The notes beneath the pieces are model-generated. The model saw only the letters and a list, made by a program, of their open reading frames with translations. It ran no database searches and was not told the DNA's origin. This document shows, one piece after another, positions 1-43,865 of a stretch of DNA of 43,865 bases. The DNA is taken from assembly GCA_032298335.1 (NCBI GenBank), contig GCA_032298335.1_4702.1; one strand, given 5' to 3'. The translations under genes were made by a program, and so were the position numbers. Position 1 is the first letter of the stretch, and every line of letters begins with the position of its first letter. Source of the DNA: a phage.

Positions 1-18
1 TCACTCGCTCACGTGTAC

Positions 19-142
19 CTTAGGTTATTACTTGATGGATAGCTTAGGTTAACCTTAGTGGAACGCCTTAGTTAAAGACTTAGTGCTTATCTTAGTAACA
101 GCTTAGTAGTGTACCTTAGTTGGTCTTAGTGAATAGCCTTAG
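19..142. repeat. Periodic CTTAG(T/G) array, about 10 copies at roughly 12-bp spacing
   Basis: CTTAG begins at 19, 43, 54, 67, 79, 91, 102, 115, 125, 138; further copies at 320, 335, 354 and 459. Non-coding left-end region. Confidence 0.8.
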
Positions 143-340
143 TGATTGCACATGCAAGCATGTAAGATGCCAATAGGTCGCGGTCTGTAGACCGCTAAAG
201 AAAGAGAATAGTAATAAGATGCAGTAGGAGGAACACCAGAAGCCTAGCCAACCTAGCCTATCCTAGCTCTGTATCTATTGCTTTTCCTTAGTCTCACATG
301 TTAGACAACCTATATTATTCTTAGTGATGATAACTTAGTG

Positions 341-369
341 TTGACAAGATAATCTTAGTGTAATACCAT
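341..369 (+). promoter_or_regulatory. Candidate host sigma70 early promoter (TTGACA, 17-nt spacer, TACCAT)
   Basis: Perfect -35 hexamer TTGACA at 341-346; weak -10 TACCAT at 364-369; lies upstream of the first early ORFs. Confidence 0.3.
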
Positions 370-470
370 GCATCACGTAGGCGGTGCTGAGGCACCTAGT
401 AGCCAGCTAGTAAGGCATACGAAGAGACTAGCGCTTACATTGCTCTTTAACAATTTGCTTAGTGTAACCT

Positions 471-692
471 ATGTATGCCGTGGTTAATTACTTATTGAAT
501 GAGAGATTAACTATGACATTAAACAACCGTGAACTATCCGTTCTCTTCACTCTGTTGTGCTACATGATTCGTAAAAACGAATTGCTTACAGATGACGAGT
601 TAGCCTTGTATCACCGCTTTCTTAACGAAGGTTGGACCGATACAGTTAATCAATACCGTAACATGATAGATGAGTTGAGGGAGGGTAAATAA
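471..692 (+). CDS. Hypothetical early protein (73 aa)
   Basis: ORF in the early region; no recognisable motif; start codon uncertain (alternative ATG near 513). Confidence 0.45.
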   Translation: MYAVVNYLLNERLTMTLNNRELSVLFTLLCYMIRKNELLTDDELALYHRFLNEGWTDTVNQYRNMIDELREGK

Positions 693-916
693 TGTATCAG
701 CATGAGGTTTTCTTTGAGTCAGCTAGTGAAGCTATCCGCTTCCTTGAAGATATGCTACAAGCTGGCGTAGGTGTTGATGTACATCACTTCCTACTAGATT
801 ACGACACTGAATATCACCGAGTTACCTTAGTATCTGAGTATGACAACCAAGTCATTACTGAGTACCTAGGCAGTGAAGATTACGATTACGATGAAGTAAT
901 CACGACAAATCTCTAA
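692..916 (+). CDS. Hypothetical acidic early protein (74 aa)
   Basis: ATG overlaps the upstream stop (TAATG); GGAGGG ribosome-binding site 7 nt upstream. Confidence 0.5.
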   Translation: MYQHEVFFESASEAIRFLEDMLQAGVGVDVHHFLLDYDTEYHRVTLVSEYDNQVITEYLGSEDYDYDEVITTNL

Positions 917-1303
917 ATTAACTGTTGACAGCCACGGCATACAAGGTTACATTAAGCATCAAGACGGCGACGTCTTTAAACATCCCGCTCTTTAACAATA
1001 CGGTTTGTGTCTTGATAGGCTAACTAACTAAGGTAATTATCATGAAAGGTTTAATTTGTGTAGAACGTATGGTCAATGGTAAACTTGAAATATTACCACT
1101 GGAAAACCAATCTAGCTTCAAAGAGTGGTATGGCTGTTTCTCACTGATTTAAGGTAAAGGCTGGCACTAGTCAGCCTATCAAGGCGCAAACCAAGCTCTT
1201 TAACAATTTGGATGGTAGCTTCTTAGTCTGGATAGGTTAAACCTAGGGGATTCTCTTGAGTCTCCTATAATGTAACCTAACTAACTAAATGAGGATTAAT
1301 AAC

Positions 1304-1657
1304 ATGGCTATGTCTAATATGACTTACTCTCAGGTTTACAACACCGCTCATGCTGCATTAGTTGAACGTATCTGGAATGATGCTATTGATTGTATTGATA
1401 ACGCACATGATGCAATCCATGATGCGGCGGATAGTGCTGTACCAATCTATTATGCTGACATCTTCTCCGTGATGGCGAGTGAAGGAATTGATCATTTCTT
1501 CGAAGACTCCGGCCTGATGCCAGACACTAAGGATGTAACCGTAGTATTGCAAGCCCGTATCTATGAGCAACTCACAATTGATCTATGGGAACGTGTTCAG
1601 TATATGATTGTTGAATACGTCAACTCCGCCGAATATTTAGAAGAAGAAGAGGAATAA
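1304..1657 (+). CDS. ocr: Ocr-like anti-restriction DNA-mimic protein (T7 gp0.3 homolog)
   Basis: 117-aa acidic protein. Starts MAMSNMTY and contains [42 protein letters not shown] and [15 protein letters not shown] with an acidic C-terminus, matching T7 Ocr as I recall it. GAGGA ribosome-binding site before the ATG at 1304. Confidence 0.85.
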
Positions 1658-1659
1658 GA

Positions 1660-1773
1660 ATGGAAAAGCTATACAACTTCATCTTTTCAGACGGTGTAAC
1701 CCTGAAGTGTTCCCTGCGTTTCGCACAAATTCGTGAGGAAGCACTAGGCACTACATACAAACTATTTAGCTGA
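1660..1773 (+). CDS. Small hypothetical protein (37 aa)
   Basis: Short ORF directly after ocr; its stop lies inside a promoter-like element; weak support. Confidence 0.3.
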   Translation: MEKLYNFIFSDGVTLKCSLRFAQIREEALGTTYKLFS

Positions 1774-1788
1774 CACTATAAGAGAAGG
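1762..1788 (+). promoter_or_regulatory. Phage-promoter-like element with altered +1 (ATTTAGCTGACACTATAAGAG)
   Basis: Close to the SP6 consensus ATTTAGGTGACACTATAGAAG but TATAGAAG is replaced by TATAAGAG; upstream of the RNA polymerase gene. Confidence 0.3.
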
Positions 1789-1849
1789 CTTAACAAGGCG
1801 TTGCTACGGTAGCGCCTGATTAAACTTTCACTTACTAGGAGTTAAGACT

Positions 1850-2077
1850 ATGGATTTAGATAGCATCATTATGGCATTTGCTCTTATTGGCTTAAGCTGG
1901 TGCTCCTATCACCTTTACCGTGAGTTCTTATTTGATAAAGCTAAACGCAAACTAAGAAAAGAAGGCGGCAATTACCTTTGTGTAAGAGGTGGGCTTGTAG
2001 AATACATTGCACCTAACGGCACGGAATGCGCCATTAGCAAAGATGCATTTATAGAAACGTGGCATTACATCAAGTAA
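1850..2077 (+). CDS. Hypothetical small membrane protein (75 aa)
   Basis: N-terminal hydrophobic segment IIMAFALIGLSWCSY; AGGAG ribosome-binding site upstream. Confidence 0.5.
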   Translation: MDLDSIIMAFALIGLSWCSYHLYREFLFDKAKRKLRKEGGNYLCVRGGLVEYIAPNGTECAISKDAFIETWHYIK

Positions 2078-2140
2078 CTAGCCTATAGCCTACCTGAGTG
2101 GGTTATGTGATATTTACTTACACTATATAAGGTGACTATT

Positions 2141-3064
2141 ATGACTACTGAAAACATCCTCCTGTCTGTCCGTGAAGCTGCAACCGCTGAGATTAAGCAG
2201 CATTTGGATAATATCGGCACTTCTTACATCAAAGTTGGCGCTTGTCTGAATGAATTACGCGGTGATTTCGAAGGTCAAAAAGACTTTTTAGCTTATGTAG
2301 AATCAGAGTTCGGCATCAAGAAAGCACAATGCTACAAGCTGATGAGTGTAGCCCGTGTCTTTGAAGGAGACGAACGCTTTAAAGGTGTGGCTATGCGTGT
2401 AATGCTGGCGCTTGTTCCTTTCGCTGATGAAAATATAATCATGGAGAAGGCCGCAGAACTCGCCGCAGAGGGCAAGCTGGACACTAACGCCGTAAACGCC
2501 CTGATTGATCCTAAGAAAGAGACAAAGGCCGAGACGGTACAATCTAAGGTTGAGTCGGTAAAACCGCAGGAGAACGCGACTGAGGCCGCAGAAACTATGC
2601 AAGGACATGCAACCTTTGAGGATTTCATCTTAGAGAAGGCGAAAGAGGATTTACAAAGTGTGCCGCCAGTAAGTGAGTCGGGTAACGACGAATCCGCACC
2701 GTGGGAAGATGAAAGCAAGCCGGAAGACACAAAGGCAGCGCCACGGGATAACACGGCTAATACTGAGAATGCCGCTATTGCTGGTCTGCTGGCACAAATT
2801 AAAGCACTGACTGAGCAATTACAGGCAGCTAATGGCCGCATTGCCTCCTTAAGCAGCGCACGCGAAAGCAAGAAAGCAGCCGCGCCTATGCTGCCGCAAT
2901 TCAAATCTTCCTGCTTCTATGCTCGCTTAGGTTTAAGCGCTGAGGAGGCAACGAAGAAAACAGCAGTTAACAAGGCACGCCGCGAACTGGTTAAGCTAGG
3001 CTACGGCGAAGGCCATGAAGCATGGCCCTTAATCTCTGAGGCAGTAGAAGAATTAACTAAGTAA
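2141..3064 (+). CDS. Hypothetical early protein (307 aa)
   Basis: Long early ORF at the position T7 uses for the gp0.7 kinase, but no kinase motifs seen; ribosome-binding site AAGGTGA before the ATG at 2141 (the ORF track starts at a GTG at 2132). Confidence 0.6.
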   Translation: MTTENILLSVREAATAEIKQHLDNIGTSYIKVGACLNELRGDFEGQKDFLAYVESEFGIKKAQCYKLMSVARVFEGDERFKGVAMRVMLALVPFADENIIMEKAAELAAEGKLDTNAVNALIDPKKETKAETVQSKVESVKPQENATEAAETMQGHATFEDFILEKAKEDLQSVPPVSESGNDESAPWEDESKPEDTKAAPRDNTANTENAAIAGLLAQIKALTEQLQAANGRIASLSSARESKKAAAPMLPQFKSSCFYARLGLSAEEATKKTAVNKARRELVKLGYGEGHEAWPLISEAVEELTK

Positions 3065-3127
3065 CCTTATCGGTGGCATCTTCTTAGGTGTCACCTATTA
3101 AGGTTTCTTTCACTAGGAGTAAACAAG

Positions 3128-5755
3128 ATGCAAGACCTACACGCTATTCAACTTCAACTTGAAGAAGAAATGTTTAACGGCGGTATCCGTCGCTTTGAAG
3201 CGGACCAACAACGCCAGATTGCATCCGGTAATGAATCAGACACGGCATGGAATCGCCGCTTATTGTCCGAGTTAATCGCGCCAATGGCTGAAGGTATTCA
3301 GGCATACAAGGAAGAGTATGAAGGTAAAAGAGGCCGTGCACCGCGTGCATTAGCTTTCATTAACTGCGTAGAAAATGAAGTGGCAGCGTATATCACGATG
3401 AAAATCGTTATGGATATGCTGAACACGGATGTAACCTTGCAGGCTATAGCCATGAATGTAGCTGACCGCATTGAGGACCAAGTACGTTTTAGCAAGCTGG
3501 AAGGTCACGCCGCCAAATACTTTGAAAAAGTTAAGAAGTCACTTAAGGCAAGTAAGACTAAATCATATCGCCATGCGCACAACGTAGCGGTAGTGGCTGA
3601 GAAGTCAGTAGCTGACCGTGACGCTGATTTCTCTCGCTGGGAAGCGTGGCCTAAAGATACCTTGCTACAAATTGGGATGACCTTGCTTGAAATCTTAGAG
3701 AATAGCGTATTCTTCAACGGGCAACCTGTCTTCCTCCGCACCTTGCGCACTAATGGCGGAAAACATGGTGTTTACTACCTACAGACTAGTGAACACGTAG
3801 GTGAGTGGATAACTGCATTTAAAGAACATGTAGCGCAACTTAGTCCCGCCTATGCACCTTGCGTTATTCCTCCGCGTCCGTGGGTGTCACCCTTTAACGG
3901 TGGGTTTCATACTGAGAAAGTAGCAAGCCGTATTCGTCTGGTAAAAGGCAATCGTGAGCACGTCCGCAAGCTGACCAAAAAGCAAATGCCAGCGGTTTAC
4001 AAGGCTGTTAACGCTTTGCAGGTGACTAAGTGGCAGGTTAATAAAGAGGTTTTACAGGTTGTGGAGGACGTTATACGTCTAGACCTCGGCTATGGTGTAC
4101 CTTCCTTTAAACCACTCATCGACCGTGAGAACAAGCCAGCTAATCCGGTGCCGTTAGAGTTCCAGCACCTGCGAGGCCGTGAACTGAAAGAAATGCTTAC
4201 GCCGGAACAATGGCAAGCCTTTATCAACTGGAAAGGTGAATGTACTAAGCTGTACACCGCTGAAACTAAGCGCGGAAGCAAATCGGCGGCAACCGTTCAC
4301 ATGGTTGGTCAGGCCCGTAAATATAGCCAGTTCGACGCAATCTACTTCGTGTATGCACTGGACAGCCGCAGCCGTGTATACGCGCAATCTAGCACACTCT
4401 CACCGCAATCAAATGACTTGGGCAAGGCCTTGCTCCGTTTTACCGAAGGGCAGCGTCTTGATAGCGCTGAGGCGCTTAAGTGGTTTTTGGTGAACGGGGC
4501 TAATAACTGGGGTTGGGATAAGAAAACTTTTGACGTGCGCACTGCTAACGTGCTGGATAGTGAATTTCAAGACATGTGCCGCGACATTGCAGCGGATCCG
4601 CTGACCTTCACTCAATGGGTAAATGCCGACTCCCCTTACGGCTTCCTTGCATGGTGCTTTGAATATGCGCGTTATCTGGATGCACTGGATGAAGGCACGC
4701 AAGACCAATTCATGACGCACCTCCCAGTCCATCAAGATGGTAGTTGTTCTGGTATCCAGCACTACAGTGCTATGCTACGCGATGCAGTAGGTGCGAAAGC
4801 AGTAAACCTTAAGCCCTCTGACTCTCCTCAAGATATTTATGGTGCCGTTGCGCAGGTAGTAATTCAGAAGAATTATGCATACATGAATGCAGAGGGTGCG
4901 GAAACCTTCACTTCTGGCAGCGTGACTTTAACAGGTGCGGAACTGCGTAGTATGGCTAGTGCGTGGGATATGATAGGAATCACTCGCGGCCTGACCAAAA
5001 AGCCCGTAATGACACTACCTTATGGCAGCACACGTCTAACCTGCCGTGAGTCAGTGATTGATTATATCGTTGATTTAGAAGAAAAAGAGGCCCAACGGGC
5101 TATTGCGGAAGGGCGTACCGCCAATCCTGTACACCCTTTTGACAATGACCGTAAGGACAGCCTGACACCTAGCGCAGCTTATAACTATATGACAGCTTTA
5201 ATCTGGCCTTCTATTTCGGAAGTGGTTAAAGCTCCTATAGTGGCAATGAAAATGATTCGTCAGCTTGCACGTTTCGCAGCTAAAAGGAATGAAGGCTTAG
5301 AGTACACCTTGCCTACTGGCTTCATCTTGCAACAAAAGATAATGGCGACAGATATGCTCCGCGTATCTACTTGCTTGATGGGAGAAATCAAGATGAGTCT
5401 ACAGATTGAAACGGACGTAGTGGATGAAACGGCTATGATGGGCGCTGCTGCCCCTAACTTTGTGCACGGTCATGATGCCAGTCACCTTATCTTAACGGTC
5501 TGCGACCTTGTTGATAAAGGGATTACATCTATCGCAGTAATTCATGATTCTTTTGGCACTCATGCAGGTCGCACCGCAGACCTACGTGATAGTCTAAGGG
5601 CAGAAATGGTGAAGATGTATCAAGGCCGTAACGCTCTGCAAAGCCTGTTAGATGAGCATGAAGAACGCTGGTTAGTAGACACCGGAATCCAAGTGCCAAA
5701 GCAAGGAGAGTTTGACCTTAACGAAATCTTAGTATCTGACTATTGCTTCGCATAA
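3128..5755 (+). CDS. Single-subunit DNA-directed RNA polymerase, SP6-type
   Basis: 875 aa. Begins [32 protein letters not shown] and contains [33 protein letters not shown] and IHDSFGTHA, near-identical to SP6 RNA polymerase as recalled; T7 RNAP-family catalytic motifs present. Confidence 0.97.
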
Positions 5756-5763
5756 TATTAATA

Positions 5764-5795
5764 GGCCATTCCTTCGGGAGTGGCCTTTTCTTTTT
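5764..5795 (+). terminator. Intrinsic terminator after the RNA polymerase gene
   Basis: 9-bp stem GGCCATTCC / GGAGTGGCC (one G-U pair) with a TTCG tetraloop, followed by TTTTCTTTTT. Confidence 0.75.
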
Positions 5796-5829
5796 ACCTA
5801 CTACCGGTAACATTTCATTAACATAAAGT

Positions 5830-5845
5830 GTCTCACATGTGAGAC
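5830..5845. repeat. 16-bp perfect palindrome GTCTCACATGTGAGAC (copy 1)
   Basis: Exact self-complementary 16-mer immediately upstream of a promoter variant. Confidence 0.9.
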
Positions 5846-5847
5846 TT

Positions 5848-5868
5848 ATTTACCGGACACTATAGGAT
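5848..5868 (+). promoter_or_regulatory. Phage RNA polymerase promoter variant (ATTTACCGGACACTATAGGAT)
   Basis: Matches the window consensus ATTTACTGGACACTATAGAAG except at -11 and +3/+4. Confidence 0.6.
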
Positions 5869-5916
5869 AGCCGTCGGAGACGGGAAAGAAAGGGAAGATA
5901 AAGGATATAAAAGGAA

Positions 5917-5963
5917 GTAATAGGTATTAAAGGTTATATAGGTTATCTAGGAATACCTATTAC
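5917..5963. repeat. 12-bp perfect inverted repeat flanking a 23-bp AT-rich spacer
   Basis: GTAATAGGTATT at 5917-5928 and its reverse complement AATACCTATTAC at 5952-5963, inside an AT-rich non-coding stretch between two promoters. Confidence 0.8.
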
Positions 5964-6011
5964 CTTCTTCCTTCCTCTTATTACTACTTAGAGGAAGGGC
6001 AGATCTAGGTT

Positions 6012-6027
6012 GTCTCACATGTGAGAC
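6012..6027. repeat. 16-bp perfect palindrome GTCTCACATGTGAGAC (copy 2)
   Basis: Exact repeat of the palindrome at 5830, again directly upstream of a promoter variant. Confidence 0.9.
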
Positions 6028-6032
6028 TTCGT

Positions 6033-6053
6033 ATTTACCGGACAGTATAGATA
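6033..6053 (+). promoter_or_regulatory. Phage RNA polymerase promoter variant (ATTTACCGGACAGTATAGATA)
   Basis: Promoter-like sequence with C to G at -5 and a changed +3; upstream of the gp1.1-like and primase genes. Confidence 0.5.
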
Positions 6054-6079
6054 AGACTAACTTACTTTGGGATTTAACC

Positions 6080-6208
6080 ATGCGTAACTTTGAGAAGATG
6101 ACCCGTAAAGCTAACCGCTTTGACATGGAAGAAGGGCAGAAGAAAGGCAAGAAGCTGAATAAACCTGTCCGTGACCGTGCATCTAAACGCGCTGCGTGGG
6201 AGTTCTAA
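6080..6208 (+). CDS. Small basic protein, T7 gp1.1-like (42 aa)
   Basis: Begins MRNFEKM and ends WEF; lysine/arginine-rich; sits directly downstream of the RNA polymerase gene as T7 gene 1.1 does. Similarity is from memory. Confidence 0.6.
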   Translation: MRNFEKMTRKANRFDMEEGQKKGKKLNKPVRDRASKRAAWEF

Positions 6209-6211
6209 ATT

Positions 6212-8200
6212 ATGGCTATTATTCAGAATGTACCGTGTCCTGCCTGTCAAAAGAATGGACATGATATTACTGGCAACCATCTTATGATATTTGAGGATGG
6301 CGCTGGTTACTGTAACCGTGGTCACTTCCATGATAATGGGAAGCCTTATTACCATAAGCCAGAGGGTGGTATCGAGATAACCGAATTGCCTATTACTGGC
6401 AATATCAAATATACACCTTCTCAATTCAAAGAAATGGAGAAGGAAGGGAAGATAAGCGACCCTAAGCTACGCGCCATCGCACTTGGTGGTATGCGTATGA
6501 AAGACCGTTGGGAGGTTATGAATGAGCAAGAAAGGGCAGACCAAGAAGCAGAGTGGAAACTTGATGTTGAATGGTTCCTCACGCTTAAGCGTAAGAACCT
6601 TGTATCCCGTCACATTCGAGGTGACATCGCAGCAATGTACGATGTGCGCGTTGGACACGATGAAGAGGGAAGAGTCAACCGTCACTATTATCCACGATAT
6701 GAAAAGGGTGTGCTTGTTGGAGCAAAATGCCGGACGTTGCCGAAGGATTTTAAGTTCGGACACCTAGGTAAACTCTTTGGTATGCAAGATCTTTTCGGTA
6801 TGAATACTTTGTCTCACGTGTTAGACAAGGGGAGGCGAAAGGATTGCTTGCTTATTGTAGGCGGTGAACTTGATGCACTAGCAGCGCAGCAGATGCTCCT
6901 TGATTCTGCCAAGGGTACTAAGTGGGAAGGACAACCATATCATGTGTGGTCTGTCAACAAGGGCGAGTCTTGCCTTGAAGAGATAGTGCAGAACCGTGAG
7001 CATATCGCCCAATTCAAGAAGATTATATGGGGTTTTGATGGAGATGAGGTAGGGCAGAAGCAGAATCAGCAAGCGGCTCGCCTGTTTCCTGGCAAATCCT
7101 ATATCCTTGAATACCCCTCTGGTTGCAAAGATGCTAACAAGGCATTGATGGCTGGCAAGGCCAAAGAGTTTGTTGATGCATGGTTTAATGCCAAGTCATC
7201 TGATGAAGTCTTTGGTAGCCAGATTAAATCTATCGCATCTCAAAGGGATAAGCTCAAGGCTGCACGTCCAGAGCAAGGACTATCATGGCCTTGGCCTAAG
7301 CTGAACAAGGTAACGCTAGGTATTCGTAAGAACCAACTTATCATTGTAGGCGCAGGCTCTGGTGTAGGTAAGACTGAGTTCCTTCGTGAAGTAGTTAAGC
7401 ACCTCATTGAAGAACACGGTGAATCTGTAGGCATCATTTCTACAGAAGACCCGATGGTCAAGGTGTCCCGTGCTTTTATCGGCAAGTGGATTGATAAGCG
7501 TATTGAGTTACCGCCAACCAACGACCCTAAAGAAGACGGATACCGTGAGGTGTTCGACTACACCGAGGAAGAAGCTAACGCCGCCATTGATTATGTAGCT
7601 GATACAGGTAAGCTGTTTGTAGCTGACCTAGAGGGTGACTATTCGATGGAAAAGGTAGAGCAAACTTGCCTAGAGTTTGAGGCTATGGGCATTTCTAATA
7701 TCATCATTGATAACTTAACGGGGATTAAATTAGATGAGCGTGCTTTTGGTGGGAAGGTTGGTGCACTTGATGAATGCGTCAAGCGGATTGGTACTATCAA
7801 AGACCGACACCCGGTTACTATATTCCTTGTATCACACCTTACACGTCCTCCGGCAAACCGTACCCAACACGAAGAAGGTGGCGAAGTTATCCTTTCTGAC
7901 TTCCGAGGCTCAGGCGCTATCGGATTCTGGGCATCTTACGCCTTGGGGATTGAGCGTAATACAAGAGCTGAAACGCTTGACGAAAGGACTACCACGTACA
8001 TCTCTTGTGTCAAAGACCGCGACCAAGGAATATTTTCCGGTACTCGTATAATGCTTAAAGGTGATATTGCTACTGGTCGATTACGTGAACCAGAGCAAAG
8101 ATCTCGACCGTTTGATACTGGTGCTCCAAAAGAACAAACTGTACCAGAAGAAGTAGTGGATAAAGGAGGATTTATTGCTGACGAAGTTGAAGAGTTTTGA
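6212..8200 (+). CDS. Bifunctional DNA primase/helicase (T7 gp4-like)
   Basis: N-terminal zinc-ribbon CPACQ...CNRGHFH; Walker A GAGSGVGKTEF; helicase motifs IIIDNLTG and VSHLTRPPANRTQHEEGGEVILSDFRGSGAIG paralleling T7 gp4; acidic C-terminus ending EEF. Confidence 0.95.
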   Translation: MAIIQNVPCPACQKNGHDITGNHLMIFEDGAGYCNRGHFHDNGKPYYHKPEGGIEITELPITGNIKYTPSQFKEMEKEGKISDPKLRAIALGGMRMKDRWEVMNEQERADQEAEWKLDVEWFLTLKRKNLVSRHIRGDIAAMYDVRVGHDEEGRVNRHYYPRYEKGVLVGAKCRTLPKDFKFGHLGKLFGMQDLFGMNTLSHVLDKGRRKDCLLIVGGELDALAAQQMLLDSAKGTKWEGQPYHVWSVNKGESCLEEIVQNREHIAQFKKIIWGFDGDEVGQKQNQQAARLFPGKSYILEYPSGCKDANKALMAGKAKEFVDAWFNAKSSDEVFGSQIKSIASQRDKLKAARPEQGLSWPWPKLNKVTLGIRKNQLIIVGAGSGVGKTEFLREVVKHLIEEHGESVGIISTEDPMVKVSRAFIGKWIDKRIELPPTNDPKEDGYREVFDYTEEEANAAIDYVADTGKLFVADLEGDYSMEKVEQTCLEFEAMGISNIIIDNLTGIKLDERAFGGKVGALDECVKRIGTIKDRHPVTIFLVSHLTRPPANRTQHEEGGEVILSDFRGSGAIGFWASYALGIERNTRAETLDERTTTYISCVKDRDQGIFSGTRIMLKGDIATGRLREPEQRSRPFDTGAPKEQTVPEEVVDKGGFIADEVEEF

Positions 8201-8663
8201 GGCAGCAGGATATACCATCAAGGAGGATGGTACTATCCTTAACCCTAAAGGTGTAATACTTAAACCGAGCCAATCAGGAAGGAAATTAAAGTATTTATAT
8301 GTAAGTTGGAGACATCAAGGAAGAAGAGTAACAGAGCTTGTACACAGATTGGTTGCTAAGAAGTACATACCCAACCCACACAGTTTACCAGAAGTTCATC
8401 ATAAAGACTTTAACCCTCTTAATTGTCATAAAGACAATCTTGAATGGACAGATGGTAAGACTAATTGTGAGTATAGTTATGCAAGGGTAGAAGCTGCACT
8501 TGCACGTCATGCTACTTTATTGTCACCTGATGGCATTAAGTACGACATATTTAATGTTCGTAAATTCTGCCGCGAACATGGCCTCAATCCACCTAGTGTA
8601 TTTGAGGTGCTTAGTGGTAAACGGAAGTCACATAAAGGGTGGACTATTTACCGGACACTATAG
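8175..8663 (+). CDS. HNH homing endonuclease
   Basis: HRLVA...NP...PEVHHKDFNPLNCHKDNLEWTDGKTN HNH motif; AT-rich relative to neighbours; overlaps the helicase 3' end; paralog of the gene at 43214. Confidence 0.85.
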   Translation: MLTKLKSFEAAGYTIKEDGTILNPKGVILKPSQSGRKLKYLYVSWRHQGRRVTELVHRLVAKKYIPNPHSLPEVHHKDFNPLNCHKDNLEWTDGKTNCEYSYARVEAALARHATLLSPDGIKYDIFNVRKFCREHGLNPPSVFEVLSGKRKSHKGWTIYRTL

Positions 8664-8666
8664 AAG
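8646..8666 (+). promoter_or_regulatory. Phage RNA polymerase promoter (ATTTACCGGACACTATAGAAG)
   Basis: Near-consensus promoter; the HNH gene's TAG stop (8661-8663) ends on the predicted +1 G. Confidence 0.8.
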
Positions 8667-8776
8667 ACATTATTCGTAAGCAAGGGTTGAAGGGTCTTCA
8701 CATCTTAAATGGTGAAGAATTACTGTACCTACCTATCGTTACTGAAGAAACCTACGTGAATATCTAAGAGTTAATC

Positions 8777-8995
8777 ATGACTAAAGTATTAATTTATATG
8801 CGTGGACCTCATAAATGCTATGCAGTTGTAGCACCAAATGGTGTTAAGCCCTATAGTACTTCAAAAGGATTGGCATTAATAGGTGCTAGTAGTAGTGCAA
8901 GTTTCCAAATGGAACTTTTTGGTCATTGGACTGAATGGCAATTCCGTGAGGATTTTAAAGTCATTGGCAGCTTCATGGTGAAACATGCAGAATAA
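8777..8995 (+). CDS. Hypothetical protein (72 aa)
   Basis: ORF with no recognisable motif. Confidence 0.5.
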   Translation: MTKVLIYMRGPHKCYAVVAPNGVKPYSTSKGLALIGASSSASFQMELFGHWTEWQFREDFKVIGSFMVKHAE

Positions 8996-9008
8996 ACATA
9001 GTCTTAAA

Positions 9009-9158
9009 ATGTTCGATGGTCATGAAGACCTGCAAGCCAAGATTACTAACCAAGCCTTCCTGTTCGCACAGTTAACTATGGCTGAAGCAAAGAAGAATAG
9101 CCTGACGCGTGAACAGGTTATCAAGGAAAGTGAAGTGAAACGTAAGATTCGCAGTTGA
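9009..9158 (+). CDS. Small hypothetical protein (49 aa)
   Basis: Short ORF found by manual translation; no clear ribosome-binding site. Confidence 0.25.
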   Translation: MFDGHEDLQAKITNQAFLFAQLTMAEAKKNSLTREQVIKESEVKRKIRS

Positions 9159-9170
9159 TAAGTCAAGGGT

Positions 9171-9188
9171 TGTCTCACACGTGAGACA
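9171..9188. repeat. Palindrome variant TGTCTCACACGTGAGACA (copy 3)
   Basis: 8-bp arms identical to the 16-mer palindrome with an altered central dinucleotide; followed by a T-rich stretch. Confidence 0.8.
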
Positions 9189-9218
9189 GCCTTTCATCAT
9201 ATTGATTGGAGGTGCATT

Positions 9219-9326
9219 ATGCCACGTGATTATGATTCTGATTGGGACTATTATGACTCAATGAATCCAAAACCCGAACGTTCAGATGATTACTACGAAA
9301 CAGAGGCAATGTATGAAGACTATTAA
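9219..9326 (+). CDS. Small acidic Tyr/Asp-rich protein (35 aa)
   Basis: GGAGG ribosome-binding site 8 nt upstream; sequence MPRDYDSDWDYYDSMNPKPERSDDYYETEAMYEDY. Confidence 0.4.
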   Translation: MPRDYDSDWDYYDSMNPKPERSDDYYETEAMYEDY

Positions 9327-9462
9327 ATTAAGCAAGGTTTGCTCTTGCGGTAAAGGCTATCGCAGTCGTATTGATGGTAAGTGTGGACATTGTAGGTCTA
9401 AGAAAGAGGCTGCTTTGTTTACAAATACCACAATGAACTCTCCTATAACTACCCTCATCTAA
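9313..9462 (+). CDS. Small zinc-ribbon-like protein (49 aa)
   Basis: Cys pairs CSC and CGHC (C-x-C ... C-x2-C); overlaps the upstream ORF stop. Confidence 0.4.
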   Translation: MKTIKLSKVCSCGKGYRSRIDGKCGHCRSKKEAALFTNTTMNSPITTLI

Positions 9463-9516
9463 CACCTAATTCTTTATTAGGACTTGGTTATAGGGCTAAA
9501 TACTTTGGAGCAATCT

Positions 9517-12063
9517 ATGAAATCAATTGATTGGAAGAAGGAAGCGGAAGGGCGCATCCTAGTTATGGACGCCGAGGCGAAAGGTCTACTTGATGCTATA
9601 CGCTATGGTCATCGTGAAGACGTGCATATCATCTGCTGTATGGACCTGTTGACTACAGAGGAGTTTCTCTTCTTCGACCCGTATGAGATGCGTGACCCTG
9701 AAGCAAGAGAACGCCTGAAGGAATGGGAAGGTCATCAAGATGGTGACTTGGTTGATGGTGTTAACTTCCTGAAGCACTGTGAGGCTATTGTGTCGCAGAA
9801 CTTCCTAGGGTATGACGGTCTTCTCTTTGAGAAAGCATTCCCTGATATTTGGAAAGGCTTTAACTATACCGAGAAGCGCGGTAAGGGCAGACTCCGTGCT
9901 GACCTGTGTCCGGTGCGAGTCATGGATACGCTGGTGATGAGTCGCCTGTTAAACCCCGATAGACGCCTTCCTCCGCAAGCATATGCCAAAGGTATGGGTA
10001 ACGTCGCCCCTCACTCAATTGAGGCGCACGGCATCCGTATAGGTCGCTATAAACCGGAGAACGAGGACTGGTCTAAACTAACTGACCACATGGTTCACCG
10101 TGTACGTGAGGACGTGGCGATTGGTCGTGACTTGTTCCTCTGGCTCTTTAACGGGGAATGGATGGAGCACAAACGCCGTGGCGTGAATAAACGCACGGGC
10201 CTAGGCATTGAGACAGCCTTCCACATGGAGTCCATTGTGGCGCTGGAGATGAGCCGTCAGGCCGAGCGCGGGTTCCGTCTGGACATCGACAAGGCTTTGG
10301 CCCGATGCGAAGAATTGGACGCTAAGATTGATGAGACAGTCGCAGCGTTCCGCCCTCACATGCCTATGCGTATCAAGTCTAAACCTTTTAAACCGGAAGA
10401 AAAGAATGAAGTATGCCAACGCGCAAATGAGTATGGAGCTAGCAACAATATACCTACTGTCCTTGACCCCTCACACTTTCTTCATGCCGAGAGACGAGGA
10501 GATCGCAAGACAGTATGGAGTGTCACTACTAAGTCTGGTGATTGGTCGGCTAGTGTCAAGAAAGACTTTCCTCACCTTAGAGGAAACCGTAATGACACGC
10601 CAAGCATCAAGTGGATTGGCGCTTACTCGCCTGTTACTTTCGAAGAGATTCCCTTGGGTAACAGGGATGCAGTTAAGCAAGTGCTCTATGAGTATGGATG
10701 GAAAGGTGTTGAATTTAACGATACCGAGCAAGCTCATCTCGATGAGCACGGAGTGTTACCAAAACCTTGGAGTGGTAAGATAAATGAAAAGTCCCTCACT
10801 TTATGGCAAGAAAGAGCCGCACGTGAAGGTAAAACAGCCCCTGATTGGTGCTTGGGTATCGCTGCATGGTACATACTCGTATCCCGTCGTGGTCAGATAC
10901 TCAACCGTGGTGACGTTGAAGCCTTCAACGAGAAGGGAACGTGGCCCTCGCAGGCTGGTGTACGAAAGTGTCGCGGCCTTGTACCTGTAGCATTCAACAA
11001 GGAGCTAGGAATCAATGCGCAGCAATACTACGAGAGGTACGGATGTTGGCCTACGTCTGACAAAGATGACGGAGAGTGGCGTGTTCCAGCTGTTGCTATT
11101 AGTATTGGCACTTCTACGTTCCGTATGCGTCATCGTAACGTGGTTAATATTCCTGCCCGTGGCTTGTATCCTTTACGTGATTTATTCATAGCAGGGAAAG
11201 GCAAGCTAATCCTTGGTTGTGACGGTGCAGGTCTTGAACTGCGTGTCCTGTCTCACTTCATGAATGACCCTGAGTACCAAGAGATTGTACTGCACGGTGA
11301 TATTCATACGCATAACCAGATGAAGGCTGGTCTTCCTAAGCGTGATATGGCGAAGACGTTTATATACGCCTTCCTCTATGGTTCTGGTATAGCCAACCTT
11401 GCAGCAGTCTGCGGTGTTACTGAGGAAGAAATGAAGGAAGTTGTGGCAAGATTCGAGATTGAACTACCGTCTCTTGCACGTCTTCGTGAGAATGTTATCG
11501 CACAAGGTAACAAGTTTGGCTACCTGCAAGCACTTGATGGGCATTGGGGTCGCATCCGCATGTCTGGTGGTGAACTTAAAGAGCACACGATGCTTAACGT
11601 ATTACTCCAGATGACTGGCTCTTTGTGTATGAAATATGCATTAGTCAAGGCATTTGCAGTAATGCGCAAGGAAGGTGTAGCTTTGGATGCTATGGGAAAT
11701 CCTTGTGGTGTGGCTAACGTGCATGATGAAATCCAGATGGAAGTTCCTGAAGAGGAGGTCTTGTATCTTAACTACGACCTACCTTTCACCTTAGATGGGT
11801 TCGAAACAGAGAAGGCTGCTGTGAAAGCAGTTTTCGATGCAGAGGAGAAACGTGTTCATGTGGATTCTGAAGGACGTATGTGGTCTGCTGCAAACCTAGT
11901 TAGCGTTGATGCTGATGCTGGTGTATTGCATTGCCAGCGCCGTTATCACCGTGCAGGTCATATCATTGCCGACGCCATGACTTGGGCAGGGCAGTATCTG
12001 AAGATGCGTTGCCCGATGGCAGGAGAATATAAGATTGGCGCAAGCTGGAAGGAAACACACTGA
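9517..12063 (+). CDS. DNA polymerase, family A (T7 gp5-like)
   Basis: Motifs DGAGLELRVLSHFM, GDIHTHNQ and AKTFIYAFLYGSG match T7 DNA polymerase motifs A/B; ATG at 9517 with a ribosome-binding site (the ORF track begins at an upstream TTG at 9484). Confidence 0.95.
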   Translation: MKSIDWKKEAEGRILVMDAEAKGLLDAIRYGHREDVHIICCMDLLTTEEFLFFDPYEMRDPEARERLKEWEGHQDGDLVDGVNFLKHCEAIVSQNFLGYDGLLFEKAFPDIWKGFNYTEKRGKGRLRADLCPVRVMDTLVMSRLLNPDRRLPPQAYAKGMGNVAPHSIEAHGIRIGRYKPENEDWSKLTDHMVHRVREDVAIGRDLFLWLFNGEWMEHKRRGVNKRTGLGIETAFHMESIVALEMSRQAERGFRLDIDKALARCEELDAKIDETVAAFRPHMPMRIKSKPFKPEEKNEVCQRANEYGASNNIPTVLDPSHFLHAERRGDRKTVWSVTTKSGDWSASVKKDFPHLRGNRNDTPSIKWIGAYSPVTFEEIPLGNRDAVKQVLYEYGWKGVEFNDTEQAHLDEHGVLPKPWSGKINEKSLTLWQERAAREGKTAPDWCLGIAAWYILVSRRGQILNRGDVEAFNEKGTWPSQAGVRKCRGLVPVAFNKELGINAQQYYERYGCWPTSDKDDGEWRVPAVAISIGTSTFRMRHRNVVNIPARGLYPLRDLFIAGKGKLILGCDGAGLELRVLSHFMNDPEYQEIVLHGDIHTHNQMKAGLPKRDMAKTFIYAFLYGSGIANLAAVCGVTEEEMKEVVARFEIELPSLARLRENVIAQGNKFGYLQALDGHWGRIRMSGGELKEHTMLNVLLQMTGSLCMKYALVKAFAVMRKEGVALDAMGNPCGVANVHDEIQMEVPEEEVLYLNYDLPFTLDGFETEKAAVKAVFDAEEKRVHVDSEGRMWSAANLVSVDADAGVLHCQRRYHRAGHIIADAMTWAGQYLKMRCPMAGEYKIGASWKETH

Positions 12064-12179
12064 TGGATAGGCTTGACATTATTTGCCTATTCTTCACTCT
12101 CTTTCTTACACTCCTTATGCTTGCTTGTTATGGGAGTATGAGACTAGATATACCTGATGAAGAAGAGGGTTACGACTAA
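12063..12179 (+). CDS. Mini membrane protein (38 aa)
   Basis: ATG overlaps the DNA polymerase stop (TGATG); one hydrophobic helix then an acidic tail ending YD. Confidence 0.4.
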   Translation: MDRLDIICLFFTLFLTLLMLACYGSMRLDIPDEEEGYD

Positions 12180-12277
12180 TGCAAACTGCTTTTATTATTC
12201 TTGGTATCATATTATTTATGGTAGTACTCTGGGCCTTCTCTGGCATTGACCCGGATTGTGATGGTAACTACGACTGA
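12179..12277 (+). CDS. Mini membrane protein (32 aa)
   Basis: ATG overlaps the upstream stop (TAATG); one hydrophobic helix then an acidic tail ending YD; same architecture as the preceding peptide. Confidence 0.4.
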   Translation: MQTAFIILGIILFMVVLWAFSGIDPDCDGNYD

Positions 12278-12345
12278 GTTATACTCAAGGTCACTTACGA
12301 GTGGCCTTTATGGATAACTTATCCCTACTTATTTTGTCTAACATG

Positions 12346-12366
12346 ATTTACTGGACACTATAGAAG
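12346..12366 (+). promoter_or_regulatory. Phage RNA polymerase promoter (ATTTACTGGACACTATAGAAG)
   Basis: Exact match to the consensus defined by the other copies in this window. Confidence 0.85.
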
Positions 12367-12432
12367 GAAAGCCTAGACAATCTAGGTTTATAAGGTAGTA
12401 TAGGTAATTAAGTAAATATAGGAGATATAAAC

Positions 12433-12810
12433 ATGTCTATGGTAACTACTCTGGTATTTGTAGCTCAATACTTTCGTGGTCTGGCTAATAAGTTCAAGTC
12501 CAAGGCTATCAAAGCTATTGAGTCTCGCATCGAGGCAGTACAGGCAGAGCAAGTTAAAGTTGAAGAACATCGTAGTTCTAAAATGATTGACCGCCATAAC
12601 CGCTACTATGCATCTCGTGATGACCTTAATGCACGCCAAGTCAAAGAGGTTGAAGAGATGCTGGCACGTCACCAGCAAGAGCGCGACAGTCTGAAAGCTG
12701 AATTTGAAGAGAACAAGGCATCCATCGCCCTTGTACACCAATCTGCATCTGACAGTCTGAAGAAAGAGATTGTTATGCTTGAAATCGAACTGGACAACCT
12801 GACCAAATAA
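12433..12810 (+). CDS. Hypothetical coiled-coil protein (125 aa)
   Basis: AGGAG ribosome-binding site; charged heptad-like sequence. Confidence 0.6.
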   Translation: MSMVTTLVFVAQYFRGLANKFKSKAIKAIESRIEAVQAEQVKVEEHRSSKMIDRHNRYYASRDDLNARQVKEVEEMLARHQQERDSLKAEFEENKASIALVHQSASDSLKKEIVMLEIELDNLTK

Positions 12811-12816
12811 GGAATT

Positions 12817-13116
12817 ATGATGGAAGAAGTAATTCAAGCTAAACATGTAGGTATCATTTTTCGTGATCTAGAGCAGCGTAAAGTTGCAGGTCACACTCGT
12901 CTGGCTAAAGAGGAAGACACCGCAATCACTACGGTAGAACAAGCAGATGCCTATCGTGGTCCGGAGTTCACTCAAGGTGAAACTTGTCACCAATTGAGCC
13001 TATCACTTTGTGACACTATGGCTATTGTAAATGTGCAAGAAGTCGAAGAGGGTGAGTGTGTCAGTTACATCTACCCTTTAGATACTATTGCACGCATTAA
13101 GGTAATCCATAAGTAA
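12817..13116 (+). CDS. Hypothetical protein (99 aa)
   Basis: ORF with a ribosome-binding site; no motif recognised. Confidence 0.55.
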   Translation: MMEEVIQAKHVGIIFRDLEQRKVAGHTRLAKEEDTAITTVEQADAYRGPEFTQGETCHQLSLSLCDTMAIVNVQEVEEGECVSYIYPLDTIARIKVIHK

Positions 13117-13135
13117 TTACTGGACACTATAGAAC
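13115..13135 (+). promoter_or_regulatory. Phage RNA polymerase promoter (AATTACTGGACACTATAGAAC)
   Basis: Consensus core CACTATAGAA; overlaps the upstream stop codon. Confidence 0.8.
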
Positions 13136-13276
13136 AATAGGTCGGCTTAGTTCGGCCTATGATTGTAAAGTGTTGAACCATTGTGCATCTTGCACAACCC
13201 GATACCGTATCGGGCTTTCTAGTGAGTACATGCTTGTGCTCAGTACAAAGCTAACTGACAATAGGAGACTAAATAA

Positions 13277-14083
13277 ATGGCACGTGGTGATTTTGATTTT
13301 GGTGCTTCCGTATCTAAAGCTGAAGGTAAAGTCTTTAAGAACCCAGAAGTAGGTGATCATGAAGCAGTAATCTCTGGCATCATTCATGTTGGTTCCTTCC
13401 AAGATATCTTTAAGAAAGGTAATACCACTGAAGTTAAGAAGCCAGCAAACTTTGTTCTTGTTAAGATTATCCTGATGGGTGACGACGATAAGAATGAAGA
13501 TGATTCTCGCATGGAACAATGGATGGCTGTGCCTCTGAAGTCTGGTGATAAGGCAACACTGACTAAGTTCCTGAATGCAGTTGACCCTAAAGAGTTGCTG
13601 GGTGGCTTCGATGATTTTATCGGTGAATGTCTGACTGCAACTATGGTTGGCTCTGGCGACAAGAATGATGATGGTACTTTCAAGTATGTTAACTGGAAAG
13701 GCTTTGGCGGTATGCCTGATAAGTTGAAGAAGCTTGTACTGGCTCAGGTAGAAGAGGAAGGTCTGTCTATGACAGGTCATATCACCTTCGACAAGCTGAC
13801 CAAAGAAATCCTTGATGACATTCCTGCTAACTGGGTGCGTCAATACTTCCTTAATGAAACACCTCGTGGTAAGAACCTGTCTGTTGCTGGTTCTCACGTA
13901 GAAGCAATCATTAAAGCTGCTCGTGAAGAAGACCCAGAGTGGAAGAAAGCCAAGAAGAAAGATGACGAGGATGCTACTCCAGCTAATCGTAAATCTCTGG
14001 ATACTGGTGAGTCTGTTCCACAGGAAGTACCTGAAGCAGAAGATACTCCTGCACCGGAGATGGATGAGGACGCGGAATATTAA
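13277..14083 (+). CDS. Acidic-tailed protein, candidate ssDNA-binding protein (268 aa)
   Basis: High-expression codon usage; acidic C-terminal tail ending DEDAEY; comparable in size and position class to T7 gp2.5. The functional call is an inference. Confidence 0.6.
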   Translation: MARGDFDFGASVSKAEGKVFKNPEVGDHEAVISGIIHVGSFQDIFKKGNTTEVKKPANFVLVKIILMGDDDKNEDDSRMEQWMAVPLKSGDKATLTKFLNAVDPKELLGGFDDFIGECLTATMVGSGDKNDDGTFKYVNWKGFGGMPDKLKKLVLAQVEEEGLSMTGHITFDKLTKEILDDIPANWVRQYFLNETPRGKNLSVAGSHVEAIIKAAREEDPEWKKAKKKDDEDATPANRKSLDTGESVPQEVPEAEDTPAPEMDEDAEY

Positions 14084-14092
14084 GGAGAAAGG

Positions 14093-14311
14093 ATGAAAGT
14101 ACAAATCGTAACCCTGCACTGCAAGAAAGGTGTCACAACGCTCGGAGGTAGCACTTTCCACTCTTTCTCCGAAGGGGAGATTTATGCTGACCTGCACTAC
14201 ATCTGGCGCGACGGACAGCACGTGGTGAACTACAGCGACCCAGCTACGGGGAAACGCCACGGCGTATCGCTTCCTGCGCATGACATTGCTCAGGTGAACA
14301 CAGTTTTATAA
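14093..14311 (+). CDS. Hypothetical protein (72 aa)
   Basis: AAGGAG ribosome-binding site; no motif recognised. Confidence 0.55.
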   Translation: MKVQIVTLHCKKGVTTLGGSTFHSFSEGEIYADLHYIWRDGQHVVNYSDPATGKRHGVSLPAHDIAQVNTVL

Positions 14312-14312
14312 A

Positions 14313-14328
14313 GTCTCACATGTGAGAC
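14313..14328. repeat. 16-bp perfect palindrome GTCTCACATGTGAGAC (copy 4)
   Basis: Exact copy, 16 nt upstream of the promoter at 14344. Confidence 0.9.
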
Positions 14329-14343
14329 AAATCGGTGTCCGGT

Positions 14344-14364
14344 ATTTACTGGACACTATAGAAG
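14344..14364 (+). promoter_or_regulatory. Phage RNA polymerase promoter (ATTTACTGGACACTATAGAAG)
   Basis: Exact consensus. Confidence 0.85.
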
Positions 14365-14415
14365 AGAAGAATTTTAATCGGCGATAATGCCACAACTAAC
14401 AAAGGAGAATTTAAT

Positions 14416-14790
14416 ATGTTCAAGATTGAAACTATCGTAAACCGTGTTGTTAAAGGTGCTGCTCTGGTATCCGTTGAGTCTTTCATTATCGTCGATGAAG
14501 CTGATCAACTGGTAGCTGGTACTAAGGCTTATGATACTCGTGAAGAAGCTCAGGCTAAGATTGACAGCATGGGTAACTTCGCTGCGGGTCTGGAGTTCGC
14601 TCGTGCTTGCTTCCCTGAGCAGGCTGACAAAGCTCAGATTGGTAAGGCTAATATCGTAGCTGAATATCTGGATTGGATTGCTGCTGGTAAGCCGGTGAAA
14701 GAAGTTAAAGCTGCGGAAGAAGTTGAAGCTCCGGCAGTAGAAGAAGTAGCTGCACCGGAAGTTCCGGTAAGCGAAGAAGAAGAGTTTTAA
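14416..14790 (+). CDS. Small highly acidic protein with C-terminal EEEEF tail (124 aa)
   Basis: Strong ribosome-binding site; codon usage like the capsid gene; net charge about -13; own promoter upstream and terminator-like hairpin downstream. Confidence 0.7.
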   Translation: MFKIETIVNRVVKGAALVSVESFIIVDEADQLVAGTKAYDTREEAQAKIDSMGNFAAGLEFARACFPEQADKAQIGKANIVAEYLDWIAAGKPVKEVKAAEEVEAPAVEEVAAPEVPVSEEEEF

Positions 14791-14801
14791 TTGATGCCCT
14801 G

Positions 14802-14828
14802 TCTGCCTTAGTGTAGGCAGGGTCTTTG
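14802..14828 (+). terminator. Candidate terminator hairpin
   Basis: Stem CTGCCT / AGGCAG (6 bp plus one G-U) with loop TAGTGT, then TCTTT. Confidence 0.45.
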
Positions 14829-14853
14829 CGTAATAGTTATTGTAGAATGAATT

Positions 14854-15144
14854 ATGCCGACTATTGAAGAACGTTTCCTGATTCACGTGAGCTTCTCATC
14901 CATACATCTTGGTTATCTTATCACTATTCTCTTAGGTGAAGAGATTTATCTGCATAACCACTTAATACCAGAGTATGTATGTCACCGAGATAAGATACAC
15001 CCTGCTAATTGGGCGAAAGAGTGGCTGCGTGAACATGTGCTGAAGGAGTGGCCTACATGCGACCAAACTTCGACTTCGGAGCTACAGTATCGGAAGACAA
15101 TAACCTGTTGCTGTGGCCAACTGAAGGTAATCGAATCGCTTTAA
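14854..15144 (+). CDS. Questionable ORF (96 aa) overlapping the exonuclease start
   Basis: Fills a 230-bp gap but has no ribosome-binding site and overlaps the exonuclease gene by about 90 bp in another frame. Confidence 0.25.
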   Translation: MPTIEERFLIHVSFSSIHLGYLITILLGEEIYLHNHLIPEYVCHRDKIHPANWAKEWLREHVLKEWPTCDQTSTSELQYRKTITCCCGQLKVIESL

Positions 15145-16085
15145 TAGATGCTGATATGTTACCTTACATCGTCGGGTATACAATCAGTGACATGACTTAT
15201 GTACGAGCTACAACTCGTGTTAAGTCAGGACAAGTCCCATCAATCAAAGATACCCCTGAGTGTAAGCAAGCGTGTGACCGTGTGAACTCCTTGCTTAACT
15301 CTTGGGTGTATGCAGCAGAGTGTGATGCAGCTAAGTTATTCATGACGAAATCAGAAGCTAACTTCCGTGTTCGCCTAGCCTTCACCAAGCCTTATAAGGG
15401 TCAACGTAAGACCGAGAAGCCTCCGTTCTTCTATGAATTGCGAGAGCATCTCTTAGAGGTTCATGGTGCAATCTTGGCAGATGGAGAAGAGGCTGATGAC
15501 CTCATGAGCATTGCACAATGGGACAGCCACCGCCGCTTCCAGCAAGATACAGGTAACGAGTTCCCTATCGGTAGTCCAGAGCATAAAGCATTCTCTGATA
15601 CTTGCATCGTTTCCTTAGATAAGGATTTGATGATTGTTCCCGGTTGGCATCTTCAGCCGGGTCAAGAGAAGAAATGGGTAGAGCCTATGGGTTGGCTTGA
15701 GTTACGCCGTAAGGCTAATGGTCAGGTTAAAGACCTTAAGGGTGCTGGCCTCATGTTTCATTATGCACAGATGATTATCGGTGATGATATTGATAACTAT
15801 GCTGGCATACCTGGACGTGGTGCTAAATACGCCTATGATCTTCTCAAAGATTGTAAGACAGAGAAAGAGTTGTACATGGCAGTGCTTGGTGCTTACAAGG
15901 CTAAGTTCGGACATGGACAAGTTAAGATTAAGAATTACCGAGGGGGTTATCGTATCGGCAAGGCTTTTGACCTGATGCTCGAATGTGGTCGCCTAGCTCA
16001 CATGGCAGGATTCAAAGGTGATATATGGCGAGCCGATAAGAACCCAATCTTGTGGGGAGATGATGCGGAATGGTTAGCAAATTAA
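15057..16085 (+). CDS. 5'-3' exonuclease (T7 gp6-like)
   Basis: IALIDADMLPYIV and GDDIDNYAGIPG parallel T7 gp6 ILVMDGDWLVF and GDITDGYSGIAG; GAAGGAG ribosome-binding site before the ATG at 15057. Confidence 0.9.
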   Translation: MRPNFDFGATVSEDNNLLLWPTEGNRIALIDADMLPYIVGYTISDMTYVRATTRVKSGQVPSIKDTPECKQACDRVNSLLNSWVYAAECDAAKLFMTKSEANFRVRLAFTKPYKGQRKTEKPPFFYELREHLLEVHGAILADGEEADDLMSIAQWDSHRRFQQDTGNEFPIGSPEHKAFSDTCIVSLDKDLMIVPGWHLQPGQEKKWVEPMGWLELRRKANGQVKDLKGAGLMFHYAQMIIGDDIDNYAGIPGRGAKYAYDLLKDCKTEKELYMAVLGAYKAKFGHGQVKIKNYRGGYRIGKAFDLMLECGRLAHMAGFKGDIWRADKNPILWGDDAEWLAN

Positions 16086-16480
16086 AATCATCTGAGGTAG
16101 CAGCTTATAAGAGGGAATTGCTAGAGAAGCAAGGATGGAAGTGCCCCCTATGTGGCGGCAGTCTCAAGGCTGTTACTCCTATAAACCGTGTACTTGACCA
16201 TGACCATGAGACAGGATTCTGCCGTGCTGTTGTATGCCGAGGCTGCAATGGTGCAGAAGGAAAGATTAAGGGTGTTATCTCTGGTTACGGTAAGGCGGGT
16301 AACAACCGTTACTTCCAGCTTCAATGGTTAGAGCGACTATATGAATACTGGAAGTTACATAGTACACCTCAGACAGATAAGTTATATCACAAACATCAAA
16401 CGGAGGCAGAGAAGCGCGAGGCTAAGAACCGTAAGGCACGCCTTGCTTATGCAAGAAAGAAGGAGGTTAAAGTTGGGTAA
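16070..16480 (+). CDS. Endonuclease VII-like Holliday-junction resolvase
   Basis: CPLCGG ... LDHDHETG ... CRGCNGAEG matches the T4 endonuclease VII zinc/catalytic signature. Confidence 0.85.
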   Translation: MVSKLKSSEVAAYKRELLEKQGWKCPLCGGSLKAVTPINRVLDHDHETGFCRAVVCRGCNGAEGKIKGVISGYGKAGNNRYFQLQWLERLYEYWKLHSTPQTDKLYHKHQTEAEKREAKNRKARLAYARKKEVKVG

Positions 16481-17480
16481 GCTTCGCAGCTTGTACAAAG
16501 ACTCCGAGGTACTTGATGCAATCGAGCAAGCTACCGACGAGAAAGGTAATGTTAATTACAATGAGATGGCACGTGTATTATCGTGTCACCCTGTGGGTAA
16601 GAAGATTACCCGCCAGTTGGCTCGATACTGGCATGGTCAATTCAAGAAGACCAAGAAGAATGGTGATTATTACCAGACCCTTCTGCAAGAAGATAAGCGT
16701 ATCAAAGAAGAGCGTAAGCTCAGGACTCCTGACCGCTACGAGGATTTGGCTATTGTACCATTGCCTGACTCACCTCATCGAAGTGTACTGGTAATCCCTG
16801 ATACTCATGCACCTTATGAGCATCCAGATACCTTAGAGTTCCTTGCAGCAGTCGCGGCACGTTACCGTCCAGACACAGTGGTACACCTAGGAGATGAGGC
16901 AGACAAACATGCCTTGTCATTCCACGATTCGGACCCAAATCTGGATAGTGCTGGCATGGAGTTAGAGAAGGCTCGTATCTTCATGCACAAATTGCACAAG
17001 ATGTTCCCTGTGATGCGCCTGTGTCACTCCAACCACGGCTCTATGCACTTCCGTAAGGCAAGCGCCAAGGGCATCCCTGTGCAATACCTGCGCACCTACC
17101 GTGAAGTCTTTTTCCCAAATGGAGGTGGCGACCAGTGGGGTTGGCAGCATACACATGTTCTTGAGTTGCCGAATGGTGAACAAGTGGCATTCAAGCATCA
17201 ACCTGCTGGCTCTGTCCTAGCAGATGCAGCGCATGAGCGTATGAACCTTGTGTGTGGTCACTTGCACGGTAAGATGTCTGTGGAGTACGCACGTAATACA
17301 CATGAACAGTATTGGGCTGTGCAAGGTGGCTGCTTAATTGATGAGTCATCCCGTGCATTTGCCTATGGGCGTGAGTCTAAATACAAGCCAGCATTAGGTT
17401 GTGTGGTTATTCTGGAGGGTGTACCTCATATTGTCCCGATGCAAACCAATAGCGACAACCGTTGGATTGGCAAGATTTAG
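16449..17480 (+). CDS. Calcineurin-like metallophosphoesterase
   Basis: Ordered motifs DTH (in VIPDTHAPY), GDEAD, SNHG and CGHLHG follow the DxH / GDxxD / GNH / GHxH pattern. Start is uncertain: ATG at 16449, or TTG at 16473 with an AGGAGG ribosome-binding site. Confidence 0.75.
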   Translation: MQERRRLKLGKLRSLYKDSEVLDAIEQATDEKGNVNYNEMARVLSCHPVGKKITRQLARYWHGQFKKTKKNGDYYQTLLQEDKRIKEERKLRTPDRYEDLAIVPLPDSPHRSVLVIPDTHAPYEHPDTLEFLAAVAARYRPDTVVHLGDEADKHALSFHDSDPNLDSAGMELEKARIFMHKLHKMFPVMRLCHSNHGSMHFRKASAKGIPVQYLRTYREVFFPNGGGDQWGWQHTHVLELPNGEQVAFKHQPAGSVLADAAHERMNLVCGHLHGKMSVEYARNTHEQYWAVQGGCLIDESSRAFAYGRESKYKPALGCVVILEGVPHIVPMQTNSDNRWIGKI

Positions 17481-17495
17481 TTGACACTATAGAAC
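17475..17495 (+). promoter_or_regulatory. Phage RNA polymerase promoter variant (ATTTAGTTGACACTATAGAAC)
   Basis: Closer to the SP6 form (ATTTAGGTGACACTATAGAAG); overlaps the phosphoesterase stop codon. Confidence 0.7.
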
Positions 17496-17579
17496 AAGGG
17501 CTAGGTAAGACTTTATCGGCTGGCGTATCCAAATGATATTGCACTAGCCCTTGATTGTATAGTGAATGGAGGATTCAAT

Positions 17580-18083
17580 ATGTCACACTATGAATGTAAG
17601 AAGTGTCATAAGTGTTATGATTACTGTACTTGTGGTCAAGAGAAAACATCTTTTAAAGTCGGAGACAAGGTATTTCGTAATGAAAAAGATTCTATTCCTT
17701 GGAATCAATTCTGCAAAGAAGCTGGTATTGACCCTGATAGCCCTGTAACCATAGATGATATTGATGGCATTAACTTGTGCTTTCGTGAGGTGAGGGGTAC
17801 AGGTTGGGATTCCAAAAAATTCAAACTTGCATCTGATAAGTTAGACAACAATATGGTAACTCAGCCTAAGCACTACGAGTTCTTTGATGGTGTAGAGGCA
17901 ATCACTATCATTGCCCGCAGTATGACTGAAAAGCAATTCGCTGGGTACTGCATGGGTAATGCCCTTAAGTATCGCCTGCGTGCAGGTAAGAAGTTCAATA
18001 CTGAAGAAGACTTGAAGAAGGCAGACTATTATAAAGAGTTATTCCAGAAGCATCGTCACGAATGTATTGATGAGGATATTTAA
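17580..18083 (+). CDS. Hypothetical Cys-rich protein (167 aa)
   Basis: N-terminal cluster CKKCHKCYDYCTCG; C-terminal conserved-looking block GNALKYRLRAGKK; GGAGGA ribosome-binding site before the ATG at 17580. Confidence 0.6.
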   Translation: MSHYECKKCHKCYDYCTCGQEKTSFKVGDKVFRNEKDSIPWNQFCKEAGIDPDSPVTIDDIDGINLCFREVRGTGWDSKKFKLASDKLDNNMVTQPKHYEFFDGVEAITIIARSMTEKQFAGYCMGNALKYRLRAGKKFNTEEDLKKADYYKELFQKHRHECIDEDI

Positions 18084-18084
18084 T

Positions 18085-18258
18085 ATGGAAGGTAAACTGT
18101 ATAGAGGGTACTTCGGTAACTTATATAAAGTAAGCTCTCGCGGTTTTGTATTGACCTCTGATGATGAAGGTGCAATGTGGCACCTAAGTGCATATGGTTC
18201 TAACTTAGCACACTTTAAAGAGGCAATAGTCAAAGGTGTGATGAAGGAGGTGAAATGA
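18085..18258 (+). CDS. Small hypothetical protein (57 aa)
   Basis: GAGGA ribosome-binding site; stop overlaps the ligase start (ATGA). Confidence 0.45.
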   Translation: MEGKLYRGYFGNLYKVSSRGFVLTSDDEGAMWHLSAYGSNLAHFKEAIVKGVMKEVK

Positions 18259-19202
18259 ACATCTTCCAATTCCTAGGTCTTCCAGAAGACCACCGCAATC
18301 ATCCATTCATGCTGGTGAAGCATCGCGGTGAAGTTCCTGAGAAGAAACTTACTTTTCCATGTTATGCACAGGTGAAACGAGATGGAATATTCAGTGCTGT
18401 TGTGGTGCGCAATGATGGTGCTGTTGCCATCTTTGGTCGTACTGGTAAGAAGCTCGCAAATGTTGAATCCTTGGAAAAGACATTTAGTGTATTTCCTGTC
18501 GGGTTGTATCTTGGTGAGTTGCAATCTATGGCTGTTGATGTTTATCTTGAAGCTCTGTCAGGAGTGGTAAACCCTAATCGTACAGAGCCACTTGACTTCA
18601 TAGGCCAGCAGATTAAAGACAACCTGTATATCGACTTCTTCGATATGTTAACTATTAAGGCATTCCATGATGGATTCACTGATGTTTCTTATCTCAAACG
18701 TTACGATGCTTTACATCGCCGCATCGGCGCTCATCTTAGCGGGTACAACGCTATCCTTCCTATTACTCCTTGCCATAATGAGCGAGAAGTTGAAGCGTTT
18801 GCGCAAGAGCAGATAGACGCAGGCCGAGAAGGTGCGGTATTTAAACTTGACGTGGAGTACGAAAGTGGGCACAAAGGCTATCGTCAAACGAAGATCGTTC
18901 GTATGGTATCTTACGACCTCACCTGTATTGGGTGGGAGGAAGGAAAAGGTAAGTATAAAGGTAAAGTAGCTAACCTCATTTTCAAATGGAAAGGAGGCAA
19001 GTCTATTAAGGCTATGCTGGGCCGTGGCTGGTCACATGAGGATGCAGCCCAAATGTATCACGATATTAAGCACGGTGGCGAACTGAACGTCATTGGGAAG
19101 ATCTTCGCTGTCAAGGCGTTGCAGGAATCTAGCAAGGGAGTCCTGAGACTTCCCAAGGTTTCTGAATTACGCCACGATAAGGAGGTTCCTGATGTTTATT
19201 GA
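18255..19202 (+). CDS. ATP-dependent DNA ligase
   Basis: KxDG adenylation motif (AQVKRDGIFS) and a later EGAVFK block analogous to T7 ligase EGLIVK; strong ribosome-binding site. Confidence 0.85.
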   Translation: MNIFQFLGLPEDHRNHPFMLVKHRGEVPEKKLTFPCYAQVKRDGIFSAVVVRNDGAVAIFGRTGKKLANVESLEKTFSVFPVGLYLGELQSMAVDVYLEALSGVVNPNRTEPLDFIGQQIKDNLYIDFFDMLTIKAFHDGFTDVSYLKRYDALHRRIGAHLSGYNAILPITPCHNEREVEAFAQEQIDAGREGAVFKLDVEYESGHKGYRQTKIVRMVSYDLTCIGWEEGKGKYKGKVANLIFKWKGGKSIKAMLGRGWSHEDAAQMYHDIKHGGELNVIGKIFAVKALQESSKGVLRLPKVSELRHDKEVPDVY

Positions 19203-19317
19203 TTTGAACGAAAAACAGCTTGAATTGTTAATAGAAGCCATTGAGCAATACTATTACATGTGTGGCTATCAGTCAGAAGAATTAGACTCCTTATATTCAC
19301 AACTAAAAGGAGGTTAA
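19192..19317 (+). CDS. Small hypothetical protein (41 aa)
   Basis: AAGGAGG ribosome-binding site; overlaps the ligase 3' end. Confidence 0.4.
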   Translation: MFIDLNEKQLELLIEAIEQYYYMCGYQSEELDSLYSQLKGG

Positions 19318-19319
19318 TT

Positions 19320-19517
19320 ATGTCTTTTGATTCTATGAAGGCAACTCGTGCTGTTGAGGTAGCAGAGGCCATCTTCGAAACTCTATCCTGTGGCATGGAA
19401 GTGCCATATACTTTACTGGCTGATGCAGAAGAACTTGGTCTTTCTGTAGAAGCTATCCAAGAGAAGGTTGACGAATTATATGGTACAGACGAAGAAGAAA
19501 CCGACGATTTCATTTGA
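19320..19517 (+). CDS. Small acidic hypothetical protein (65 aa)
   Basis: AAAGGAGG ribosome-binding site; ends EEETDDFI. Confidence 0.5.
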   Translation: MSFDSMKATRAVEVAEAIFETLSCGMEVPYTLLADAEELGLSVEAIQEKVDELYGTDEEETDDFI

Positions 19518-19527
19518 AGGAATGGAG

Positions 19528-19650
19528 ATGCTTGAGATGATTCTCAAGCCTTCTTCTCCTAAGGTGACTAAGACTCATGAAGAGTTAATCGTTGATGAGG
19601 TTAAGCGTTACATCATGGATTGTGTCAGAGCACAACTGGTGATCCAATGA
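19528..19650 (+). CDS. Small hypothetical protein (about 40 aa)
   Basis: Short ORF whose stop overlaps the acetyltransferase start; start codon ambiguous (19522 or 19528). Confidence 0.3.
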   Translation: MLEMILKPSSPKVTKTHEELIVDEVKRYIMDCVRAQLVIQ

Positions 19651-20108
19651 TACGTCCAGCTTCCTTCCTAGATATTCCTGAGATTATAAACCTTGGGAAT
19701 AAATATGTGGAAGAGGAAGTCAAGGTTGTAGCCCACCACTCAGCCTCATGGAATGCAGAACAAAGTGCACATAACCTTTGTGCATCTCTTAGTAGAGAAG
19801 ATTTATTCCTATGGGTTGCTGTAGATGAAGGGCAGATTGTAGGGTTCCTGTGGGCTGGCTGTCACGAGTTGGCCCCTTGGACACCTGTAAGAGTTGCCTC
19901 TGACATTCTCTTTTATATTATACCAGAGAGGCGAGGAACACTTCTTGGTATGCGTCTCATCAAAGCCCTAAAGCAATGGGCTAGTGATAATGAATGCTCT
20001 GAGGTTCGCCTGTCTATCGCCTCTGGTATTAATGAAGAACGTGTCGGACGTATGTATAAGCGACTTGGCTTTGAACCGTTTGGCACTGTGTATAACATGA
20101 AGTTCTAA
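19647..20108 (+). CDS. GNAT-family N-acetyltransferase
   Basis: RRGTLLGMRLIKAL ... SEVRLSI ... YKRLGF fits the GNAT acetyl-CoA-binding pattern. Confidence 0.7.
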   Translation: MIRPASFLDIPEIINLGNKYVEEEVKVVAHHSASWNAEQSAHNLCASLSREDLFLWVAVDEGQIVGFLWAGCHELAPWTPVRVASDILFYIIPERRGTLLGMRLIKALKQWASDNECSEVRLSIASGINEERVGRMYKRLGFEPFGTVYNMKF

Positions 20109-20117
20109 GGAGATAAC

Positions 20118-20327
20118 ATGGGTGTTGTAAAGAAAGCATTTAAGGCTATCGGTCTTGCTCAAGATGCACCACGTATTGAAGCCAAAGTACCAGCACAGCA
20201 GCTTGAGCGTAATCCTGAGACTGAAGCTGAAGATATTCAAATTGGTGCAGGTGGTGATGATGCGACTGCATCTGCAAAAGGTAAGCGCGGCCTTGTCCGT
20301 CCGGTAGCTTCTAGCTTGAAGGTGTGA
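20118..20327 (+). CDS. Small Gly/Ala-rich protein, possible minor virion protein (69 aa)
   Basis: Strong ribosome-binding site; sits immediately upstream of the portal gene where T7 carries small virion genes. Confidence 0.5.
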   Translation: MGVVKKAFKAIGLAQDAPRIEAKVPAQQLERNPETEAEDIQIGAGGDDATASAKGKRGLVRPVASSLKV

Positions 20328-20328
20328 T

Positions 20329-21879
20329 ATGAAACAGAGCACAGATTTGGAGTATGGAGGTAAGAGATCTAAGATACCTAAGCTATGGGAGAAGTTCTCC
20401 ACTAAACGTAGCTCTTTCCTTGATAGGGCGAAGCATTACTCCAAATTAACCTTGCCCTATCTGATGAATGACAAAGGTGATAACGAGACTTCGCAGAATG
20501 GATGGCAAGGTGTAGGTGCTCAGGCAACTAATCATCTAGCCAACAAGCTAGCGCAAGTACTATTCCCTGCACAGCGTTCCTTCTTCCGTGTAGACTTAAC
20601 TGCACAAGGTGAGAAGGTTCTTAATCAGCGTGGCCTGAAGAAGACAGAGCTAGCTACCATCTTCGCTCAAGTGGAAACACGGGCAATGAAAGAGTTAGAG
20701 CAACGTCAATTCCGGCCTGCTGTAGTAGAAGCATTTAAGCATCTTATTGTTGCTGGCAGCTGTATGCTATACAAGCCGAGCAAAGGTGCAATCAGTGCTA
20801 TCCCAATGCATCACTACGTAGTTAACCGTGACACCAATGGCGACCTGTTAGACATTATCTTACTGCAAGAGAAAGCCTTACGCACCTTTGACCCAGCTAC
20901 ACGTGCTGTAGTAGAGGTTGGCCTGAAAGGTAAGAAGTGCAAGGAAGATGACAGCATTAAGCTGTACACACATGCTAAGTATCTTGGTGATGGATTTTGG
21001 GAACTCAAGCAGTCTGCTGATGATATCCCTGTGGGTAAGGTGAGTAAAATCAAATCAGAAAAGCTACCTTTCACCCCATTAACTTGGAAGCGAAGCTATG
21101 GTGAGGATTGGGGTCGCCCTCTTGCAGAGGATTACTCCGGTGATTTATTCGTTATCCAATTCTTATCTGAAGCGGTTGCCCGTGGTGCTGCGCTGATGGC
21201 AGATATCAAGTACCTGATTCGTCCGGGTGCTCAAACTGATGTTGACCACTTTGTTAACTCTGGCACTGGTGAGGTTGTCACTGGTGTAGAAGAAGACATC
21301 CATATTGTACAGTTAGGTAAGTACGCAGACCTCACACCTATTAGCGCGGTTCTAGAGGTATACACTCGCCGTATCGGTGTTGTCTTTATGATGGAGACAA
21401 TGACACGCCGTGACGCCGAACGTGTTACTGCTGTAGAAATCCAGCGAGATGCGTTAGAGATTGAGCAGAACATGGGTGGTGTATACTCCCTCTTTGCTAC
21501 TACTATGCAATCGCCAGTAGCGATGTGGGGTCTGCTGGAGGCAGGGGAGTCCTTCACTAGTGACCTAGTAGACCCTGTGATTATCACAGGTATTGAAGCT
21601 TTAGGACGCATGGCTGAGTTGGATAAACTGGCTAACTTTGCCCAGTATATGTCACTGCCATTACAATGGCCTGAGCCTGTCCTAGCTGCTGTGAAATGGC
21701 CTGACTATATGGATTGGGTGCGTGGTCAAATCTCTGCTGAACTGCCGTTCCTTAAATCGGCTGAAGAGATGGCACAAGAACAGGAAGCACAGATGCAAGC
21801 ACAGCAAGCACAGATGCTTGAAGAAGGTGTGGCTAAGGCCGTGCCGGGTGTAATTCAACAAGAACTTAAGGAGGCGTAA
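20329..21879 (+). CDS. Portal (head-to-tail connector) protein
   Basis: 516 aa; NGWQGVGAQATNHLANKLAQVLFP parallels T7 gp8 TPWQAVGARGLNNLASKLMLALFP. Confidence 0.92.
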   Translation: MKQSTDLEYGGKRSKIPKLWEKFSTKRSSFLDRAKHYSKLTLPYLMNDKGDNETSQNGWQGVGAQATNHLANKLAQVLFPAQRSFFRVDLTAQGEKVLNQRGLKKTELATIFAQVETRAMKELEQRQFRPAVVEAFKHLIVAGSCMLYKPSKGAISAIPMHHYVVNRDTNGDLLDIILLQEKALRTFDPATRAVVEVGLKGKKCKEDDSIKLYTHAKYLGDGFWELKQSADDIPVGKVSKIKSEKLPFTPLTWKRSYGEDWGRPLAEDYSGDLFVIQFLSEAVARGAALMADIKYLIRPGAQTDVDHFVNSGTGEVVTGVEEDIHIVQLGKYADLTPISAVLEVYTRRIGVVFMMETMTRRDAERVTAVEIQRDALEIEQNMGGVYSLFATTMQSPVAMWGLLEAGESFTSDLVDPVIITGIEALGRMAELDKLANFAQYMSLPLQWPEPVLAAVKWPDYMDWVRGQISAELPFLKSAEEMAQEQEAQMQAQQAQMLEEGVAKAVPGVIQQELKEA

Positions 21880-22799
21880 TGTCTTTCTCATTTACTGAAC
21901 CGTCAACCACTCACCCCACTGCTGAAGAGGGTCCGGTAGAAACCAAGGAGGTAACAACTGATGCTGCTACTACTGATGCTCCTGCTGACGCTGGCACTGC
22001 TGTACAAGATGACAATGCTGGTGCACAACCTACTGAAGACACCGGAGGAGAAGCTTCTGGACAGCCTTCAGAAAAAGGAGACAATGGCGGAGAGAATGGT
22101 GAACCTAAGCCAGATGATACCACGACCGACACTGAGGAAGTGCAATACTTCTTCGGAGAACATGAAGTAACAGTAGACATCCCACAGGATGTAACTGACA
22201 GCCTTAAAGAGAAAGGCATTGATGCCAAGCAGGTTGCCAAGGAACTCTATTCCAAAGGTGGCAAGTTTGAACTGTCAGATGCAACCAAGCAGAAATTGTA
22301 TGATGCTTTTGGCAAGTTTGCGGTAGATGCTTACCTGTCAGGTCTTAAGGCTCAAAATGAAGCCTTCTTCCTGAAAGAAGCCAACGCAGCTAAAGAGTTG
22401 GAAGCAGCTAACACCCAACGCTTCTCTGATGTTTCTAAGGAAATTGGTGGCGAAGAAGGTTGGTCCCGTCTTGAGGAGTGGGCGCTTGAAACCCTATCCG
22501 ATGACGAACTCACGGCATTCAATGCGGTGATGGAGTCTGGCAACCAGTACCTCCAGCAGTACGCTGTGCGTGAACTGGAGAGCCGCCGTAAGGCTGCACA
22601 GGGTGATGACAAACCAAACCTGATTGAACCCTCTGCACCTGCTGCTGCATCTGAAGATAATGGCCCACTCTCTCGTGAGCAGTACCTGCGTGAGATGATG
22701 ACTCTTAGCTCTCGCTTCGGTACAGACAAGAAAGCTGCTGCTGAGTATCAGGCTAAACTGGATGCTCGCCGTCGTGCGGGGATGGCTCGCGGACTCTAA
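21879..22799 (+). CDS. Capsid assembly scaffolding protein
   Basis: Acidic, low-complexity N-terminus and alpha-helical remainder; lies between the portal and capsid genes; ATG overlaps the portal stop. Confidence 0.8.
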   Translation: MSFSFTEPSTTHPTAEEGPVETKEVTTDAATTDAPADAGTAVQDDNAGAQPTEDTGGEASGQPSEKGDNGGENGEPKPDDTTTDTEEVQYFFGEHEVTVDIPQDVTDSLKEKGIDAKQVAKELYSKGGKFELSDATKQKLYDAFGKFAVDAYLSGLKAQNEAFFLKEANAAKELEAANTQRFSDVSKEIGGEEGWSRLEEWALETLSDDELTAFNAVMESGNQYLQQYAVRELESRRKAAQGDDKPNLIEPSAPAAASEDNGPLSREQYLREMMTLSSRFGTDKKAAAEYQAKLDARRRAGMARGL

Positions 22800-22804
22800 T
22801 CAGT

Positions 22805-22825
22805 ATTTACTGGACACTATAGAAG
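22805..22825 (+). promoter_or_regulatory. Phage RNA polymerase promoter upstream of the capsid gene
   Basis: Exact consensus ATTTACTGGACACTATAGAAG. Confidence 0.85.
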
Positions 22826-22875
22826 GGAGAAATGTCTCCCTAAAATATCACTTTGATTTATAAGGAGGTTTATTA

Positions 22876-24084
22876 GTGTCTACGCCGAATAACCTGACCA
22901 ACGTTGCAGTCTCCGCTTCCGGTGAGGTAGACAGCCTTCTCATTGAGAAATTCAATGGTAAGGTAAATGAGCAGTACCTGAAGGGTGAGAACATCATGTC
23001 ATACTTTGATGTTCAGACTGTTACTGGTACTAATACTGTAAGCAACAAATACTTAGGTGAAACAGAGTTGCAGGTTCTGGCACCGGGTCAGTCTCCTGCT
23101 GCAACCTCTACTCAGGCCGATAAAAACCAGCTGGTAATTGATGCCACTGTTATCGCTCGTAACACCGTTGCACACCTGCATGACGTACAGGGTGATATTG
23201 ATAGCCTGAAGCCGAAGCTTGCTACTAACCAAGCGAAGCAGCTGAAGAAGATGGAAGATGAAATGCTGATTCAGCAGATGCTGCTGGGCGGTATTGCTAA
23301 CACTCAGGCTAAGCGCACAAACCCTCGTGTGAAAGGCCACGGCTTCTCTGTCAACGTAGAAGTTGCAGAAAGTGAAGCGCTGGTCAACCCGCAGTATGTA
23401 ATGGCGGCTGTAGAGTTTGCTCTTGAGCAGCAGCTTGAGCAGGAAGTAGACATCTCTGATGTAGCTATCCTGATGCCGTGGCGCTACTTCAACGTACTGC
23501 GTGATGCAGACCGTATCGTTGACAAGAGCTACACCATTAGCCAGTCGGGTGCAACCATTCAGGGTTTTGTTCTGTCTTCTTACAACTGCCCTGTTATCCC
23601 GTCTAACCGCTTCCCTAAATTCTCTGCGGGTCAGAAACATCACCTGCTGTCAAATGAAGACAACGGTTATCGTTATGACTCGACTGCAGAAATGAATGGC
23701 GCTATCGCTGTACTGTTCACAGCTGACGCTCTTCTTGTTGGTCGTTCAATTGATGTAACAGGTGATATCTTCTATGAGAAGAAAGAGAAGACCTATTACA
23801 TTGACACCTTTATGTCTGAAGGTGCAATCCCTGACCGTTGGGAGGCAGTGTCTGTAGTTACCACCAAGCGAGAGACAAGTGGCAAGCCTACCACTCCTGC
23901 AACTCAGGCCGCACAGCACACTCAGGTTCTTAACCGTGCACAGCGCAAAGCTGTATACGTCAAGAATGCTGCCCCGGCAGGTGCCGCTGCCGCTGCTAGC
24001 TTGTCTGCTGAAGACTTGGTTGCTGCTGTTCGTGCTGTAATGGCTAATGACATTAAGCCGACTGCAATGAAAACTACTGAGTAA
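22876..24084 (+). CDS. Major capsid protein
   Basis: 402 aa; GTG start 6 nt after TAAGGAGGT; high-expression codon usage; followed by a strong terminator as for T7 gene 10. Confidence 0.9.
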   Translation: MSTPNNLTNVAVSASGEVDSLLIEKFNGKVNEQYLKGENIMSYFDVQTVTGTNTVSNKYLGETELQVLAPGQSPAATSTQADKNQLVIDATVIARNTVAHLHDVQGDIDSLKPKLATNQAKQLKKMEDEMLIQQMLLGGIANTQAKRTNPRVKGHGFSVNVEVAESEALVNPQYVMAAVEFALEQQLEQEVDISDVAILMPWRYFNVLRDADRIVDKSYTISQSGATIQGFVLSSYNCPVIPSNRFPKFSAGQKHHLLSNEDNGYRYDSTAEMNGAIAVLFTADALLVGRSIDVTGDIFYEKKEKTYYIDTFMSEGAIPDRWEAVSVVTTKRETSGKPTTPATQAAQHTQVLNRAQRKAVYVKNAAPAGAAAAASLSAEDLVAAVRAVMANDIKPTAMKTTE

Positions 24085-24092
24085 CACCTATG

Positions 24093-24125
24093 CCCTATCT
24101 ACCTTGCGTAGGTAGGGTTCTTTTT
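24093..24125 (+). terminator. Intrinsic terminator after the capsid gene
   Basis: 10-bp stem CCCTATCTAC / GTAGGTAGGG (one G-U pair), loop CTTGC, then TTCTTTTT. Confidence 0.8.
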
Positions 24126-24138
24126 GTTAGGAGGATTC

Positions 24139-24876
24139 ATGCCTGTAATTAGACAAACCAGTAAATTAGGACATATGATGGAAGATGTGGCCTTCCAGAT
24201 TATTGATAGTAAGCTGGAAGCGGTAAACTTGTGTATGCGAGCTATTGGTCGTGAGGGTGTGGATTCCCTCGACTCAGGGGACTTGGACGCAGAAGATGCA
24301 AGCAAAATGATCGACATCGTATCCCAGCGGTTCCAGTACAACAAAGGAGGTGGCTGGTGGTTCAATCGTGAACCAAACTGGCAACTTGCACCAGACACTA
24401 ACGGTGAAGTTAATTTACCTAACAACTGCCTAGCAGTATTGCAGTGTTATGCTTTAGGTGAAAAGAAAGTACCTATGACTATGCGAGCAGGTAAGCTCTA
24501 CTCTACTTGGAGTCACACCTTTGATATGCGTAAGCATGTTAATGCTAATGGTATGATTCGTCTTACCTTACTCACCTTACTACCCTACGAGCATCTACCT
24601 ACAAGTGTAATGCAGGCTATTGCCTATCAAGCTGCTGTAGAGTTTATTGTGTCTAAGGATGCAGATCAGACTAAGCTAGCCACTGCGCAGCAGATAGCCA
24701 CTCAGCTTCTTATGGATGTACAATCTGAGCAAATGTCACAGAAGCGATTAAACATGCTGGTACATAACCCCACTCAGCGTCAGTTTGGTATCATGGCTGG
24801 TGGCTCTCAGAATGTACCTGCTTACTCTCATTCACCTTATGAGAGTTGGGCGCTCCGTCCGTGGGAGGATCGTTAA
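24139..24876 (+). CDS. Tail tubular protein A (gp11-like)
   Basis: Follows the capsid gene; AGGAGG ribosome-binding site; W.FN.E pattern as in T7 gp11. Confidence 0.75.
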   Translation: MPVIRQTSKLGHMMEDVAFQIIDSKLEAVNLCMRAIGREGVDSLDSGDLDAEDASKMIDIVSQRFQYNKGGGWWFNREPNWQLAPDTNGEVNLPNNCLAVLQCYALGEKKVPMTMRAGKLYSTWSHTFDMRKHVNANGMIRLTLLTLLPYEHLPTSVMQAIAYQAAVEFIVSKDADQTKLATAQQIATQLLMDVQSEQMSQKRLNMLVHNPTQRQFGIMAGGSQNVPAYSHSPYESWALRPWEDR

Positions 24877-27278
24877 TGGAAGTACAAGGTTCATTAGGTA
24901 GACAAATCCAAGGGATTAGCCAGCAGCCGCCAGCGGTACGCTTGGATGGTCAGTGCACAGCTATGGTTAATATGATACCTGATGTAGTGAATGGTACTCA
25001 ATCACGCATGGGTACAACTCATATTGCAAAGATACTTGATGCTGGGACTGATGACATGGCTATTCATCATTATCGCAGAGGTGATGGTGATGAAGAGTAT
25101 TTCTTCACGTTGAAGAAAGGACAAGTTCCTGAGATATTTGATAAGTATGGGCGCAAATGTAATGTGACTTCACAAGATGCACCTATGACCTACCTCTCTG
25201 AGGTTGTTAATCCAAGGGAAGATGTACAATTCATGACGATAGCTGATGTTACTTTCATGCTTAATCGTAGGAAAGTAGTTAAAGCTAGTAACAGGAAGTC
25301 ACCTAAAGTTGGAAACAAAGCCATTGTGTTTTGTGCGTATGGTCAATATGGTACATCTTATTCCATTGTAATTAATGGGACCAACGCTGCTAGTTTTAAA
25401 ACACCGGATGGTGGAAGTGCAGACCATGTTGAACAAATTCGAACTGAACGTATCACTTCTGAATTGTACTCTAAGTTGCAGCAATGGAGCGGTGTGAGTG
25501 ACTATGAAATACAAAGAGACGGTACTAGTATATTTATCGAGAGACGGGATGGTGCTAGCTTTACAATAACAACCACCGATGGTGCAAAAGGTAAGGACTT
25601 AGTGGCTATCAAGAATAAAGTTAGCTCTACTGACCTACTCCCTTCTCGTGCGCCTGCTGGTTATAAAGTACAAGTGTGGCCTACTGGCAGCAAACCTGAG
25701 TCTCGTTACTGGCTGCAAGCTGAGCCTAAAGAGGGAAACCTTGTGTCTTGGAAAGAAACAATAGCTGCTGATGTATTACTTGGGTTTGATAAAGGCACAA
25801 TGCCTTACATTATTGAACGTACAGATATCATCAACGGCATAGCTCAATTCAAGATAAGACAAGGTGATTGGGAAGATCGTAAAGTAGGGGATGACTTGAC
25901 TAACCCTATGCCCTCTTTTATTGATGAGGAGGTACCCCAGACAATAGGTGGAATGTTCATGGTGCAGAACCGCCTATGCTTTACAGCAGGTGAAGCGGTT
26001 ATTGCTTCTCGTACATCATACTTCTTCGATTTCTTTCGTTATACGGTTATCTCTGCATTGGCAACTGACCCATTTGATATTTTCTCAGATGCTAGTGAAG
26101 TCTACCAGCTAAAAAATGCAGTGACCTTAGATGGCGCTACCGTGTTGTTCTCTGATAAGTCACAATTCATACTGCCAGGCGATAAGCCTTTAGAGAAGTC
26201 AAATGCACTGCTTAAGCCTGTTACAACATTTGAAGTGAACAATAAAGTGAAGCCAGTAGTAACTGGTGAATCGGTAATGTTTGCCACTAATGATGGTTCT
26301 TACTCTGGTGTACGAGAGTTCTATACAGACTCTTATAGTGACACTAAGAAGGCACAAGCAATCACAAGTCATGTGAATAAACTCATCGAAGGTAACATTA
26401 CCAACATGGCAGCAAGCACCAATGTCAACAGGTTACTTGTCACTACCGATAAGTATCGTAACATAATCTACTGCTACGATTGGTTATGGCAAGGAACAGA
26501 CCGTGTACAATCAGCATGGCATGTATGGAAGTGGCCTATAGGTACAAAGGTGCGAGGTATGTTTTATTCTGGTGAATTACTTTACCTGCTCCTTGAGCGA
26601 GGAGATGGCGTATATCTGGAGAGGATGGACATGGGTGATGCACTAACCTACGGTTTGAATGACCGCATCAGAATGGATAGGCAAGCAGAGTTAGTCTTCA
26701 AGTATTTTAAAGCAGAAGATGAATGGGTATCTGAACCGCTCCCTTGGACTCCTACTAACCCAGAACTTTTAGATTGCATCTTAATCGAGGGTTGGGATTC
26801 ATATATTGGTGGCTCTTTCTTATTCAAGTACAACCCTAGTGACAATACTTTGTCTACAACCTTTGATATGTATGATGACAGTCATGTAAAAGCGAAGGTT
26901 ATTGTTGGTCAGATTTACCCTCAAGAGTTTGAACCTACGCCTGTGGTTATCAGAGACAATCAAGACCGTGTATCCTACATTGATGTACCAGTTGTAGGAT
27001 TGGTTCACCTTAATCTTGACATGTACCCCGATTTCTCCGTAGAAGTTAAGAATGTGAAGAGTGGTAAAGTACGTAGAGTATTAGCGTCAAACCGTATAGG
27101 TGGTGCTCTCAATAATACAGTAGGCTATGTTGAACCGAGAGAAGGTGTCTTCAGATTTCCACTGAGAGCTAAGAGCACGGATGTTGTTTATCGTATTATT
27201 GTAGAGTCACCTCACACATTCCAGCTTCGTGATATTGAGTGGGAAGGGAGCTACAATCCAACCAAAAGGAGGGTCTAA
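24876..27278 (+). CDS. Tail tubular protein B (gp12-like)
   Basis: 800 aa ORF translationally coupled (TAATG) to the tail tube A gene; size and position match T7 gp12. Confidence 0.8.
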   Translation: MEVQGSLGRQIQGISQQPPAVRLDGQCTAMVNMIPDVVNGTQSRMGTTHIAKILDAGTDDMAIHHYRRGDGDEEYFFTLKKGQVPEIFDKYGRKCNVTSQDAPMTYLSEVVNPREDVQFMTIADVTFMLNRRKVVKASNRKSPKVGNKAIVFCAYGQYGTSYSIVINGTNAASFKTPDGGSADHVEQIRTERITSELYSKLQQWSGVSDYEIQRDGTSIFIERRDGASFTITTTDGAKGKDLVAIKNKVSSTDLLPSRAPAGYKVQVWPTGSKPESRYWLQAEPKEGNLVSWKETIAADVLLGFDKGTMPYIIERTDIINGIAQFKIRQGDWEDRKVGDDLTNPMPSFIDEEVPQTIGGMFMVQNRLCFTAGEAVIASRTSYFFDFFRYTVISALATDPFDIFSDASEVYQLKNAVTLDGATVLFSDKSQFILPGDKPLEKSNALLKPVTTFEVNNKVKPVVTGESVMFATNDGSYSGVREFYTDSYSDTKKAQAITSHVNKLIEGNITNMAASTNVNRLLVTTDKYRNIIYCYDWLWQGTDRVQSAWHVWKWPIGTKVRGMFYSGELLYLLLERGDGVYLERMDMGDALTYGLNDRIRMDRQAELVFKYFKAEDEWVSEPLPWTPTNPELLDCILIEGWDSYIGGSFLFKYNPSDNTLSTTFDMYDDSHVKAKVIVGQIYPQEFEPTPVVIRDNQDRVSYIDVPVVGLVHLNLDMYPDFSVEVKNVKSGKVRRVLASNRIGGALNNTVGYVEPREGVFRFPLRAKSTDVVYRIIVESPHTFQLRDIEWEGSYNPTKRRV

Positions 27279-28000
27279 TGGCTATAGGTTCAGCCGTTAT
27301 GGCTGGTATGTCTTCTATTGGTAGCATGTTTGCAGGCAGTGGTGCAGCAGCCGCTGCTGGAGGTGCTGCCGCAGGTGGCGGAGGCTTGCTAGGTTCTCTA
27401 GGTGGCTTCCTAAGCGGCTCTACTGCTGGCTTCTCTAATGCTGGGCTTCTTGGTGCTGGCCTTCAAGGTTTAGGCTTGATTGGTGATCTCTTTGGTGGAA
27501 GTGATGAAGCCAAGGCAATGAAGAAAGCACAAGAAGAACAGTGGCGGCAGCAACTTATTGCTACACAAGAAGCATACAAAACAGTAGCAGATGCAGAGCG
27601 TTCTGCTGCTAAACAATATCATGCAGATGCAATAAGCAATCAGGCTTCACTACTACAGCAGCGAGCACAGGTTGCATTACTAGCAGGTGCTACTGGTACT
27701 GGTGGTAACTCTGTAACTTCTATGCTGAATGACTTAGCAGCAGAGGGCGGGAGGAACCAGAGTACAATTATTGATAACTATGAGAATCAGAAGATTAACT
27801 TCACCAATCAGCTTAAGTCTATCCAGCGAGGTGGACAGATGCAGATGCGTGAGTTTAAGAAGCCTTCTGCCGTGAGCACCTTGGTGCAAGGTATACCGAG
27901 TCTGGCATCTGCCTATGTAACAGGTAGTAAGTCCGGCATGGCTTTAGGTAAAGCTTTAACTGATTCTCGTACATATTCATCTGGAACAAGAGGTATTTAA
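27278..28000 (+). CDS. Internal virion protein, Gly/Ala-rich
   Basis: Low-complexity N-terminal region; translationally coupled within the tail/core module. Confidence 0.7.
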   Translation: MAIGSAVMAGMSSIGSMFAGSGAAAAAGGAAAGGGGLLGSLGGFLSGSTAGFSNAGLLGAGLQGLGLIGDLFGGSDEAKAMKKAQEEQWRQQLIATQEAYKTVADAERSAAKQYHADAISNQASLLQQRAQVALLAGATGTGGNSVTSMLNDLAAEGGRNQSTIIDNYENQKINFTNQLKSIQRGGQMQMREFKKPSAVSTLVQGIPSLASAYVTGSKSGMALGKALTDSRTYSSGTRGI

Positions 28001-30948
28001 TGGCAATTGAGCGACAAGCAGTACAAGGTCTGCCACAAGTGCAGGCCACTTCTCCTAATGTCATGACCTTTGCACCTCAGCGAGTTGGAGGTGTGGAGGC
28101 TGGTGTAGCTTCTACCTCCGGTAGTCGATTTATCGAAGACCTTATTCGAGCAGCCAGTAGTGTAGCTGATGTAACCACTGGTATCCTTAATCAAAAGATT
28201 GAGGAAGATAAGGTTGTTCAAATGGAACGGGCATATAACGGATTAATGCCTTCTGAGGATGCAACTCGTGGTGGCGCTCGTGCTAACATGCTTGTCAAAG
28301 CTCAACTGCTAGCTAATGATGAAGCAGCACGAATGAAAGACATGGCTACTCGTTTCCAAGGGACGGATGACGAGTGGACACAACTTATGGTTGACTCTCG
28401 TAATGAGATGCAGAATAAGCTGTTCCAGCAATACCCTGAGTTGCAAGGTGACAAAGATACTATGCGTATGGTCACTAATGTCTTCCAAGAACAGCAGCCT
28501 CAGATTTGGGCGACACGAACCCAGCATAAACTTGACCGTGAACAAGCAGACCGTGAGGATACCTTTGACGGGCGAGTGGCTTCTACTTGGGATTCTAATA
28601 TTGACCCTGAAGCATCTGGCTATGCTTTACAGGAACGAATCCGCGAAGGTCTTACTCAAGGATTACTACCTGAACAGATGCACAAGAAGTTAGTCCAGCG
28701 AGCAATTTCACTTGCACAAGGCGGTGATGTTAGCATGGCTGAAGCCCTGAAGTATGTGAAGGACGATAAGGGTGTTTCTGTTTATGCTAAGAATCCACAG
28801 CTTATCACAGCCATCACTAGTGGTAATGCAGTTTGGGCTAGGAATAATGTAGCTGATGTAACTCGTATGTCTTTCGAAGTTAAAGAATCATACCTTGCAG
28901 GTGATTTAACTGATGAAGAATTGTTGGAACGAGCACAGCACATTAATAATCTGACAGGTAACTATGTCTTCTCTAATCCAGAACTAGAGGCACTGATGCG
29001 CCAACGGGCTAAGCAGAATGCAGAGCTAGGTGCAATGCAGGATATGCGACGTGAGCTTTACTCCGACCGCCTGACTGGCTTCCAAGGTAAGACTGATAAA
29101 GAGAAGAAGGCTTACATTGATGTTATCAAACAGGATAGCCAACTTTATGCAGACCAGCAAATCAAACAACGTGGCTTGGATCCTTACAGTCAAGAGGCTG
29201 AAGCTATTCGTGGTGCAGTGGAAGTGCAGCGTCTGCAATTCATGAACTCCAAAGGCTTAGTGGATGACACCTTTGAGTCTCGTATCAAAGCCATGGAATC
29301 TATGCTATCGCCTGAGCACTTTGCCAAGGGCGAACCACAGGAGTTGATGACTATTCGCCAGTTGTGGGAACAGTTGCCAGAAGAGAGCCGAGGTGTCTTT
29401 GGTGACACGGTTAATGGCTACATGGATAACTACAACACTGCACTACAAATGGGAGAGACACCTTTGCAGGCTGCAAGGTTTGCGCGTGAAGCACAGCAGA
29501 AATTCTCTCGTACTGAGAAGGAAACCAAGAAGTTCAACTCAGCTATTGGAGATGCACTGGATGAGGTGTCTGGTGCTGGCTGGTTTGATGGTAAAACCGA
29601 AGTGTCAGACTTAGGTAAAGCTATTGCGGAAGAAGAGTTACGAGCTAAGGCCAATATGTTGTGGTCTAGCGGTATGCGTAACATGGATTCTATCAAGAAG
29701 GCTTTAATTACTTGGGGCAACAAACGCTACACTCAATCAGAGGATGCAAAGACTTCCGGTGGCTATTTCATTAAAGGTGATTACACTTCTGCATCTGATA
29801 TGCTTATGTCAGTTGGGAAAGGTGTAAACCCTACCGATGTCCCTCTGGCGCTTGGTAGGTATGTAGAAACACAGATGCCAGAATTGAAGAAGGAGCTTCA
29901 AGAGTGGGAAACTAAGGATGATGTGTACATTGATTACAATGAACAGAAAGGAACTTTTGTGATTCGTGCTGGTGCAGCAGGTCGCCCTCTTTCTGGAGTA
30001 ATCCCTGTAACTTCTTTGGATACCACTTCACTACTGGATTCTGCCTATCAGAAGAAAGTAGAAGAACGAAATAAAGGCGAGTATGTTCACCCTTATCGTA
30101 CAGATATTGGTGCACAAGAGCCTATGCCAGCTAAACCAACTGCCAAAGATATTGGTAAATTTGGACTAGCTAACTTCCTCATGTCTTCTGCTTTTGCTTC
30201 TGGTGAGAATCTACCTTCTAATTTCGAGATTAACTATCGAGGTAATATGCAACAATTCTATGACAAGCTAGCTATGGATGAGAATAAAGATAAAGTTGGC
30301 TTTAATAAGGCAACTGGAACCTTTACTCCATATAAAGACGCTCACGGCGAGTCTATCGGTTACGGTCATTTCTTAACGGAAGAAGAGAAGCGAAACGGGT
30401 ATATTAAGATTGGCGATGAACTAGTTCCCTATCGAGGATCTATGTCTCAGCTTACAGAGAGTAAGGCTCGCGCTCTTATGGAGCAAGATGCTAAGAAGCA
30501 TGTGCCTTCTACTCGTGACTGGAAGATTCCGTTTGACCAGATGCATCCTGCACAGCAACGTGGCTTGATGGATTTAACCTACAATTTAGGTAAAGGTGGA
30601 ATCCAGAACTCACCGCGTGCTCTTGCTGCATTCAAAGCTGGTAAGCTTACGGAAGGCTTTATCGAAATGCTGGGCACTGCATCAAGTGAAGGTAAACGTA
30701 TTCCGGGCCTACTGAAGCGACGCGCTGAGGCATACAATATGGCAGCTGCTGGTGGTGTACCTAAGATCACAGAAGTGGAGACGAGGGAAGATGGCTCTAT
30801 GTGGGTTAAGTTTGGTGGACCTATGCCAGCAGGCTCTGTTTCTGCGTGGACGCATAAACGTATTGGAGCCGATGGCTGGTATCAGGTTTATGAGGCTGCA
30901 CCTACCAAGTTAGCTAAAGACTCTAAGGTAGGTAAAGTTAAATTGTAG
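28000..30948 (+). CDS. Internal virion (core) protein with C-terminal lysozyme-like domain
   Basis: 982 aa; the C-terminal region (about nt 30250-30750) contains YKDAHGESIGYGHFL and downstream blocks resembling T4 lysozyme YKDTEGYYTIGIGHLL. Confidence 0.8.
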   Translation: MAIERQAVQGLPQVQATSPNVMTFAPQRVGGVEAGVASTSGSRFIEDLIRAASSVADVTTGILNQKIEEDKVVQMERAYNGLMPSEDATRGGARANMLVKAQLLANDEAARMKDMATRFQGTDDEWTQLMVDSRNEMQNKLFQQYPELQGDKDTMRMVTNVFQEQQPQIWATRTQHKLDREQADREDTFDGRVASTWDSNIDPEASGYALQERIREGLTQGLLPEQMHKKLVQRAISLAQGGDVSMAEALKYVKDDKGVSVYAKNPQLITAITSGNAVWARNNVADVTRMSFEVKESYLAGDLTDEELLERAQHINNLTGNYVFSNPELEALMRQRAKQNAELGAMQDMRRELYSDRLTGFQGKTDKEKKAYIDVIKQDSQLYADQQIKQRGLDPYSQEAEAIRGAVEVQRLQFMNSKGLVDDTFESRIKAMESMLSPEHFAKGEPQELMTIRQLWEQLPEESRGVFGDTVNGYMDNYNTALQMGETPLQAARFAREAQQKFSRTEKETKKFNSAIGDALDEVSGAGWFDGKTEVSDLGKAIAEEELRAKANMLWSSGMRNMDSIKKALITWGNKRYTQSEDAKTSGGYFIKGDYTSASDMLMSVGKGVNPTDVPLALGRYVETQMPELKKELQEWETKDDVYIDYNEQKGTFVIRAGAAGRPLSGVIPVTSLDTTSLLDSAYQKKVEERNKGEYVHPYRTDIGAQEPMPAKPTAKDIGKFGLANFLMSSAFASGENLPSNFEINYRGNMQQFYDKLAMDENKDKVGFNKATGTFTPYKDAHGESIGYGHFLTEEEKRNGYIKIGDELVPYRGSMSQLTESKARALMEQDAKKHVPSTRDWKIPFDQMHPAQQRGLMDLTYNLGKGGIQNSPRALAAFKAGKLTEGFIEMLGTASSEGKRIPGLLKRRAEAYNMAAAGGVPKITEVETREDGSMWVKFGGPMPAGSVSAWTHKRIGADGWYQVYEAAPTKLAKDSKVGKVKL

Positions 30949-30965
30949 TACCTAACTCAAGGCTT

Positions 30966-30981
30966 GTCTCACATGTGAGAC
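30966..30981. repeat. 16-bp perfect palindrome GTCTCACATGTGAGAC (copy 5)
   Basis: Exact copy between the two large internal virion protein genes, followed by GGTCTTTA. Confidence 0.9.
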
Positions 30982-31012
30982 AGGTCTTTATGATAGGCAC
31001 TATGGAGGAACT

Positions 31013-34000
31013 ATGGAACAAGATATTAAGACTAATTGGGCTGGATATGTCCAGTCTACTCCTGAGCCGTTTTCTATTGAGGCGGCTCCGGTATCGGCTC
31101 CTACGATACGCCAGCGTAATGAGTTACAAGAGCAAGTTCTTGAATCTAAAGCTGATGCTGATATCTTAGGTGCTGTAGGTGCTGCCTTCCAGAATGAGTG
31201 GTTGGCATTCGGAGGCAAGCGGTGGTATGACCGTGCCACTGCTGATTTCACACCTCAACCAGACTTCGAGATACAACCTGAGCAACGTGAAGCACTACGT
31301 TTCAAATATGGTACAGATATGATGCAGACAATCACTGAGGGTGTTCGTTCTGAGGATGAATTGAACTTCCGTATTCAGAATGCTGATGAAGACCTTGAGC
31401 GCAATAAGCGCATTGCTCAGGCTGGCTGGGTTGGCTCTGTGGCGACGATTGGCGCTGCTGTGCTTGACCCTGTGGGATGGGTTGCCTCTATTCCAACCGG
31501 TGGTGCCGCTAAAGTTGGACTCGTAGGCCGTGCTGTGCGTGGCGCTATCGCCGCTGGCGTAAGTAATGCCGCTATTGAATCCGTATTGGTCCAAGGTGAC
31601 ATGACTCGTGATTTAGATGACATTATGGTAGCACTAGGCTCCGGTATGGCTATGGGTGGCGTTATTGGAGCTGTAGCGCGTGGTAGGGCCACTAAGCTCA
31701 GTGAGCAAGGAGATGACAGGGCTGCGAGCATTGTGCGCAGTGCAGACGCAGGGGACCGCTATGTGCGTGCTGTTGCTGATGATAGTATCGGTGCGATGCG
31801 TGTTAAGGGTGAAGAGGTACTCACTGAGGGTGCATTTGATATCTCTAGCAAAGGTGAAGATTTGCTGAAAACCCTACAGCGGGAAGGTAATGCAATTGAT
31901 ATGACCCCTCGCCGCTGGGCCGGAACTCTGTCTGCCCTTGGGACTGTCGTGCACTCCTCTCATGATGCTAGTGTTCGTGGCCTCGGTGCTCGCCTGTTTG
32001 AGTCTCCGCAAGGTTTAGGTATGCAAAAGGCATCTGCCAGTCTTATGCAGAATACCAACTTGAATCGACTGAAGTCTGCTGATATGAACCGTTTCAATGA
32101 CGGGTTTGACTTATGGCTCAAAGAAAATAATATCAATCCAGTTGCAGGCCATACTAACTCTCACTATGTGCAGCAATATAATGAGAAGGTATGGGAAGCT
32201 GTACGCATCGGTATGGATGAGTCTACGCCTAAGTCTATCCGTATGGCAGCAGAGGGGCAGCAAGCTATGTACCGAGAAGCTTTAGCTTTAAGGAAGCGCT
32301 CCGGTGAAGCTGGCTTTGAAAACATTAAAGCAGATAATAAGTATATGCCTGATATCTTTGACACTATGAAAGCTCGCCGTCAATTTGATAGGATAGGAAA
32401 GGATATAGATAAAGAAGATATCATTGAGTTATTCTCTCGTGCTTATCAGAACGGCGCTCGTAAAATTCCAAAAGAAGTAGCGGATGAAATTGCACGAGCA
32501 CAAGTAAACCGTGTTGTGGATGCCACTCTGACAGGACGTATGAGTTTCGAAAAGGCTATGTCTGGTCAGACTAAAGCCGAGTATGAAGCAATAATGCGCA
32601 AGGCAGGCTTCAGTGATGAAGAAATTGAAAAGATGGTAGAAGCTCTGGATAACAAAGAAACCAGAGATAACATCTCTAACCGAGCTAAAATGAGTTTAGG
32701 ACTAGATGTTACTCAAGAATACAATGGTATTCGTATGCGTGACTTCATGAATACCAACGTGGAAGAGCTAACAGATAACTATATGAAGGAGGCAGCAGGT
32801 GGCGCTGCATTGGCCCGTCAAGGATTCTCTACCTATCAGGCTGCACTTAATGCAATTGACCTTGTAGAGCGAAATGCACGAAACGCGGCTAAGGATAGCA
32901 AGGCTAGCTTAGCACTAGATGAAGAGATTCGTCAAATGCGAGAAGGGCTTCGCTTGATTATGGGTAAATCTATCGATGTAGACCCACAGGCTTTGTCTAC
33001 TAAAATGCTGCGACGTGGTCGTGACATTACAGGTGTACTTCGCTTAGGTCAGATGGGCTTCGCACAGCTAGGTGAACTTGCTAACTTCATGGGTGAGTTT
33101 GGTATTGCTGCAACCACTATAGCTTTAGGTAAGCAATTCCGCTTTACATCTAAGGCTTTGCGGAGCGGTGATGGCTTCTTTCGAGATAAGAACTTGGCAG
33201 AAGTAGAGAGAATGGTAGGTTACATTGGTGAGGATAACTGGCTAACAACCAAGGGTGCACGTCCAGATGAGTTTGGTGATGTAACCACAGTAAAAGGAAT
33301 GATGGCTCACTTTGACCAATCCATGAACTCAATACGTCGTGCTCAGACCAACCTATCACTTTTCCGCATGGCACAGGGTTCTCTGGAGCGAATGACCAAT
33401 AGGCAAATAGCTTTGTCTTTCATTGACCACCTTGAAGGCAAGAAGATTATTCCTCAGAAGAAACTGGAGGAACTTGGTCTTACTCAGGAGTTCATGACTA
33501 ATCTACAGAAGCACTATGATGCTAACTCTAAAGGCTCTGGCTTGCTTGGCTTTGATACAATGCCTTATGTCATGGGTGAAACTTTAGCTAATGCTATTCG
33601 TCGTAAGTCAGGTCTAATTATCCAACGTAACTTCATTGGTGATGAAGGTATCTGGATGAACAAAGCACTAGGTAAGACATTTGCACAGCTTAAGTCATTC
33701 TCTCTTGTATCTGGTGAGAAGCAATTTGGTCGAGGGATTCGCCACGATAAAATTGGTCTTGCTAAGAAGACAGCTTACGGGTTTGCTTTGGGTTCAATAG
33801 TGTATGCGGCAAAAGCCTATGTGAACTCTATTGGGCGAGAAGACCAAGATGAATATTTGGAAGAGAAGTTATCTCCTAAAGGGTTGGCCTTTGGTGCAAT
33901 GGGTATGATGAGTACAACTGCTGTATTTAGTCTAGGTGGAGATTTCTTAGGTGGCCTAGGTGTTCTACCTTCTGAGTTAGTACAATCCCGTTATGAGGCT

Positions 34001-34210
34001 GGCTTTCAGACTAAGGGTTTGATAGACCAAATACCACTAGTAGGTGTTGGTCAAGATGCATATCGTTTAGCAGATTCTATAACTAAATATGCAGAGGGTG
34101 ATGCAGAAGGTGTAGATGTGGCACGTAGGGTTTTACGCTTAGTGCCTCTAACTAATGTAATAGGAATCCAGAACGCATTGCGTTATGGCTTAGATGAACT
34201 GGAGGATTGA
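31013..34210 (+). CDS. Large internal virion (core/ejection) protein
   Basis: 1065 aa; position equivalent to T7 gp16; GGAGGA ribosome-binding site. Confidence 0.8.
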   Translation: MEQDIKTNWAGYVQSTPEPFSIEAAPVSAPTIRQRNELQEQVLESKADADILGAVGAAFQNEWLAFGGKRWYDRATADFTPQPDFEIQPEQREALRFKYGTDMMQTITEGVRSEDELNFRIQNADEDLERNKRIAQAGWVGSVATIGAAVLDPVGWVASIPTGGAAKVGLVGRAVRGAIAAGVSNAAIESVLVQGDMTRDLDDIMVALGSGMAMGGVIGAVARGRATKLSEQGDDRAASIVRSADAGDRYVRAVADDSIGAMRVKGEEVLTEGAFDISSKGEDLLKTLQREGNAIDMTPRRWAGTLSALGTVVHSSHDASVRGLGARLFESPQGLGMQKASASLMQNTNLNRLKSADMNRFNDGFDLWLKENNINPVAGHTNSHYVQQYNEKVWEAVRIGMDESTPKSIRMAAEGQQAMYREALALRKRSGEAGFENIKADNKYMPDIFDTMKARRQFDRIGKDIDKEDIIELFSRAYQNGARKIPKEVADEIARAQVNRVVDATLTGRMSFEKAMSGQTKAEYEAIMRKAGFSDEEIEKMVEALDNKETRDNISNRAKMSLGLDVTQEYNGIRMRDFMNTNVEELTDNYMKEAAGGAALARQGFSTYQAALNAIDLVERNARNAAKDSKASLALDEEIRQMREGLRLIMGKSIDVDPQALSTKMLRRGRDITGVLRLGQMGFAQLGELANFMGEFGIAATTIALGKQFRFTSKALRSGDGFFRDKNLAEVERMVGYIGEDNWLTTKGARPDEFGDVTTVKGMMAHFDQSMNSIRRAQTNLSLFRMAQGSLERMTNRQIALSFIDHLEGKKIIPQKKLEELGLTQEFMTNLQKHYDANSKGSGLLGFDTMPYVMGETLANAIRRKSGLIIQRNFIGDEGIWMNKALGKTFAQLKSFSLVSGEKQFGRGIRHDKIGLAKKTAYGFALGSIVYAAKAYVNSIGREDQDEYLEEKLSPKGLAFGAMGMMSTTAVFSLGGDFLGGLGVLPSELVQSRYEAGFQTKGLIDQIPLVGVGQDAYRLADSITKYAEGDAEGVDVARRVLRLVPLTNVIGIQNALRYGLDELED

Positions 34211-35172
34211 TGAGTTATACTTTCACAGAACATATAGCCAACGGTACGCAAGTAACCTATCCCTTTAGATTTGCTGGCAGGGATAAAGGCTATCTTCGTG
34301 CCTCAGATGTGATAGTGGAATCTCTTCAAGGTAACACTTGGATTGAGGTTACATCTGGCTGGCAACTAACTGGCATGCACCAGATTACTTTTGATGTAGC
34401 ACCAGTTGCAGGTTTGAAGTTCCGTATTCGAAGGGAAGTACAAAAGGAGTATCCATACGCTGAGTTTGACCGTGGTGTTACCTTGGATATGAAGTCTTTA
34501 AATGGTTCTTTCATTCATATACTGGAGATTACACAGGAGTTACTTGACGGGTTTTATCCAGAAGGATACTTCATTAAACAGAATGTAAGCTGGGGCGGCA
34601 ATAAGATTACTGATTTGGCTGATGGCACAAATCCTGGAGATGCAGTAAATAAAGGGCAGCTTGATGCCATCGACAAGAAGCATACAGATTGGAACGCCAA
34701 ACAGGACATTGAGATTGCTGGCCTTAAGGTTGGTATGACTTCTGGTATTGCGCACAGAACTGTTCCTTGGTACACGATAGCCAAAGGTGGTGAGATTTCC
34801 GTAAAACCACCTTATGAATTTCAAGATGCACTAGTTTTCCTTAATGGGGTATTGCAGCACCAAATTGTAGGCGCATACTCTATAAGCAACAACACTATCA
34901 CTTTCGCAGAGCCGCTTGTGGCGGGTACAGAGGTGTATGTGCTGATTGGTAGTCGTGTGGCTACATCTGAACCTAATATTCAGTTAGAGTTGAACTTTGA
35001 CTTAGTAGAAGGCCAACAAGTAGTACAGATTGGCTCTGCATTTAAGTACATTGAGGTCTACCTTGATGGATTATTACAACCTAAACTTGCTTATCAGGTA
35101 GACGGTGACATTGTTACTTTCTCAGAGGGAGTGCCAGAATGCCGGATGACTGCTAAGATTATCACAGCATAA
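34210..35172 (+). CDS. Tail-fibre adaptor protein (T7 gp17 N-terminal-domain-like)
   Basis: 320 aa; tail-attachment-domain-like N-terminus; sits directly after the core proteins, while the actual tailspikes are at the right end. Confidence 0.75.
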   Translation: MSYTFTEHIANGTQVTYPFRFAGRDKGYLRASDVIVESLQGNTWIEVTSGWQLTGMHQITFDVAPVAGLKFRIRREVQKEYPYAEFDRGVTLDMKSLNGSFIHILEITQELLDGFYPEGYFIKQNVSWGGNKITDLADGTNPGDAVNKGQLDAIDKKHTDWNAKQDIEIAGLKVGMTSGIAHRTVPWYTIAKGGEISVKPPYEFQDALVFLNGVLQHQIVGAYSISNNTITFAEPLVAGTEVYVLIGSRVATSEPNIQLELNFDLVEGQQVVQIGSAFKYIEVYLDGLLQPKLAYQVDGDIVTFSEGVPECRMTAKIITA

Positions 35173-35181
35173 GGAGGTGGG

Positions 35182-35376
35182 ATGATTAACTCAGAACCGG
35201 TAGATAGTGGTGTGAAGCTTGCGCCACCTGCATTAGTCTCAGGTGGGTACTTCCTCGGTATCAGTTGGAATGATTGGGTTCTTATAGCTACATTCATTTA
35301 TACTGTATTACAAATTGGCGATTGGTTTTATGTAAAATACAAAGCTAGGAGAGATAAGCGTGAGCGTACACAATAA
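35182..35376 (+). CDS. Holin (T7 gp17.5-like)
   Basis: 64 aa; LGISWNDWVLIATFIYTVLQIG parallels T7 holin FGLSLNEWFYVAAIAYTVVQIG; one transmembrane segment and a basic C-terminus. Confidence 0.7.
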   Translation: MINSEPVDSGVKLAPPALVSGGYFLGISWNDWVLIATFIYTVLQIGDWFYVKYKARRDKRERTQ

Positions 35377-35659
35377 ACATGCAGCTACAGAGGATGAGGT
35401 TGGCATTCTGCATGGTGCTATTACCAAAATCTTCAATAAGAAAGCACAGGCAATACTGGACACTATAGAAGAAGACCCTGATGCAGCATTACATTTAGTG
35501 TCTGGTAAGGATATTGGTGCGATGTGTAAGTGGGTTCTTGATAACGGCATTACCGCCACACCTGCTGCACAGCAGGAAGAGTCCAAGTTATCTAAGCGCC
35601 TCAAGGCTATCCGAGAGGCATCCAGTGGTAAGATAATTCAATTCACTAAGGAGGATTGA
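35360..35659 (+). CDS. Terminase small subunit (gp18-like)
   Basis: 99 aa ORF immediately upstream of, and coupled to, the large terminase gene; GTG start with an AGGAGAG ribosome-binding site. Confidence 0.6.
   Translation: MSVHNKHAATEDEVGILHGAITKIFNKKAQAILDTIEEDPDAALHLVSGKDIGAMCKWVLDNGITATPAAQQEESKLSKRLKAIREASSGKIIQFTKED
35451..35471 (+). promoter_or_regulatory. Internal phage promoter inside the small terminase gene
   Basis: CAATACTGGACACTATAGAAG: the 18-nt core is identical to the consensus, the upstream 3 nt differ. Confidence 0.55.
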
Positions 35660-37557
35660 TGGCTAAGGCAAGAGAATCACAAGCGGAGGCTCTTGCCAGA
35701 TGGGAGATGCTACAGGAGTTACAGCAGACCTTTCCTTTCACAGCGGAAGGTTTGCTTCTCTTTGCAGATACAGTTATTCATAACTTAATTGCAGGCAACC
35801 CTCATCTGATTCGTATGCAGGCGGATATCTTGAAGTTCCTATTTTACGGACACAAGTACCGCCTCATCGAAGCGCCTCGTGGTATCGCTAAGACAACACT
35901 ATCAGCAATCTATACGGTATTCCGTATTATTCATGAACCGCATAAGCGTATCATGGTTGTGTCCCAAAACGCCAAGCGAGCAGAGGAAATCGCAGGTTGG
36001 GTAGTTAAAATCTTCCGTGGCTTAGACTTTCTTGAGTTTATGCTGCCGGATATCTACGCTGGGGACCGTGCATCCGTTAAGGCGTTTGAGATTCATTACA
36101 CCCTACGTGGTAGTGATAAGTCTCCTTCTGTATCCTGTTACTCAATCCAAGCAAGTATGCAGGGTGCTCGTGCTGATATTATTCTAGCGGATGACGTAGA
36201 GTCGATGCAGAATGCTCGTACGGCAGCGGGCCGTGCCTTGCTTGAGGAACTGACTAAGGAGTTTGAATCTATCAACCAGTTTGGGGATATCATTTACCTT
36301 GGTACACCTCAGAACGTAAACTCTATCTACAACAACCTACCTGCTCGTGGTTACTCTGTTCGTATCTGGACTGCGCGTTACCCTTCAGTAGAGCAAGAGC
36401 AATGTTATGGCGACTTCCTTGCACCTATGATTGTGCAGAATATGAAGGACAACCCAGCACTGCGCTCAGGGTACGGGTTGGATGGTAATAGTGGTGCACC
36501 TTGTGCCCCTGAAATGTATGATGATGAAGTCCTGATTGAGAAGGAAATCTCTCAGGGTGCTGCTAAGTTCCAGCTTCAGTTCATGCTTAACACTCGCATG
36601 ATGGATGCTGACAGATACCCATTACGCCTGAACAATCTAATCTTCACCTCGTTTGGTACAGAGGAAGTCCCTGTGATGCCTACGTGGAGTAATGATTCCA
36701 TAAACATCATTGGTGATGCACCTAAGTATGGTAACAAGCCTACGGATTTCATGTACAGACCTGTAGCTCGCCCATACGAATGGGGTACTGTCTCCCGCAA
36801 GATTATGTATATTGACCCTGCGGGTGGCGGTAAGAATGGGGATGAGACGGGTGTGGCTATCGTATTCCTGCACGGCACATTCATTTACGTGTATCAGTGC
36901 TTCGGTGTGCCGGGTGGATACCGCGAATCGTCCCTGAATCGCATTGTGCAGGCCGCAAAGCAGGCGGGTGTTAAAGAGGTATTCATTGAGAAGAACTTTG
37001 GTCATGGCGCGTTTGAGGCGGTAATTAAGCCGTACTTTGAACGAGAGTGGCCTGTAACGCTGGAAGAGGATTACGCCACCGGACAGAAAGAGTTGCGTAT
37101 CATTGAGACGCTGGAGCCGCTCATGGCAGCCCATAGGCTTATCTTCAATGCAGAGATGGTGAAGTCAGACTTTGAGTCGGTACAGCACTATCCGCTTGAA
37201 CTACGCATGTCCTACAGTCTTTTCAATCAAATGTCGAACATAACGATTGAGAAGAACAGCCTCCGGCACGATGACCGCCTAGACGCCCTGTATGGCGCTA
37301 TACGGCAATTAACTTCTCAGATAGACTATGACGAGGTTACACGGATTAATCGCCTCAGAGCGCAGGAGATGCGAGATTACATCCATGCTATGAACACACC
37401 TCATCTACGCAGGGCAATGCTATATGGGGATTACGGTACTGAGCGAAGAGTGACCAACACTTCCGTAGCGATGCAGCAGCGAGTTTACGGGCAGAACTAC
37501 CGAAATAAATCGGCAAGCAGAAATACACTTTCTGCAAGGATTTCAAGGACTTATTAA
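35659..37557 (+). CDS. Terminase large subunit (gp19-like)
   Basis: 632 aa; ATPase N-terminal half and nuclease C-terminal half expected from size and position; ATG overlaps the small-subunit stop. Confidence 0.9.
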   Translation: MAKARESQAEALARWEMLQELQQTFPFTAEGLLLFADTVIHNLIAGNPHLIRMQADILKFLFYGHKYRLIEAPRGIAKTTLSAIYTVFRIIHEPHKRIMVVSQNAKRAEEIAGWVVKIFRGLDFLEFMLPDIYAGDRASVKAFEIHYTLRGSDKSPSVSCYSIQASMQGARADIILADDVESMQNARTAAGRALLEELTKEFESINQFGDIIYLGTPQNVNSIYNNLPARGYSVRIWTARYPSVEQEQCYGDFLAPMIVQNMKDNPALRSGYGLDGNSGAPCAPEMYDDEVLIEKEISQGAAKFQLQFMLNTRMMDADRYPLRLNNLIFTSFGTEEVPVMPTWSNDSINIIGDAPKYGNKPTDFMYRPVARPYEWGTVSRKIMYIDPAGGGKNGDETGVAIVFLHGTFIYVYQCFGVPGGYRESSLNRIVQAAKQAGVKEVFIEKNFGHGAFEAVIKPYFEREWPVTLEEDYATGQKELRIIETLEPLMAAHRLIFNAEMVKSDFESVQHYPLELRMSYSLFNQMSNITIEKNSLRHDDRLDALYGAIRQLTSQIDYDEVTRINRLRAQEMRDYIHAMNTPHLRRAMLYGDYGTERRVTNTSVAMQQRVYGQNYRNKSASRNTLSARISRTY

Positions 37558-37576
37558 TTACTGGACACTATAGAAG
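37556..37576 (+). promoter_or_regulatory. Phage RNA polymerase promoter after the terminase gene
   Basis: AATTACTGGACACTATAGAAG; overlaps the terminase stop. Confidence 0.85.
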
Positions 37577-37649
37577 GAAGGCCCAGATAATAAGAGAAAT
37601 AATAGGTAATATATAGGTTAACCTAGGTTATATAGGTATGCCTTAGTAT

Positions 37650-37669
37650 AGGTGTACTCCTGTACACCT
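37650..37669. repeat. Hairpin-forming inverted repeat AGGTGTAC-TCCT-GTACACCT
   Basis: 8-bp perfect stem with a 4-nt loop in the AT-rich leader after the promoter, followed by a tandem TACCTTAC x2. Confidence 0.7.
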
Positions 37670-37721
37670 TATTCATTACTACCTTACTACCTTACTATAT
37701 TTACATAATAGGAGAGAGACA

Positions 37722-37997
37722 ATGGCTAATGATTATAGTAGTCAACCATTAACAGGTAAGTCTAAGAGAAAGCAGGTACAACCTGTAAGTGAAGAACTAA
37801 TGCTTCCGGTAATCAAAAAAGAGGAAGCTAGTAAGAAAAGCAATGTCATTAATGATGCCACCAAATCAGGTAAACAGAAAGGGGCCATGGTGTGCCTTGA
37901 AGTGGAAGGTGTATTGAAGATTGCTATAGCGGTTGATGGCAAAGAAGATTCAGCGTGGAAGTTAGTAACAAGCGGACCAGCTGTTAACCCAGTTTAA
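37722..37997 (+). CDS. Small protein, paralog A (91 aa)
   Basis: Shares SGKQKGAMV ... IA(I/V)A ... SW core with the next ORF; good ribosome-binding site. Confidence 0.6.
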   Translation: MANDYSSQPLTGKSKRKQVQPVSEELMLPVIKKEEASKKSNVINDATKSGKQKGAMVCLEVEGVLKIAIAVDGKEDSAWKLVTSGPAVNPV

Positions 37998-38015
37998 GAT
38001 AAGGAGGAAGATTAC

Positions 38016-38309
38016 ATGGCTAAATATGGTACTACAGGTTCTGTTACTGGTCAGGCTTTTCGAGTAAAAGCAGTACAAACTATTGCAACGGCAATCCCTG
38101 TGCCTGTTGTTAAAGAAGCAGACCTTAAGAGTAAAGATCACCCTATCAACATCAAACACCTGTCAGGTAAGCAGAAAGGCGCAATGGTTGCTGTTGAGAG
38201 AGATGGCACAATCGTGCATATTGCTGTTGCACGTGGTAGTGAACCAACAGACTCTTGGGATGTAACTGGTATGGAAGAGGCCGCTGTCACTCCAGCAGGT
38301 AGAGATTAA
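38016..38309 (+). CDS. Small protein, paralog B (97 aa)
   Basis: Tandem paralog of 37722-37997; good ribosome-binding site. Confidence 0.6.
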   Translation: MAKYGTTGSVTGQAFRVKAVQTIATAIPVPVVKEADLKSKDHPINIKHLSGKQKGAMVAVERDGTIVHIAVARGSEPTDSWDVTGMEEAAVTPAGRD

Positions 38310-38653
38310 TGCTTAACAAATACTTCAAGCGTAAAGAGTTCGCTTGCCGTTGTGGGTGCGGTACATCCACTGTTGATGCTGAATTACTACAGGTAGTCAC
38401 AGATGTGCGTGAGCACTTTGGTTCTCCTGTAGTTATCACTTCGGGGCACCGCTGTGCTAAGCACAATGCTAATGTAGGAGGAGCTAAGAACTCCATGCAT
38501 CTTACTGGTAAGGCTGCTGACATTAAGGTGTCTGGTGTTGGCCCAATGGAGGTACGTGCATACCTCTGCAATAAATACCATGATAAGTACGGTATTGGTG
38601 CTTATCCTACTTTTACCCATATCGACGTTAGAGATAACAAAGCAAGATGGTAA
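38309..38653 (+). CDS. Endolysin, peptidase M15-type cell-wall peptidase
   Basis: 114 aa; KEFACRCGCG ... SGHRC ... H ... GKAADI ... H pattern typical of zinc D-Ala-D-Ala carboxypeptidase-like phage endolysins. Confidence 0.8.
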   Translation: MLNKYFKRKEFACRCGCGTSTVDAELLQVVTDVREHFGSPVVITSGHRCAKHNANVGGAKNSMHLTGKAADIKVSGVGPMEVRAYLCNKYHDKYGIGAYPTFTHIDVRDNKARW

Positions 38654-38761
38654 GATGCATTGAATGGTGTGAACGCATGGTTGCTAAGGCTTCAGAGGAA
38701 GGTAACTATGAAGATTGGCAGAACTACTCAACTTTATTAGCACAATGGAAAGGGAGGTGCA

Positions 38762-38910
38762 ATGAAAAAGCTGTTCAAATCTAAGAAGGTTGTAGGTGCA
38801 CTAGTTGCATTGGCAATTGCTCTTGTTTCTGTAGGTCTTGGTGTAGACCTTGGCTCTGGCACGGAATCCTCTGTGACAGATGTGGTCTGCCAAGTGATCA
38901 CCTGTGAATA
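38762..38910 (+). CDS. Small membrane protein (49 aa), possible second holin or antiholin
   Basis: GGGAGG ribosome-binding site; basic N-terminus then one hydrophobic helix VVGALVALAIALVSVGLGV. Confidence 0.45.
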
Positions 38911-39125
38911 AGTTTCTAGAAGTTCTGGCAGGTCTTATTGGCCTGCTTGTCTCTGCTAAGAAGAAACAAGAAGAGAAGGAGGCACAAAGTGAAGCGAATC
39001 ATGTTAGTGACAACCCTTCTGATTGGTTCGCTGACCACTTCCGGGTGTCAGCAGGCGTTACCAGAGAAAGCAATGGTGAAACCTCTGAGGCCGACGCTGA
39101 CGGAAGTTTACGAGGTAGACGATAA
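38904..39125 (+). CDS. Inner-membrane spanin-like protein (Rz-like, 73 aa)
   Basis: GTG start; N-terminal transmembrane helix FLEVLAGLIGLLVSA then a charged periplasmic part; overlaps the lipoprotein ORF. Confidence 0.45.
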   Translation: MNKFLEVLAGLIGLLVSAKKKQEEKEAQSEANHVSDNPSDWFADHFRVSAGVTRESNGETSEADADGSLRGRR

Positions 39126-39198
39126 GGTCTGCTTTAGTAAGCCTGACGCTACAAAATTAGGTTTGTATATTCTTTCGCTGGAACGCGGATATAATTAA
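38989..39198 (+). CDS. Outer-membrane lipoprotein spanin (Rz1-like)
   Basis: Signal peptide MKRIMLVTTLLIGSLTTSGC with a lipobox Cys; embedded in and extending past the Rz-like frame; AAGGAGG ribosome-binding site before a GTG start. Confidence 0.6.
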   Translation: MKRIMLVTTLLIGSLTTSGCQQALPEKAMVKPLRPTLTEVYEVDDKVCFSKPDATKLGLYILSLERGYN

Positions 39199-39227
39199 TA
39201 CATAGCTTTATGTATCAGTGTCTTACG

Positions 39228-39248
39228 ATTTACTGGACACTATAGAAG
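39228..39248 (+). promoter_or_regulatory. Phage RNA polymerase promoter upstream of the tailspike genes
   Basis: Exact consensus ATTTACTGGACACTATAGAAG. Confidence 0.85.
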
Positions 39249-39329
39249 AGATAAGATAGCGCCGTTCTTTTGAGCGGCCTATTACTAGCCAATCTTCATA
39301 GGGAGGGTTGGAAAGTAATAGGAGATAGT

Positions 39330-41228
39330 ATGGCTAAATTAACCAAACCTAATACTGAAGGAATCTTGCATAAAGGACAATCTTTGTATGAGTACCTTGA
39401 TGCGAGAGTTTTAACATCAAAGCCGTTTGGTGCTGCAGGTGACGCCACTACTGATGATACGGAGGTTATAGCTGCTTCATTAAACTCTCAGAAAGCTGTC
39501 ACAGTCTCAGACGGTGTATTCTCTAGCTCTGGTATTAATAGTAATTACTGTAACTTAGACGGTAGGGGTAGTGGCGTGCTAAGTCACCGTTCCAGTACAG
39601 GTAACTACTTAGTATTTAACAATCTACGTGCAGGTCGCTTAAGTAATATTACGGTAGAAAGTAATAAGGCGACTGATACAACTCAGGGACAGCAGGTATC
39701 TCTTGCTGGTGGAAGTGATGTTACTGTAAGTGACGTTAACTTCTCAAACGTTAAAGGTACTGGTTTCAGTTTAATCGCATACCCTAATGATGCGCCACCT
39801 GATGGACTTATGATTAAAGGCATTCGAGGTCGCTATTCCGGCTATGCTACTAATAAGGCAGCTGGATGCGTACTTGCTGACTCCTCAGTTAACTCCCTCA
39901 TAGATAACGTCATTGCTAAGAACTACCCTCAGTTTGGAGCAGTAGAGTTGAAAGGTACAGCCAGTTACAACATAGTCAGTAATGTTATAGGGGCAGATTG
40001 CCAGCATGTAACTTACAACGGCACTGAAGGGCCAATAGCTCCTTCTAATAACCTTATCAATGGGGTAGTGGCTAATAATCCTAAGTATGCAGCGGTTGTT
40101 GCAGGCAAAGGTAGTACGAACTTAATATCAGATGTGCTCGTAGATTACTCAACCTCTGATGCTAGGCAGGCTCATGGTGTTACAGTAGAGGGGTCTGATA
40201 ACGTCATAAATAATGTGCTTATGTCAGGATGTGATGGTACTAACTCTTTAGGACAAAGGCAGACTGCTACAATTGCACGCTTTATAGGTACAGCTAATAA
40301 CAACTATGCGTCTGTATTTCCTAGCTACAGTGCTACAGGTGTTATTACTTTCGAATCCGGCTCTACCCGTAACTTCGTAGAGGTAAAGCACCCTGGCAGG
40401 AGAAACGACCTTCTCAGTTCTGCTAGCACTATTGACGGTGCAGCTACTATTGACGGCACTAATAATAGTAACGTAGTGCACGCACCTGCCTTAGGGCAGT
40501 ACATAGGTAGTATGTCAGGTAGGTTCGAATGGCGGATTAAGTCCATGTCACTCCCTTCAGGCGTTCTTACTTCTAATGATAAGTACAGAATGCTTGGGGA
40601 TGGTGCTGTATCATTAGCTTTAGGTGGGGGTACTTCTTCTCAAGTTCGCCTATTTACTTCTGATGGTACTTCTCGTACAGTGTCCCTCACCAAAGGTAAC
40701 GTGCGTCTTTCTACCAGTAGCACAGGCTATTTGCAGTTAGGTGCTGATGCAATGACCCCAGATAGTACTGGTACATACGCATTAGGTTCCGCCAGTCGAG
40801 CATGGTCTGGAGGTTTTACTCAAGCAGCATTCACTGTTACATCAGATGCTCGGTGTAAAACAGAACCTCTTACTATCTCAGATGCCTTACTGGATGCTTG
40901 GTCTGAAGTTGACTTTGTGCAGTTTCAGTATTTGGATCGTGTTGAGGAGAAGGGTGCAGACTCAGCTAGATGGCACTTCGGTATCATCGCTCAGCGAGCT
41001 AAGGAGGCTTTCGAACGCCACGGTATAGATGCACATCGCTATGGCTTCTTGTGCTTCGACAGTTGGGATGATGTATACGAGGAAGATGCCAATGGCTCTC
41101 GTAAACTGATTACACCAGCAGGTTCACGCTACGGTATTCGTTACGAGGAAGTACTGATATTAGAGGCTGCGTTGATGCGGAGGACTATCAAGCGTATGCA
41201 GGAAGCACTAGCTTCCCTGCCTAAGTGA
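39330..41228 (+). CDS. Tailspike 1 with C-terminal intramolecular chaperone domain
   Basis: 632 aa; beta-helix-like repeats rich in Gly/Ser/Thr/Asn; the C-terminal roughly 130 aa (TSDAR ... GIIAQRAKEAF ... RYGIRYEEVLILEAALM) resemble the self-cleaving chaperone domain of endosialidase and K5-lyase tailspikes. Confidence 0.85.
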   Translation: MAKLTKPNTEGILHKGQSLYEYLDARVLTSKPFGAAGDATTDDTEVIAASLNSQKAVTVSDGVFSSSGINSNYCNLDGRGSGVLSHRSSTGNYLVFNNLRAGRLSNITVESNKATDTTQGQQVSLAGGSDVTVSDVNFSNVKGTGFSLIAYPNDAPPDGLMIKGIRGRYSGYATNKAAGCVLADSSVNSLIDNVIAKNYPQFGAVELKGTASYNIVSNVIGADCQHVTYNGTEGPIAPSNNLINGVVANNPKYAAVVAGKGSTNLISDVLVDYSTSDARQAHGVTVEGSDNVINNVLMSGCDGTNSLGQRQTATIARFIGTANNNYASVFPSYSATGVITFESGSTRNFVEVKHPGRRNDLLSSASTIDGAATIDGTNNSNVVHAPALGQYIGSMSGRFEWRIKSMSLPSGVLTSNDKYRMLGDGAVSLALGGGTSSQVRLFTSDGTSRTVSLTKGNVRLSTSSTGYLQLGADAMTPDSTGTYALGSASRAWSGGFTQAAFTVTSDARCKTEPLTISDALLDAWSEVDFVQFQYLDRVEEKGADSARWHFGIIAQRAKEAFERHGIDAHRYGFLCFDSWDDVYEEDANGSRKLITPAGSRYGIRYEEVLILEAALMRRTIKRMQEALASLPK

Positions 41229-41313
41229 GAGACAGGTAGTGCGTAAGCACTGCTTTTCACGCAACTTTTCTTAAAGGTTATCATGGTGGTAGCCTTTCAG
41301 AAGAGGAGGTTAC

Positions 41314-43026
41314 ATGCTTCAAAGATTAAGTGCTTACTTGGTGAAGTACAAGAGTAAACTAACAGGTACTATTGAGCGCCTGCTATCTGATAAACTATCG
41401 GATACAATAGATGTTGCGGATTTTGGAGTTACTCCATCTTCCAATGACAACAGGCAAGCACTTCAAGCTGCGTTCAATGCAGTCAGAGTGTTAGGCGGTG
41501 GCACTGTATTAGTCACTAAAGCTGGAAAATACAAACTCAGTGGTACTGTTGAGATATTTGCTAATACACACTTCAAGGTTGCTAAAGGTGTAACATTTGT
41601 ACGTGACTACGAAACAGGAGATACGCTATTCAGATTATCACAAGGGCAAGCTAGTAATGTAACAGTCAGTGGAGGTATCTATGAAGGCAATGGTCACACT
41701 AAGGGAGATACACCTTTTGTAGTATTTGCATCTACTAGTAATAATGATTTGAAGTTTGAAGGCATAACAGTTAACAATGTAGTGGACTACCACGCCATAG
41801 ATTTAGCAGATTGGAACAACGTAGTTATTCGTGATTGTAAATTCCTAGGTTTTAAGAATACAGGCAGTCGTAACTTCTCAGAGGCTATACAGTTAGACCC
41901 AGGTCTTATTACAGTTGGTCACTATGTACAGTCAAGTGGTATGCTGGTGGAGAATTGCTATGCTGGTCCAAACACAGAATCAGGGTTTGGAGGTTATGGT
42001 GCACTAATTGGAAATCACGCCTCAGCTTACGGTGTACAGGACAACAATATCCGTATCTTGAATTGCACTACAGATGGTGCTCTCTTTGCAGGTGTACGTG
42101 TATTTAACTGGAAAAACTGGACAGTGCGTGGTTGCACATTTAGGAACTCTAATGCAAGAGGTGTCCATGTTACACCTGTCTCATCTCAGACTAAACCGCA
42201 GGGTACTCGACAAGGTAGTATTGTAGATTGCACTTTTGATGGCGTAAGGACACCAGTGCTAATTGCTGCACCATCTTGGCCTTTTACTGATATTAGTGAC
42301 ATTTGGCATGACCATATTGAAATTTCTAATAATACTATGATCCTCACAGAGGATGCATCCTATGGTGTAGATGCAAGGTGGTGTAAGAATTTAATTGTAA
42401 AAGGTAATACAGGCTCTGGCGGCTTAGGTTTAATCGGTTTACGCTTTGGGACAAAATACCACATCGAAGGTAATACTTGGGAGAACGGAAGAGGTAGTGG
42501 GATTTGGTTAGGTGAGTCTGATGCTACTACATTCATTGGTACTGGATTATCGGGCGAAGGTGTACTTAGTCGTAATATCCTCTCTAAATTAGGGCAATAT
42601 GGTATTCATGTAAACTGCAAGGTTGGCGGTCTAGTGATTAAGGCTAATAATATGAAGGAAGTATCTACAGCTGAAGCAGGTATGCACTTCATTAGCATAG
42701 ACACAGGAGCTAACAACATCCTAGTAGAGGGTAATATTGGAGTAGATGGAGAAAGCCCTAACAAGCCAAGCCTTGGTATTCGTGTTACTTCTTCTTGTTC
42801 CAATATTAAACTCATTGGCAATGATTGCTATGGTACACAGGCGCCTCAGAATAACCAAGGAGTTGGTTCTAGTACGGTGATTGTTTATGGACTAAATGGC
42901 AACCCTACAACTTTAGGCGTAGGTGCACCTGTAGGCTCTTTAGCAACTGATATCAATGGTTCTGGTGGTAGTACATTGTACGTTAAAGAATCTGGTACAT
43001 CTGCTCAAGGTTGGGTTGCAAAGTAG
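41314..43026 (+). CDS. Tailspike 2, right-handed beta-helix (pectate-lyase-like) putative depolymerase
   Basis: 570 aa; N-terminal VADFGVTPSSNDNRQALQAAFNAV ... GGGTVLV typical of pectate-lyase-fold tailspikes; repeated beta-helix rungs; no T7 gp17-like tail-attachment domain. Confidence 0.8.
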   Translation: MLQRLSAYLVKYKSKLTGTIERLLSDKLSDTIDVADFGVTPSSNDNRQALQAAFNAVRVLGGGTVLVTKAGKYKLSGTVEIFANTHFKVAKGVTFVRDYETGDTLFRLSQGQASNVTVSGGIYEGNGHTKGDTPFVVFASTSNNDLKFEGITVNNVVDYHAIDLADWNNVVIRDCKFLGFKNTGSRNFSEAIQLDPGLITVGHYVQSSGMLVENCYAGPNTESGFGGYGALIGNHASAYGVQDNNIRILNCTTDGALFAGVRVFNWKNWTVRGCTFRNSNARGVHVTPVSSQTKPQGTRQGSIVDCTFDGVRTPVLIAAPSWPFTDISDIWHDHIEISNNTMILTEDASYGVDARWCKNLIVKGNTGSGGLGLIGLRFGTKYHIEGNTWENGRGSGIWLGESDATTFIGTGLSGEGVLSRNILSKLGQYGIHVNCKVGGLVIKANNMKEVSTAEAGMHFISIDTGANNILVEGNIGVDGESPNKPSLGIRVTSSCSNIKLIGNDCYGTQAPQNNQGVGSSTVIVYGLNGNPTTLGVGAPVGSLATDINGSGGSTLYVKESGTSAQGWVAK

Positions 43027-43037
43027 TAGGAAGTTGA

Positions 43038-43187
43038 ATGCCATTAATCAAATCAGTTAAGCAAAGTGCTGTACGCCAGAACACAGAAGAGCTTATTCAA
43101 TCAGGACGTGACCCTAAGCAAGCTTATGCCATTGCCAAGGATGTTCAACGTCGTGCCTTGAAGAAACCTTCTGCATCTTCTGCGTAA
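43038..43187 (+). CDS. Small basic hypothetical protein (49 aa)
   Basis: Short ORF with an AGGAAG ribosome-binding site. Confidence 0.35.
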   Translation: MPLIKSVKQSAVRQNTEELIQSGRDPKQAYAIAKDVQRRALKKPSASSA

Positions 43188-43213
43188 GCAGGTTAATATC
43201 TTAGGAGGTAATT

Positions 43214-43675
43214 ATGGAAGTTTGGAGGCCTATTGCTGGTATACCAGATTACATGGTTTCCTCCTTTGGTCGTGTTAGATCTCATAAAAGAGGTAAGGTT
43301 ACTATACTAAACCCTCCGCACGACAAAGGGGGTTATCGTAATGTTGTGCTACGTGTTAATGGTGAAAAGATAAATCGCAAGGTACATAGGCTTGTGGCAG
43401 AGGCTTTCTTACCTAATCCTCACGGTTTACCTCAAGTAAATCACAAGGATGAAGTAAGAGACAATAATCATGTAAGTAATCTGGAGTGGTGTGATTGTGC
43501 ATACAACGTAGATTACTCTCAAGCAGCTACTTATACTGTGATGTGCCCTAAAGGTAATATCTTAGTAGTAAGGAATGTGGCTAAGTTTTGTAGGGAAAAC
43601 GGATTAAGCAGTGGTTCTTTTACAGATATGCTTAAGGGGAGACGTAAGCAACATAAGGGTTATCGCTTAGTGTAA
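43214..43675 (+). CDS. HNH homing endonuclease (second copy)
   Basis: HRLVAEAF ... NP ... PQVNHKD ... NLEW HNH motif; C-terminal FCRENGL ... KG(R)RKQHKG block shared with the 8175-8663 protein; AT-rich. Confidence 0.85.
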   Translation: MEVWRPIAGIPDYMVSSFGRVRSHKRGKVTILNPPHDKGGYRNVVLRVNGEKINRKVHRLVAEAFLPNPHGLPQVNHKDEVRDNNHVSNLEWCDCAYNVDYSQAATYTVMCPKGNILVVRNVAKFCRENGLSSGSFTDMLKGRRKQHKGYRLV

Positions 43676-43865
43676 TACTTAGTGAGAGGGCTATACATGC
43701 CAAGTGGAAAATTTGATATGTATATGCGTCAAGTGTCTCGCCCTCGCCCTCGCCGGGTTGCCCCCCATAGGGTGGCCTGAGGGAATCCGTCTTCGACGGG
43801 CAGGGCTGATGTACTCCTTGCCTAGTACAAGGGAGGCGGAGGGAACGCCTAGGGAGGCCTAGGAA

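What the first reader, a model, noticed from the sequence alone, without database searches (positions are those of the whole stretch)
19..142. Helical-period CTTAG array at the left end
Ten CTTAG(T/G) copies are spaced 10-13 bp apart, about one helical turn, in non-coding DNA at the left end; four more copies lie at 320-460. This periodicity suggests cooperative binding of a protein along one face of the DNA, or intrinsic curvature, near the packaging/ejection end.
Basis: seen in the sequence. Interest (0 to 1): 0.5.

Follow-up and report, generated by a model that had tools for sequence, protein, structure and literature searches.

The report
Short-repeat array beside phage terminal repeat
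The CTTAG repeats are real and kept by selection, but they are the SP6/K1-5-group version of the short-repeat array that phage T7 carries next to its terminal repeat, a known kind of element whose job (probably in cutting and packaging the genome) has never been shown.

Summary
Observation confirmed. There are ten exact CTTAG(G/T) copies at 19-143, all on the + strand, plus a degenerate copy at 31. Dinucleotide shuffles of 1-150 give a mean of 0.8 and a maximum of 5. Five more copies lie at 287-463 and three at 43561-43683.

The window is a K1-5-like Vectrevirus genome. Position 1 is not the physical end. The terminal repeat (TR) starts at 43736, and about 141 nt of the junction are missing from the window.

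In relatives the array sits 45-75 bp (over 100 in one) inside the left TR, after a conserved ATCTGTT. It occurs in four Molineuxvirinae genera on four host genera.

Across 14 Vectrevirus arrays chosen by a flanking anchor, motif positions differ in 2.2% of cells and spacers in 22.8%.

The period is 11.9 bp (11.3-11.9 in relatives), not 10.5. Predicted static curvature is average. So "one face" and "curved DNA" are not supported.

T7 and T3 have the same layout with CCTAAAG (T7 period 13.1).

Best reading: this is the SP6-group counterpart of T7's left short-repeat array. It is most likely a docking array for a phage-encoded packaging protein (gp18-type small terminase) at the concatemer junction. 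The mechanism is inferred, not shown. It is a new member of a known kind and of modest interest.

The parts
19..143 (+). Core array: 10 exact CTTAG(G/T) units plus a degenerate CTTGA at 31-35. The commonest extended form is (C)CTTAGT(G). The period is 11.9 bp.
   Evidence: Motif versus spacer conservation.
287..292 (+). Outlying CTTAGT copy that overlaps the imperfect palindrome GTCTCACATGTTAGAC (291-306).
   Evidence: (family D3)
320..360 (+). Three CTTAGTG copies (320, 334, 354) around the first sigma-70-type early promoter. The copy at 334 abuts the -35 hexamer (CTTAGTGTTGACA). The copy at 354 lies in the promoter spacer.
   Evidence: The composite CTTAGTGTTGACA is also present in K1-5, T205P5, SP6, Kenya-K11, Koku and cp4.
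458..464 (+). CTTAGTG copy 3 nt after the boxA-like GCTCTTTAACAAT (442-454).
   Evidence: (D8)
43561..43683 (+). Three copies to the left of the terminal repeat (43561, 43666, 43678). These correspond in position to T7's right-hand short repeats. The first two lie inside or at the end of the HNH gene.
   Evidence: Equivalent copies occur in K1-5 and SP6 and in T7.
43736..43865 (+). First 130 nt of the direct terminal repeat (TCTCGCCCTCGCC...). The rest of the repeat is missing from the window. The missing part holds 3 more CTTAGT copies and the repeat's end GGGCTA|TCTGTT.
147..196 (+). Conserved two-hairpin module directly after the array: ACATGC-AA-GCATGT, then TAAGATGC, then GCGGTC-TGTA-GACCGC. 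It may belong to the same functional unit as the array.
   Evidence: 3 pairs of hairpin 1 keep pairing through double changes in 3 of 8 sequences; Pm5460 has a different second hairpin
35360..35659 (+). Small terminase subunit gene (T7 gp18 family), the candidate binder of the array.
   Evidence: PF11123, 59.7 bits; phrog_891. T7 gp18 is in the same Pfam family.
35656..37557 (+). Large terminase subunit gene (T7 gp19 type).

Best explanation
The array is the SP6/K1-5-group (Molineuxvirinae) counterpart of the short-repeat array that T7 carries just inside its left terminal repeat (called SRL by Dunn and Studier 1983; that name is from my own knowledge). In replicating concatemers the order is: right-end unique DNA with a few motif copies, then the terminal repeat with three copies, then the class II RNA-polymerase pause sequence ATCTGTT at the repeat's right edge, then a spacer of about 45-75 bp in most relatives (over 100 bp in one), then this array, then a two-hairpin module, then the early promoters. 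I infer that the 8-12 like-oriented CTTAGT sites, spaced about 12 bp apart, are a docking platform. A phage-encoded protein would bind them cooperatively. The most likely candidate is an oligomer of the gp18-type small terminase, acting with the large terminase and the paused phage RNA polymerase. This would mark the concatemer junction and position or regulate cutting and duplication of the terminal repeat and packaging. Because the period is about 12 bp and not 10.5, the bound protein would follow a shallow helix around the DNA, or would wrap or untwist it, and would not sit on one face. Shown here: the array, its position, its conservation, selection on the motif, and the parallel with T7 and T3. 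Inferred: protein binding, the identity of the binder, and the role in packaging.
For: The array is real and far above chance.

Its position is the same in all relatives that carry the junction. It follows GGGCTATCTGTT at the end of the terminal repeat, as seen in K1-5, K1E, T205P5, SP6, Kenya-K11, Pm5460, Koku and nine IMG/VR contigs.

Selection acts on the motif and not on the spacers. In 14 Vectrevirus arrays chosen by a downstream anchor and not by the motif, 2.2% of motif cells differ against 22.8% of spacer cells, and variable columns number 14/50 against 48/74 (Fisher p=1e-4). Across genera, motif columns are 72-92% identical and spacers 38-46%.

Period and copy number are conserved: 11.3-11.9 bp and 8-12 units in four genera.

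The motif follows the phage lineage and not the host. Molineuxvirinae of E. coli, Salmonella, Proteus and Klebsiella share CTTAG. The E. coli phages T7 (CCTAAAG) and K1F (CATAAG/CTACAG) use other words. This points to a phage-encoded reader.

T7 and T3 have the same layout. Copies lie inside the terminal repeat, ATCTGTT follows at the repeat's end (T7 161, T3 232), an array follows that (T7: 12 units, period 13.1), and more copies lie left of the right-hand repeat.

The window encodes a T7-type terminase. The small subunit falls in PF11123, as T7 gp18 does.

Three points come from the literature. gp18 is the DNA-interacting terminase component in T3/T7 (PMC2366019). [quoted passage not shown] The concatemer junction is a class II pause/terminator with a strictly conserved 7-base core (bioRxiv 10.64898/2026.02.12.705533).
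Against: No binding data exist for any protein on this array or, to my knowledge, on the T7 array.

The distance from the end of the terminal repeat to the first unit is not fixed. It is about 8 bp in T7, 45-76 bp here, and over 100 bp in L138 through expansion of a CTCACT repeat. This argues against a rigid geometry between binding site and cut site of the lambda cosB type.

Copy number is flexible at 6-12, and two units are deleted in ACG-C91.

Klebsiella phage cp4 keeps only the CTTAT-type units. It has lost the CTTAGT units and the hairpin module.

Extra copies sit at an early host-type promoter and after boxA. That fits a transcription role as well as a packaging one.

If packaging runs right end first, as I recall for T7, the array lies outside the DNA end that is packaged first. 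That is unlike lambda cosB.
Confidence: 0.42

Rival explanations
1. Transcription control. The motif would be read by a phage or host factor that acts on RNA polymerase. It could reinforce or resolve the class II pause at the junction, block read-through from one genome copy into the next, or shut off the leftmost early promoter later in infection.
For: The array lies directly downstream of ATCTGTT in all relatives. CTTAGTG abuts the -35 hexamer and sits in the spacer of the first early promoter (334-360), and the composite CTTAGTGTTGACA is conserved across genera. T7 likewise has CTTAAAG in the A1 promoter spacer and after phiOL. Another copy follows boxA at 458.
Against: Ten tandem sites are far more than a roadblock or an operator needs. 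No sequence-specific transcription regulator is known or was identified in this phage group. Class II pausing in T7 needs only the short core sequence. The second early promoter (925-953) has no copy nearby.
Confidence: 0.17
2. Replication or repeat-duplication aid. The array would help end replication or the copying of the terminal repeat, for example by slowing forks, promoting strand displacement, or supplying priming sites close to the repeat.
For: The array flanks the terminal repeat on the side where the repeat must be re-synthesised for the next genome. A hairpin module with covariation follows it. In T7 the spacers of the second half of the array (ACCAGACC) carry T7 primase words on the bottom strand (sequence; site specificity from my own knowledge).
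Against: The conserved part here is the motif and not the spacers. CTTAGT and its complement lack GCA, which I recall as the SP6 primase recognition word (own knowledge, not checked here). No initiator protein is known in this phage family.
Confidence: 0.1
3. RNA-level function. The array and the hairpins would be transcribed, either from read-through across the junction or from a weak promoter at the repeat's end, and the CUUAGU repeats would act in the RNA, for example by titrating a protein.
For: All copies are on the sense strand for rightward transcription. The adjoining hairpins keep pairing through compensatory changes, as in structured RNA. Relatives carry TTGACA-N18-TATCTG across the repeat's end, and the T7 junction acts as an E. 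coli promoter in plasmid constructs.
Against: There is no Rfam match. The -10-like hexamer TATCTG lacks the final T. Copies inside the terminal repeat and in an unrelated context at the right end fit a DNA site better. No RNA-binding protein with this specificity is known.
Confidence: 0.07
4. Protein-independent DNA mechanics. The array would act through intrinsic curvature or unusual flexibility of the leading end.
For: The motif is short, has a regular period and contains the flexible TA step.
Against: The period is 11.9 bp and phase coherence at 10.5 bp is 0.2-0.27. Wedge-model curvature is average and there are no phased A-tracts (parameters recalled from memory, so this is rough). Lineage-specific words are not expected for a purely mechanical role.
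Confidence: 0.05
5. A neutral by-product of replication slippage with no function.
For: Local duplications and deletions of units do occur: CTTAGCTTAG in K1E-type arrays and a two-unit deletion in ACG-C91.
Against: The units are not tandem copies. Spacers differ and Tandem Repeats Finder reports nothing at 19-143. The motif is ten times better conserved than the spacers. The array persists across four genera and has parallels in T7 and T3.
Confidence: 0.03

Closest known systems
T7/T3 short-repeat arrays flanking the terminal repeat (SRL and SRR of Dunn and Studier 1983; names from my own knowledge, sequences checked here)
   Same: The phage family and the terminase family are the same. The order is the same: terminal repeat, ATCTGTT, then an array of about 10-12 like-oriented 6-7-bp words at 12-13 bp. 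Extra copies lie inside the repeat, left of the right-hand repeat and at the first early promoter.
   Different: The word differs (CTTAGT against CCTAAAG). The period is 11.9 bp against 13.1. A 45-75-bp spacer separates the repeat from the array, against about 8 bp in T7. A conserved two-hairpin module follows the array here. The function is undetermined in both.
Lambda cosB (R sites) and cosQ; pac sites of SPP1 and P22 read by small terminase
   Same: These are multiple short sites next to the terminase cutting site. They are read by the small subunit and define where packaging starts or stops.
   Different: Those systems have 3-4 sites, often with a host bending protein, at a fixed distance from the cut and inside the DNA packaged first. 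Here there are 10-11 sites at a variable distance, on the far side of the terminal repeat. Binding is untested.
Plasmid centromere arrays (for example R1 parC: ten 11-bp direct repeats bound by ParR; own knowledge)
   Same: About ten direct repeats with a period of 11-12 bp are bound cooperatively, so that the DNA forms a helical or ring-shaped nucleoprotein complex. This is a working model for how an array that is not in helical phase can be read.
   Different: There is no partition system here. The repeat units are not contiguous iterons. The resemblance is one of architecture only.

Membership tests
T7-type short-repeat array at the concatemer junction (SRL type) | Lies just inside the left direct terminal repeat, after the junction pause sequence ATCTGTT | tested here: met
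   Met in every relative that holds the junction. The window itself lacks the last 141 nt of the junction, so the adjacency is inferred from 95-97% identical relatives.
T7-type short-repeat array at the concatemer junction (SRL type) | About 10-12 copies of a 6-7-bp word, all in one orientation, spaced 11-13 bp apart with unrelated spacers | tested here: met
   There are 11 units, all on the + strand, with a period of 11.9 bp. T7 has 12 units with a period of 13.1.
T7-type short-repeat array at the concatemer junction (SRL type) | Further copies of the same word inside the terminal repeat and to the left of the right-hand repeat | tested here: met
   Three copies lie inside the repeat of K1-5 and T205P5. 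Three lie at 43561-43683 in the window. The same holds in T7.
T7-type short-repeat array at the concatemer junction (SRL type) | Host phage has the T7-type packaging and transcription machinery | tested here: met
   The small terminase is PF11123, as is T7 gp18. The large terminase has the T7 RNaseH-like domain. There are 9-11 SP6-type phage promoters. The taxonomy of the nearest records is Autographiviridae, Molineuxvirinae.
Small-terminase recognition site (pac/cosB-like) | Specific binding by the small terminase subunit | not testable with these tools
   This needs gel-shift or footprinting. No solved structure of a relative is available.
Small-terminase recognition site (pac/cosB-like) | Fixed, short distance to the cutting site | tested here: not met
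   The distance from ATCTGTT to the first unit varies from 47 to 76 bp, exceeds 100 bp in L138, and is about 8 bp in T7.
Small-terminase recognition site (pac/cosB-like) | Required for packaging | not testable with these tools
   This needs deletion or scrambling in the phage, or plasmid transduction assays.
Intrinsically curved DNA / helically phased binding sites | Repeat period equal to the helical repeat (10-10.6 bp), or phased A-tracts | tested here: not met
   The best period is 11.9 bp and R(10.5) is 0.20-0.27. Predicted curvature is average.
Simple tandem repeat (slippage product) | Whole units, spacers included, are copies of one another | tested here: not met
   Tandem Repeats Finder finds nothing at 19-143. 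Spacers are unrelated and evolve ten times faster than the motif.
Replication-origin iterons | 17-22-bp iterons read by a phage or plasmid initiator protein | tested here: not met
   The conserved word is 5-7 bp. No initiator gene was seen among the proteins scanned, but not all genes were scanned.

The most novel reading that the evidence does not exclude
The array may be a polar 'rumble strip' for the packaging motor and not a static docking site. Packaging runs right to left (own knowledge for T7). The terminase therefore meets scattered CTTAGT copies (458, 354, 334, 320, 287), then the dense 12-bp array, then the copies inside the terminal repeat. The lineage-specific period (about 12 bp here, about 13 bp in T7) could match one mechanical cycle of the motor. 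The motor would then slow down and become competent for the sequence-specific terminal cut, acting as a multi-copy analogue of lambda cosQ.
Probability: 0.08. Interest if true: 0.7.

Novelty: new member of a known kind. Interest (0 to 1): 0.33.

Why it matters
Short-repeat arrays beside the terminal repeat have been visible in T7 since its genome was sequenced, yet no function has been assigned to them. Three results here make the question directly testable: the SP6/K1-5 group keeps an equivalent array with a different word, the word and not the spacer is under selection, and the word follows the phage lineage and not the host. The obvious tests are scrambling the motif, swapping words between lineages, and asking which phage protein reads them. 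There is also a practical side. These phages are used for therapy and as engineering chassis, and knowing which non-coding DNA at the junction is needed for packaging matters for genome design and for transducing particles. For annotation, the result warns that the 'end' of such assemblies is often not the virion end.

Tried and rejected
(1) A motif-based scan of IMG/VR (CTTAGT three times with 4-8-nt gaps) mostly returned unrelated perfect tandem repeats with periods of 6, 7, 12 or 13 in other viruses. Only eight loci were SP6-like. I replaced it with a scan anchored on the downstream hairpin module.

(2) A first conservation test on five arrays with identical spacing (0/50 against 21/88 variable columns) was circular, because I had picked arrays with intact motifs. 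I repeated it on the anchor-selected set.

(3) Literature searches found no held paper that describes the CTTAGT array or the function of the T7 arrays. The SP6 genome paper is not held, so I could not check whether the array was already described in 2004.

(4) Rfam gave nothing relevant.

(5) Curvature was rejected.

(6) Pseudo-promoter idea. The reverse complement CACTAAG resembles the phage promoter core CACTATAG, but the flanks do not match and the orientation is opposite to the weak T7 resemblance. I dropped it.

(7) Primase-site cluster. The motif lacks GCA, the SP6 primase word as I recall it (not verified). I dropped it as the main reading.

(8) Host-factor binding site. This is unlikely, because E. 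coli phages of different lineages use different words, while one lineage keeps the same word on four host genera.

(9) Chi-like or restriction-related roles. There is no resemblance to Chi, and these were not pursued.

Full report
**1. The observation**

The sequence shows CTTAG(G/T) on the + strand at 19, 43, 54, 67, 79, 91, 102, 115, 125 and 138.
- There is no copy on the - strand anywhere in 1-480.
- Spacings are 24, 11, 13, 12, 12, 11, 13, 10, 13. The 24-bp gap holds a degenerate unit (CTTGA at 31), so the array has 11 units.
- In 5000 dinucleotide-preserving shuffles of 1-150, CTTAG occurs 0.78 times on average and never more than 5 times, against 10 observed.
- No 150-nt window outside the two ends of the sequence holds more than 3 copies on both strands together.
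- Five further copies, not four, lie at 287, 320, 334, 354 and 458. Three lie at 43561, 43666 and 43678.
- The commonest extended form is (C)CTTAGT(G).
- Tandem Repeats Finder reports nothing at 19-143, because the spacers are unrelated.
- The stretch has stop codons in all six frames and no ORF of 30 aa or more before 368.

**2. Where the array really is**

The window is a nearly complete genome of a K1-5-like Vectrevirus (Autographiviridae, Molineuxvirinae). Its first 1300 bases are 93-97% identical to many such phages.

Position 1 is not the end of the virion DNA.
- The direct terminal repeat begins at 43736 (TCTCGCCCTCGCC...), and the window ends 130 nt into it.
- In K1-5 the repeat is the 234 bp present at both ends of the record.
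- Against the intact junction of Vectrevirus T205P5, the window lacks 141 nt between its last and first base.
- The missing stretch holds three more CTTAGT copies, the end of the repeat (GGGCGTGGGCTA) and the sequence ATCTGTT that straddles it.
- In the virion the array therefore starts roughly 285 bp from the left end, about 50 bp inside the terminal repeat.

**3. Conservation**

The same arrangement is present across Molineuxvirinae: end of repeat with ATCTGTT, a spacer of 45-76 bp, then the array.
- It occurs in K1-5, K1E and T205P5 (Vectrevirus), SP6 and Kenya-K11 (Zindervirus), Proteus phage Pm5460 (Acadevirus) and Klebsiella phage Koku (Ulipvirus). It also occurs in IMG/VR contigs.
- Klebsiella phage cp4 and Erwinia phage Era103 have CTTATG instead.

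To test selection without choosing sequences by the motif, I fetched all IMG/VR loci that carry the conserved hairpin module downstream of the array. I then aligned 14 distinct Vectrevirus arrays.
- Motif positions differ from the window in 14 of 650 cells (2.2%).
- Spacer positions differ in 219 of 962 cells (22.8%).
- Variable columns number 14/50 against 48/74 (Fisher p=1e-4).
- Most motif changes come from one two-unit deletion and one decayed first unit.
- Across genera, motif columns are 72-92% identical to the window and spacers 38-46%. A repeat-guided alignment favours the motif somewhat.
- Copy number ranges from 6 to 12.

**4. Geometry**

The best-fitting period is 11.9 bp, with phase coherence 0.96. 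Coherence at 10.5 bp is 0.20-0.27.
- On relaxed B-DNA, successive sites therefore rotate by about 50 degrees and make a full turn in about seven units.
- Relatives give 11.3-11.9 bp, all with low coherence at 10.5 bp.
- A wedge-model estimate gives average curvature for the array. Its dinucleotide angles came from memory, so it is rough. The array scores 18.0 degrees per 31 bp against a genome mean of 16.8, and 61% of 125-bp genome windows are predicted to be more bent than the array. There are no phased A-tracts.
- The 'one face of the helix' and 'intrinsic curvature' readings are therefore not supported.

**5. Surroundings**

- Directly after the array comes a module of two hairpins and a repeated TAAGATGC. 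It is conserved across genera, and pairing is kept through compensatory changes.
- Next come three CCTAGC copies (243-267) and an imperfect copy of a 16-bp palindrome (291-306).
- The first sigma-70-type promoter follows: TTGACA-17-TACCAT at 341-369.
- A boxA-like GCTCTTTAACAAT lies at 442-454, and the first small early genes come after it.
- The outlying CTTAGTG copies sit at fixed places in this landscape. One abuts the -35 hexamer, and the composite CTTAGTGTTGACA is conserved in seven genomes. One lies in the promoter spacer. One lies 3 nt after boxA.
- No Rfam family matches.

**6. Comparison with T7 and other relatives**

The T7 record shows the same design with another word.
- CCTAAAG occurs three times inside the 160-bp terminal repeat.
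- ATCTGTT lies at 161-167, right after the repeat.
- Twelve units follow at 176-333 with a period of 13.1 bp.
- More copies lie at phiOL and in the A1 promoter spacer, and left of the right-hand repeat.

Other relatives follow the pattern.
- T3 has ATCTGTT at 232, immediately after its annotated 231-bp repeat, with CCTAAAG copies on both sides.
- K1F uses CATAAG/CTACAG and gh-1 uses CATAGG after their ATCTGT.

From my own knowledge, these T7 arrays were named SRL and SRR by Dunn and Studier (1983), and no function has been established for them. I could not find this in the held literature.

The window encodes a small terminase of the same Pfam family as T7 gp18 (PF11123) and a T7-type large terminase.

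**7. Mechanism**

Two observations point to a phage-encoded reader.
- The word is conserved while the spacers drift.
- The word follows the phage lineage and not the host. One word is used on E. coli, Salmonella, Proteus and Klebsiella, while different words are used by T7, K1F and K1-5 on E. coli.

The literature held here supplies three pieces.
- gp18 is the DNA-interacting terminase component of T3/T7 (PMC2366019).
- The junction carries a class II pause/termination signal with a strictly conserved seven-base core (bioRxiv 10.64898/2026.02.12.705533).

The array lies just downstream of that pause site. My best explanation is a cooperative docking array for the small terminase, or for the terminase-polymerase complex, that marks the junction. 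The roughly 12-bp period implies a helical or wrapped complex. This is inference, and I put it at about 0.4. The identification as the counterpart of T7's array I put at about 0.9.

Several points count against the docking reading.
- The distance to the end of the repeat is variable.
- Copy number is flexible.
- cp4 retains only CTTAT-type units.
- Copies at the early promoter and after boxA fit a transcription role equally well.
- The array lies on the far side of the repeat from the DNA that is packaged first.

**8. Rivals**

The rivals, in order of weight, are:
- transcription control, through pause reinforcement or early-promoter shut-off;
- help with end replication or repeat duplication;
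- an RNA-level role;
- DNA mechanics without protein;
- neutral slippage.

The last two are contradicted.

**9. Verdict**

The helical-phase and curvature ideas fail, and the 'left end' is an assembly end. It is a new member of a known kind of element, the short-repeat arrays beside the terminal repeat of T7-like phages. The 2004 SP6 and K1-5 genome papers may already mention it, but I could not read them. Interest is modest. The value lies in a clean comparative case for an old unanswered question.

Noticed in passing
window 442-454, 987-999, 1195-1207: Three copies of GCTCTTTAACAAT lie in the early region. From my own knowledge this is identical to the boxA antitermination element of E. coli rRNA operons. 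At least the first two follow sigma-70-type promoters (341-369 and 925-953). T7 has the same word at about 813-825. This suggests that early host-polymerase transcripts are made termination-resistant through Nus factors.
   Followed up: partly
window 147-225: A conserved module lies right after the array: two hairpins (150-163 and 179-194) and a direct repeat of TAAGATGC (162-169 and 216-223). Hairpin 1 exists in three different sequence versions that all pair (ACATGC/GCATGT, ATAGCT/AGCTAT, ACAAGC/GCTTGT). Proteus phage Pm5460 has a different second hairpin. There is no Rfam match and the function is unknown.
   Followed up: partly
window 5826-5845, 6008-6027, 6807-6826, 9168-9187, 14309-14328, 30962-30981 (and 287-306): A 16-bp perfect palindrome, GTCTCACATGTGAGAC, occurs seven times. 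Three copies lie 2-15 nt upstream of phage promoters (at 5847, 6032 and 14343). Relatives carry a different perfect palindrome at the left-end position (GTCCAACATGTTGGAC in Pm5460). It could be a hairpin (terminator or processing site) or a regulator site.
   Followed up: no
between window 43865 and window 1 (absent); L007 310-450, L001 128-268: The window lacks 141 nt of the concatemer junction. The missing stretch holds the last ~105 nt of the terminal repeat with three CTTAGT copies. It also holds a strongly conserved TTGACAG-N-GGGCGTGGGCTATCTGTT at the repeat's end. That block contains the class II pause core ATCTGTT and looks like a weak sigma-70 promoter.
   Followed up: partly
window 43214-43675: An HNH/NUMOD4 homing-type endonuclease gene sits just left of the terminal repeat, in place of the small genes found there in K1-5. 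Only three records, two phages (LL11 and vB_Ec-G9), share this stretch. It is probably a mobile insertion.
   Followed up: partly
window 243-267: Three CCTAGC copies are spaced 9-11 bp apart (CCTAGCCAACCTAGCCTATCCTAGC). They are conserved in K1-5, K1E and SP6. CTAG is otherwise a rare word in enterobacterial DNA.
   Followed up: no
L138 (IMG/VR 2974615129), L008, between ATCTGTT and the array: The spacer between the end of the repeat and the array contains a CTCACT/GCTCCTCACT repeat. This repeat expands in some phages (four copies in L138), so the distance from the repeat to the array is variable.
   Followed up: no
L012 (Klebsiella phage cp4) 170-700: cp4 keeps eight CTTAT(G)-type units at a 12-bp period. 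It has lost the CTTAGT units and the hairpin module. An unscanned ORF-like stretch sits there instead, before the early promoters. This is a natural variant useful for testing what the array does.
   Followed up: partly

Follow-up and report, generated by a model that had tools for sequence, protein, structure and literature searches.

Ribosomal RNA Operon-Type BoxA Elements Adjoining Gene-Enclosing RNA Helices in the Early Region of an SP6/K1-5-Type Phage

The stretch of DNA analysed here (43,865 nt, referred to as the window) comes from a phage of the SP6/K1-5 type, and the features of its early region described below are all on the plus strand. A sigma-70-type promoter-like site, P1, is found at 341-369 (TTGACA, a 17-nt spacer and TACCAT, 10 of 12 consensus positions); its start is predicted near position 376 from the consensus match alone, and the site is conserved in K1-5, where the -10 element reads TACTAT. 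Another site of this type, P2 (925-953; TTGACA at 925-930 and TACATT at 948-953), was likewise recognized from the consensus match alone, and promoter-like sites are no more numerous in the region than expected from shuffling. Two early genes listed among the open reading frames, at 514-692 and 692-916, have counterparts in K1-5 (CDS 781-960 and 960-1184, respectively). They are followed by a listed 36-codon ORF (1042-1152), which is preceded by CTAACTAACTAAGG, a sequence that combines stops in three frames with a Shine-Dalgarno sequence, and by an ocr-like gene inside the ORF 1289-1657. The first SP6-type phage promoter, at 1766-1784, has no mismatches to the pattern, and ten further plus-strand matches all lie 3' of it, so that position 1766 marks the downstream limit of the segment transcribable by the host RNA polymerase only. 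The phage RNA polymerase gene (3128-5755) is directly followed by an intrinsic-terminator-like hairpin with a T-run (5763-5786), where the early operon presumably ends.

A 13-nt sequence, GCTCTTTAACAAT, occurs in the window in exactly three exact copies, all on the plus strand and together spanning 766 nt: BoxA1 at 442-454, BoxA2 at 987-999, and BoxA3 at 1195-1207. The first-pass annotation had described a motif repeated three times in the gaps between early ORFs; the repetition is exact, the positions given for it were about 1 nt off, and comparison with the ORF list confirms that the copies are intergenic with respect to the ORFs 514-692, 692-916 and 1042-1152 and the ocr-like gene within 1289-1657. 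The distance to the downstream start codon is 59 nt for BoxA1, 42 nt for BoxA2 and about 106 nt, up to the ocr-like gene, for BoxA3. All three copies are upstream of the first phage-type promoter, and no promoter-like site was detected on the plus strand of 1040-1195, leaving BoxA3 without a detected promoter of its own.

The 13-mer is identical to the BoxA of the E. coli rrnB leader, and at BoxA1 the match extends by one base on the 5' side and three bases on the 3' side to 17 nt (with its flanks, this copy reads TGCTCTTTAACAATTT). The three copies satisfy the functional BoxA consensus GYTCTTTAANA (PMC5725501) as well as the rrn BoxA pattern UGCUCUUUAACAA. They are the only matches to the consensus in the window, where 0.21 are expected and none of 100 shuffled sequences reached three; a fourth candidate, at 42935, has two mismatches, falls outside the consensus and is at the level of chance. 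BoxA RNA is the binding site of the NusB-NusE(S10) dimer, and the affinity measured for rrnG BoxA (~5-8 nM) is tighter than that of lambda nutR (~90 nM). Because of the identity to rrnB BoxA, the fit to the consensus and the existence of a functional copy in T7 (see below), the motif most likely acts on the host RNA polymerase as a signal that boosts elongation and counters Rho. Thus the transcription punctuation proposed in the first-pass annotation holds as far as control of early transcription is concerned, but its sense would be opposite to termination. A transcript end inside the 13-mer is not expected under the BoxA reading, and the 13-mer itself is probably neither a cleavage site nor a transcript end.

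Two of the BoxA copies are directly followed by one strand of a long-range helix. The helix S1 pairs a 5' (leader) arm at 456-485, which begins directly after BoxA1, with a 3' (trailer) arm at 929-958, which overlaps P2; it contains 29 pairs, has a duplex energy of -48.1 kcal/mol (RNAduplex; shuffled mean -28, best -36.6) and encloses early genes 1 and 2 (514-916). The helix S2 pairs 1002-1026, directly after BoxA2, with 1168-1192, which ends 2 nt short of BoxA3. Its arms form a 25-nt inverted repeat with 20-25 pairs and a duplex energy of -43.1 kcal/mol (shuffled mean -27), and it encloses the 36-codon ORF. Both helices are recovered in the minimum free energy (MFE) fold of the whole P1 transcript (376-1320; z = -8.9). 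In this predicted fold, more than 95% of the S1 and S2 arms is paired, whereas the mean unpaired probability is 0.73 for BoxA1, 0.74 for BoxA2 and 0.66 for BoxA3, compared with 0.38 for the whole transcript and at most 0.05 for the adjoining helix arms. After BoxA3, no long-range partner above background was found within the 6.2 kb searched, and the same was observed in the relatives.

Alignments of the arms from related phages show compensatory changes in both helices. In S1, 96.1% of the cells are paired and nine pairs are changed on both sides; in S2, the respective values are 97.8% and five pairs (17 cells), and control positions slid along the S2 alignment give 25-44% pairing. Because these are small alignments of related sequences (14 and 16 rows), the following shuffle counts are not probabilities: for S1, all five covariation measures beat 500 of 500 shuffles; for S2, none of 500 shuffles reached the percentage paired, the number of doubly changed cells or the covariation score (0.295 vs 0.183), whereas 63 and 56 of 500 reached the number of pairs with a double change and the number of further pair types, respectively. 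Moreover, G·U combinations in the helices outnumber A·C combinations 57 to 10, which indicates selection on pairing of the plus-strand RNA. A permissive Rfam scan of positions 1-6200 gave nothing on the motif or the helices and returned only a spurious match to a microRNA family (1773-1844).

Several local hairpins accompany the BoxA copies. Upstream of BoxA1, close to where the P1 transcript would begin, the MFE fold of 376-1320 contains GGTGC-TGAG-GCACC (383-396), which is replaced in relatives by AGCAC-TGAG-GTGCT, with both arms changed, or by unrelated sequence; it may be a boxB-like element. Two other hairpins, already noticed in the first-pass annotation upstream of the motif, are real. 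One of them, AAGACG-GCGA-CGTCTT (961-976), is seen both in the sequence and in the MFE fold. It lies at the start of the predicted P2 transcript, with 10 nt between it and BoxA2, and many relatives share it while others lack it. The other, AGGCTGGC-ACTA-GTCAGCCT (1158-1177), partly overlaps the 3' arm of S2, and relatives have a hairpin with exchanged arms in this place, e.g., CCAGCT-TAAT-AGCTGG or GCCAGC-ATAA-GCTGGC. The spacing between hairpin and BoxA varies from 10 to 45 nt, and the first two hairpins are missing from many relatives. Thus the upstream hairpins are variable, as is the dispensable boxB of rrn operons.

A larger structure, a two-tier hairpin at 1223-1288 (core 1233-1279), lies between BoxA3 and the ocr-like gene. 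It consists of an outer stem GGTTA/TAACC and an inner 10-bp helix (MFE -34 kcal/mol, z = -3.4). In folds of individual sequences, the two-tier shape is seen in 10 of 11 SP6-group relatives, with different inner stems; the MFE structure of L008 is without the outer stem. RNAalifold found no structure in the region after the last BoxA, where the MAFFT alignment is not structurally consistent. In its predicted form (about 20 bp, irregular, intergenic, in early RNA), the two-tier hairpin resembles an RNase III site of the T7 type, and S1 and S2 are likely RNase III substrates by analogy with rRNA operons. The other suggestion of the first-pass annotation, that the repeats are RNA-processing sites, therefore probably fails for the motif, which matches BoxA, and survives for its flanks, namely the long helices and the two-tier hairpin of putative RNase III type.

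About 26 related early regions, from five genera and three subfamilies of Autographiviridae plus unclassified contigs, carry one (as in PhiM1) to four BoxA copies on the sense strand; the only minus-strand site matching the consensus among them is in L012. Conservation in related genomes had been proposed as a check on the motif, and its absence as a refutation. The BoxA core proved to be unchanged, or almost unchanged, in all relatives examined, given that consensus-positive sites could differ only at the two degenerate consensus positions, and an objection from non-conservation fails; the sequence upstream is often wholly different. Degenerate copies outside the consensus are GATCTTTAACAAT in SP6 and GCTCTTTTAACAAT in K1E. 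Regions with more structured modules have correspondingly more BoxA copies, and the overlap of a trailer arm with a promoter of the TTGACA..TACATT type is kept in relatives from the genera Vectrevirus, Zindervirus, Acadevirus and Tuodvirus. The layout is mosaic. Among the relatives, flanks are exchanged exactly at BoxA: in L006 and L020, for example, the sequence that precedes BoxA2 is fused to the one that follows BoxA3. In SP6 and phD2B, S2 comes before S1, and 13 S2-type modules from the relatives contain nine unrelated ORFs between conserved arms.

The closest parallel to this arrangement is provided by the rRNA operons of E. coli, and the host-transcribed early region of the phage is laid out like a miniature operon of this kind. 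In rrnB, the 16S leader strand begins at +0 after BoxA and pairs, at -56.6 kcal/mol, with sequence 5 nt past the 3' end of 16S, and a spacer BoxA precedes 23S. The phage shares with rrn the identical BoxA 13-mer, preceded by a variable hairpin that may correspond to boxB, the leader strand directly after BoxA with the trailer strand just past the cargo, and a BoxA that is single-stranded next to paired arms (for the phage, as predicted by folding); BoxA2 follows S1 and BoxA3 follows S2 in the same way as the rrn spacer BoxA follows the 16S helix. On the other hand, the cargo of the phage helices is small protein genes (36-95 codons, or two genes) instead of rRNA, the loops are 140-600 nt as opposed to 1.5-2.9 kb, and, unlike in rrn, a putative sigma-70 promoter overlaps one of the trailer arms. 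An assembly-chaperone role is not expected for the phage elements. The canonical boxC, UCUGUGUGGG, located 18-19 nt after BoxA in rrn, is absent from the phage, where GGTTTGTGTCTTG, beginning 2 nt past BoxA2, comes closest to it; in position, the phage arms take the place of boxC, which belongs to the 5' strand of the leader-trailer helix. A helix that begins right at BoxA could compete with the contacts of NusA and SuhB to the linker. In rrn, BoxA is necessary and sufficient for assembly of the transcription antitermination complex rrnTAC and boxB can be dispensed with; RNase III cleaves the leader-trailer helix, whose leader strand is proposed to be anchored by BoxA (PMC10250234; PMC8632103).

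Among phages, T7 has the same GCTCTTTAACAAT in the early RNA made by the host polymerase, 63 nt downstream of the A3 start. As in the window, a structured hairpin, which we take to be the mapped RNase III site R0.3, separates the T7 BoxA from the ocr gene (gene 0.3), and BoxA3 with the two-tier hairpin and the ocr-like gene is thus the positional equivalent of the T7 BoxA module. T7 has one BoxA for three promoters (A1-A3), whereas the window has three copies, two of which are tied to gene-enclosing helices; no long-range helix was detected after the T7 BoxA (best duplex -29.7 kcal/mol). According to a passage in PMC3709561 that cites Savalia 2010, mutations in the T7 'boxA anti-termination element' make Gp2 dispensable. 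The lambda nut system also sets BoxA RNA and host Nus factors against termination, as we suppose for the phage studied here. However, in lambda BoxA is followed by boxB, whereas the phage has its hairpin, if any, before BoxA; the phage motif is of the full high-affinity rrn type and not of the weak lambda type CGCTCTTA; and lambda requires the N protein, while the layout of the phage implies no N-like protein. A lambda-type nut site was therefore rejected, both the order and the sequence being those of rrn. Stand-alone consensus BoxA elements outside rRNA operons are known upstream of suhB and CRISPR arrays, where they shield RNA with little or no translation from Rho or modulate the downstream gene (PMC5725501; PMC7665894). 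In contrast to the repeated and helix-coupled elements of the phage, they are single, chromosomal and without leader-trailer helices.

Taken with these parallels, the data make it probable that the three copies act as rrn-type BoxA elements in early RNA made by the host polymerase from P1 and P2, and that they combine antitermination with processing of the helices and re-loading of the polymerase. By analogy with rrn operons and T7, we infer that single-stranded BoxA RNA would bind the NusB-NusE(S10) dimer and, with NusA, NusG, SuhB and S4, convert the polymerase into a fast, Rho-resistant complex, which would be able to traverse the short ORFs and untranslated spacers, about 2.7 kb in all, that precede the gene for the phage RNA polymerase. 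At BoxA1 and BoxA2, where the leader strand starts at +0 to +2 nt and the trailer strand is just past the enclosed gene or genes, a BoxA anchored to the polymerase would keep the leader strand at the RNA exit, where this strand would capture the trailer once it is made. The resulting duplex of 20-30 bp may then be cut by RNase III, releasing small mRNAs with paired ends. The same cut would remove the used BoxA, and the fresh copy found after each helix (BoxA2 after S1, BoxA3 after S2) could load the polymerase anew, the role ascribed to the spacer BoxA of rrn operons. T7 has a single BoxA, placed before its RNase III site, so that a cut need not always be followed by re-loading. The antitermination model is weakened by the fact that rrn-type complexes chiefly resist Rho and that no Rho-dependent terminator was identified in the region. 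A further reading, which we advance tentatively and at somewhat less than even chances, is that the early region consists of portable, self-sufficient cassettes, each with a BoxA, a leader-trailer helix and a small ORF, subject to RNase III excision, re-arming and ORF swapping; here, conservation of BoxA and the arms would let unrelated ORFs swap between subfamilies of Autographiviridae.

Other explanations of the repeats were weighed against antitermination coupled to helix processing. Cleavage or a transcript end at the 13-mer itself, for instance by RNase E, punctuating the early polycistronic RNA, would agree with an A/U-rich motif that is intergenic, predicted to be unpaired and flanked by structures. 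An RNase E site, however, does not need 13-17 nt of identity to the host rrn BoxA or a fit to its consensus, the restriction of invariance to the BoxA core suits a specific protein site better than a loose nuclease preference, and the 13-mer of T7 is genetically an antiterminator in the account cited above (PMC3709561); we regard this explanation as distinctly improbable. Unlikely, too, is the possibility that BoxA does bind Nus factors and serves mainly either in translational repression, as at suhB, or in titration of NusB, S10 and SuhB from the host rrn operons. BoxA close to the start codon represses suhB translation (PMC5725501), and BoxA2 and BoxA1 are 42 and 59 nt from start codons; in addition, an abundantly transcribed RNA with three sites of high affinity could tie up these factors, with decoys released by processing. 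Repression fits poorly with the distance of BoxA3 from the ocr-like start and the large hairpin between them, and the placement directly after promoters and helices agrees with polymerase loading; the T7 homologue is reported, in the same account, as an antiterminator.

The exchange of flanks exactly at BoxA, the reversed order of S1 and S2 in SP6 and phD2B, and the nine unrelated ORFs in 13 S2-type modules would all be expected if the 13-mers and arms were kept mainly as DNA recombination joints between early-gene modules, with a secondary role in RNA. But a joint need not be equal to the host BoxA, keep to one strand or stay unpaired, and the compensatory changes in the arms, together with the preponderance of G·U over A·C (57:10), indicate selection on the plus-strand RNA; module shuffling follows more simply from the presence of conserved functional repeats, and recombination as the main function is very unlikely. 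Chance recurrence of a short A/T-rich word has in its favour the short length alone and the two-mismatch match elsewhere in the window, itself at chance level; given three consensus matches where 0.21 are expected, their absence in all 100 shuffles and conservation across genera, practically no weight can be assigned to it.

BoxA-mediated antitermination is classic for rRNA operons and lambda, and one BoxA is known in T7; what appears to be new here is the context, in which a BoxA adjoins a conserved gene-enclosing RNA helix that is followed by another BoxA. A group of virulent phages thus copies, for tiny early genes, not only BoxA but also the surrounding logic of the rRNA operon. These early genes include anti-restriction functions, whose expression is required in the first minutes of infection. 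If the proposed steps hold, they would explain how the host polymerase gets to the phage polymerase gene rapidly and protected from Rho, across a region with little translation, and the locus would provide a system of a few hundred nucleotides for studying re-loading at a spacer BoxA and the delivery of leader to trailer by anchoring. Under the cassette reading, it would be a natural minimal protein-coding mimic of the rRNA operon, on which the need for the second rrn BoxA could be tested. If the proposed steps hold, conserved cassette boundaries would also account for mosaicism in the early regions of these therapeutic-phage relatives.

The BoxA and helix elements should also be useful for annotation, being unmarked in the GenBank records inspected: no BoxA or RNase III features are annotated there in the early region for T7, K1-5, SP6, K1E, SE29, KpnP_VR702, PM93, phD2B, K30 or PhiM1. 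In the open-access full texts searched, we found no relevant description of boxA for SP6, K1-5, T7-like phages or Autographiviridae. Lambda likewise has an RNase III site after nutL, in the leader of N. Finally, among 120 BoxA matches in IMG/VR, none has a 16S start nearby and eight have a single-subunit RNA polymerase gene within the fetched stretch. The leader-trailer layout is not general in the other BoxA-bearing viral contigs, where the median best duplex is -24.3 kcal/mol compared with -23.4 kcal/mol in the controls; the SP6-like loci and L064, perhaps also L045, are exceptions that do have this layout.

Judging by its sequence, the motif repeated in the early region belongs to a known class, the rrn-type BoxA elements, a single copy of which is already known in T7. 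The first-pass annotation had noticed a threefold repeat, and this is borne out: exact copies of the 13-mer GCTCTTTAACAAT are found at 442-454, 987-999 and 1195-1207 (BoxA1, BoxA2 and BoxA3), each time on the + strand. The leader of E. coli rrnB contains gcggcacTGCTCTTTAACAATTTatcagac, whose 13-mer is the motif exactly, and the BoxA1 region matches this leader over 17 nt. BoxA is the RNA site for NusB-NusE(S10) binding and nucleates the rRNA antitermination complex. The rrn elements are ordered boxB-BoxA-boxC; BoxA is both required and enough for this complex, and the boxB hairpin upstream of it can be dispensed with (PMC8632103; PMC10250234). NusB:NusE binds the rrnG BoxA at ~5-8 nM, far more tightly than the lambda BoxA (PMC2800207); other poorly translated RNAs are also shielded from Rho by BoxA (PMC7665894), and suhB is regulated by it (PMC5725501). 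T7 has the identical 13-mer at 813-825, 63 nt past the A3 start, and this homologue is known and functional according to the part of PMC3709561 that cites Savalia et al.

The window belongs to a Vectrevirus, a podophage of the SP6/K1-5/K1E type, and its first 2.4 kb are 96.8% identical to Escherichia phage 6948. Two strong sigma-70-like sites, P1 (341-369, TTGACA-17-TACCAT) and P2 (925-953, TTGACA-17-TACATT), were assigned by consensus match only. The first SP6-type phage promoter is found at 1766-1784, with all remaining + strand matches farther downstream, and thus the motifs could be transcribed only by the host RNA polymerase. The gene for the phage RNA polymerase (3128-5755) is followed by a terminator-like hairpin (5763-5786). 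The BoxA copies are intergenic, among the ORFs 514-692 and 692-916 (genes 1-2), the ORF 1042-1152 and the ocr-like gene within ORF 1289-1657. The two short hairpins noted earlier beside the repeats are genuine (961-976 and 1158-1177), and a third lies at 383-396.

The same elements were found in a wide set of relatives. K1-5 has three copies at equivalent positions, SP6 has two consensus copies and a degenerate third, each of 16 IMG/VR relatives has 2-3, and 1-4 copies occur in K1E, Salmonella SE29, Klebsiella VR702, Proteus PM93, Lelliottia phD2B, T7-like K30 and Pectobacterium PhiM1, other genera thus included. All of them are on the sense strand, and the 13-mer is invariant or nearly so, whereas the upstream sequence is often unrelated from phage to phage. 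The published BoxA consensus GYTCTTTAANA fits every copy in the relatives except two degenerate ones, both located before the ocr gene: a C2A copy in SP6 (1536-1548, GATCTTTAACAAT), outside the functional consensus, and a copy with a one-T insertion in K1E (2238-2251, GCTCTTTTAACAAT). BoxA is unannotated in the GenBank records inspected for this region.

In every relative, the ~30-40 nt directly 3' of each non-terminal BoxA have a strong long-range partner farther downstream, with duplex energies of -33 to -53 kcal/mol. Between the end of this partner and the next BoxA there is a gap of 1-6 nt or 12-29 nt, and of 106 nt in a single exception. In the window, the helix S1 after BoxA1 (456-485 with 929-958; -48.1 kcal/mol versus a shuffled mean of -28) encloses genes 1-2, and the helix S2 after BoxA2 (1002-1026 with 1168-1192; -43.1 kcal/mol versus -27) encloses a 36-codon ORF and stops 2 nt short of BoxA3. 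S1, S2 and the small hairpins all appear in the minimum-energy fold of the whole P1 transcript (376-1320; z = -8.9); the predicted unpaired probability of BoxA is 0.66-0.74, and the arms are >95% paired.

In MAFFT alignments, 96.1% of the S1 cells are paired and 9 pairs are changed on both sides; the corresponding figures for S2 are 97.8% and 5 pairs, the latter comprising 17 cells with double changes. All five pairing measures for S1 exceed 500 of 500 shuffles. For S2, percent paired, double-change cells and the covariation score (0.295 versus 0.183) are reached by none of 500 shuffles, and the other two measures, the number of pairs with a double change and that of further pair types, by 63 and 56. 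All these counts are indications and not probabilities, because the alignments are small (14 and 16 rows) and the sequences related. Slid controls for S2 are 25-44% paired. In the helices, 57 cells are G·U and 10 are A·C, which points to selection on the + strand RNA rather than on DNA or the opposite strand. At 925-958 and at the homologous sites in relatives, the 3' strand of S1 (its trailer arm) is also the spacer and -10 element of P2; thus this segment is under two constraints, one from its promoter role and one from its pairing, as RNA, with the stretch following BoxA1. Transcripts initiated at P2 lack this arm.

No long-range partner was found for the sequence following BoxA3. Instead, a local two-tier hairpin is formed at 1223-1288 (-34 kcal/mol, z = -3.4), whose outer GGUUA/UAACC stem is kept in 10 of the 11 SP6-group relatives folded (the minimum-energy fold of L008 is without it), and whose inner stems differ greatly in sequence. 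In T7 a hairpin occupies the corresponding position, downstream of the BoxA and ahead of gene 0.3, and we take it to be the R0.3 RNase III site.

The arrangement closely resembles that of the host rrn operon. In rrnB, 40 nt at +0 after the leader BoxA pair with the sequence starting 5 nt past the 16S 3' end (-56.6 kcal/mol), and the spacer ahead of 23S contains another BoxA (GCTCTTTAAAAATCTGGAT) with a hairpin upstream of it. This leader-trailer helix is classic and is cut by RNase III (PMC10250234; PMC8632103); according to a proposed model, NusB-bound BoxA keeps the leader strand close to the RNA exit channel, where it pairs with the trailer as this emerges (PMC10250234). The phage layout is the same, namely promoter, optional hairpin, BoxA, leader arm, cargo (the enclosed genes), trailer arm and again BoxA, but without a canonical boxC sequence. 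What was observed directly is the identity to rrn BoxA, the location and strand of the copies, how well they are conserved, and the helices, together with the covariation and strand bias of their pairs. The arrangement may be viewed as a mimic of rRNA operon architecture. By analogy with rrn operons and T7, BoxA RNAs would load Nus factors onto the host polymerase, making it fast and Rho-resistant as far as the phage polymerase gene; the helices would serve as RNase III substrates, releasing small mRNAs with paired ends, and the BoxA after each helix would re-arm the polymerase. Such a repeated, helix-coupled arrangement is apparently undescribed so far, an earlier description of multiple copies being possible.

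Other explanations seem less likely. The repeat could be due to chance; however, the consensus matches the window only at the same three places, with 0.21 matches expected and three reached in 0 of 100 shuffles, and a fourth match to the 13-mer, at 42935 with 2 mismatches, is at chance level. A role purely as a recombination joint, RNA cleavage at the motif itself, and a translational or decoy role for its copies are also considered less probable than the Nus-loading function.

BoxA copy number matches the number of structured modules per phage (three in the window, four in K1E, two in PM93 and two in K30). Module order varies among phages, and flanks are swapped exactly at BoxA. In the 13 S2-type modules, the single enclosed ORF is 36-95 codons long and comes in nine unrelated kinds; it starts ~42-45 nt past BoxA and in most cases stops 0-16 nt ahead of the trailer arm. 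The same module type is present in T7-like K30 and KP34-like PhiM1.

The word CTAACTAACTAA (1020-1031 and 1277-1288), which provides stops in all three frames and is followed by a Shine-Dalgarno sequence, stands immediately ahead of the 36-codon ORF and, again, of the ocr-like gene, and is kept ahead of early genes in many relatives. The rrn-type BoxA seems to be common among phages: GCTCTTTAACAATNNG is present in at least 120 viral contigs (IMG/VR loci L022-L141), with three copies on one strand in each of L045, L050 and L115. SP6-like contigs are in the minority among the matches listed, a 16S start lies near none of them, and most are without an adjacent long-range helix. The combination of BoxA with a leader-trailer helix is not general across other BoxA-bearing viral contigs. 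In the apparently unrelated contig IMGVR_UViG_3300035181_002381, an exact 13-mer on the minus strand (~3801, reversed coordinates) is followed at +1 by an arm of a -53 kcal/mol long-range duplex enclosing 287 nt, and therefore this layout may exist outside the SP6 group.

Several further features were observed in the window. Within the hairpin following BoxA3, the minus strand contains at 1262-1280 a 19-mer (TTAGGTTACATTATAGGAG) that resembles an SP6-type phage promoter with 2 mismatches and could be either a coincidence or a leftward promoter. A weak, sub-threshold Rfam match to mir-5879 on both strands (1773-1844) is certainly spurious as a family assignment, but the palindromic hairpin at this place, directly after the promoter 1766-1784, may be real. 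Just downstream of the terminator-like hairpin that follows the polymerase gene, there are two copies, 166 nt apart, of a perfect 16-nt palindrome, GTCTCACATGTGAGAC (5830-5845 and 6012-6027). Finally, the hexamer CTTAGT has 31 copies window-wide versus ~11 expected per strand, 12 of them in the first 360 nt, where it is spaced by ~11-13 nt at 54-138 and found again at 287-354 around P1; it is also present in the leader arm that follows BoxA1, and again past BoxA3.

Follow-up and report, generated by a model that had tools for sequence, protein, structure and literature searches.

A predicted Ocr DNA mimic in an SP6-like Vectrevirus phage is most probably a standard early gene of its group, exchanged as a two-allele cassette

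The DNA analyzed here, termed the window, is a phage contig of 43,865 nucleotides (GenBank assembly GCA_032298335.1, contig GCA_032298335.1_4702.1). Near its left end it harbors an open reading frame at 1304..1657 on the plus strand, which an earlier note made from the letters of the sequence had claimed as a T7-type ocr gene. The reading frame was found intact, with an ATG at 1304, a TAA stop codon at 1655-1657 and a product of 117 aa, and was classified as an ocr coding sequence of the T7/SP6-type allele by homology and by an identical annotated gene. The Shine-Dalgarno sequence GAGGA was read from the sequence at 1291..1295 (+), 8 nt 5′ of the start codon. An in-frame ATG at 1289, which would give an ORF of 122 aa, was rejected as the start on account of the Shine-Dalgarno spacing and the N-termini of the homologues. 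The N-terminus MAMSNMTY is common to the Ocr homologues of T7, SP6 and KY435490.1, and in phage 6948 the identical annotated CDS begins at the position equivalent to 1304, so this start is preferred. The 3′ side of ocr is adjoined by a conserved gene for 37 aa (1660..1773, +; PHROG 11746), which forms the right flank of the ocr cassette. This gene was compared with T7 gp0.4 as a sign of a larger shared module and showed no similarity. The locus hence differs from that of T7 in its unrelated 3′ neighbor, and also in that ocr is not the first ORF, as three small ORFs lie 5′ of it in the window.

Judged by its sequence, the product of 1304-1657 is a member of the Ocr family, and the gene is a genuine, undisrupted one for this anti-restriction DNA mimic of phages. 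A phmmer search against the PDB matched T7 Ocr (PDB 1S7Z, 1s7z_A) with residues 1-117 aligned to 1-117 (E=8.3e-41). The Pfam family PF08684 (ocr) was matched with 142.2 bits against a cut-off of 25 (E=8.5e-42), spanning residues 3-99 of the protein and 1-97 of the 101 profile positions, and PHROG 2568, labeled ‘ocr-like anti-restriction’, was matched with E=2.8e-46. BLASTP against T7 gp0.3 gave 73% over residues 1-96 (E=1e-46), and the similarity as a whole goes far beyond chance. Over the full 117 aa the identity to T7 Ocr amounts to 66%; it is highest in residues 46-96 (88%), falls to 56% in the N-terminal 45 residues and is lowest in the tail (33%). The four peptide blocks quoted in the earlier note (51 residues) recur without any change in the window protein and in T7 Ocr, where they occupy the same positions 1, 49, 66 and 82. 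With 66% full-length identity to a protein of known crystal structure, the family assignment can be regarded as settled.

Two other types of anti-restriction protein were considered. In T3-like phages, the SAM hydrolase gp0.3 is the alternative anti-restriction gene at the same locus; this type was ruled out, as ocr is the sole Pfam family matched. Membership in the ArdA family was likewise ruled out, there being no Pfam match besides PF08684 at E<=0.01. ArdA proteins of plasmids and transposons are acidic dimers that mimic DNA and block type I enzymes (PMC2731889), and they share the DNA-mimic strategy with Ocr as an unrelated family. Among the closest known systems is T7 gp0.3 (PDB 1S7Z; complexes 2Y7C, 7BST/7BTP, 6R9B and 8Q56), which the window protein resembles in its length of 117 aa, in being colinear over its full length, in its acidic composition, in F54 and D73 and in the four identical blocks. 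An AlphaFold2 single-sequence model was all-helical with low confidence (pLDDT 51.5, pTM 0.31); the elongated all-helical fold of 1S7Z is predicted for the window protein from the 66% identity.

The likeness to T7 extends to the location in the early region behind a similar RNA hairpin. Directly 5′ of ocr, a long irregular hairpin (1219..1294, +; -32.6 kcal/mol, z=-3.3) reaches with its 3′ arm into the Shine-Dalgarno sequence, and a hairpin of the same build is found 5′ of T7 gene 0.3 (z=-2.4). The element in the window may, like R0.3 of T7, be a site processed by RNase III. When the whole window was scanned with Rfam at gathering thresholds there was no match, so the hairpin belongs to no curated family. 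On the 5′ side of the hairpin lies the motif GCTCTTTAACAAT (1195..1207, +), which also precedes ocr in conserved form in T7, SP6 and vB_EcoP_C; the form of the non-coding motif common to T7, SP6 and Vectrevirus is GCTCTTTAACAAT(C/T)TGG. Exact copies of GCTCTTTAACAAT occur in the window at 442-454, 987-999 and 1195-1207, i.e. three against 0.1 expected, and each is situated ahead of an early gene start. RNase III may process the RNA at these sites as in T7; the folds around the copies at 442 and 987 were no better than those of shuffled sequences.

Two sigma-70-like candidate early promoters precede the gene, one at 341..369 (+; TTGACA, 17 nt spacer, TACCAT) and one nearer to ocr at 925..953 (+; TTGACA, 17 nt spacer, TACATT). 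Both agree with the consensus in 10 of 12 positions, and both are consensus matches only, the regional total of which is not above shuffle expectation. The left end itself (1-360) carries dense short repeats of the type CTTAGT / CCTTAG(T/G), ahead of the first promoter-like site; a direct terminal repeat is not present within the window. The first phage-type, SP6-like promoter-like sequence, ATTTAGCTGACACTATAAGAG, is located downstream of ocr at 1764..1784 (+) and shows 3 mismatches to the SP6 consensus. Phage promoters are marked by ten matches to ATTTACTGGACACTATAGAAG. Apart from 1764..1784, the phage-promoter matches lie at 5848 and beyond, and no such match was found upstream of ocr. Since ocr lies 1.3 kb from the left end and upstream of all phage-type promoter matches, the host RNA polymerase would presumably transcribe it, starting at the leftmost promoters, as soon as this DNA end has entered the cell.

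The genome contains four EcoKI, five EcoBI, three EcoAI and five EcoR124I sites, counts near expectation except for EcoR124I (5 against 10.7 expected). These type I sites are not avoided, and as the first site for any of the four enzymes is at 6700, Ocr could be produced ahead of the entry of all of them. The E. coli HS BREX motif, GGTAAG, has 41 copies in the genome against 22 expected, with zero copies in 1-7366 and the first at 7367. The lack of GGTAAG in the first 7.3 kb and of type I sites before 6700 are post-hoc observations which may be due to composition or chance.

On the basis of its sequence, the phage is a Vectrevirus of the K1-5/K1E group and belongs to the SP6-like Molineuxvirinae within the Autographiviridae. 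The SP6-like backbone asserted in the earlier note was confirmed, the RNA polymerase being 85% identical to that of SP6 and 32-34% identical to that of T7, and so was the gene order, which is collinear with that of SP6 over the entire window. Backbone proteins are mostly 63-92% identical to their SP6 counterparts, with lower values of 39-42% for the internal virion proteins. Those shared with T7, such as the polymerases, portal and terminase, are 25-35% identical to it; the backbone, with a protein identity of only about 33%, is thus a further difference from T7. The first 6 kb of the window show 94-97% nucleotide identity to many Vectrevirus genomes.

That a T7-type Ocr is something unusual in an SP6-type genome is not supported, as ocr is present in the same early position in SP6, in K1-5 and in all the close relatives that were examined, among them about 70 Vectrevirus-sized records with the gene at the same locus. 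Proteins identical to that of the window are deposited as ‘protein Ocr’ in the phages 6948, EC120 and Sem1-4, and the identical protein is also present in Vectrevirus LI10P5; in all of these the locus and the flanks are the same, with no difference of substance. The Ocr of ‘K1E’ record KY435490.1 is 91-93% identical, again with the same locus and flanks. In a search covering 50,697 phage records, the window-type allele was found in 46 records with 88-100% identity, all of them Vectrevirus-sized (43.7-46 kb). [quoted passage not shown] RefSeq labels both SP6 gene 3 and K1-5 gene 3 as ‘ocr-like anti-restriction’. A 2026 paper describes this very protein as conserved among Vectrevirus phages (PMC13005862), a 2024 preprint reports Ocr-like proteins in related isolates, and Scholl et al. 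(2004), as quoted in PMC4837284, suggested that owing to its homologue SP6 can grow on Salmonella whether or not the type I systems of this host are present. The ocr gene of the window is therefore already known and published, with annotations in dozens of K1-5/K1E/SP6-like phages; its identification is correct and ordinary, and the notion of a T7 gene in an SP6 backbone is overstated, since Ocr is a standard gene of the SP6-like group.

Within Vectrevirus, ocr is a swappable cassette with borders precise to the ORF. Compared with K1-5 (AY370674), the window shows 98-100% nucleotide identity up to about position 1288 and 92-97% in three blocks from about 1649 on, while 1289-1648, corresponding to 1575-1907 in K1-5, is only 30-67% identical, the divergence being confined to the ocr ORF. 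Two alleles thus replace each other exactly at the ORF, namely the T7/SP6-type present in the window and a K1-5-type that is near the ocr of Kayfunavirus CLB_P1. The K1-5-type allele was detected at an identity of at least 90% in about 24 Vectrevirus-sized records, against about 46 for the window type. K1-5 gp3 shares 85-86% identity with the Ocr proteins of CLB_P1 and of Klebsiella, Salmonella and Enterobacter phages of about 38-40 kb, and the allele of vB_EcoP_C, 96% identical to K1-5 gp3, is about 45% identical to the window protein. K1-5 gene 3 and gp3 of the original K1E (AM084415) share with the window gene the genus, the locus, the Pfam ocr type and the conserved central block, and differ from it by the N-terminus MERNANAYY... 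and a shorter tail. As SP6 has the same MAMSNMTY-type allele, it may well be that the K1-5 allele has replaced a resident allele of the window type. That the two alleles are kept by host defenses which sense or resist Ocr, for example systems like PARIS or variants of type I and BREX enzymes, is a doubtful proposal, and any adaptive meaning is speculation; if it were true, the spectrum of inhibition and detection of the window allele should be measurably unlike those of T7 Ocr and of the K1-5 allele.

According to published work, T7 Ocr forms an acidic homodimer resembling about 24 bp of bent B-DNA; it binds type I enzymes tighter than DNA does, inhibits BREX and is sensed by PARIS. By homology, the acidic 117-aa product of the window would form an elongated dimer imitating bent B-form DNA. 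It contains 24 Asp/Glu and 4 Lys/Arg residues, as compared with 34 and 6 in T7 Ocr, and has a net charge of -20 instead of -28. Twenty-two of the 34 acidic positions of T7 are kept and two further acids are gained, leaving the window protein with 10 fewer acids than T7 Ocr; the losses concern the N-terminal helix and loop 1, E64 and the C-terminal tail. In the numbering of the mutagenesis papers, the 12 lost acids are D12, E16, D26, D29, D32, E64, D96, E98, D99, E106, E107 and E110. Three of the six acids of the loop-1 region are affected (D26, D29, D32), and in loop 2 E64 is changed to Phe. The block of aa 59-91 with loop 2 and D73, which is critical in T7 Ocr and imitates the bent spacer in type I target sites (PMC3439906), retains seven of its eight acids (E59, D62, E66, D67, D73, D76 and E87), E64 being the only one lost. 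All other losses fall within the Mut1, Mut2 or Mut4 segments or the C-terminal tail, and T7 Ocr stays active when these segments are neutralized or the tail is deleted (Ocr99; PMC3439906). About 14-16 Asp/Glu per monomer are required for Ocr activity (PMC4872106), a threshold that the 24 acids of the window protein exceed. F54, required for dimerization of T7 Ocr and mutated in PARIS escapers (PMC9122126), is invariant across six aligned Ocr homologues, and the whole 49-63 block is identical to T7. The window protein most likely blocks type I restriction-modification and would probably block BREX as well, presumably at the BREX methyltransferase. As F54 is kept, Ocr-sensing abortive-infection systems such as PARIS should be able to detect it. 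The prediction of the earlier note that the phage resists type I restriction-modification, and perhaps BREX, is reasonable from homology, the critical features being kept.

Taking these results together, we consider it very likely that the ocr gene of this SP6-like Vectrevirus encodes an early-made acidic DNA mimic, that it is a standard gene of its group and not a recent import from T7, and that it exists as a cassette with two alleles. Its function could be questioned by proposing that the window carries a diverged, charge-depleted allele whose anti-restriction activity is altered or lost and which serves another role, for example BREX inhibition only, binding of host RNA polymerase only or escape from Ocr sensors. 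Such a proposal could point to the 12 of 34 acidic positions of T7 that are gone, to the reduced net charge and to the combination of losses in Mut1, Mut2, Mut4, the tail and E64, as combined mutants of T7 Ocr are partly defective in some activities and Mut7 is only ‘nearly normal’ (PMC3439906). That genomes otherwise nearly identical carry either one allele or the other also hints at functional differences. However, the number of acids still lies above the required level, the central block retains seven of eight acids including D73, F54 is kept, residues 46-96 match T7 at 88%, and the allele is intact in 46 genomes, which makes an altered or lost activity quite improbable. A different question is the origin of the gene, for which the earlier note had suggested a mosaic early region. 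It was right in so far as ocr is discordant with the backbone and swapped as a cassette within Vectrevirus; a recent import from T7 is not indicated, and the gene does not support calling the phage a T7/SP6 mosaic. An SP6-type phage that newly acquired ocr from a T7-like phage, as a distinguishing feature of this genome, would account for the fact that no other window protein resembles T7 as closely as Ocr does (71% over 100 aa, with 25-35% in backbone proteins), for the 51 residues in four blocks identical to T7 and for a blastn similarity to T7 that is restricted to the ocr ORF. Against it stands the presence of ocr at the same locus in SP6, K1-5 and all close relatives examined, together with a hairpin and motif upstream that are common to T7, SP6 and Vectrevirus. 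Moreover, the best match in any T7-like phage is about 62-73%, with T7 itself at 62-66% and other T7-like phages reaching about 70% over part of the length, which leaves a gap below the 88-100% of the 46 Vectrevirus-sized records, with no donor-like sequence among the 50,697 phage records. At 4-fold synonymous sites the window and T7 ocr genes are 36% identical (n=25), equal to the saturated level of 31-45% in backbone genes; as these sites are saturated in ocr (36-52%) and backbone (30-50%) alike, even between the window and SP6, the test excludes only a recent transfer. The distant best match and the saturated synonymous sites give no sign of a recent acquisition from T7, and we regard this origin as extremely unlikely.

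An older history without any horizontal exchange of the window allele, i.e. purely vertical inheritance from a common ancestor of T7-like and SP6-like phages under strong selection, has more in its favor. In T7, SP6 and Vectrevirus alike, ocr sits in the early region, after the left-end promoters and before the gene for RNA polymerase, with a conserved motif and hairpin upstream. SP6, an outgroup in the same subfamily, shares the MAMSNMTY-type allele, and the saturation of synonymous sites implies that the divergence is old. The pairwise identities of Ocr, 76% for T7-SP6, 66% for window-T7 and 61% for window-SP6, nevertheless contradict the backbone tree ((window, SP6), T7), in which the window and SP6 share about 85% and either shares about 33% with T7. 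A single relative rate for ocr is excluded, because the gene diverges faster than the backbone within the subfamily (61% against 85%) yet is twice as conserved across subfamilies (66% against 33%). Ocr also tolerates heavy mutation (PMC3439906), which argues against extreme constraint, and a cassette replacement at the ocr locus is directly seen in K1-5. Vertical descent alone is rather unlikely.

The direct significance of the gene is small, since the phage, like its relatives, carries a standard counter-defense gene. It could be useful for host-range prediction in phage therapy, where the phage would likely be insensitive to type I restriction and to BREX, and likely be sensitive to systems of the PARIS type. 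The exchange of ocr across subfamilies of the Autographiviridae and its swapping as a precise cassette within the genus are of modest evolutionary interest; discordance and allele swap are a modest observation and not a new kind of system. Natural pairs of ocr alleles in near-isogenic backgrounds provide material for testing what shapes anti-restriction proteins.

Some further observations were made along the window. Two small genes encode proteins with similarity to T7, a gp1.1-like protein of 42 aa at 6080-6208 (56% identity to T7, Pfam Phage_1_1) and, at 17562-18083, a gp1.7-like nucleotide kinase (DUF3310), the C-terminal part of which is 64% identical to T7 over 73 aa. Both are far closer to T7 than the backbone is, which suggests that other small genes have been exchanged across subfamilies. 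In comparison with K1-5, a second cassette-like replacement is found at 1829-2122 (ORF 1850-2077, 75 aa, PHROG 21597), with 40-58% identity between flanks of 93-97%. A divergent patch with an indel lies at 2543-2722 (23-78% identity, gapped) within ORF 2132-3064 (310 aa, PHROG 4571), an early gene that is otherwise 88-97% identical. Two tailspike-like genes without an SP6 counterpart occupy 39270-41228 and 41314-43026, one with a Peptidase_S74 intramolecular-chaperone domain and the other with a right-handed beta-helix, and an HNH/NUMOD4 homing-endonuclease-like ORF is located near the right end at 43214-43675. Finally, two records named K1E differ in their ocr gene, KY435490.1 being of the window type (92.7%) and AM084415.1/NC_007637.1 of the K1-5 type (96% to K1-5 gp3), so that the name K1E alone does not identify the ocr allele.

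Follow-up and report, generated by a model that had tools for sequence, protein, structure and literature searches.

A core early gene that immediately precedes the RNA polymerase gene

The window analysed here is a 43,865-nucleotide stretch of phage DNA (GCA_032298335.1, contig GCA_032298335.1_4702.1) from a Vectrevirus, an SP6/K1E-like phage of the K1E/K1-5 type. On its + strand a 307-aa open reading frame runs from an ATG at 2141 to a TAA stop codon at 3062-3064, and is directly followed by the SP6-type RNA polymerase gene (3128-5755). A GTG start at 2132, proposed by a mechanical ORF list, was rejected because this codon falls within the AAGGTG ribosome-binding site. The chosen length is shared by a homologue at 97% identity, which is also 307 aa long. 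The remaining early ORFs encode at most 122 aa, which confirms an earlier note's description of this frame as the largest between the left end and the polymerase gene. Sigma70-like promoters lie upstream at 341-369 and 925-953. The polymerase gene is followed at 5763-5786 by a hairpin that resembles a terminator and has a run of T. As the gene, which adjoins Ocr, sits between these elements, we assign it to the early region.

A homologue is encoded in 214 phage records, each time just upstream of the RNA polymerase gene, so the frame is not a chance ORF. These homologues include K1E gp6, K1-5 gene 6 and SP6 gp6/gp7, and together they describe a strictly syntenic core gene of at least three subfamilies and many host genera, with hosts ranging from E. 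coli to Vibrio and Pseudomonas. The earlier note's label of 'unknown protein' agrees with the databases, all of which call the protein hypothetical; its only PHROG match is to PHROG 4571, a family of unknown function. Our literature search returned nothing on the protein, on the function of DUF3102 (see below) or on the palindrome sequences described here, although the SP6 genome paper lay outside that search and may mention repeats.

The gene occupies the same slot as that of T7 gp0.7, a protein kinase and host shut-off protein: in both genomes it is the final large early gene ahead of the RNA polymerase, a correspondence of position that had been noted previously. The C-terminal domain of the T7 kinase binds DNA (PMC13645617). 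A relationship between the two proteins was rejected on a profile comparison (hhalign probability 0.1%) and on the lack of kinase motifs, which the earlier note had also reported and which is borne out by empty Pfam, NCBIfam and PADLOC searches. The PADLOC models cover defence rather than anti-defence, making that scan a weak test of the latter.

Domain architecture of the 307-aa protein

Searched alone against Pfam, NCBIfam, PADLOC and PDB sequences, the window protein gave nothing usable and reached no Pfam threshold; Foldseek comparison of its model with the PDB likewise returned nothing significant. The domain signal emerged only after 132 representatives of the family had been collected and every one of them scanned, which yielded DUF3102 matches in 42 of 133 members and DnaJ matches in 13 of 133. 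Further support for the folds comes from a search of the PDB with the family profile and from hhalign at 96.5%. Both folded parts are predicted with high confidence by AF2. Residues 10-125 exceed a pLDDT of 90, in keeping with the structured N-terminal region described previously, and the acidic, low-complexity middle also proved real, with low pLDDT throughout residues 126-205 (Table 1). The C-terminal 100 residues, missed by the earlier note, are well folded too (pLDDT 86-98).

Table 1. Features of the 307-aa gene and of the palindrome family, in window coordinates
Feature	Position	Strand	Remarks
307-aa early protein gene	2141..3064	+	ORF and ribosome-binding site; full-length PHROG 4571 match, E 2e-129
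N-terminal domain, aa 1-125, predicted ParB/KorB-type HTH DNA-binding fold, distantly DUF3102	2141..2515	+
Helix-turn-helix, aa 46-74, DFLAYVESEF-GIK-KAQCYKLMSVARVF	2276..2362	+	Model helices 46-57 and 61-74
K66 codon, putative specificity residue	2336-2338	+	Co-variation with palindrome arms
Acidic disordered linker, aa 126-205	2516..2755	+	pLDDT 44-63, pI 4.3, net charge -11
Short conserved linker motif, NDESAPWED	2684..2710	+	Family pattern: acidic run, then [AVP]-P-[FW]-[DE]
Long helix, predicted coiled coil, aa 206-243	2756..2869	+	Single 38-residue helix, pLDDT 86-95
PMLPQF motif, aa 249-254	2885..2902	+	Most conserved stretch of the family
J-like domain lacking HPD, aa 255-307	2903..3061	+
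GYGEGH loop between helices II and III of the J-like domain, aa 287-292	2999-3016	+
Palindrome copy 1, GTCTCACATGTTAGAC	291..306		Upstream of all early promoters
Palindrome copy 2, perfect	5830..5845		Spans -35 to -20 of first phage promoter
First phage promoter, ATTTACCGGACACTATAG	5848-5865
Palindrome copy 3, perfect	6012..6027		Promoter-like sequence (6033-6050) starts 5 nt downstream
Palindrome copy 4, 2 mismatches	6811..6826		Within primase-helicase gene
Palindrome copy 5	9172..9187		14 nt past stop codon; tip of 13-bp + strand RNA hairpin
Palindrome copy 6, perfect	14313..14328		2 nt past stop codon, 15 nt upstream of phage promoter (14344-14361)
Palindrome copy 7, perfect	30966..30981		Between two internal-virion-protein genes; tip of 13-bp RNA hairpin

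On its modelled fold, the N-terminal domain is a ParB/KorB-type HTH: it shares with that family a helical DNA-binding domain containing the helix-turn-helix. The ParB/Srx CTP-binding domain with its GxxRxxA box is absent, and a single 30-residue helix precedes the HTH instead. ParBc is missing from the 25 Pfam families matched by most of the 133 members, and for the window protein no family was hit. The DUF3102 (PF11300) matches of the 42 representatives fall within the HTH region (E<=0.01, best E 2e-10), and the structural neighbours of the protein in BFVD are DUF3102 proteins. At least one relative (P0239, 25.0 bits) passes the gathering score of 24.4 bits; most matches lie below it, and the window protein itself has no match at E<=1. 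The protein is a distant relative of DUF3102 rather than a scored member. No function is known for DUF3102, which the literature searched names only in lists, so that the relationship offers no clue to mechanism. With a pI of 5.0, the protein as a whole is acidic. The HTH domain itself carries a net charge of -5, which counts against the DNA-binding reading.

The linker varies in sequence and length in the homologue alignment, with the exception of a short motif, (D/E)n-P-[FW]-[DE], which is present in the family profile consensus; P[FW][DE] stands in an acidic context at the same place in 39 of 132 representatives. The helix that follows gave weak coiled-coil matches and is a probable dimerisation element. 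Beyond it, 12 diverse phages all share P249, L251, Q253 and F254, and LPQF is kept in nearly all of the 133 representatives.

In the model of the C-terminal domain, helices II and III form a hairpin on which helix I is packed, as in the J-domain fold (PF00226). Helices I-III, the motifs LG(L/V)S, KAYR-L and EA--L and a basic helix II are common to DnaJ/Hsp40, Tim16/Pam16 and the 307-aa protein. The HPD tripeptide defines functional J domains; J-like domains bind partners and do not stimulate Hsp70. In the helix II/III loop the window protein has L-G-Y-G-E-G-H in place of HPD, and other clades have HYNPDTN, IYTAATCP or FKGN. FHPDK occurs only in one far member, which alone does not score as DnaJ. 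Unlike functional J domains, this domain also has no helix IV. Because HPD is replaced and helix IV missing, we class residues 255-307 as J-like.

A family of 16-base palindromes recurs at syntenic positions

The 16-base palindrome GTCTCAC-NN-GTGAGAC is present in seven copies in the window, against 0.22 expected, a number reached in none of 100 shuffles. Six of the seven copies are intergenic in this densely coding genome, and three of the seven are closely followed by a phage promoter. Palindrome and promoter start are not a constant distance apart (-20, -23 and -33), and this speaks against a fixed polymerase contact.

Most copies have counterparts in related phages. Left-end copies syntenic with copy 1 are found in SP6 (493), Era103 (741), PM116 (387), Kp7 (533), VEN (571), Njord (378) and CPP1m (361), and the arrangement of palindrome and promoter seen at copy 2 after the RNA polymerase gene recurs in SP6, Kp7, PM116 and VEN. 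The offset of copy 4 is matched in SP6 (7071) and Kp7 (7049); copy 6 is syntenic with SP6 14255, PM116 15692 and Era103 14272, and copy 7 with SP6 30569, Kp7 32162 and PM116 31971. The CTTAGTG repeats at the left end were the first candidate operator and were dropped; T7 presumably carries analogous end repeats with no homologue of the 307-aa protein.

Palindromes of the same design are multi-copy in all 12 full genomes that carry a homologue, and in almost every homologue-bearing genome examined there are 3-11 copies at syntenic places. Two homologue-bearing lineages (L057 and L061) showed no multi-copy palindrome within the 11-21 kb of sequence examined. In T7 and phiKMV, which have no homologue, palindromes occur at the level of shuffled sequence, the largest family having two members. 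In a motif-first scan of IMG/VR, 11 of the 12 stretches with at least two copies come from relatives of the window phage, as judged by their SP6-like genes. Five of these contain the homologue within the stretch, among them two new lineages whose homologues are only 32% and 35% identical. The arms are separated by 2 nt in some lineages and by 3 nt in others, with both spacers present in PM116. A fixed dimer would rarely show such a difference, whereas hairpins commonly do.

A residue of the recognition helix co-varies with the palindrome arms

Residue 66, which we take to be position 17 of the classical 20-residue HTH motif, tracks the arm sequence. It is lysine in 24 of 24 loci with GTCTCAC arms (six lineages; Q63/K66), and asparagine, or histidine in SP6, in 18 of 18 loci with GTC(C/T)AAC arms (Q63). 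Other combinations of helix and arm are W63/R66 with GTCTAGT, W63/K66 with TGTCTC(C/T)TA and Y63/R66 with GTCTACA, and CPP1m combines a divergent helix with GTTCGAG arms at the same syntenic positions. Among 2147 columns drawn from the 307-aa protein family, the RNA polymerase, the primase-helicase and the DNA polymerase, column 66 is the sole clean two-state separator.

In the RNA polymerase tree the window phage, with K66, falls within the N66 clade, and Era103, also with K66, occupies a basal position. We deduce at least two joint changes of protein and sites, a reversal among them. The classical side-chain preferences pair lysine with G:C and asparagine with A:T. Because an HTH residue co-varies with a palindrome of the phage's own genome, the 307-aa protein would be expected to act on phage DNA. 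This speaks against the new host-takeover or anti-defence function proposed in the earlier note. An anti-defence role also fits poorly with conservation and synteny across subfamilies and hosts, which differ from the variable accessory pattern typical of anti-defence genes. Profile and structure searches gave no confident homology to a housekeeping or structural family, and a link to the host via the J-like domain or the acidic motif is possible. The earlier note's interpretation is partly supported: it was right on the genomic position, on the absence of a kinase and on the lack of an assigned function.

Discussion

We consider it reasonably probable, judging from sequence and predicted structure, that the gene encodes a modular protein, probably a dimer, which binds DNA sequence-specifically and has the phage's own chromosome as its target. 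Its ParB/KorB-type HTH would read the GTCTCAC half-sites, with Lys66 of the recognition helix setting the base preference at half-site position 5. The targets would be the seven palindromes, which lie mostly at gene or transcription-unit boundaries and several of which are placed directly upstream of promoters for the phage RNA polymerase: at the left end, twice after the polymerase gene and at ~14.3 kb. Linker, coiled coil and J-like domain may tether two DNA-binding domains and bring a partner to the palindromes. One protein made early could thus mark a set of operators and coordinate the phage programme, as KorB does for plasmid RK2. Whereas the domain folds, the palindrome family, its co-occurrence with the protein and the co-variation of the helix are results of the analysis, we infer physical binding, dimerisation and output. 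For the output we prefer control of middle-gene promoters and transcription boundaries, with the marking of promoter-associated replication origins as second choice.

KorB of the IncP plasmid RK2, a global regulator of the ParB family, is the closest functional model, although the two proteins have no detectable sequence identity (11-13%). Unlike KorB, the 307-aa protein has neither the ParB/Srx CTPase domain nor the KorB C-terminal dimerisation domain; its effector part consists of the coiled coil and the J-like domain, and the promoters nearby serve a single-subunit phage polymerase. It also differs from ParB/Spo0J/Noc, SopB and VirB in not belonging to their family, in its much smaller size and in its domain context. 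A site- or shape-specific DNA-binding module and a J-type module are joined in one polypeptide, as here, in polyomavirus large T antigen and in E. coli CbpA. This is an analogy only: there is no homology between the DNA-binding parts, the domain order is opposite and their J domains are true HPD domains. Large T antigen is an early viral protein that binds repeated sites at the origin and promoter region.

The palindromes could instead be RNA elements unrelated to the protein, such as 3'-end stabilising hairpins, processing sites or terminator tips, in which case the protein would bind other DNA or none and common descent would account for the co-variation. Copies do lie 2-20 nt past stop codons, spacer length varies as a loop would, and the copies at 9172 and 30966, like their syntenic counterparts, are embedded in 13-bp hairpins with G.U pairs (dG -17.9, z -5.2 and dG -17.6, z -4.0, respectively); one such site in PM116 is annotated as a terminator. 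The asymmetric copies of SP6 are 6:1 in the G.U orientation, but over 15 genomes pooled, mismatches in the arms are not biased towards G.U on the coding strand (17 G.U, 12 A.C, 16 other), and 28 of these 45 would disrupt a stem in RNA. In every arm the innermost C:G is invariant though unable to pair across the 2-nt centre, and left-end copies lie upstream of the early promoters. For these three reasons we favour a DNA site over an RNA site. Moreover, the other four hairpins are no more stable than shuffles, no Rfam family matches, the arm sequence is conserved beyond its pairing across E. coli, Vibrio and Pseudomonas phages, and only column 66 of the 307-aa protein separates the arm classes cleanly, with a phylogenetic reversal. 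As a general account, plain RNA hairpins found no support in Rfam, folding against shuffles or mismatch strand bias, with the two extended hairpins excepted, and we think it unlikely that the palindromes are nothing but RNA elements. Between one and three copies per genome sit in longer + strand hairpins built with G.U pairs, and a role in RNA is likely at such embedded copies.

A protein that marks promoter-associated replication origins would bind beside the promoter at the left end and those that follow the RNA polymerase gene, where the origins of T7 are located. Its SSB-tail-like acidic motif and its J-like domain would recruit replisome proteins or DnaK, much as SV40 large T antigen unites a J domain with an origin-binding domain. 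In lambda, P1 and polyomavirus, J domains have a part in replication. Two copies flank a promoter and an A+T/purine-rich 140-nt stretch after the early terminator (5830-6053), a layout conserved in SP6, Era103, PM116, Kp7, VEN and L059, and left-end copies abut phage promoters in PM116 and Era103. The DDxx-P-F-D linker motif bears what we regard as a likeness to the SSB C-terminal DDDIPF; it is internal, however, whereas SSB tails need a free C-terminus, and the J-like domain lacks HPD. As several copies lie within the primase gene or between virion genes, far from plausible origins, and the literature searched contains no mapped origin for these phages, we regard an origin function as doubtful. 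Similarly tentative is a broader proposal, in which SP6-like phages (Molineuxvirinae, Colwellvirinae and relatives) would possess a control layer absent from T7: a single early protein binding 7-11 operators, with K66 for C and N66 for A, might deliver a host chaperone or the replisome, through its degenerate J domain and SSB-tail-like motif, to origins linked to promoters and to the boundaries of transcription. A host-takeover or anti-defence protein, whose J-like domain is a decoy that engages DnaK or a host J protein but does not activate it, or whose acidic linker mimics DNA or an SSB tail against host nucleases with the HTH as an anchor only, is a distinctly unlikely reading. It would suit an acidic product of an early gene next to Ocr that retains the J-like fold and basic helix II after losing HPD, and the conserved partner motifs suggest a target itself conserved across gamma-proteobacteria. 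Against it stand the core, strictly syntenic character of the gene, unlike that of accessory anti-defence genes, the empty PADLOC search, and a co-variation that ties specificity to phage rather than host DNA. Least probable by far is ParB-like partition or condensation, with loading at the palindromes and spreading that would organise phage DNA or segregate it. The HTH is of ParB type and the multiple palindromes are centromere-like, yet spreading or partition was rejected because the protein has no N-terminal ParB/Srx CTPase domain, on which clamp formation and spreading depend. The gene map shows no ParA partner, and it is not obvious why a lytic phage of 44 kb should need partition.

The palindrome operator set and its candidate binding protein, our preferred reading, are a novel finding that is computational throughout. 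The prediction is unusually testable, since it names a protein, seven sites and one residue at which specificity should switch. It would also provide a first functional handle for DUF3102 and add a J-like domain to the effector modules of phages. To our knowledge, the textbook programme of T7-type phages consists almost entirely of polymerase switching, promoter strength and genome entry, and includes no sequence-specific DNA-binding regulator. If our reading is correct, the SP6/K1E branch has a conserved HTH protein with operators of its own spread over the genome, and the picture would change for many therapy phages, including those of K1, Klebsiella, Salmonella, Proteus, Erwinia and Vibrio. 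There is relevance for biotechnology through the SP6 polymerase system, and in phage engineering the palindromes should not be blindly deleted or moved. On the broader, tentative proposal, the protein would represent a counterpart, in a bacterial virus, of the J-domain and origin-binding design of polyomavirus large T antigen, with a specificity code that could be re-engineered.

Genomic context of the target gene

The window covers almost the whole genome of a Vectrevirus (K1E/K1-5/SP6-like Autographiviridae); the 1.4 kb queried is 98% identical to Vectrevirus LI10P3 and Escherichia phage 6948. The earlier note held that the target gene is the largest ORF of the early region, that it encodes no recognisable kinase, and that its product has a structured N-terminus and an acidic middle. 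The first point is borne out, with the 307-aa ORF directly preceding the SP6-type RNA polymerase gene (see table of window features). Searching Pfam, NCBIfam, PADLOC and the PDB sequences directly returned no significant match, kinase or other, and the sole family matched was PHROG 4571, annotated 'unknown function'; the observation thus stands unchanged. A relationship to T7 gp0.7 was rejected on profile comparison (probability 0.1%).

Two phage-promoter-like sequences, ATTTAGCTGACACTATAAGAG (1757-1777) and ATTTACTTACACTATATAAGG (2104-2124), lie in the early region just 5' of the target gene. The former has correct promoter spacing but A at +1, and the latter is 1 nt too short with T at +1; judging by these sequences, the phage polymerase might therefore also transcribe the target and polymerase genes. 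At the left end, 15 plus-strand copies of a short CTTAG(T/G) repeat occupy 19-460, ten of them spaced ~12 nt apart within 19-143. These repeats flank a sigma70-like early promoter (CTTAGTG-TTGACA ... CTTAGTG-TAATAC, 334-369), and two further copies lie near the right end (43666-43684); they may correspond to the end repeats of T7. The right end also carries a NUMOD4/HNH_3/I-HmuI-like homing endonuclease gene (43214-43675).

Principal features of the window
Feature	Position	Strand	Details
Target ORF	2141-3064	+	307 aa; ATG start after AAGGTG, TAA stop
SP6-type RNA polymerase gene	begins 63 nt past target ORF end		875 aa
Sigma70-like promoters	341-369 and 925-953		early-region boundary
Hairpin and T run	5763-5786		other early-region boundary
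Ocr homologue (DNA-mimic anti-restriction)	1304-1657		within early region; Pfam ocr E 8.5e-42; PHROG 2568
Palindrome copies	291, 5830, 6012, 6811, 9172, 14313, 30966
Double palindrome site	5830-6053		palindrome, phage promoter, 140-nt A+T/purine-rich stretch, palindrome, then promoter-like sequence; directly after early terminator
RNA hairpin	9165-9194	+	13 bp with G.U pairs, palindrome at tip; dG -17.9 kcal/mol, z -5.2
RNA hairpin	30959-30988	+	13 bp with G.U pairs, palindrome at tip; dG -17.6 kcal/mol, z -4.0

Homologues were found by tblastn in 214 phage records, at identities dropping to ~30%, all annotated as hypothetical or mis-annotated. They include Molineuxvirinae of Escherichia, Klebsiella, Salmonella, Proteus and Erwinia, together with phages of Vibrio, Pseudomonas, Marinomonas, Aeromonas, Pectobacterium and Ralstonia. 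In the 11 genomes inspected the homologue lies directly 5' of the RNA polymerase gene or one to two small ORFs away, and just 132 relatives were present among 1.84 billion representative proteins. The target gene is thus a syntenic core gene of the SP6-like branch, narrowly distributed and confined to phages.

A ParB/KorB-type HTH joined to a J-like domain

An alignment of 12 diverse homologues and an AlphaFold2 model (133 sequences, mean pLDDT 82) divide the protein into four parts. The structured N-terminus and acidic middle described earlier correspond to a six-helix domain (residues 10-125, pLDDT >90) and a variable, disordered linker (residues 126-205, pI 4.3, net charge -11). The linker contains the motif NDESAPWED, whose family pattern is [AVP]-P-[FW]-[DE] preceded by a run of acidic residues; a strict search for the acidic run and P-[FW]-[DE] recovers it in 39 of 132 representatives. 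A long single helix (residues 206-243), probably a coiled coil, follows, and an invariant PMLPQF precedes a compact helical domain (residues 255-307).

When each family member was scanned against Pfam, DUF3102 matched the N-terminal domain in 42 of 133 and DnaJ the C-terminal domain in 13 of 133. J domains head the list of PDB matches to the family profile (2ys8, E 9e-4; 6jzb, E 0.012), and the C-domain profile matches five canonical J domains with a probability of 96.5% (P 9e-10). Fold comparison gave figures of 7.2 for DNAJC27, 6.9 for RabJ, 5.8 for Tim14 and 5.5 for both Tim16 and ERdj5 among J or J-like domains, and of 7.1 and 6.6 for KorB, 5.9 for ParB, 5.8 for Spo0J and 5.2 for SopB among ParB-type DNA-binding domains, with VirB (4.9), SV40 large T antigen (4.8) and P1 ParB (4.8) just under the line. 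The HPD tripeptide, the defining feature of working J domains, is absent from the relevant loop, which reads GYGEGH in the window protein and has different non-HPD sequences elsewhere in the family; we therefore call the C-terminal domain J-like rather than a J domain. Neither the Pfam scan of the family nor the AlphaFold2 model revealed a ParB CTPase domain. The ParB likeness is confined to the HTH module, and the protein falls outside the ParB/KorB family because it lacks that domain.

One distant member, P0244, has FHPDK in the loop equivalent to GYGEGH, a sequence that hints at an ancestor with a true J domain; scanned alone, P0244 is not scored as DnaJ.

A palindrome family accompanies the protein

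Because an HTH protein that acts as a dimer would be expected to have a palindromic operator, we looked for such a DNA target. The 16-bp palindrome GTCTCACATGTGAGAC occurs in the window as four perfect copies and three with 1-2 mismatches, against 0.22 expected, and in 100 shuffles the count never came to seven. Six of the seven are intergenic, 2-20 nt past a stop codon. Three lie directly 5' of phage promoters or promoter-like sequences (-35 to -20, -38 to -23 and -48 to -33 relative to the transcription start), and one is at the left end, 5' of all early promoters. The double-site layout is kept in SP6, Era103, PM116, Kp7, VEN and the related locus L059, and its position and layout are, we take it, those of the T7 primary replication origin.

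Every full genome examined that carries a homologue also has a palindrome family of this type, at syntenic sites: the left end, just past the RNA polymerase gene, within the primase gene or 3' of it, ahead of a promoter at ~14-16 kb, and between internal-virion-protein genes. T7 and phiKMV, both without the target gene, show nothing comparable: their largest family has two copies, as in shuffles. A scan of IMG/VR by DNA motif alone returned 12 stretches with at least two copies, 11 of them from relatives of the window phage; five of these 11 carry the homologue itself, and these five include two new lineages with homologues just 32% and 35% identical. Two IMG/VR contigs with a homologue, L057 and L061 (recognition helices FSKAHTYRLMR and IKKSWAFKLMAV), lacked a multi-copy palindrome across the 11-21 kb covered; either their sites are outside this stretch or the rule does not always hold.

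Palindrome families in relatives carrying the homologue
Phage	Arm and spacer	Copies
Era103	GTCTCAC-NN	7-9
SP6	GTC(T/C)AAC-NN	9
Kp7	GTCCAAC-NN	7
PM116	GTCCAAC-NN(N)	5-6
Vibrio VEN	GTCTCAC-NNN	8
Pseudomonas Njord	GTCTCAC-NNN	10-11
Pseudomonas Alpheus	GTCTCAC-NNN	8
PP99	GTCTAGT-NN	6-8
Reminis	TGTCTC(C/T)TA	5-7
Tola	TGTCTC(C/T)TA	6-7
CPP1m	GTTCGAG-AT	4-5

Gajwadongvirus-like phages have a second family, GTACTAG-N4-CTAGTAC, beside the GTCT type, in PP99 at 161, 7939, 8017 and 16305 and on the reverse strand of Reminis at 5504-5783 and 14719. In the short gap between the target and polymerase genes (3065-3127), the window has a small palindrome, AGGTGTCACCT; between the same two genes the Colwellvirinae VEN (3055) and Njord (3200) have a full operator-type palindrome, whose placement points to autoregulation, or to regulation of how the polymerase is expressed, in Colwellvirinae.

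The arms co-vary with residue 66

Across 53 loci the arm sequence tracks the recognition helix, with no contradicting locus.

Recognition helix and palindrome arm
Helix	Arm	Found in
..KAQ-Y-K66-LM..	GTCTCAC	Vectrevirus, Era103-like, Vibrio and Pseudomonas phages, L085, L097
..KAQCY-N66-LM.. (H in SP6)	GTC(C/T)AAC
W63/R66	GTCTAGT
W63/K66	TGTCTC(C/T)TA
Y63/R66	GTCTACA	10-11 copies in L059
Very different helix	GTTCGAG	CPP1m

Judged by overall similarity the proteins would group the other way, since that of the window is 63-70% identical to N66 proteins and 35-45% to other K66 proteins. In the RNA polymerase tree the window (K66) is nested inside the N66 clade and Era103 (K66) is basal, so both the K to N change and the return to K were accompanied by changes at every one of the scattered sites. 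Among ungapped columns of the target protein (229), RNA polymerase (842), primase-helicase (450) and DNA polymerase (626), column 66 was the sole one to split the two large arm classes with one residue on one side. If, as we assume, the turn glycine G58 occupies position 9 in the classical HTH numbering, K66 falls at position 17, which as a rule contacts a base; lysine with G:C and asparagine with A:T are standard side-chain/base preferences.

DNA operator or RNA hairpin

The palindromes could be read as double-stranded DNA or act as RNA. Pooled over 15 genomes, arm mismatches show no coding-strand G.U bias (17 G.U, 12 A.C, 16 other), which argues for DNA, as do four of five tested hairpins being no stabler than shuffles, the location of left-end copies 5' of early promoters, the lack of any Rfam match, and the invariance of the innermost C:G of each arm though it is unable to pair across a 2-nt centre. 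Pointing to RNA are the spacer, which can be either 2 or 3 nt, and the palindrome's place as the tip of a 13-bp G.U-containing hairpin, seen at one to three syntenic sites in each genome, with equivalents of the two window hairpins in SP6, Kp7, PM116, VEN and Njord. On this sequence evidence, the protein most likely reads the palindrome as double-stranded DNA, and some copies are additionally built into RNA hairpins. The two in the window may be terminators or 3'-end stabilisers.

Discussion

The protein combines a ParB/KorB-type HTH with an HPD-less J-like domain in a modular architecture, and a palindrome family co-occurs with it and co-varies with residue 66. We propose that it would bind these palindromes as a dimer, its two subunits joined through the coiled coil, with the long flexible linker accommodating 2-nt or 3-nt spacing and the C-terminal module and acidic motif recruiting a partner. 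Judging by where the sites lie, one output would be a KorB-like control over the promoters of middle genes and over the boundaries of transcription units. Another possibility is that the palindromes mark promoter-linked replication origins; the site pair around a promoter and A+T-rich stretch after the polymerase gene, and the promoter-adjacent left-end site, presumably occupy the positions of the T7 primary and secondary origins.

KorB offers the parallel for this proposed mode of action, and DUF3102, which to our knowledge has no known function, is related to the protein. Tim16-type HPD-less domains are nearest in concept to its C-terminus, while polyomavirus large T antigen and CbpA, which also join site-specific DNA binding to a J-type module, resemble it by analogy only. 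Our literature search, whose scope did not extend to the original SP6 and K1-5 genome papers, found no paper on the function of the protein or on the palindromes. Overall, our analysis predicts a regulator acting on its own set of operators in a phage group believed to have no such system, and names a one-residue test of this prediction.

Follow-up and report, generated by a model that had tools for sequence, protein, structure and literature searches.

In phage T7, two tandem promoters, phi1.1A (5848) and phi1.1B (5923), lie between gene 1 and gene 1.1. They are the primary origins of replication, while phiOR and phi6.5 are secondary ones, and the primary origin itself is dispensable (PMC8373140). 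T7 gene 1.1, at 6007–6135, encodes 42 aa. The spacer between the two promoters holds the RNase III site R1.1, which Dunn and Studier reportedly placed there in 1983, and the R1.1 stem GGUCAUUCGCAAGAGUGGCC is visible in this spacer. The literature that could be searched yielded no replication data or origin mapping for SP6/K1-5-type phages; according to a secondary source (PMC4837284), Dobbins et al. (2004) reported a bidirectional replication origin of SP6 near gene 14, the DNA polymerase gene.

The window analyzed here, the whole stretch of 43,865 nt, is a near-complete Vectrevirus genome (a K1-5/K1E-like coliphage of the SP6 supergroup). A gap at 5756–6079 separates its RNA polymerase gene from a homologue of gene 1.1, and the primase/helicase gene comes next. 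The gap contains, in this order, a host-type terminator, a 16-bp palindrome, promoter P1, a 5′ stem-loop, seven AGG units, a long imperfect hairpin, a second palindrome and promoter P2. The features of the locus are as follows.

3128–5755, plus strand: single-subunit RNA polymerase gene, orthologue of T7 gene 1, left flank (Pfam RNA_pol, E=9e-90; RPOL_N, E=2e-31)
5763–5795, plus strand: Rho-independent (host-type) terminator at the end of the early region; 10-bp stem with 6 GC pairs, GGCCATTCC-TTCG-GGAGTGGCC, then TTTTCTTTTT
5796–5829, plus strand: conserved spacer containing GTAACATTTCATTAACA; 4 of 34 sites variable among 11 Vectrevirus sequences
5830–5845, no strand: 16-bp palindrome before P1, exact copy of GTCTCACATGTGAGAC
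5848–5870, plus strand: promoter P1, class-II-like variant, ATTTACCGGACACTATAG at 5848–5865
5871–5883, plus strand: predicted stem-loop at the 5′ end of the P1 transcript (MFE fold), CCGUC-GGA-GACGG
5884–5951, plus strand: purine-rich array of seven (A/T)(A/T)AGG(A/T) units with a spacing of 9–11 nt, from AGG positions and TRF
5911–5969, plus strand: hairpin A, long and imperfect, with 18-nt arms and a 12-bp perfect inverted repeat, from MFE folds
5970–5998, plus strand: hairpin B, CCUUCCUCU / AGAGGAAGG with an 11-nt loop, from MFE and centroid folds
6012–6027, no strand: 16-bp palindrome before P2, exact GTCTCACATGTGAGAC, invariant in 11 Vectrevirus sequences
6033–6055, plus strand: promoter P2, more divergent (CAGTATAG), ATTTACCGGACAGTATAG at 6033–6050
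6080–6208, plus strand: gene 1.1 homologue of 42 aa, as in T7, right flank (Pfam PF08200 Phage_1_1, E=8.2e-16)
6212–8200, plus strand: DNA primase/helicase gene (Pfam DnaB_C and Toprim_2; annotated as primase/helicase in relatives)

The counterparts of the 3128–5755 gene are annotated as RNA polymerase in K1-5, K1E and SP6. The terminator occupies the same place in all relatives and is annotated as such in relatives, and the spacer behind it is mostly common to SP6 and Klebsiella phages too. A sigma-70 promoter scan of the intergenic region, including this spacer, gave no match. For this region, neither regulatory features nor an origin are annotated in the GenBank records of SP6 and K1-5. The gap is best explained as the early/middle gene boundary of a K1-5-like phage and as the positional counterpart of the T7 gene 1/gene 1.1 control region. 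We consider it plausible, at a probability of about 0.5, that the same gap serves as a T7-type transcription-activated origin, and this DNA probably also shapes mRNA.

An origin of the T7 type is expected to have phage promoters that read into an AT-rich, easily melted segment directly behind them, and a primary origin is expected between the RNA polymerase gene and gene 1.1. The gap lies at this location and has two phage promoters, P1 and P2. Easily melted DNA follows P1 directly; it does not follow P2, which has a leader of only 30 nt before the start of gene 1.1. Promoters at 5848–5868 and 6033–6053 had been proposed by the sequence-only reading as divergent from consensus, and we agree: both belong to a family with 11 members in the window (0.02 expected), and both deviate from its majority form, ATTTACTGGACACTATAGAAG. 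They share a T-to-C change at position 7, which is found elsewhere only in the promoter at 8646, and the initially transcribed bases are atypical in both. P2 additionally carries CAGTATAG where the majority form has CACTATAG. By analogy with the SP6 promoter, the P1 transcript is predicted to start at G5865; the predicted start of P2 is 6050, 185 nt downstream. A second, atypical promoter follows P1 in all relatives, and the P1–P2 spacing is 129–188 nt across the lineages that keep the layout of the module. The P1 leader contains no open reading frame. The middle pair of its 5′ stem-loop (+7 to +19) is G-C, A-U, U-A or C-G, depending on the lineage. Since a stem-loop beginning at +7 keeps its pairing via four different base pairs across lineages, the P1 start appears to be used.

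All Molineuxvirinae lineages sampled conserve the layout: terminator, palindrome, P1, stem-loop, AGG array, pyrimidine arm and P2 recur in Vectrevirus, Zindervirus, the Klebsiella group, Acadevirus, Tuodvirus and two metagenomic lineages, and Gajwadongvirus has an analogous module whose repeats and palindromes differ in sequence. Among Vectrevirus relatives, the elements from the first palindrome through P2 differ from the window sequence by a mean of 0.013–0.054 per site; in the same comparison, third codon positions of the RNA polymerase and primase genes differ by 0.14–0.23 per site. Sequence comparison thus indicates that the module is under purifying selection within Vectrevirus, changing several-fold more slowly than neighboring third codon positions. 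HNH genes of relatives are inserted just 3′ of P2, not within the module.

Each promoter is preceded by the 16-bp palindrome, as had been noted before: exact copies end 2 nt upstream of P1 and 5 nt upstream of P2. The window holds 7 matches to GTCTCACATGTGAGAC at up to 3 mismatches (0.22 expected), a count reached in none of 100 shuffles. The palindrome before P1 is present in every Molineuxvirinae lineage sampled, with a lineage-specific sequence. The one before P2 is present in Vectrevirus, Zindervirus and the Klebsiella group, and absent from Acadevirus, Tuodvirus and the lineages L026 and L028. Full-text literature searches for the palindrome sequences returned nothing relevant.

A terminator consensus scan flagged both copies, which are followed by the tails TTATTTAC and TTCGTATTT, respectively. 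P1 could therefore be read as the promoter of a discrete, non-coding small RNA of about 165 nt that ends at the second palindrome hairpin and its U-rich tail (TTCGTATTT), and whose Shine-Dalgarno-like AGG units work in trans, where they might titrate ribosomes or an RNA-binding protein. The lack of an open reading frame in the leader suits such an RNA, and its AGG/GGA repeats resemble motifs of known protein-sponging RNAs. However, the putative terminator stem has just 6 bp with 3 GC pairs and its T-run is interrupted, and the four lineages without the second palindrome keep the rest of the module. The same AGG arrays also occur in ordinary mRNA leaders, at 12346 and 37556. An Rfam search of 5600–6300 in E-value mode gave noise-level hairpin matches only, the best of miRNA type at E=0.21 and far under gathering scores. 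We regard this reading as very improbable.

The palindromes, or the phased AGG units, may instead bind a protein encoded by the phage or the host, for instance an initiator, helicase loader or transcription regulator, in which case the element would differ from the protein-free T7 origin. The palindrome is an element of 6–9 copies at orthologous positions in K1-5-like phages, SP6 and Pm5460, and within one genome all copies have the sequence typical of the lineage, namely GTCTCAC..GTGAGAC, GTC(T/C)AAC..GTTGGAC with N2, or the same half-sites around N3. That the copies change in concert suggests recognition of a specific sequence. In several copies the half-sites are mixed, which would disrupt a hairpin; seven AGG units recur at 9–11 nt with the same phasing in all lineages despite sequence drift; and conservation at the sequence level is strong across the module. 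Against protein binding, the intercistronic palindromes form the tip of a stem of about 14 bp whose genus-variable flanks contain U-G pairs, as expected of an RNA hairpin, and the palindrome center in Pm5460 is 3 nt rather than 2, a change more easily accommodated by a loop than by a dimer site. In addition, the pre-P2 palindrome is missing in the four lineages mentioned above, the AGG units are shorter and more degenerate than classical iterons of 17–22 bp, and no candidate binding protein was identified. We think that a factor-dependent element of this kind is unlikely. An initiator-dependent, iteron-type origin was rejected as such: the repeats are degenerate AGG units of 9–10 nt, not 17–22 bp, and the neighbors encode gp1.1 and the primase/helicase, with no initiator-like gene. 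The promoters followed by AGG arrays are precisely the three whose downstream DNA is least stable, and it is conceivable, albeit doubtful, that the palindromes (6–9 orthologous sites) and the AGG arrays, phased at about 9.6 nt, together constitute a recognition system for a phage-encoded factor of the SP6 supergroup. Its task would be to license or coordinate replication primed by transcription, or to switch between the early and middle phases. We know of no description of such a control layer in T7.

The segment between the promoters had been described as about 130 bp of AT-rich DNA. Its AT-richness is clear, with a GC content of 0.30 at 5884–5983 against a genome mean of 0.45 (sd 0.054, 100-nt windows), tied among the lowest few genome-wide. 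It is not simply AT-rich, being first purine-rich and then pyrimidine-rich, with an AGG every 9–11 nt (at 5891, 5902, 5912, 5922, 5931, 5940 and 5949). TRF reports arrays of period 10 and period 9 in 5884–5951. About 77–82% of the first 60–80 nt of the inter-promoter segment are purines, and 5864–5923 has the highest purine content of any 60 nt in the genome (82%). A purine-rich P1 leader would favor a stable RNA:DNA hybrid. T7-ori plasmids need inactivation of RNase H (PMC8373140).

The 12-bp perfect inverted repeat at 5917–5928 / 5952–5963 exists exactly as first described and extends to 18-nt arms with 89% complementarity (5911–5928 / 5952–5969). A perfect inverted repeat of at least 12 bp appeared in 2 of 1000 dinucleotide shuffles of 5866–6011. 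Together with the palindrome (0/100) and promoter (11 against 0.02) statistics, this rules out a chance origin of the features. Hairpin A, which contains the repeat, is the core of the low-stability DNA and a candidate RNase III or stability hairpin. In the window it has an 18-bp stem with one mismatch plus 4–6 apical pairs, and in relatives a quasi-continuous helix of 22–27 bp. Fold z-scores are modest, from −1.6 to −2.4. Since plus-strand RNA, minus-strand RNA and DNA parameters gave similar z-scores (−2.0 to −2.4), strand-wise folding does not separate RNA-level from DNA-level structure.

The hairpin makes it possible that the region controls expression alone. The promoters would then simply initiate transcription of the middle (DNA-metabolism) genes and ease the takeover by the phage polymerase, and the hairpin would be an RNase III or mRNA-stabilizing element resembling R1.1, with no special role in replication. 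We regard this reading as possible but less likely than an origin. The hairpin sits between two tandem promoters after the polymerase gene, as R1.1 does in T7, and both are interrupted helices of about two turns with ACCUUCUUCC in a pyrimidine-rich 3′ arm. In each lineage the transcribed leader folds into a quasi-continuous helix of 22–27 bp, which fits an RNase III substrate because E. coli RNase III substrates typically have about two helical turns (PMC1540722); in T7, RNase III processes the middle and late transcripts (PMC4858673). Other transcripts of the phage are also led by hairpins, and a similar leader with AGG repeats and a hairpin follows the promoter at 37556. The 3′ arm and T7 R1.1 share the 10-mer ACCTTCTTCC, a length reached in 32 of 5000 shuffles (about 0.006). 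However, this match is confined to Vectrevirus and missing in other genera, and overall sequence homology to T7 R1.1 is not detectable. The hairpin here also exceeds R1.1 in length, has a far higher AT content and lies within a repeat array, and early host transcripts should end at the terminator, so that it would act only on P1 transcripts. The long hairpin is found in every lineage with shifted registers. RNAalifold on 15 P1-to-P2 segments recovered the 5′ stem-loop alone, with the long hairpin out of register and without covariation, and the few changes within genera mostly break pairs. Among Vectrevirus relatives, the mean difference of hairpin A from the window sequence is 0.02 per site, a conservation tighter than a purely structural helix needs. 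Control of expression alone also leaves unexplained why a promoter with a non-coding leader is kept just upstream of a second promoter in every lineage, and why the lowest duplex stability of the whole genome falls in this leader. Moreover, both roles coexist in T7, so an R1.1-like element is compatible with origin function.

The duplex-stability scan ranked 5894–5993, directly downstream of P1, as the least stable of all 100-bp windows in the genome; the equivalent segment ranks fourth in SP6 and second in Pm5460. Of the five least stable windows, four begin at most 40 nt past a phage promoter start. In T7, the one genome used as a benchmark, the four least stable segments by the same scan follow phiOL, phi6.5, phi1.1B and phiOR. 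Two other promoters of the window have AT-rich leaders with AGG repeats.

12346–12473, plus strand: promoter and leader after the DNA polymerase gene (9484–12063); AGG at 12384, 12393, 12402 and 12420; third least stable 100-bp window
37556–37720, plus strand: promoter and leader directly after the large terminase gene (35656–37557); second least stable window

The element at 12346 is possibly an alternative or secondary origin, and its type provides the least stable window in SP6. The element at 37556 is the positional analogue of T7 phiOR, which follows gene 19. An almost equally unstable segment also follows the promoter at 8646. Since the promoters at 12346, 37556 and 8646 precede near-equivalent segments, the word "primary", which the sequence-only reading had used, is not inferable from sequence. 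The reported SP6 origin near gene 14 counts against a primary origin at the RNA polymerase gene because it lies nearer to the 12346-type element. Since AT-rich leaders with AGG repeats also occur at 12346 and 37556, the feature could serve leaders in general, for instance in translation or processing. Our ranking of candidate origins places the P1 leader first, followed by the segments at 37.6, 12.4 and 8.7 kb.

Cumulative GC, AT and purine skews over the whole genome rise monotonically, with no origin-like turning point. Past about 6 kb the slope of the skew approximately doubles, at the point where transcription switches to the phage polymerase, and this change is not attributable to replication.

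A T7-type origin is also expected to carry a primase recognition site on the displaced strand, in or beside its AT-rich DNA. For SP6, the primase reportedly uses 5′-GCA-3′ (Tseng and coworkers, 2000). The only plus-strand GCA of the segment is at 5999–6001, within GGGCAGA, a motif that Vectrevirus and Zindervirus conserve, unlike the Klebsiella or Proteus phages; a trinucleotide is too short for its presence to be meaningful.

With the gap as a T7-type origin, host transcription would halt at the terminator at 5763–5795, and the newly made phage RNA polymerase would fire from the tandem, slightly off-consensus P1 (+1 at 5865) and P2 (+1 at 6050). P2 by itself would be enough for the expression of gene 1.1 and the primase/helicase gene. 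P1 would yield a non-coding leader of about 170 nt with the covarying 5′ stem-loop, the purine-rich AGG array and a hairpin of about 20 bp. The leader DNA may have two roles, as in the equivalent T7 region. As DNA, it would be the easiest melting site of the genome, where P1 transcripts may become primers for the phage DNA polymerase; as the first unit of promoter plus AT-rich DNA to enter the cell and be transcribed, it would probably be the first origin used. As RNA, its hairpin may be a processing or stability element of the R1.1 kind. Because the T7 primary origin is dispensable, deletion of the segment may give little phenotype.

Phages of the SP6/K1-5 type are widely used in therapy against K1 E. 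coli, Salmonella and Klebsiella, and as sources of enzyme tools (SP6 and K1E RNA polymerases). A defined origin would aid genome engineering and rebooting, the construction of phage-dependent replicating plasmids, as done with the T7 origin, and studies of early-infection kinetics. The palindrome family and the phased AGG arrays are also brought to attention as two conserved cis elements.

The earlier claim that the locus has the same architecture as the T7 primary origin is borne out by its position, its orthologous flanking genes and the instability downstream of P1; the placement of the AT-rich DNA differs. Compared with T7, whose origin function is proven while that of the present locus is predicted, the gap is flanked by the same genes in the same order and has two tandem class-II-type promoters, minimally stable AT-rich DNA directly after a promoter with a top rank in instability genome-wide, and a primase/helicase gene nearby. 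However, T7 has its AT-rich DNA in an 84-nt leader (GC 0.29) after both promoters, and its 75-nt inter-promoter spacer has a GC content of 0.48, while the AT-rich stretch here is the inter-promoter spacer itself. A host terminator precedes the promoters here, whereas the T7 early terminator TE lies about 1.7 kb further right, and the palindromes and phased AGG units are additional to the T7 arrangement. At the left genome end, no phage promoter was recognized in the window, while Pm5460 has one beside its left-end palindrome. As with T7 phiOL, phiOR and phi6.5, promoters with an AT-rich segment behind them occur at several places in the genome; the elements here share the AGG-repeat motif, whereas those of T7 share CTTAAG/CTTTAAG-like motifs.

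Across 5700-6250, the sequence shares 99.5% identity with Vectrevirus LI10P5 and approximately 96% with phage K1-5, and there are 82 matching phage records. Because of this near identity, the window is classified as a near-complete genome of a K1-5/K1E-like phage in the SP6 supergroup (Autographiviridae, Molineuxvirinae). The feature occupies a 324-nt gap between the RNA polymerase gene and a 42-aa ORF with the adjoining primase/helicase gene.

Elements of the gap and flanking genes (window coordinates)
3128-5755, single-subunit RNA polymerase gene
5763-5795, strong rho-independent terminator
5796-5829, conserved spacer
5830-5845, palindrome 1, an exact copy of GTCTCACATGTGAGAC
5848-5870, promoter P1; predicted +1 is G5865, from comparison with the SP6 promoter
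5864-5923, purine-richest 60 nt of the genome (82% purine)
5871-5883, 5' stem-loop CCGUC-GGA-GACGG, a predicted fold of the P1 transcript
5891-5949, AGG array; AGG at 5891, 5902, 5912, 5922, 5931, 5940 and 5949 (spacing 9-11 nt)
5911-5969, hairpin A, which holds the 12-bp inverted repeat
5970-5998, hairpin B
6012-6027, palindrome 2, an exact copy of GTCTCACATGTGAGAC
6033-6055, promoter P2; predicted +1 is 6050
6050-6079, 30-nt leader up to the gene 1.1 start codon
6080-6208, gene 1.1 homologue, the 42-aa ORF (Pfam Phage_1_1, T7 gp1.1 family, E=8e-16)
6212-8200, primase/helicase gene

The sequence-only reading had proposed 5830-6060 as a primary replication origin with T7-like architecture, and all the features that it listed are present. 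The palindrome precedes each promoter. The family that includes both promoters (5848-5865 and 6033-6050) has 11 members where 0.02 would be expected, and both depart from the consensus as described: each has C for T at position 7 and unusual initially transcribed bases. P2 additionally has CAGTATAG in place of CACTATAG. The CCGG variant of P1 and P2 occurs elsewhere only in the promoter at 8646. The 12-bp inverted repeat is perfect and can be lengthened to arms of 18 nt with 89% complementarity; when the segment was shuffled with dinucleotides preserved, 2 of 1000 shuffles gave a perfect repeat of that length. The segment is AT-rich (GC 0.30 at 5884-5983 versus a genome mean of 0.45). Within the early region, before the polymerase gene, is another promoter-like site, ATTTAGCTGACACTATAAGAG (1764-1786), with A, not G, as its predicted start; it might serve phage polymerase takeover ahead of the early terminator.

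The order of the elements is kept in K1-5, K1E, VEc3, SP6, UAB_Phi78 and Klebsiella K1-ULIP33-like phages, and also in the Proteus phages Pm5460 and PM116, Lelliottia phage phD2B and two further IMG/VR lineages, with P1 and P2 129-188 nt apart. Among 11 Vectrevirus sequences, the elements from palindrome 1 through P2 differ from the window by a mean of 0.00-0.05 per site, and third codon positions differ by 0.14 (polymerase) and 0.23 (primase) per site. In the stem-loop of the P1 transcript, pairing is kept while the middle pair is G-C, A-U, U-A or C-G. This covariation is good evidence that P1 would fire at its predicted position and that its RNA matters.

VEc3, UAB_Phi78 and PM116 carry HNH endonuclease genes between P2 and gene 1.1, and none is inside the module; the interval looks like an insertion hot-spot that spares the P1-P2 module. 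In the relatives' sequences, these homing-endonuclease genes of three genera are located at 678-1094 (L004, VEc3), 722-1132 (L013, UAB_Phi78) and 786-1199 (L012, PM116). A further relative, L020, has an extra segment in the region, known by size alone, which is similar to that of the HNH inserts. Gajwadongvirus (PP99, ECBP5 and JSF38) has additional genes after the polymerase gene, and a module of terminator, palindromes, promoter, phased repeat, pyrimidine arm and promoter is placed directly upstream of the small and primase genes, with palindrome and repeat sequences unlike those of the window. This non-coding module of approximately 430 nt spans 1724-2167 in L010 (PP99), 948-1374 in L011 (ECBP5) and 1948-2374 in L014 (JSF38); its palindrome is GTACTAGTTGGCTAGTAC, in two copies, and its phased repeat is TAAGCT-like.

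We calculated nearest-neighbour duplex stability in sliding 100-bp windows, with T7 as the benchmark. The four least stable windows of T7 are 384-483 (after phiOL), 18559-18658 (phi6.5), 5905-6004 (phi1.1B) and 39250-39349 (phiOR), each an AT-rich region linked to a promoter; the known primary and secondary origins are among them. T7 replication starts at the primary origins phi1.1A/B and can also use secondary ones, phiOR and phi6.5 among them, and every T7 origin requires a T7 promoter (PMC8373140).

Least stable 100-bp windows of the phage genome, in rank order
5894-5993, rank 1 (least stable), 29 nt past the P1 start
37587-37686, rank 2, after the promoter at 37556
12374-12473, rank 3, after the 12346 promoter, which follows the DNA polymerase gene
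8700-8799, rank 4, after the promoter at 8646
267-366, rank 5, left end, around a palindrome copy

This ranking supports the P1 leader as a T7-type origin, and it also shows that the leader is one among several near-equivalent candidates. The leader ranks fourth in SP6 and second in Pm5460. According to a secondary source (PMC4837284), Dobbins et al. located an SP6 origin close to gene 14, which encodes DNA polymerase; this would fit the 12.4-kb-type element, the least stable window of SP6. The cumulative GC skew of the genome rises monotonically and is uninformative on the origin. By the criterion that works on T7, the region is, on sequence, the strongest candidate of the genome for a transcription-activated origin, and we put the chance that it functions as a replication origin at about even (roughly 0.5). 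That it would be the "primary" one is our inference from timing, since no other promoter-plus-AT-rich unit enters the cell and is transcribed earlier.

AGG units at 9-11 nt phasing are also present downstream of two further promoters, 12346 and 37556, whose downstream segments rank third and second in instability. The stretches 12363-12440 and 37573-37720, extremely AT-rich and carrying AGG/TAGGT units spaced 9-11 nt, are candidate alternative origins. In the P1 leader, the hairpin does not by itself account for the array, because the AGG units are too many to be paired by the pyrimidine arm.

The P1 leader of every lineage is predicted to fold into a long hairpin, 18-27 bp with interruptions. 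Its length comes to about two turns of helix, as is typical of substrates of E. coli RNase III (PMC1540722), and T7 middle and late transcripts undergo RNase III processing (PMC4858673). The hairpin may be an RNase III-type processing element, a reading to which we give modest weight: its length matches that of the substrates, but the fold z-scores are only -1.6 to -2.4, the leader folds equally well with either strand and with DNA parameters, RNAalifold did not recover the long hairpin, no Rfam family matches the leader, and in sequence it shares with the T7 RNase III site R1.1 only a 10-mer, which is restricted to Vectrevirus. Processing and origin function would not be exclusive, because T7 has both in one intergenic region.

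The palindrome GTCTCACATGTGAGAC occurs seven times in the window at up to 3 mismatches, against 0.22 expected.

Palindrome copies
Window: 291-306, 5830-5845, 6012-6027, 6811-6826, 9172-9187, 14313-14328, 30966-30981
SP6 (L095): 493, 6093, 6264, 7071, 8547, 9383, 14255, 17752, 30569
Pm5460 (L099): 562, 6615, 9159, 10234, 15021, 31563

The element recurs at orthologous genome positions in three genera: near the left end, upstream of P1 and of P2, ahead of the DNA polymerase gene, ahead of the promoter near 14.3 kb and between two internal-virion-protein genes. A copy inside the primase/helicase coding sequence is found in the window and SP6 only. All copies of a genome share one lineage-specific sequence (GTCTCAC-N2-GTGAGAC, GTC(T/C)AAC-N2-GTTGGAC or GTCCAAC-N3-GTTGGAC), which suggests that the palindrome is recognised sequence-specifically. 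However, the intercistronic copies form the tip of a stem of approximately 14 bp whose flanks vary from genus to genus and contain U-G pairs. This points to an RNA hairpin, in conflict with sequence recognition. We found no mention of the palindrome in the searchable literature. Directly 3' of the copy at 30966, tttatgataggcactatggagg (30982-31005) looks like a phage promoter that is weak or has decayed, and is nearer the Gajwadongvirus-type promoter core. A 30-nt block, TCCTAGCTCTGTATCTATTGCTTTTCCTTA (261-290), adjoins the left-end copy on its left and is identical in SP6 (463-492), despite an identity to SP6 of only ~73% in the studied region. Further left, at 17-150, approximately 11 tightly packed short CTTAG(T/G) repeats recall the short repeat arrays beside the T7 terminal repeat. 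The palindrome family and the AGG arrays are two conserved, undescribed cis elements.

The region is certainly an orthologue of the origin-bearing control region of T7, where phi1.1A (5848) and phi1.1B (5923) lie between gene 1 (end 5822) and gene 1.1 (6007-6135). The sequence-only reading is upheld in part; the positional homology is real, but the internal arrangement is not that of T7. The inter-promoter spacer of T7 has a GC content of 0.48 and is established as the location of R1.1 (Dunn and Studier 1983), the upper stem of which was seen in our fold of this spacer. The AT-rich stretch of T7 (84 nt, GC 0.29) follows phi1.1B, whereas in the window phage it is the spacer between the promoters, and the distance from P2 to the gene is almost nil. 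Elsewhere in the genome, the promoter at 37556 abuts the stop codon of the large terminase gene, like phiOR in T7.

What the first reader, a model, noticed from the sequence alone, without database searches (positions are those of the whole stretch)
5830..30981. Recurring 16-bp perfect palindrome GTCTCACATGTGAGAC in intergenic DNA
Exact copies lie at 5830, 6012, 14313 and 30966, with a centre-variant at 9171 and a degenerate copy at about 291. All are intergenic and three sit 2-16 nt upstream of promoters. Five exact or near-exact 16-mers cannot be chance in 44 kb. They could be a protein-recognition site (a dimeric regulator or nuclease), a pause/termination hairpin for the phage polymerase, or an RNA-processing site.
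Basis: seen in the sequence. Interest (0 to 1): 0.55.

Follow-up and report, generated by a model that had tools for sequence, protein, structure and literature searches.

The report
Operator palindromes for a phage regulator
The repeated 16-bp palindrome is real and conserved across the whole SP6/K1-5 phage group, and it is most likely the DNA docking site of an uncharacterised early phage protein (gp6), which would give these supposedly regulator-free lytic phages a plasmid-style global regulator.

Summary
The window is a complete K1-5/K1E-like phage genome (Vectrevirus, SP6 supergroup). GTCTCACATGTGAGAC occurs exactly where reported. A seventh, 2-mismatch copy lies inside the primase/helicase gene. 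Chance expectation is 0.22 copies.

The motif GTCYNNN-R(N)Y-NNNRGAC is the most recurrent palindrome in every SP6-supergroup genome examined, down to about 40% RNA polymerase identity. It sits at the same syntenic sites in each genome. It is absent from T7-like phages.

Its inner bases change in concert at all sites of a genome. They co-vary with residues 66/68/69 of the helix-turn-helix recognition helix of gp6 (window 2132-3064). gp6 is an early protein found only in this supergroup, with a KorB/ParB-like DNA-binding domain and a J-like C-terminal domain.

A phage about 87% identical to the window has gp6 K69N, and all six of its syntenic palindromes read GTCCAAC..GTTGGAC.

I conclude the palindromes are double-stranded DNA operators of dimeric gp6 (confidence about 0.75). 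gp6's downstream role is inferred only: a KorB-like global regulator or roadblock, or an origin function.

Two window copies (9172, 30966) also cap RNA hairpins that are homologous in sequence and structure to the RNase III sites of phage T7. So the RNA-processing idea holds for their surroundings, not for the motif itself.

The parts
291..306 (.). Left-end copy GTCTCACATGTTAGAC (1 mismatch), upstream of the sigma-70-like early promoters (-35 hexamer at 341).
   Evidence: The syntenic copy is present in K1-5, SP6, phD2B, phiEa100, K13, Kpp-61, L092, L094 and L096.
2132..3064 (+). gp6 gene, the proposed trans-factor. Early gene immediately upstream of the RNA polymerase gene. N-terminal KorB/ParB-like HTH domain (residues 13-125), acidic linker, long helix 209-250, J-like C-terminal domain (255-309).
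2276..2362 (+). Helix-turn-helix of gp6 (QKDFLAYVESEFGIKKAQCYKLMSVARVF). Q66 is codon 2327-2329, Y68 is 2333-2335 and K69 is 2336-2338. These residues co-vary with the palindrome half-site.
5763..5786 (+). Strong intrinsic terminator hairpin after the RNA polymerase gene (end of the early operon), 44 nt before the first palindrome. The order terminator, palindrome, promoter is conserved in all lineages.
5830..5845 (.). Exact palindrome, 2 nt upstream of phage promoter 5848-5867. It spans -35 to -20 relative to the start site.
6012..6027 (.). Exact palindrome, 5 nt upstream of phage promoter 6033-6052 (-38 to -23).
6811..6826 (.). Intragenic copy GTCTCACGTGTTAGAC in the primase/helicase gene, read xxG TCT CAC GTG TTA GAC (SHVLD). 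The perfect right arm would create a TGA stop codon.
   Evidence: The homologous copy follows each genome's own motif class in K1-5, SP6, K13, Kpp-61, phD2B, L026, BD1 and L096.
9172..9187 (.). Palindrome with centre AC. It forms the apex of RNase III-type hairpin B1.
9152..9207 (+). RNase III-type processing hairpin B1 (pre-DNA-polymerase site): lower stem, asymmetric internal loop, 13-bp upper stem. Predicted cleavage after U9197 by analogy with T7.
   Evidence: Fold, covariation, CM score 70.9 bits.
14313..14328 (.). Exact palindrome, 1 nt after the gp17 stop codon and 15 nt upstream of phage promoter 14344-14363 (-48 to -33).
30966..30981 (.). Exact palindrome. It forms the apex of RNase III-type hairpin B2, between gp35 and gp36.
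30946..31001 (+). RNase III-type processing hairpin B2. Its flanks AACUCAAGG...CUUUAUGAU match the T7 R-site consensus. Predicted cleavage after U30991.
   Evidence: 72.1 bits.

Best explanation
The 16-bp palindromes are double-stranded DNA operators for a dimer of the phage's own early protein gp6 (window 2132-3064). gp6 has a KorB/ParB-type helix-turn-helix domain, and residues Q66, Y68 and K69 of its recognition helix read the half-site GTCTCAC(R). A predicted long helix (209-250) probably makes the dimer that matches the twofold-symmetric site. gp6 is made from host-polymerase early transcripts. It would then occupy about seven sites, concentrated in the left third of the genome. One lies upstream of the early promoters. 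Two abut the first two phage promoters after the early terminator. One lies in the primase/helicase gene, and in other genera also in the RNA polymerase, ligase and kinase genes. One precedes the gp18 promoter. Two lie on top of intergenic hairpins. The association of gp6 with the motif is supported by co-evolution and fold. What binding achieves is inferred. The most likely role is a KorB-like global regulator or roadblock that tunes the early-to-middle transcription switch, because the operator edges lie at -16 to -36 of the adjacent promoters and so abut the polymerase footprint. Separately, copies 9172 and 30966 are transcribed as the apical 7 bp of hairpins of the same family as the RNase III sites of phage T7. 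Those hairpins are probably cut by host RNase III. The palindrome merely occupies the part of the stem that RNase III does not read.
For: (1) Conservation. A de novo count of inverted repeats gives GTCYNNN as the most recurrent palindrome arm in all 10 complete SP6-supergroup genomes and in about 50 metagenomic loci, down to about 40% RNAP identity. It gives none in T7 or in 23 T7-like loci.
(2) Concerted evolution. Every site in a genome carries that genome's variant, including sites inside genes, where the encoded peptide changes with the variant. In the primase/helicase gene the peptide is SHVLD or SNVLD. In the RNAP gene the motif is kept in two different reading frames, giving SNVLD or VSRCET.
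(3) Symmetry. The central bases obey R(N)Y in 290 of 299 distinct copies. Half-site 7-mers occur only as palindromes.
(4) Phyletic match. gp6 is found in all supergroup loci that include the region and in no T7-like locus.
(5) Co-variation. GTCTCAC goes with Q..YK, GTCYAAC with Q..YN or Q..YH, GTCTACA with Y..YR, GTCTAGT with W..YR, and GTTTCAC and GTTCGAG with S at position 68. On the RNAP tree there are at least 8 independent coincident changes. Among 2674 alignment columns of six conserved proteins, gp6 K69 ranks first for association with the motif class. It is the only column invariant in class A and different in classes B, C and D.
(6) Prospective tests. Contigs were chosen by gp6 helix alone. 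P0128 (N69) had GTCTAAC four times. P0129 (Y..YR) had GTCTACC. L096 is about 87% nucleotide-identical to the window and has K69N as the only change in the recognition helix. All six of its syntenic sites are GTCCAAC..GTTGGAC with window-like flanks.
(8) RNase III part. 21 elements from 3 syntenic sites share one structure with 96% of cells paired, against 35-44% when the pairing is slid. Covariation is 0.525 against at most 0.105, and there are many G·U pairs valid only on the + strand. A covariance model built only from these elements finds five known RNase III sites of T7 (R0.3, R18.5, R0.5, R1.1, R4.7) as its only T7 hits with E<5.
Confidence: 0.75

Rival explanations
1. The motif acts only as an RNA hairpin. 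All copies would be processing, stability or protein-binding hairpins in the + strand transcripts (RNase III or another RNase), and the link with gp6 would be coincidental lineage history.
For: Copies 9172 and 30966, and K1-5 8393, are integral parts of hairpins with strong covariation and homology to T7 R-sites. All copies lie on the transcribed strand. In Vibrio and Erwinia phages several bare copies sit directly before a Shine-Dalgarno sequence, at positions where T7 has R sites, for example just before the RNAP gene. SP6 keeps a U·G-compatible asymmetry in 7 of 9 copies. Spacers of 2 and 3 nt coexist in Premi.
Against: The bare copies have only a 6-7 bp stem and no conserved extension, so they are too short for RNase III. 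Their predicted folds are not better than shuffles (5830 z -1.7, 6012 z -0.2, 291 z +0.4). A structure-only constraint would not keep all copies of a genome identical, nor switch them together. T7-type hairpins without the palindrome exist in the same genome (12274, 3059, 1233). Arm mismatches across lineages are about as often A·C-type as G·U-type. The loop obeys a twofold R..Y symmetry that has no meaning in RNA. The gp6 helix co-variation, including the K69N near-isogenic case, has no explanation under this model.
Confidence: 0.1
2. The palindrome is a double-stranded DNA site for a different dimeric protein, not gp6. This could be another phage protein or a host factor conserved in gamma-proteobacteria.
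For: The evidence for symmetry, concerted evolution and syntenic conservation does not by itself name the protein. The gp6 assignment rests on correlation and a moderate fold match.
Against: Phages of one host use different variants. E. coli phages include K1-5 with GTCTCAC, L096 with GTCCAAC and ECBP5 with GTCTAGT, which argues against a host factor. In the screen of RNAP, helicase, DNAP, gp16 and gp18, no column tracks the motif as gp6 K69 does. Other small ORFs are not conserved across the supergroup.
Confidence: 0.08
3. The motif is a pause or termination hairpin for the phage or host RNA polymerase. The Proteus phage Premi record annotates the equivalents as terminators.
For: The consensus scan lists 5830 and 6012 as weak terminator-like sites. 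The Premi annotation calls the homologous elements 'terminator'.
Against: The stem has 6 pairs with only 3 G-C. Copies 14313, 9172 and 30966 have no U-run. Copies inside the RNAP, helicase and ligase genes would truncate essential messages. A true strong terminator already stands 44 nt upstream of 5830. This model does not explain the sequence identity between copies or the gp6 co-variation.
Confidence: 0.04
4. The motif is a selfish or mobile miniature palindrome, or the by-product of recombination, with no function.
For: K1-5 site B1 has a cap of the other class in otherwise identical flanks, which suggests short-patch exchange.
Against: The sites are syntenic from E. coli to Vibrio and Pseudomonas phages. 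There is no insertion polymorphism. The motif is kept inside genes at the cost of amino-acid changes.
Confidence: 0.02

Closest known systems
KorB and its OB operators on IncP plasmid RK2
RNase III processing sites of phage T7 (R0.3, R0.5, R1.1, R4.7, R18.5 and others)
   Same: Copies 9172 and 30966 cap hairpins with the same architecture: a lower stem, an asymmetric internal loop of about 4/5 nt and an upper stem. They share the flanking consensus ACUCAAGG...CCUUUAUGAU. The covariance model cross-detects five T7 sites. The architecture of R1.1 is described in PMC6121014.
   Different: T7 sites have variable apical sequences. Here the apex is a fixed, genome-specific palindrome that also occurs alone. 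Five of the seven window copies have no RNase III-type structure. Cleavage was not tested.
Lambdoid repressor/operator specificity pairs (lambda, 434, P22)
   Same: Recognition-helix residues and the bases of a symmetric operator change together between related phages, which defines specificity classes.
   Different: Those are immunity systems of temperate phages with a few clustered operators. Here the phage is strictly lytic and the sites are scattered over the early and middle regions.
DUF3102 (PF11300) proteins of phages and plasmids
   Same: There are sub-threshold Pfam hits for the N-terminal region of gp6 orthologues (also flagged faint) and Foldseek matches to viral DUF3102 proteins.
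   Different: The family has no assigned function or DNA site. The window protein itself does not reach any Pfam threshold.

Membership tests
Operator of a dimeric HTH regulator (KorB-OB-like system) | A twofold-symmetric double-stranded DNA sequence, repeated as whole palindromes. | tested here: met
   There are perfect 7+7 arms, and the central bases obey R(N)Y in 290/299 copies. Half-sites occur essentially only in palindromes.
Operator of a dimeric HTH regulator (KorB-OB-like system) | A cognate DNA-binding protein with an HTH fold, encoded by the same replicon. | tested here: inconclusive
   [not shown]
Operator of a dimeric HTH regulator (KorB-OB-like system) | Recognition-helix residues and operator bases co-vary. 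| tested here: met
   (K69 ranks 1 of 2674 columns). Prospective checks, including K69N with all six sites switched.
Operator of a dimeric HTH regulator (KorB-OB-like system) | Specific binding, and an effect on transcription or replication. | not testable with these tools
   This needs EMSA or footprinting, ChIP-seq, and a gp6 mutant phage.
T7-type RNase III processing site | About two helical turns of dsRNA, interrupted by an asymmetric internal loop. | tested here: met
   Met for 9152-9207 and 30946-31001. Not met for 291, 5830, 6012, 6811 and 14313, which match the model only locally at 13-17 bits; 291 gave no match with E up to 10.
T7-type RNase III processing site | Evolutionary support for the pairing on the transcribed strand. 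| tested here: met
   96% of cells are paired against 35-44% when slid. 12 of 23 pairs show compensatory changes. The G·U pairs are valid only on the + strand.
T7-type RNase III processing site | Sequence and structure similarity to experimentally cleaved T7 sites. | tested here: met
   Model R1, built without T7 sequences, hits T7 R0.3, R18.5, R0.5, R1.1 and R4.7 with E from 6e-5 to 5e-3, and no other T7 hit has E<5. The T7 cleavage coordinates are from my memory of Dunn and Studier 1983.
T7-type RNase III processing site | Cleavage by host RNase III. | not testable with these tools
   This needs end mapping in rnc+ and rnc- hosts, or in vitro cleavage.
Intrinsic (class I) terminator | A G+C-rich stem followed directly by a U-run. 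| tested here: not met
   The stem has 6 pairs with 3 G-C. Only 5830 and 6012 have a U-rich tail, and 9172, 14313 and 30966 do not.
Mobile miniature palindromic element (REP/MITE-like) | Variable, non-syntenic insertion sites among relatives. | tested here: not met
   The same syntenic sites are occupied from Vectrevirus to Vibrio and Pseudomonas phages.
Rfam RNA families | A match at the gathering threshold. | tested here: not met
   No match in the whole window.

The most novel reading that the evidence does not exclude
gp6 is a previously unrecognised master organiser of SP6-supergroup phage development. It would be a KorB-like DNA-binding protein fused to a J-like (Hsp70 co-chaperone-type) domain, bound to about 7-12 co-evolving operators. 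By this binding it would replace the missing T7 gp0.7/gp2 functions, shutting off or re-routing early transcription. It might also mark the replication origin between the two post-RNAP promoters, in the manner of an origin-binding protein with a J domain such as polyomavirus large T antigen. DNA operators would be deliberately overlaid on RNase III hairpins to couple the two layers of control.
Probability: 0.25. Interest if true: 0.85.

Novelty: new variant of a known kind. Interest (0 to 1): 0.7.

Why it matters
T7-supergroup phages are the textbook case of development run by polymerases and polymerase inhibitors, with no sequence-specific DNA-binding regulators. From my memory of Scholl et al. 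2004, SP6/K1-5-like phages lack T7's host-shutoff proteins, so how they manage the early-to-middle switch is open.

A conserved early KorB-like protein with a genome-wide set of co-evolving operators gives a concrete, testable candidate. It also assigns a function and a DNA site to a DUF3102-like protein family that is widespread in phages. It supplies natural specificity-swap pairs (K69 with GTCTCAC, N69 with GTCCAAC) that are ready for biochemistry.

These phages (K1-5, K1E, SP6, and Klebsiella and Proteus relatives) are used in phage therapy and as the source of SP6 RNA polymerase. Knowing their regulatory sites therefore matters for genome engineering, because several sites lie inside essential genes.

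Tried and rejected
- Literature: no paper in the searchable library contains the motif or five of its variants. Keyword searches for SP6/K1-5 with palindrome, RNase III, KorB or J-domain found nothing relevant. The two 2004 SP6/K1-5 genome papers are not held, so an earlier mention there cannot be excluded.
- Rfam: no hit.
- CRP-like, MetJ-like or other host operators, and a primase recognition site: considered from memory and dropped. The half-site arrangement does not fit. SP6 primase is reported to use GCA, which the motif lacks.
- Wobble-asymmetry test on arm mismatches: about 6-7 G·U-type against about 5 A·C-type events. Inconclusive.
- Sequence search of gp6, gp16 and gp18 against PDB chains: nothing.
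- Foldseek of the gp6 model against the PDB: not significant, although the two top hits were ParB-DNA and VirB-DNA.
- First homologue search: returned only close relatives. A second search with a profile of distant orthologues was needed.
- Idea that the palindrome is a general accessory of phage promoters: rejected, because only 3 of 10 promoters have it.
- Terminator reading: rejected (see rivals).
- A scan of bacterial genomes for the motif was not run, because about 500 chance hits were expected.


Full report
**What the window is.** The 43,865-bp window is a complete genome of a K1-5/K1E-like coliphage (Vectrevirus, Molineuxvirinae, the 'SP6 supergroup' of T7-like phages). The intergenic region after the RNA polymerase gene is 94-99.5% identical to many Vectrevirus records. 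All long ORFs lie on the + strand. Gene order matches K1-5 and SP6.

**The observation.** GTCTCACATGTGAGAC is present exactly at 5830, 6012, 14313 and 30966. A centre variant lies at 9172-9187 and a 1-mismatch copy at 291-306. A 2-mismatch copy at 6811-6826 lies inside the primase/helicase gene. That makes 7 matches against 0.22 expected by chance.
- The window has ten phage promoters (consensus ATTTACYGGACACTATAGAA). Only three of them (5848, 6033, 14344) are preceded by the palindrome, at gaps of 2, 5 and 15 nt.
Two corrections apply: the centre variant starts at 9172, not 9171, and one conserved copy is intragenic.

**Conservation.** I counted perfect 7-nt inverted repeats with 2-4 nt spacers de novo.
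- The commonest arm in every SP6-supergroup genome is a variant of one motif. It is GTCTCAC in Vectrevirus and Erwinia phiEa100. It is GTCCAAC in Proteus, Klebsiella and Lelliottia phages. It is GTCTAAC in SP6 and Vibrio BD1, and GTCTAGT in ECBP5.
- In 79 metagenomic and viral loci centred on the RNAP gene, the family extends to Vibrio, Pseudomonas syringae and Marinomonas phages at about 40% RNAP identity. Further variants there are GTCTACA, GTTTCAC and GTTCGAG. All loci with T7-like RNAPs (26-30% identity) and T7 itself have none.
- The sites are syntenic: the left end upstream of the early promoters; after the early terminator that follows the RNAP gene and before the first one or two phage promoters; inside the primase/helicase gene; after that gene; before the DNA polymerase gene; before the gp18 promoter; and between gp35 and gp36. 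In many lineages there are also sites inside the RNAP, ligase and kinase genes.

**Two structural classes of copy.**
- Copies 9172 and 30966, and K1-5 8393, have a 5-6 bp extension rich in G·U, an asymmetric internal loop and a 7-12 bp lower stem.
- Twenty-one such elements from three syntenic sites in nine genomes share one consensus structure. In it 96% of cells are paired, against 35-44% when the 3' partners are slid. Covariation is 0.525 against at most 0.105. Twelve of 23 pairs show compensatory changes, and the conserved G·U pairs exist only on the + strand.
- Their flanks (AACUCAAGG...CUUUAUGAU) equal the consensus I found around the RNase III sites of T7 (T7 coordinates are from memory of Dunn and Studier 1983).
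- A covariance model built from the SP6-group elements alone retrieves T7 R0.3, R18.5, R0.5, R1.1 and R4.7 as its only T7 hits with E<5. T7 R1.1 is the classic RNase III substrate with a 4/5-nt internal loop (PMC6121014).
- These two window copies therefore sit on RNase III-type processing hairpins.
- The same model finds T7-type hairpins without the palindrome at 12274-12321, 3059-3108 and 1233-1278. The other five copies match the model only locally or not at all, and do not fold better than shuffled sequence. The palindrome is thus a separate module that can sit on the apex of such a hairpin.

**Why the module is read as DNA by a phage protein.**
- All copies within a genome are the same variant, and the variants switch together between lineages.
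- This holds even inside genes. In the primase/helicase gene the motif changes His to Asn with the class. In the RNAP gene it is maintained in two different reading frames, giving SNVLD or VSRCET. In Vectrevirus the right arm of the helicase copy stays GTTAGAC because GTGAGAC would create a TGA stop codon.
- Phages of the same host use different variants, which argues against a host factor.
- The central bases follow a twofold-symmetric R(N)Y rule in 290 of 299 copies.
- Arm mismatches show no excess of G·U over A·C.

**Finding the protein.** Of the K1-5 proteins, a non-structural set of unknown function is conserved through the supergroup and undetectable in T7: gp6, gp16, gp18 and a few more.
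- gp6 (window 2132-3064) is the gene just upstream of the RNAP gene. It is present in all 59 loci that include that region and in none of the T7-like loci.
- I screened gp6, RNAP, helicase, DNAP, gp16 and gp18 for columns that are invariant in the widely scattered GTCTCAC lineages but different in the GTCCAAC, GTCTAGT and GTCTACA clades. Only gp6 K69 qualified.
- Over 2674 columns, K69 ranks first for agreement with the motif class, at 0.94 against a next best of 0.90.
- K69, Q66 and Y68 lie in the sequence FGIKKAQCYKLM. The pairings are:
  - GTCTCAC with Q..YK
  - GTCYAAC with Q..YN, Q..YH or S..YN
  - GTCTACA with Y..YR
  - GTCTAGT with W..YR
  - GTCTAYT with Y..YN
  - the two GTT variants with S68
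- On an RNAP tree this amounts to at least eight independent coincident changes. Vectrevirus (K69) is nested among N69 phages.

**Prospective tests.** I picked gp6 homologues from a database search by their helix alone and fetched their contigs.
- An Erwinia-phage-like lineage with N69 has GTCTAAC four times.
- A Y..YR lineage has GTCTACC.
- A Q..FR lineage has GTCCCAC.
- Locus L096 is about 87% nucleotide-identical to the window over gp6, RNAP and helicase. Its only change in the recognition helix is K69N. All six of its syntenic palindromes read GTCCAAC-NN-GTTGGAC in window-like flanks. This is close to a natural specificity-swap experiment.

**Structure of gp6.** The AlphaFold2 model, built from a 38-sequence alignment, has mean pLDDT 73.6.
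- It has a confident N-terminal helical domain (residues 13-125, pLDDT about 90). Helix 49-60, a three-residue turn and helix 64-77 form a helix-turn-helix, with residues 66, 68 and 69 in the second helix.
- An acidic disordered linker and a long helix (209-250) follow. The C-terminal domain (255-309) is also confident.
- Foldseek against the PDB was not significant, although its top hits were ParB-DNA and VirB-DNA. BFVD gives phage DUF3102 proteins. Orthologues give sub-threshold DUF3102 Pfam hits.

**Mechanism.**
- Supported by co-evolution, phyletic distribution and fold: gp6 recognises the palindrome as double-stranded DNA, probably as a dimer.
- Inferred: what this achieves. The operator edge lies at -16 to -36 of the adjacent phage promoters, which abuts the polymerase footprint (from the contexts). 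One site precedes the host-type early promoters. Ancestral sites lie inside the RNAP and helicase genes. Almost all sites are in the early and middle third of the genome.
- This pattern resembles KorB and its OB operators on plasmid RK2. It would suit a regulator or roadblock that governs the early-to-middle switch in phages that, to my recollection of Scholl et al. 2004, lack T7's gp0.7 and gp2.
- An origin-related role is also possible. The two operators bracket a promoter plus a purine/pyrimidine-asymmetric repeat region at the position of the T7 primary origin.

**Caveats.**
- There are no binding data.
- The fold similarity is moderate.
- The residue-to-base code is not one-to-one.
- Three gp6-bearing loci lack an obvious palindrome.
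- Some Vectrevirus sites are non-cognate or degenerate (K1-5 559 and 9570, window 291).
- SP6 has a uniform T4/G13 asymmetry that would also suit an RNA hairpin.
- The 2004 genome papers could not be read, so I cannot exclude that the repeat itself was noted there. No accessible paper contains it.

**Verdict.** The finding is real and non-trivial. The best explanation is a set of DNA operators for gp6, with two copies doubling as the caps of RNase III-type hairpins. It is a new variant of a known kind (operator and regulator) in an unexpected setting, and it is directly testable.

Noticed in passing
window 12274-12321, 3059-3108, 1233-1278: There are T7-type RNase III-like hairpins without the palindrome. 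The one at 12274 reads ACUCAAGGUCACUUACGAGUGGCCUUUAUGGAU, almost the T7 R-site consensus. The one at 3059 lies between gp6 and the RNAP gene, the position of T7 R1. The one at 1233 lies before the ocr gene, the position of T7 R0.3.
   Followed up: partly
window 8175-8663: An HNH/I-HmuI-like homing endonuclease ORF lies directly after the primase/helicase gene. K1-5 has a palindrome-capped RNase III-type hairpin in the equivalent interval (K1-5 8393). Phage promoter 8646-8665 overlaps the 3' end of the ORF.
   Followed up: partly
window 5866-6010: The region between the two post-RNAP promoters has purine-rich then pyrimidine-rich arms forming long imperfect inverted repeats (5896-5981), plus TAGGTA-type repeats. 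Similar repeats occur in SP6, Premi and K13PH07C1S. This is a candidate replication origin, at the position of the T7 phi1.1A/B primary origin.
   Followed up: partly
window 14329-14358: An inverted repeat, GGTGTCCGGT / ACTGGACAC, pairs the sequence between the palindrome and the promoter with promoter positions about -12 to -4. In SP6 the two arms differ but still pair (GTGTCTCTT / AGGGGACAC, using G·U), which suggests a conserved hairpin that includes this one promoter.
   Followed up: no
[not shown]
   Followed up: partly
window 13277-14083 (gp16) and 14416-14790 (gp18): Both proteins end in acidic tails with a terminal aromatic residue (...DEDAEY and ...EEEEF). From memory, the T7 gp2.5 and gp4 tails that bind the DNA polymerase look the same. 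gp16 is probably the SSB, and gp18 may be another replisome partner.
   Followed up: no
L009 (ECBP5) 6034-6080 and 14567-14610; L057 (PP99) 7990, 16282: In the ECBP5/PP99 clade a second palindrome, GTACTAGTTRGCTAGTAC, follows the GTCTAGT palindrome by 7-11 nt. It closely resembles the E. coli trp operator. L065 has only this second type.
   Followed up: no
L001 (K1-5) 9570 and 559: K1-5 carries a non-cognate GTCCAAC..GTTGGAC cap on hairpin B1, in flanks otherwise almost identical to the window. It also has a GTCTAAC..GTTAGAC left-end site, although its gp6 has K69. This suggests short-patch exchange with an N69-class phage, or incomplete conversion after a specificity switch.
   Followed up: partly
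L003 (Premi) 5890-5930: An extra isolated half-site, TGTCCAACA, lies 9 nt upstream of the full palindrome after the RNAP terminator in Proteus phage Premi. The Premi record annotates the palindrome-capped hairpins as terminators.
   Followed up: no
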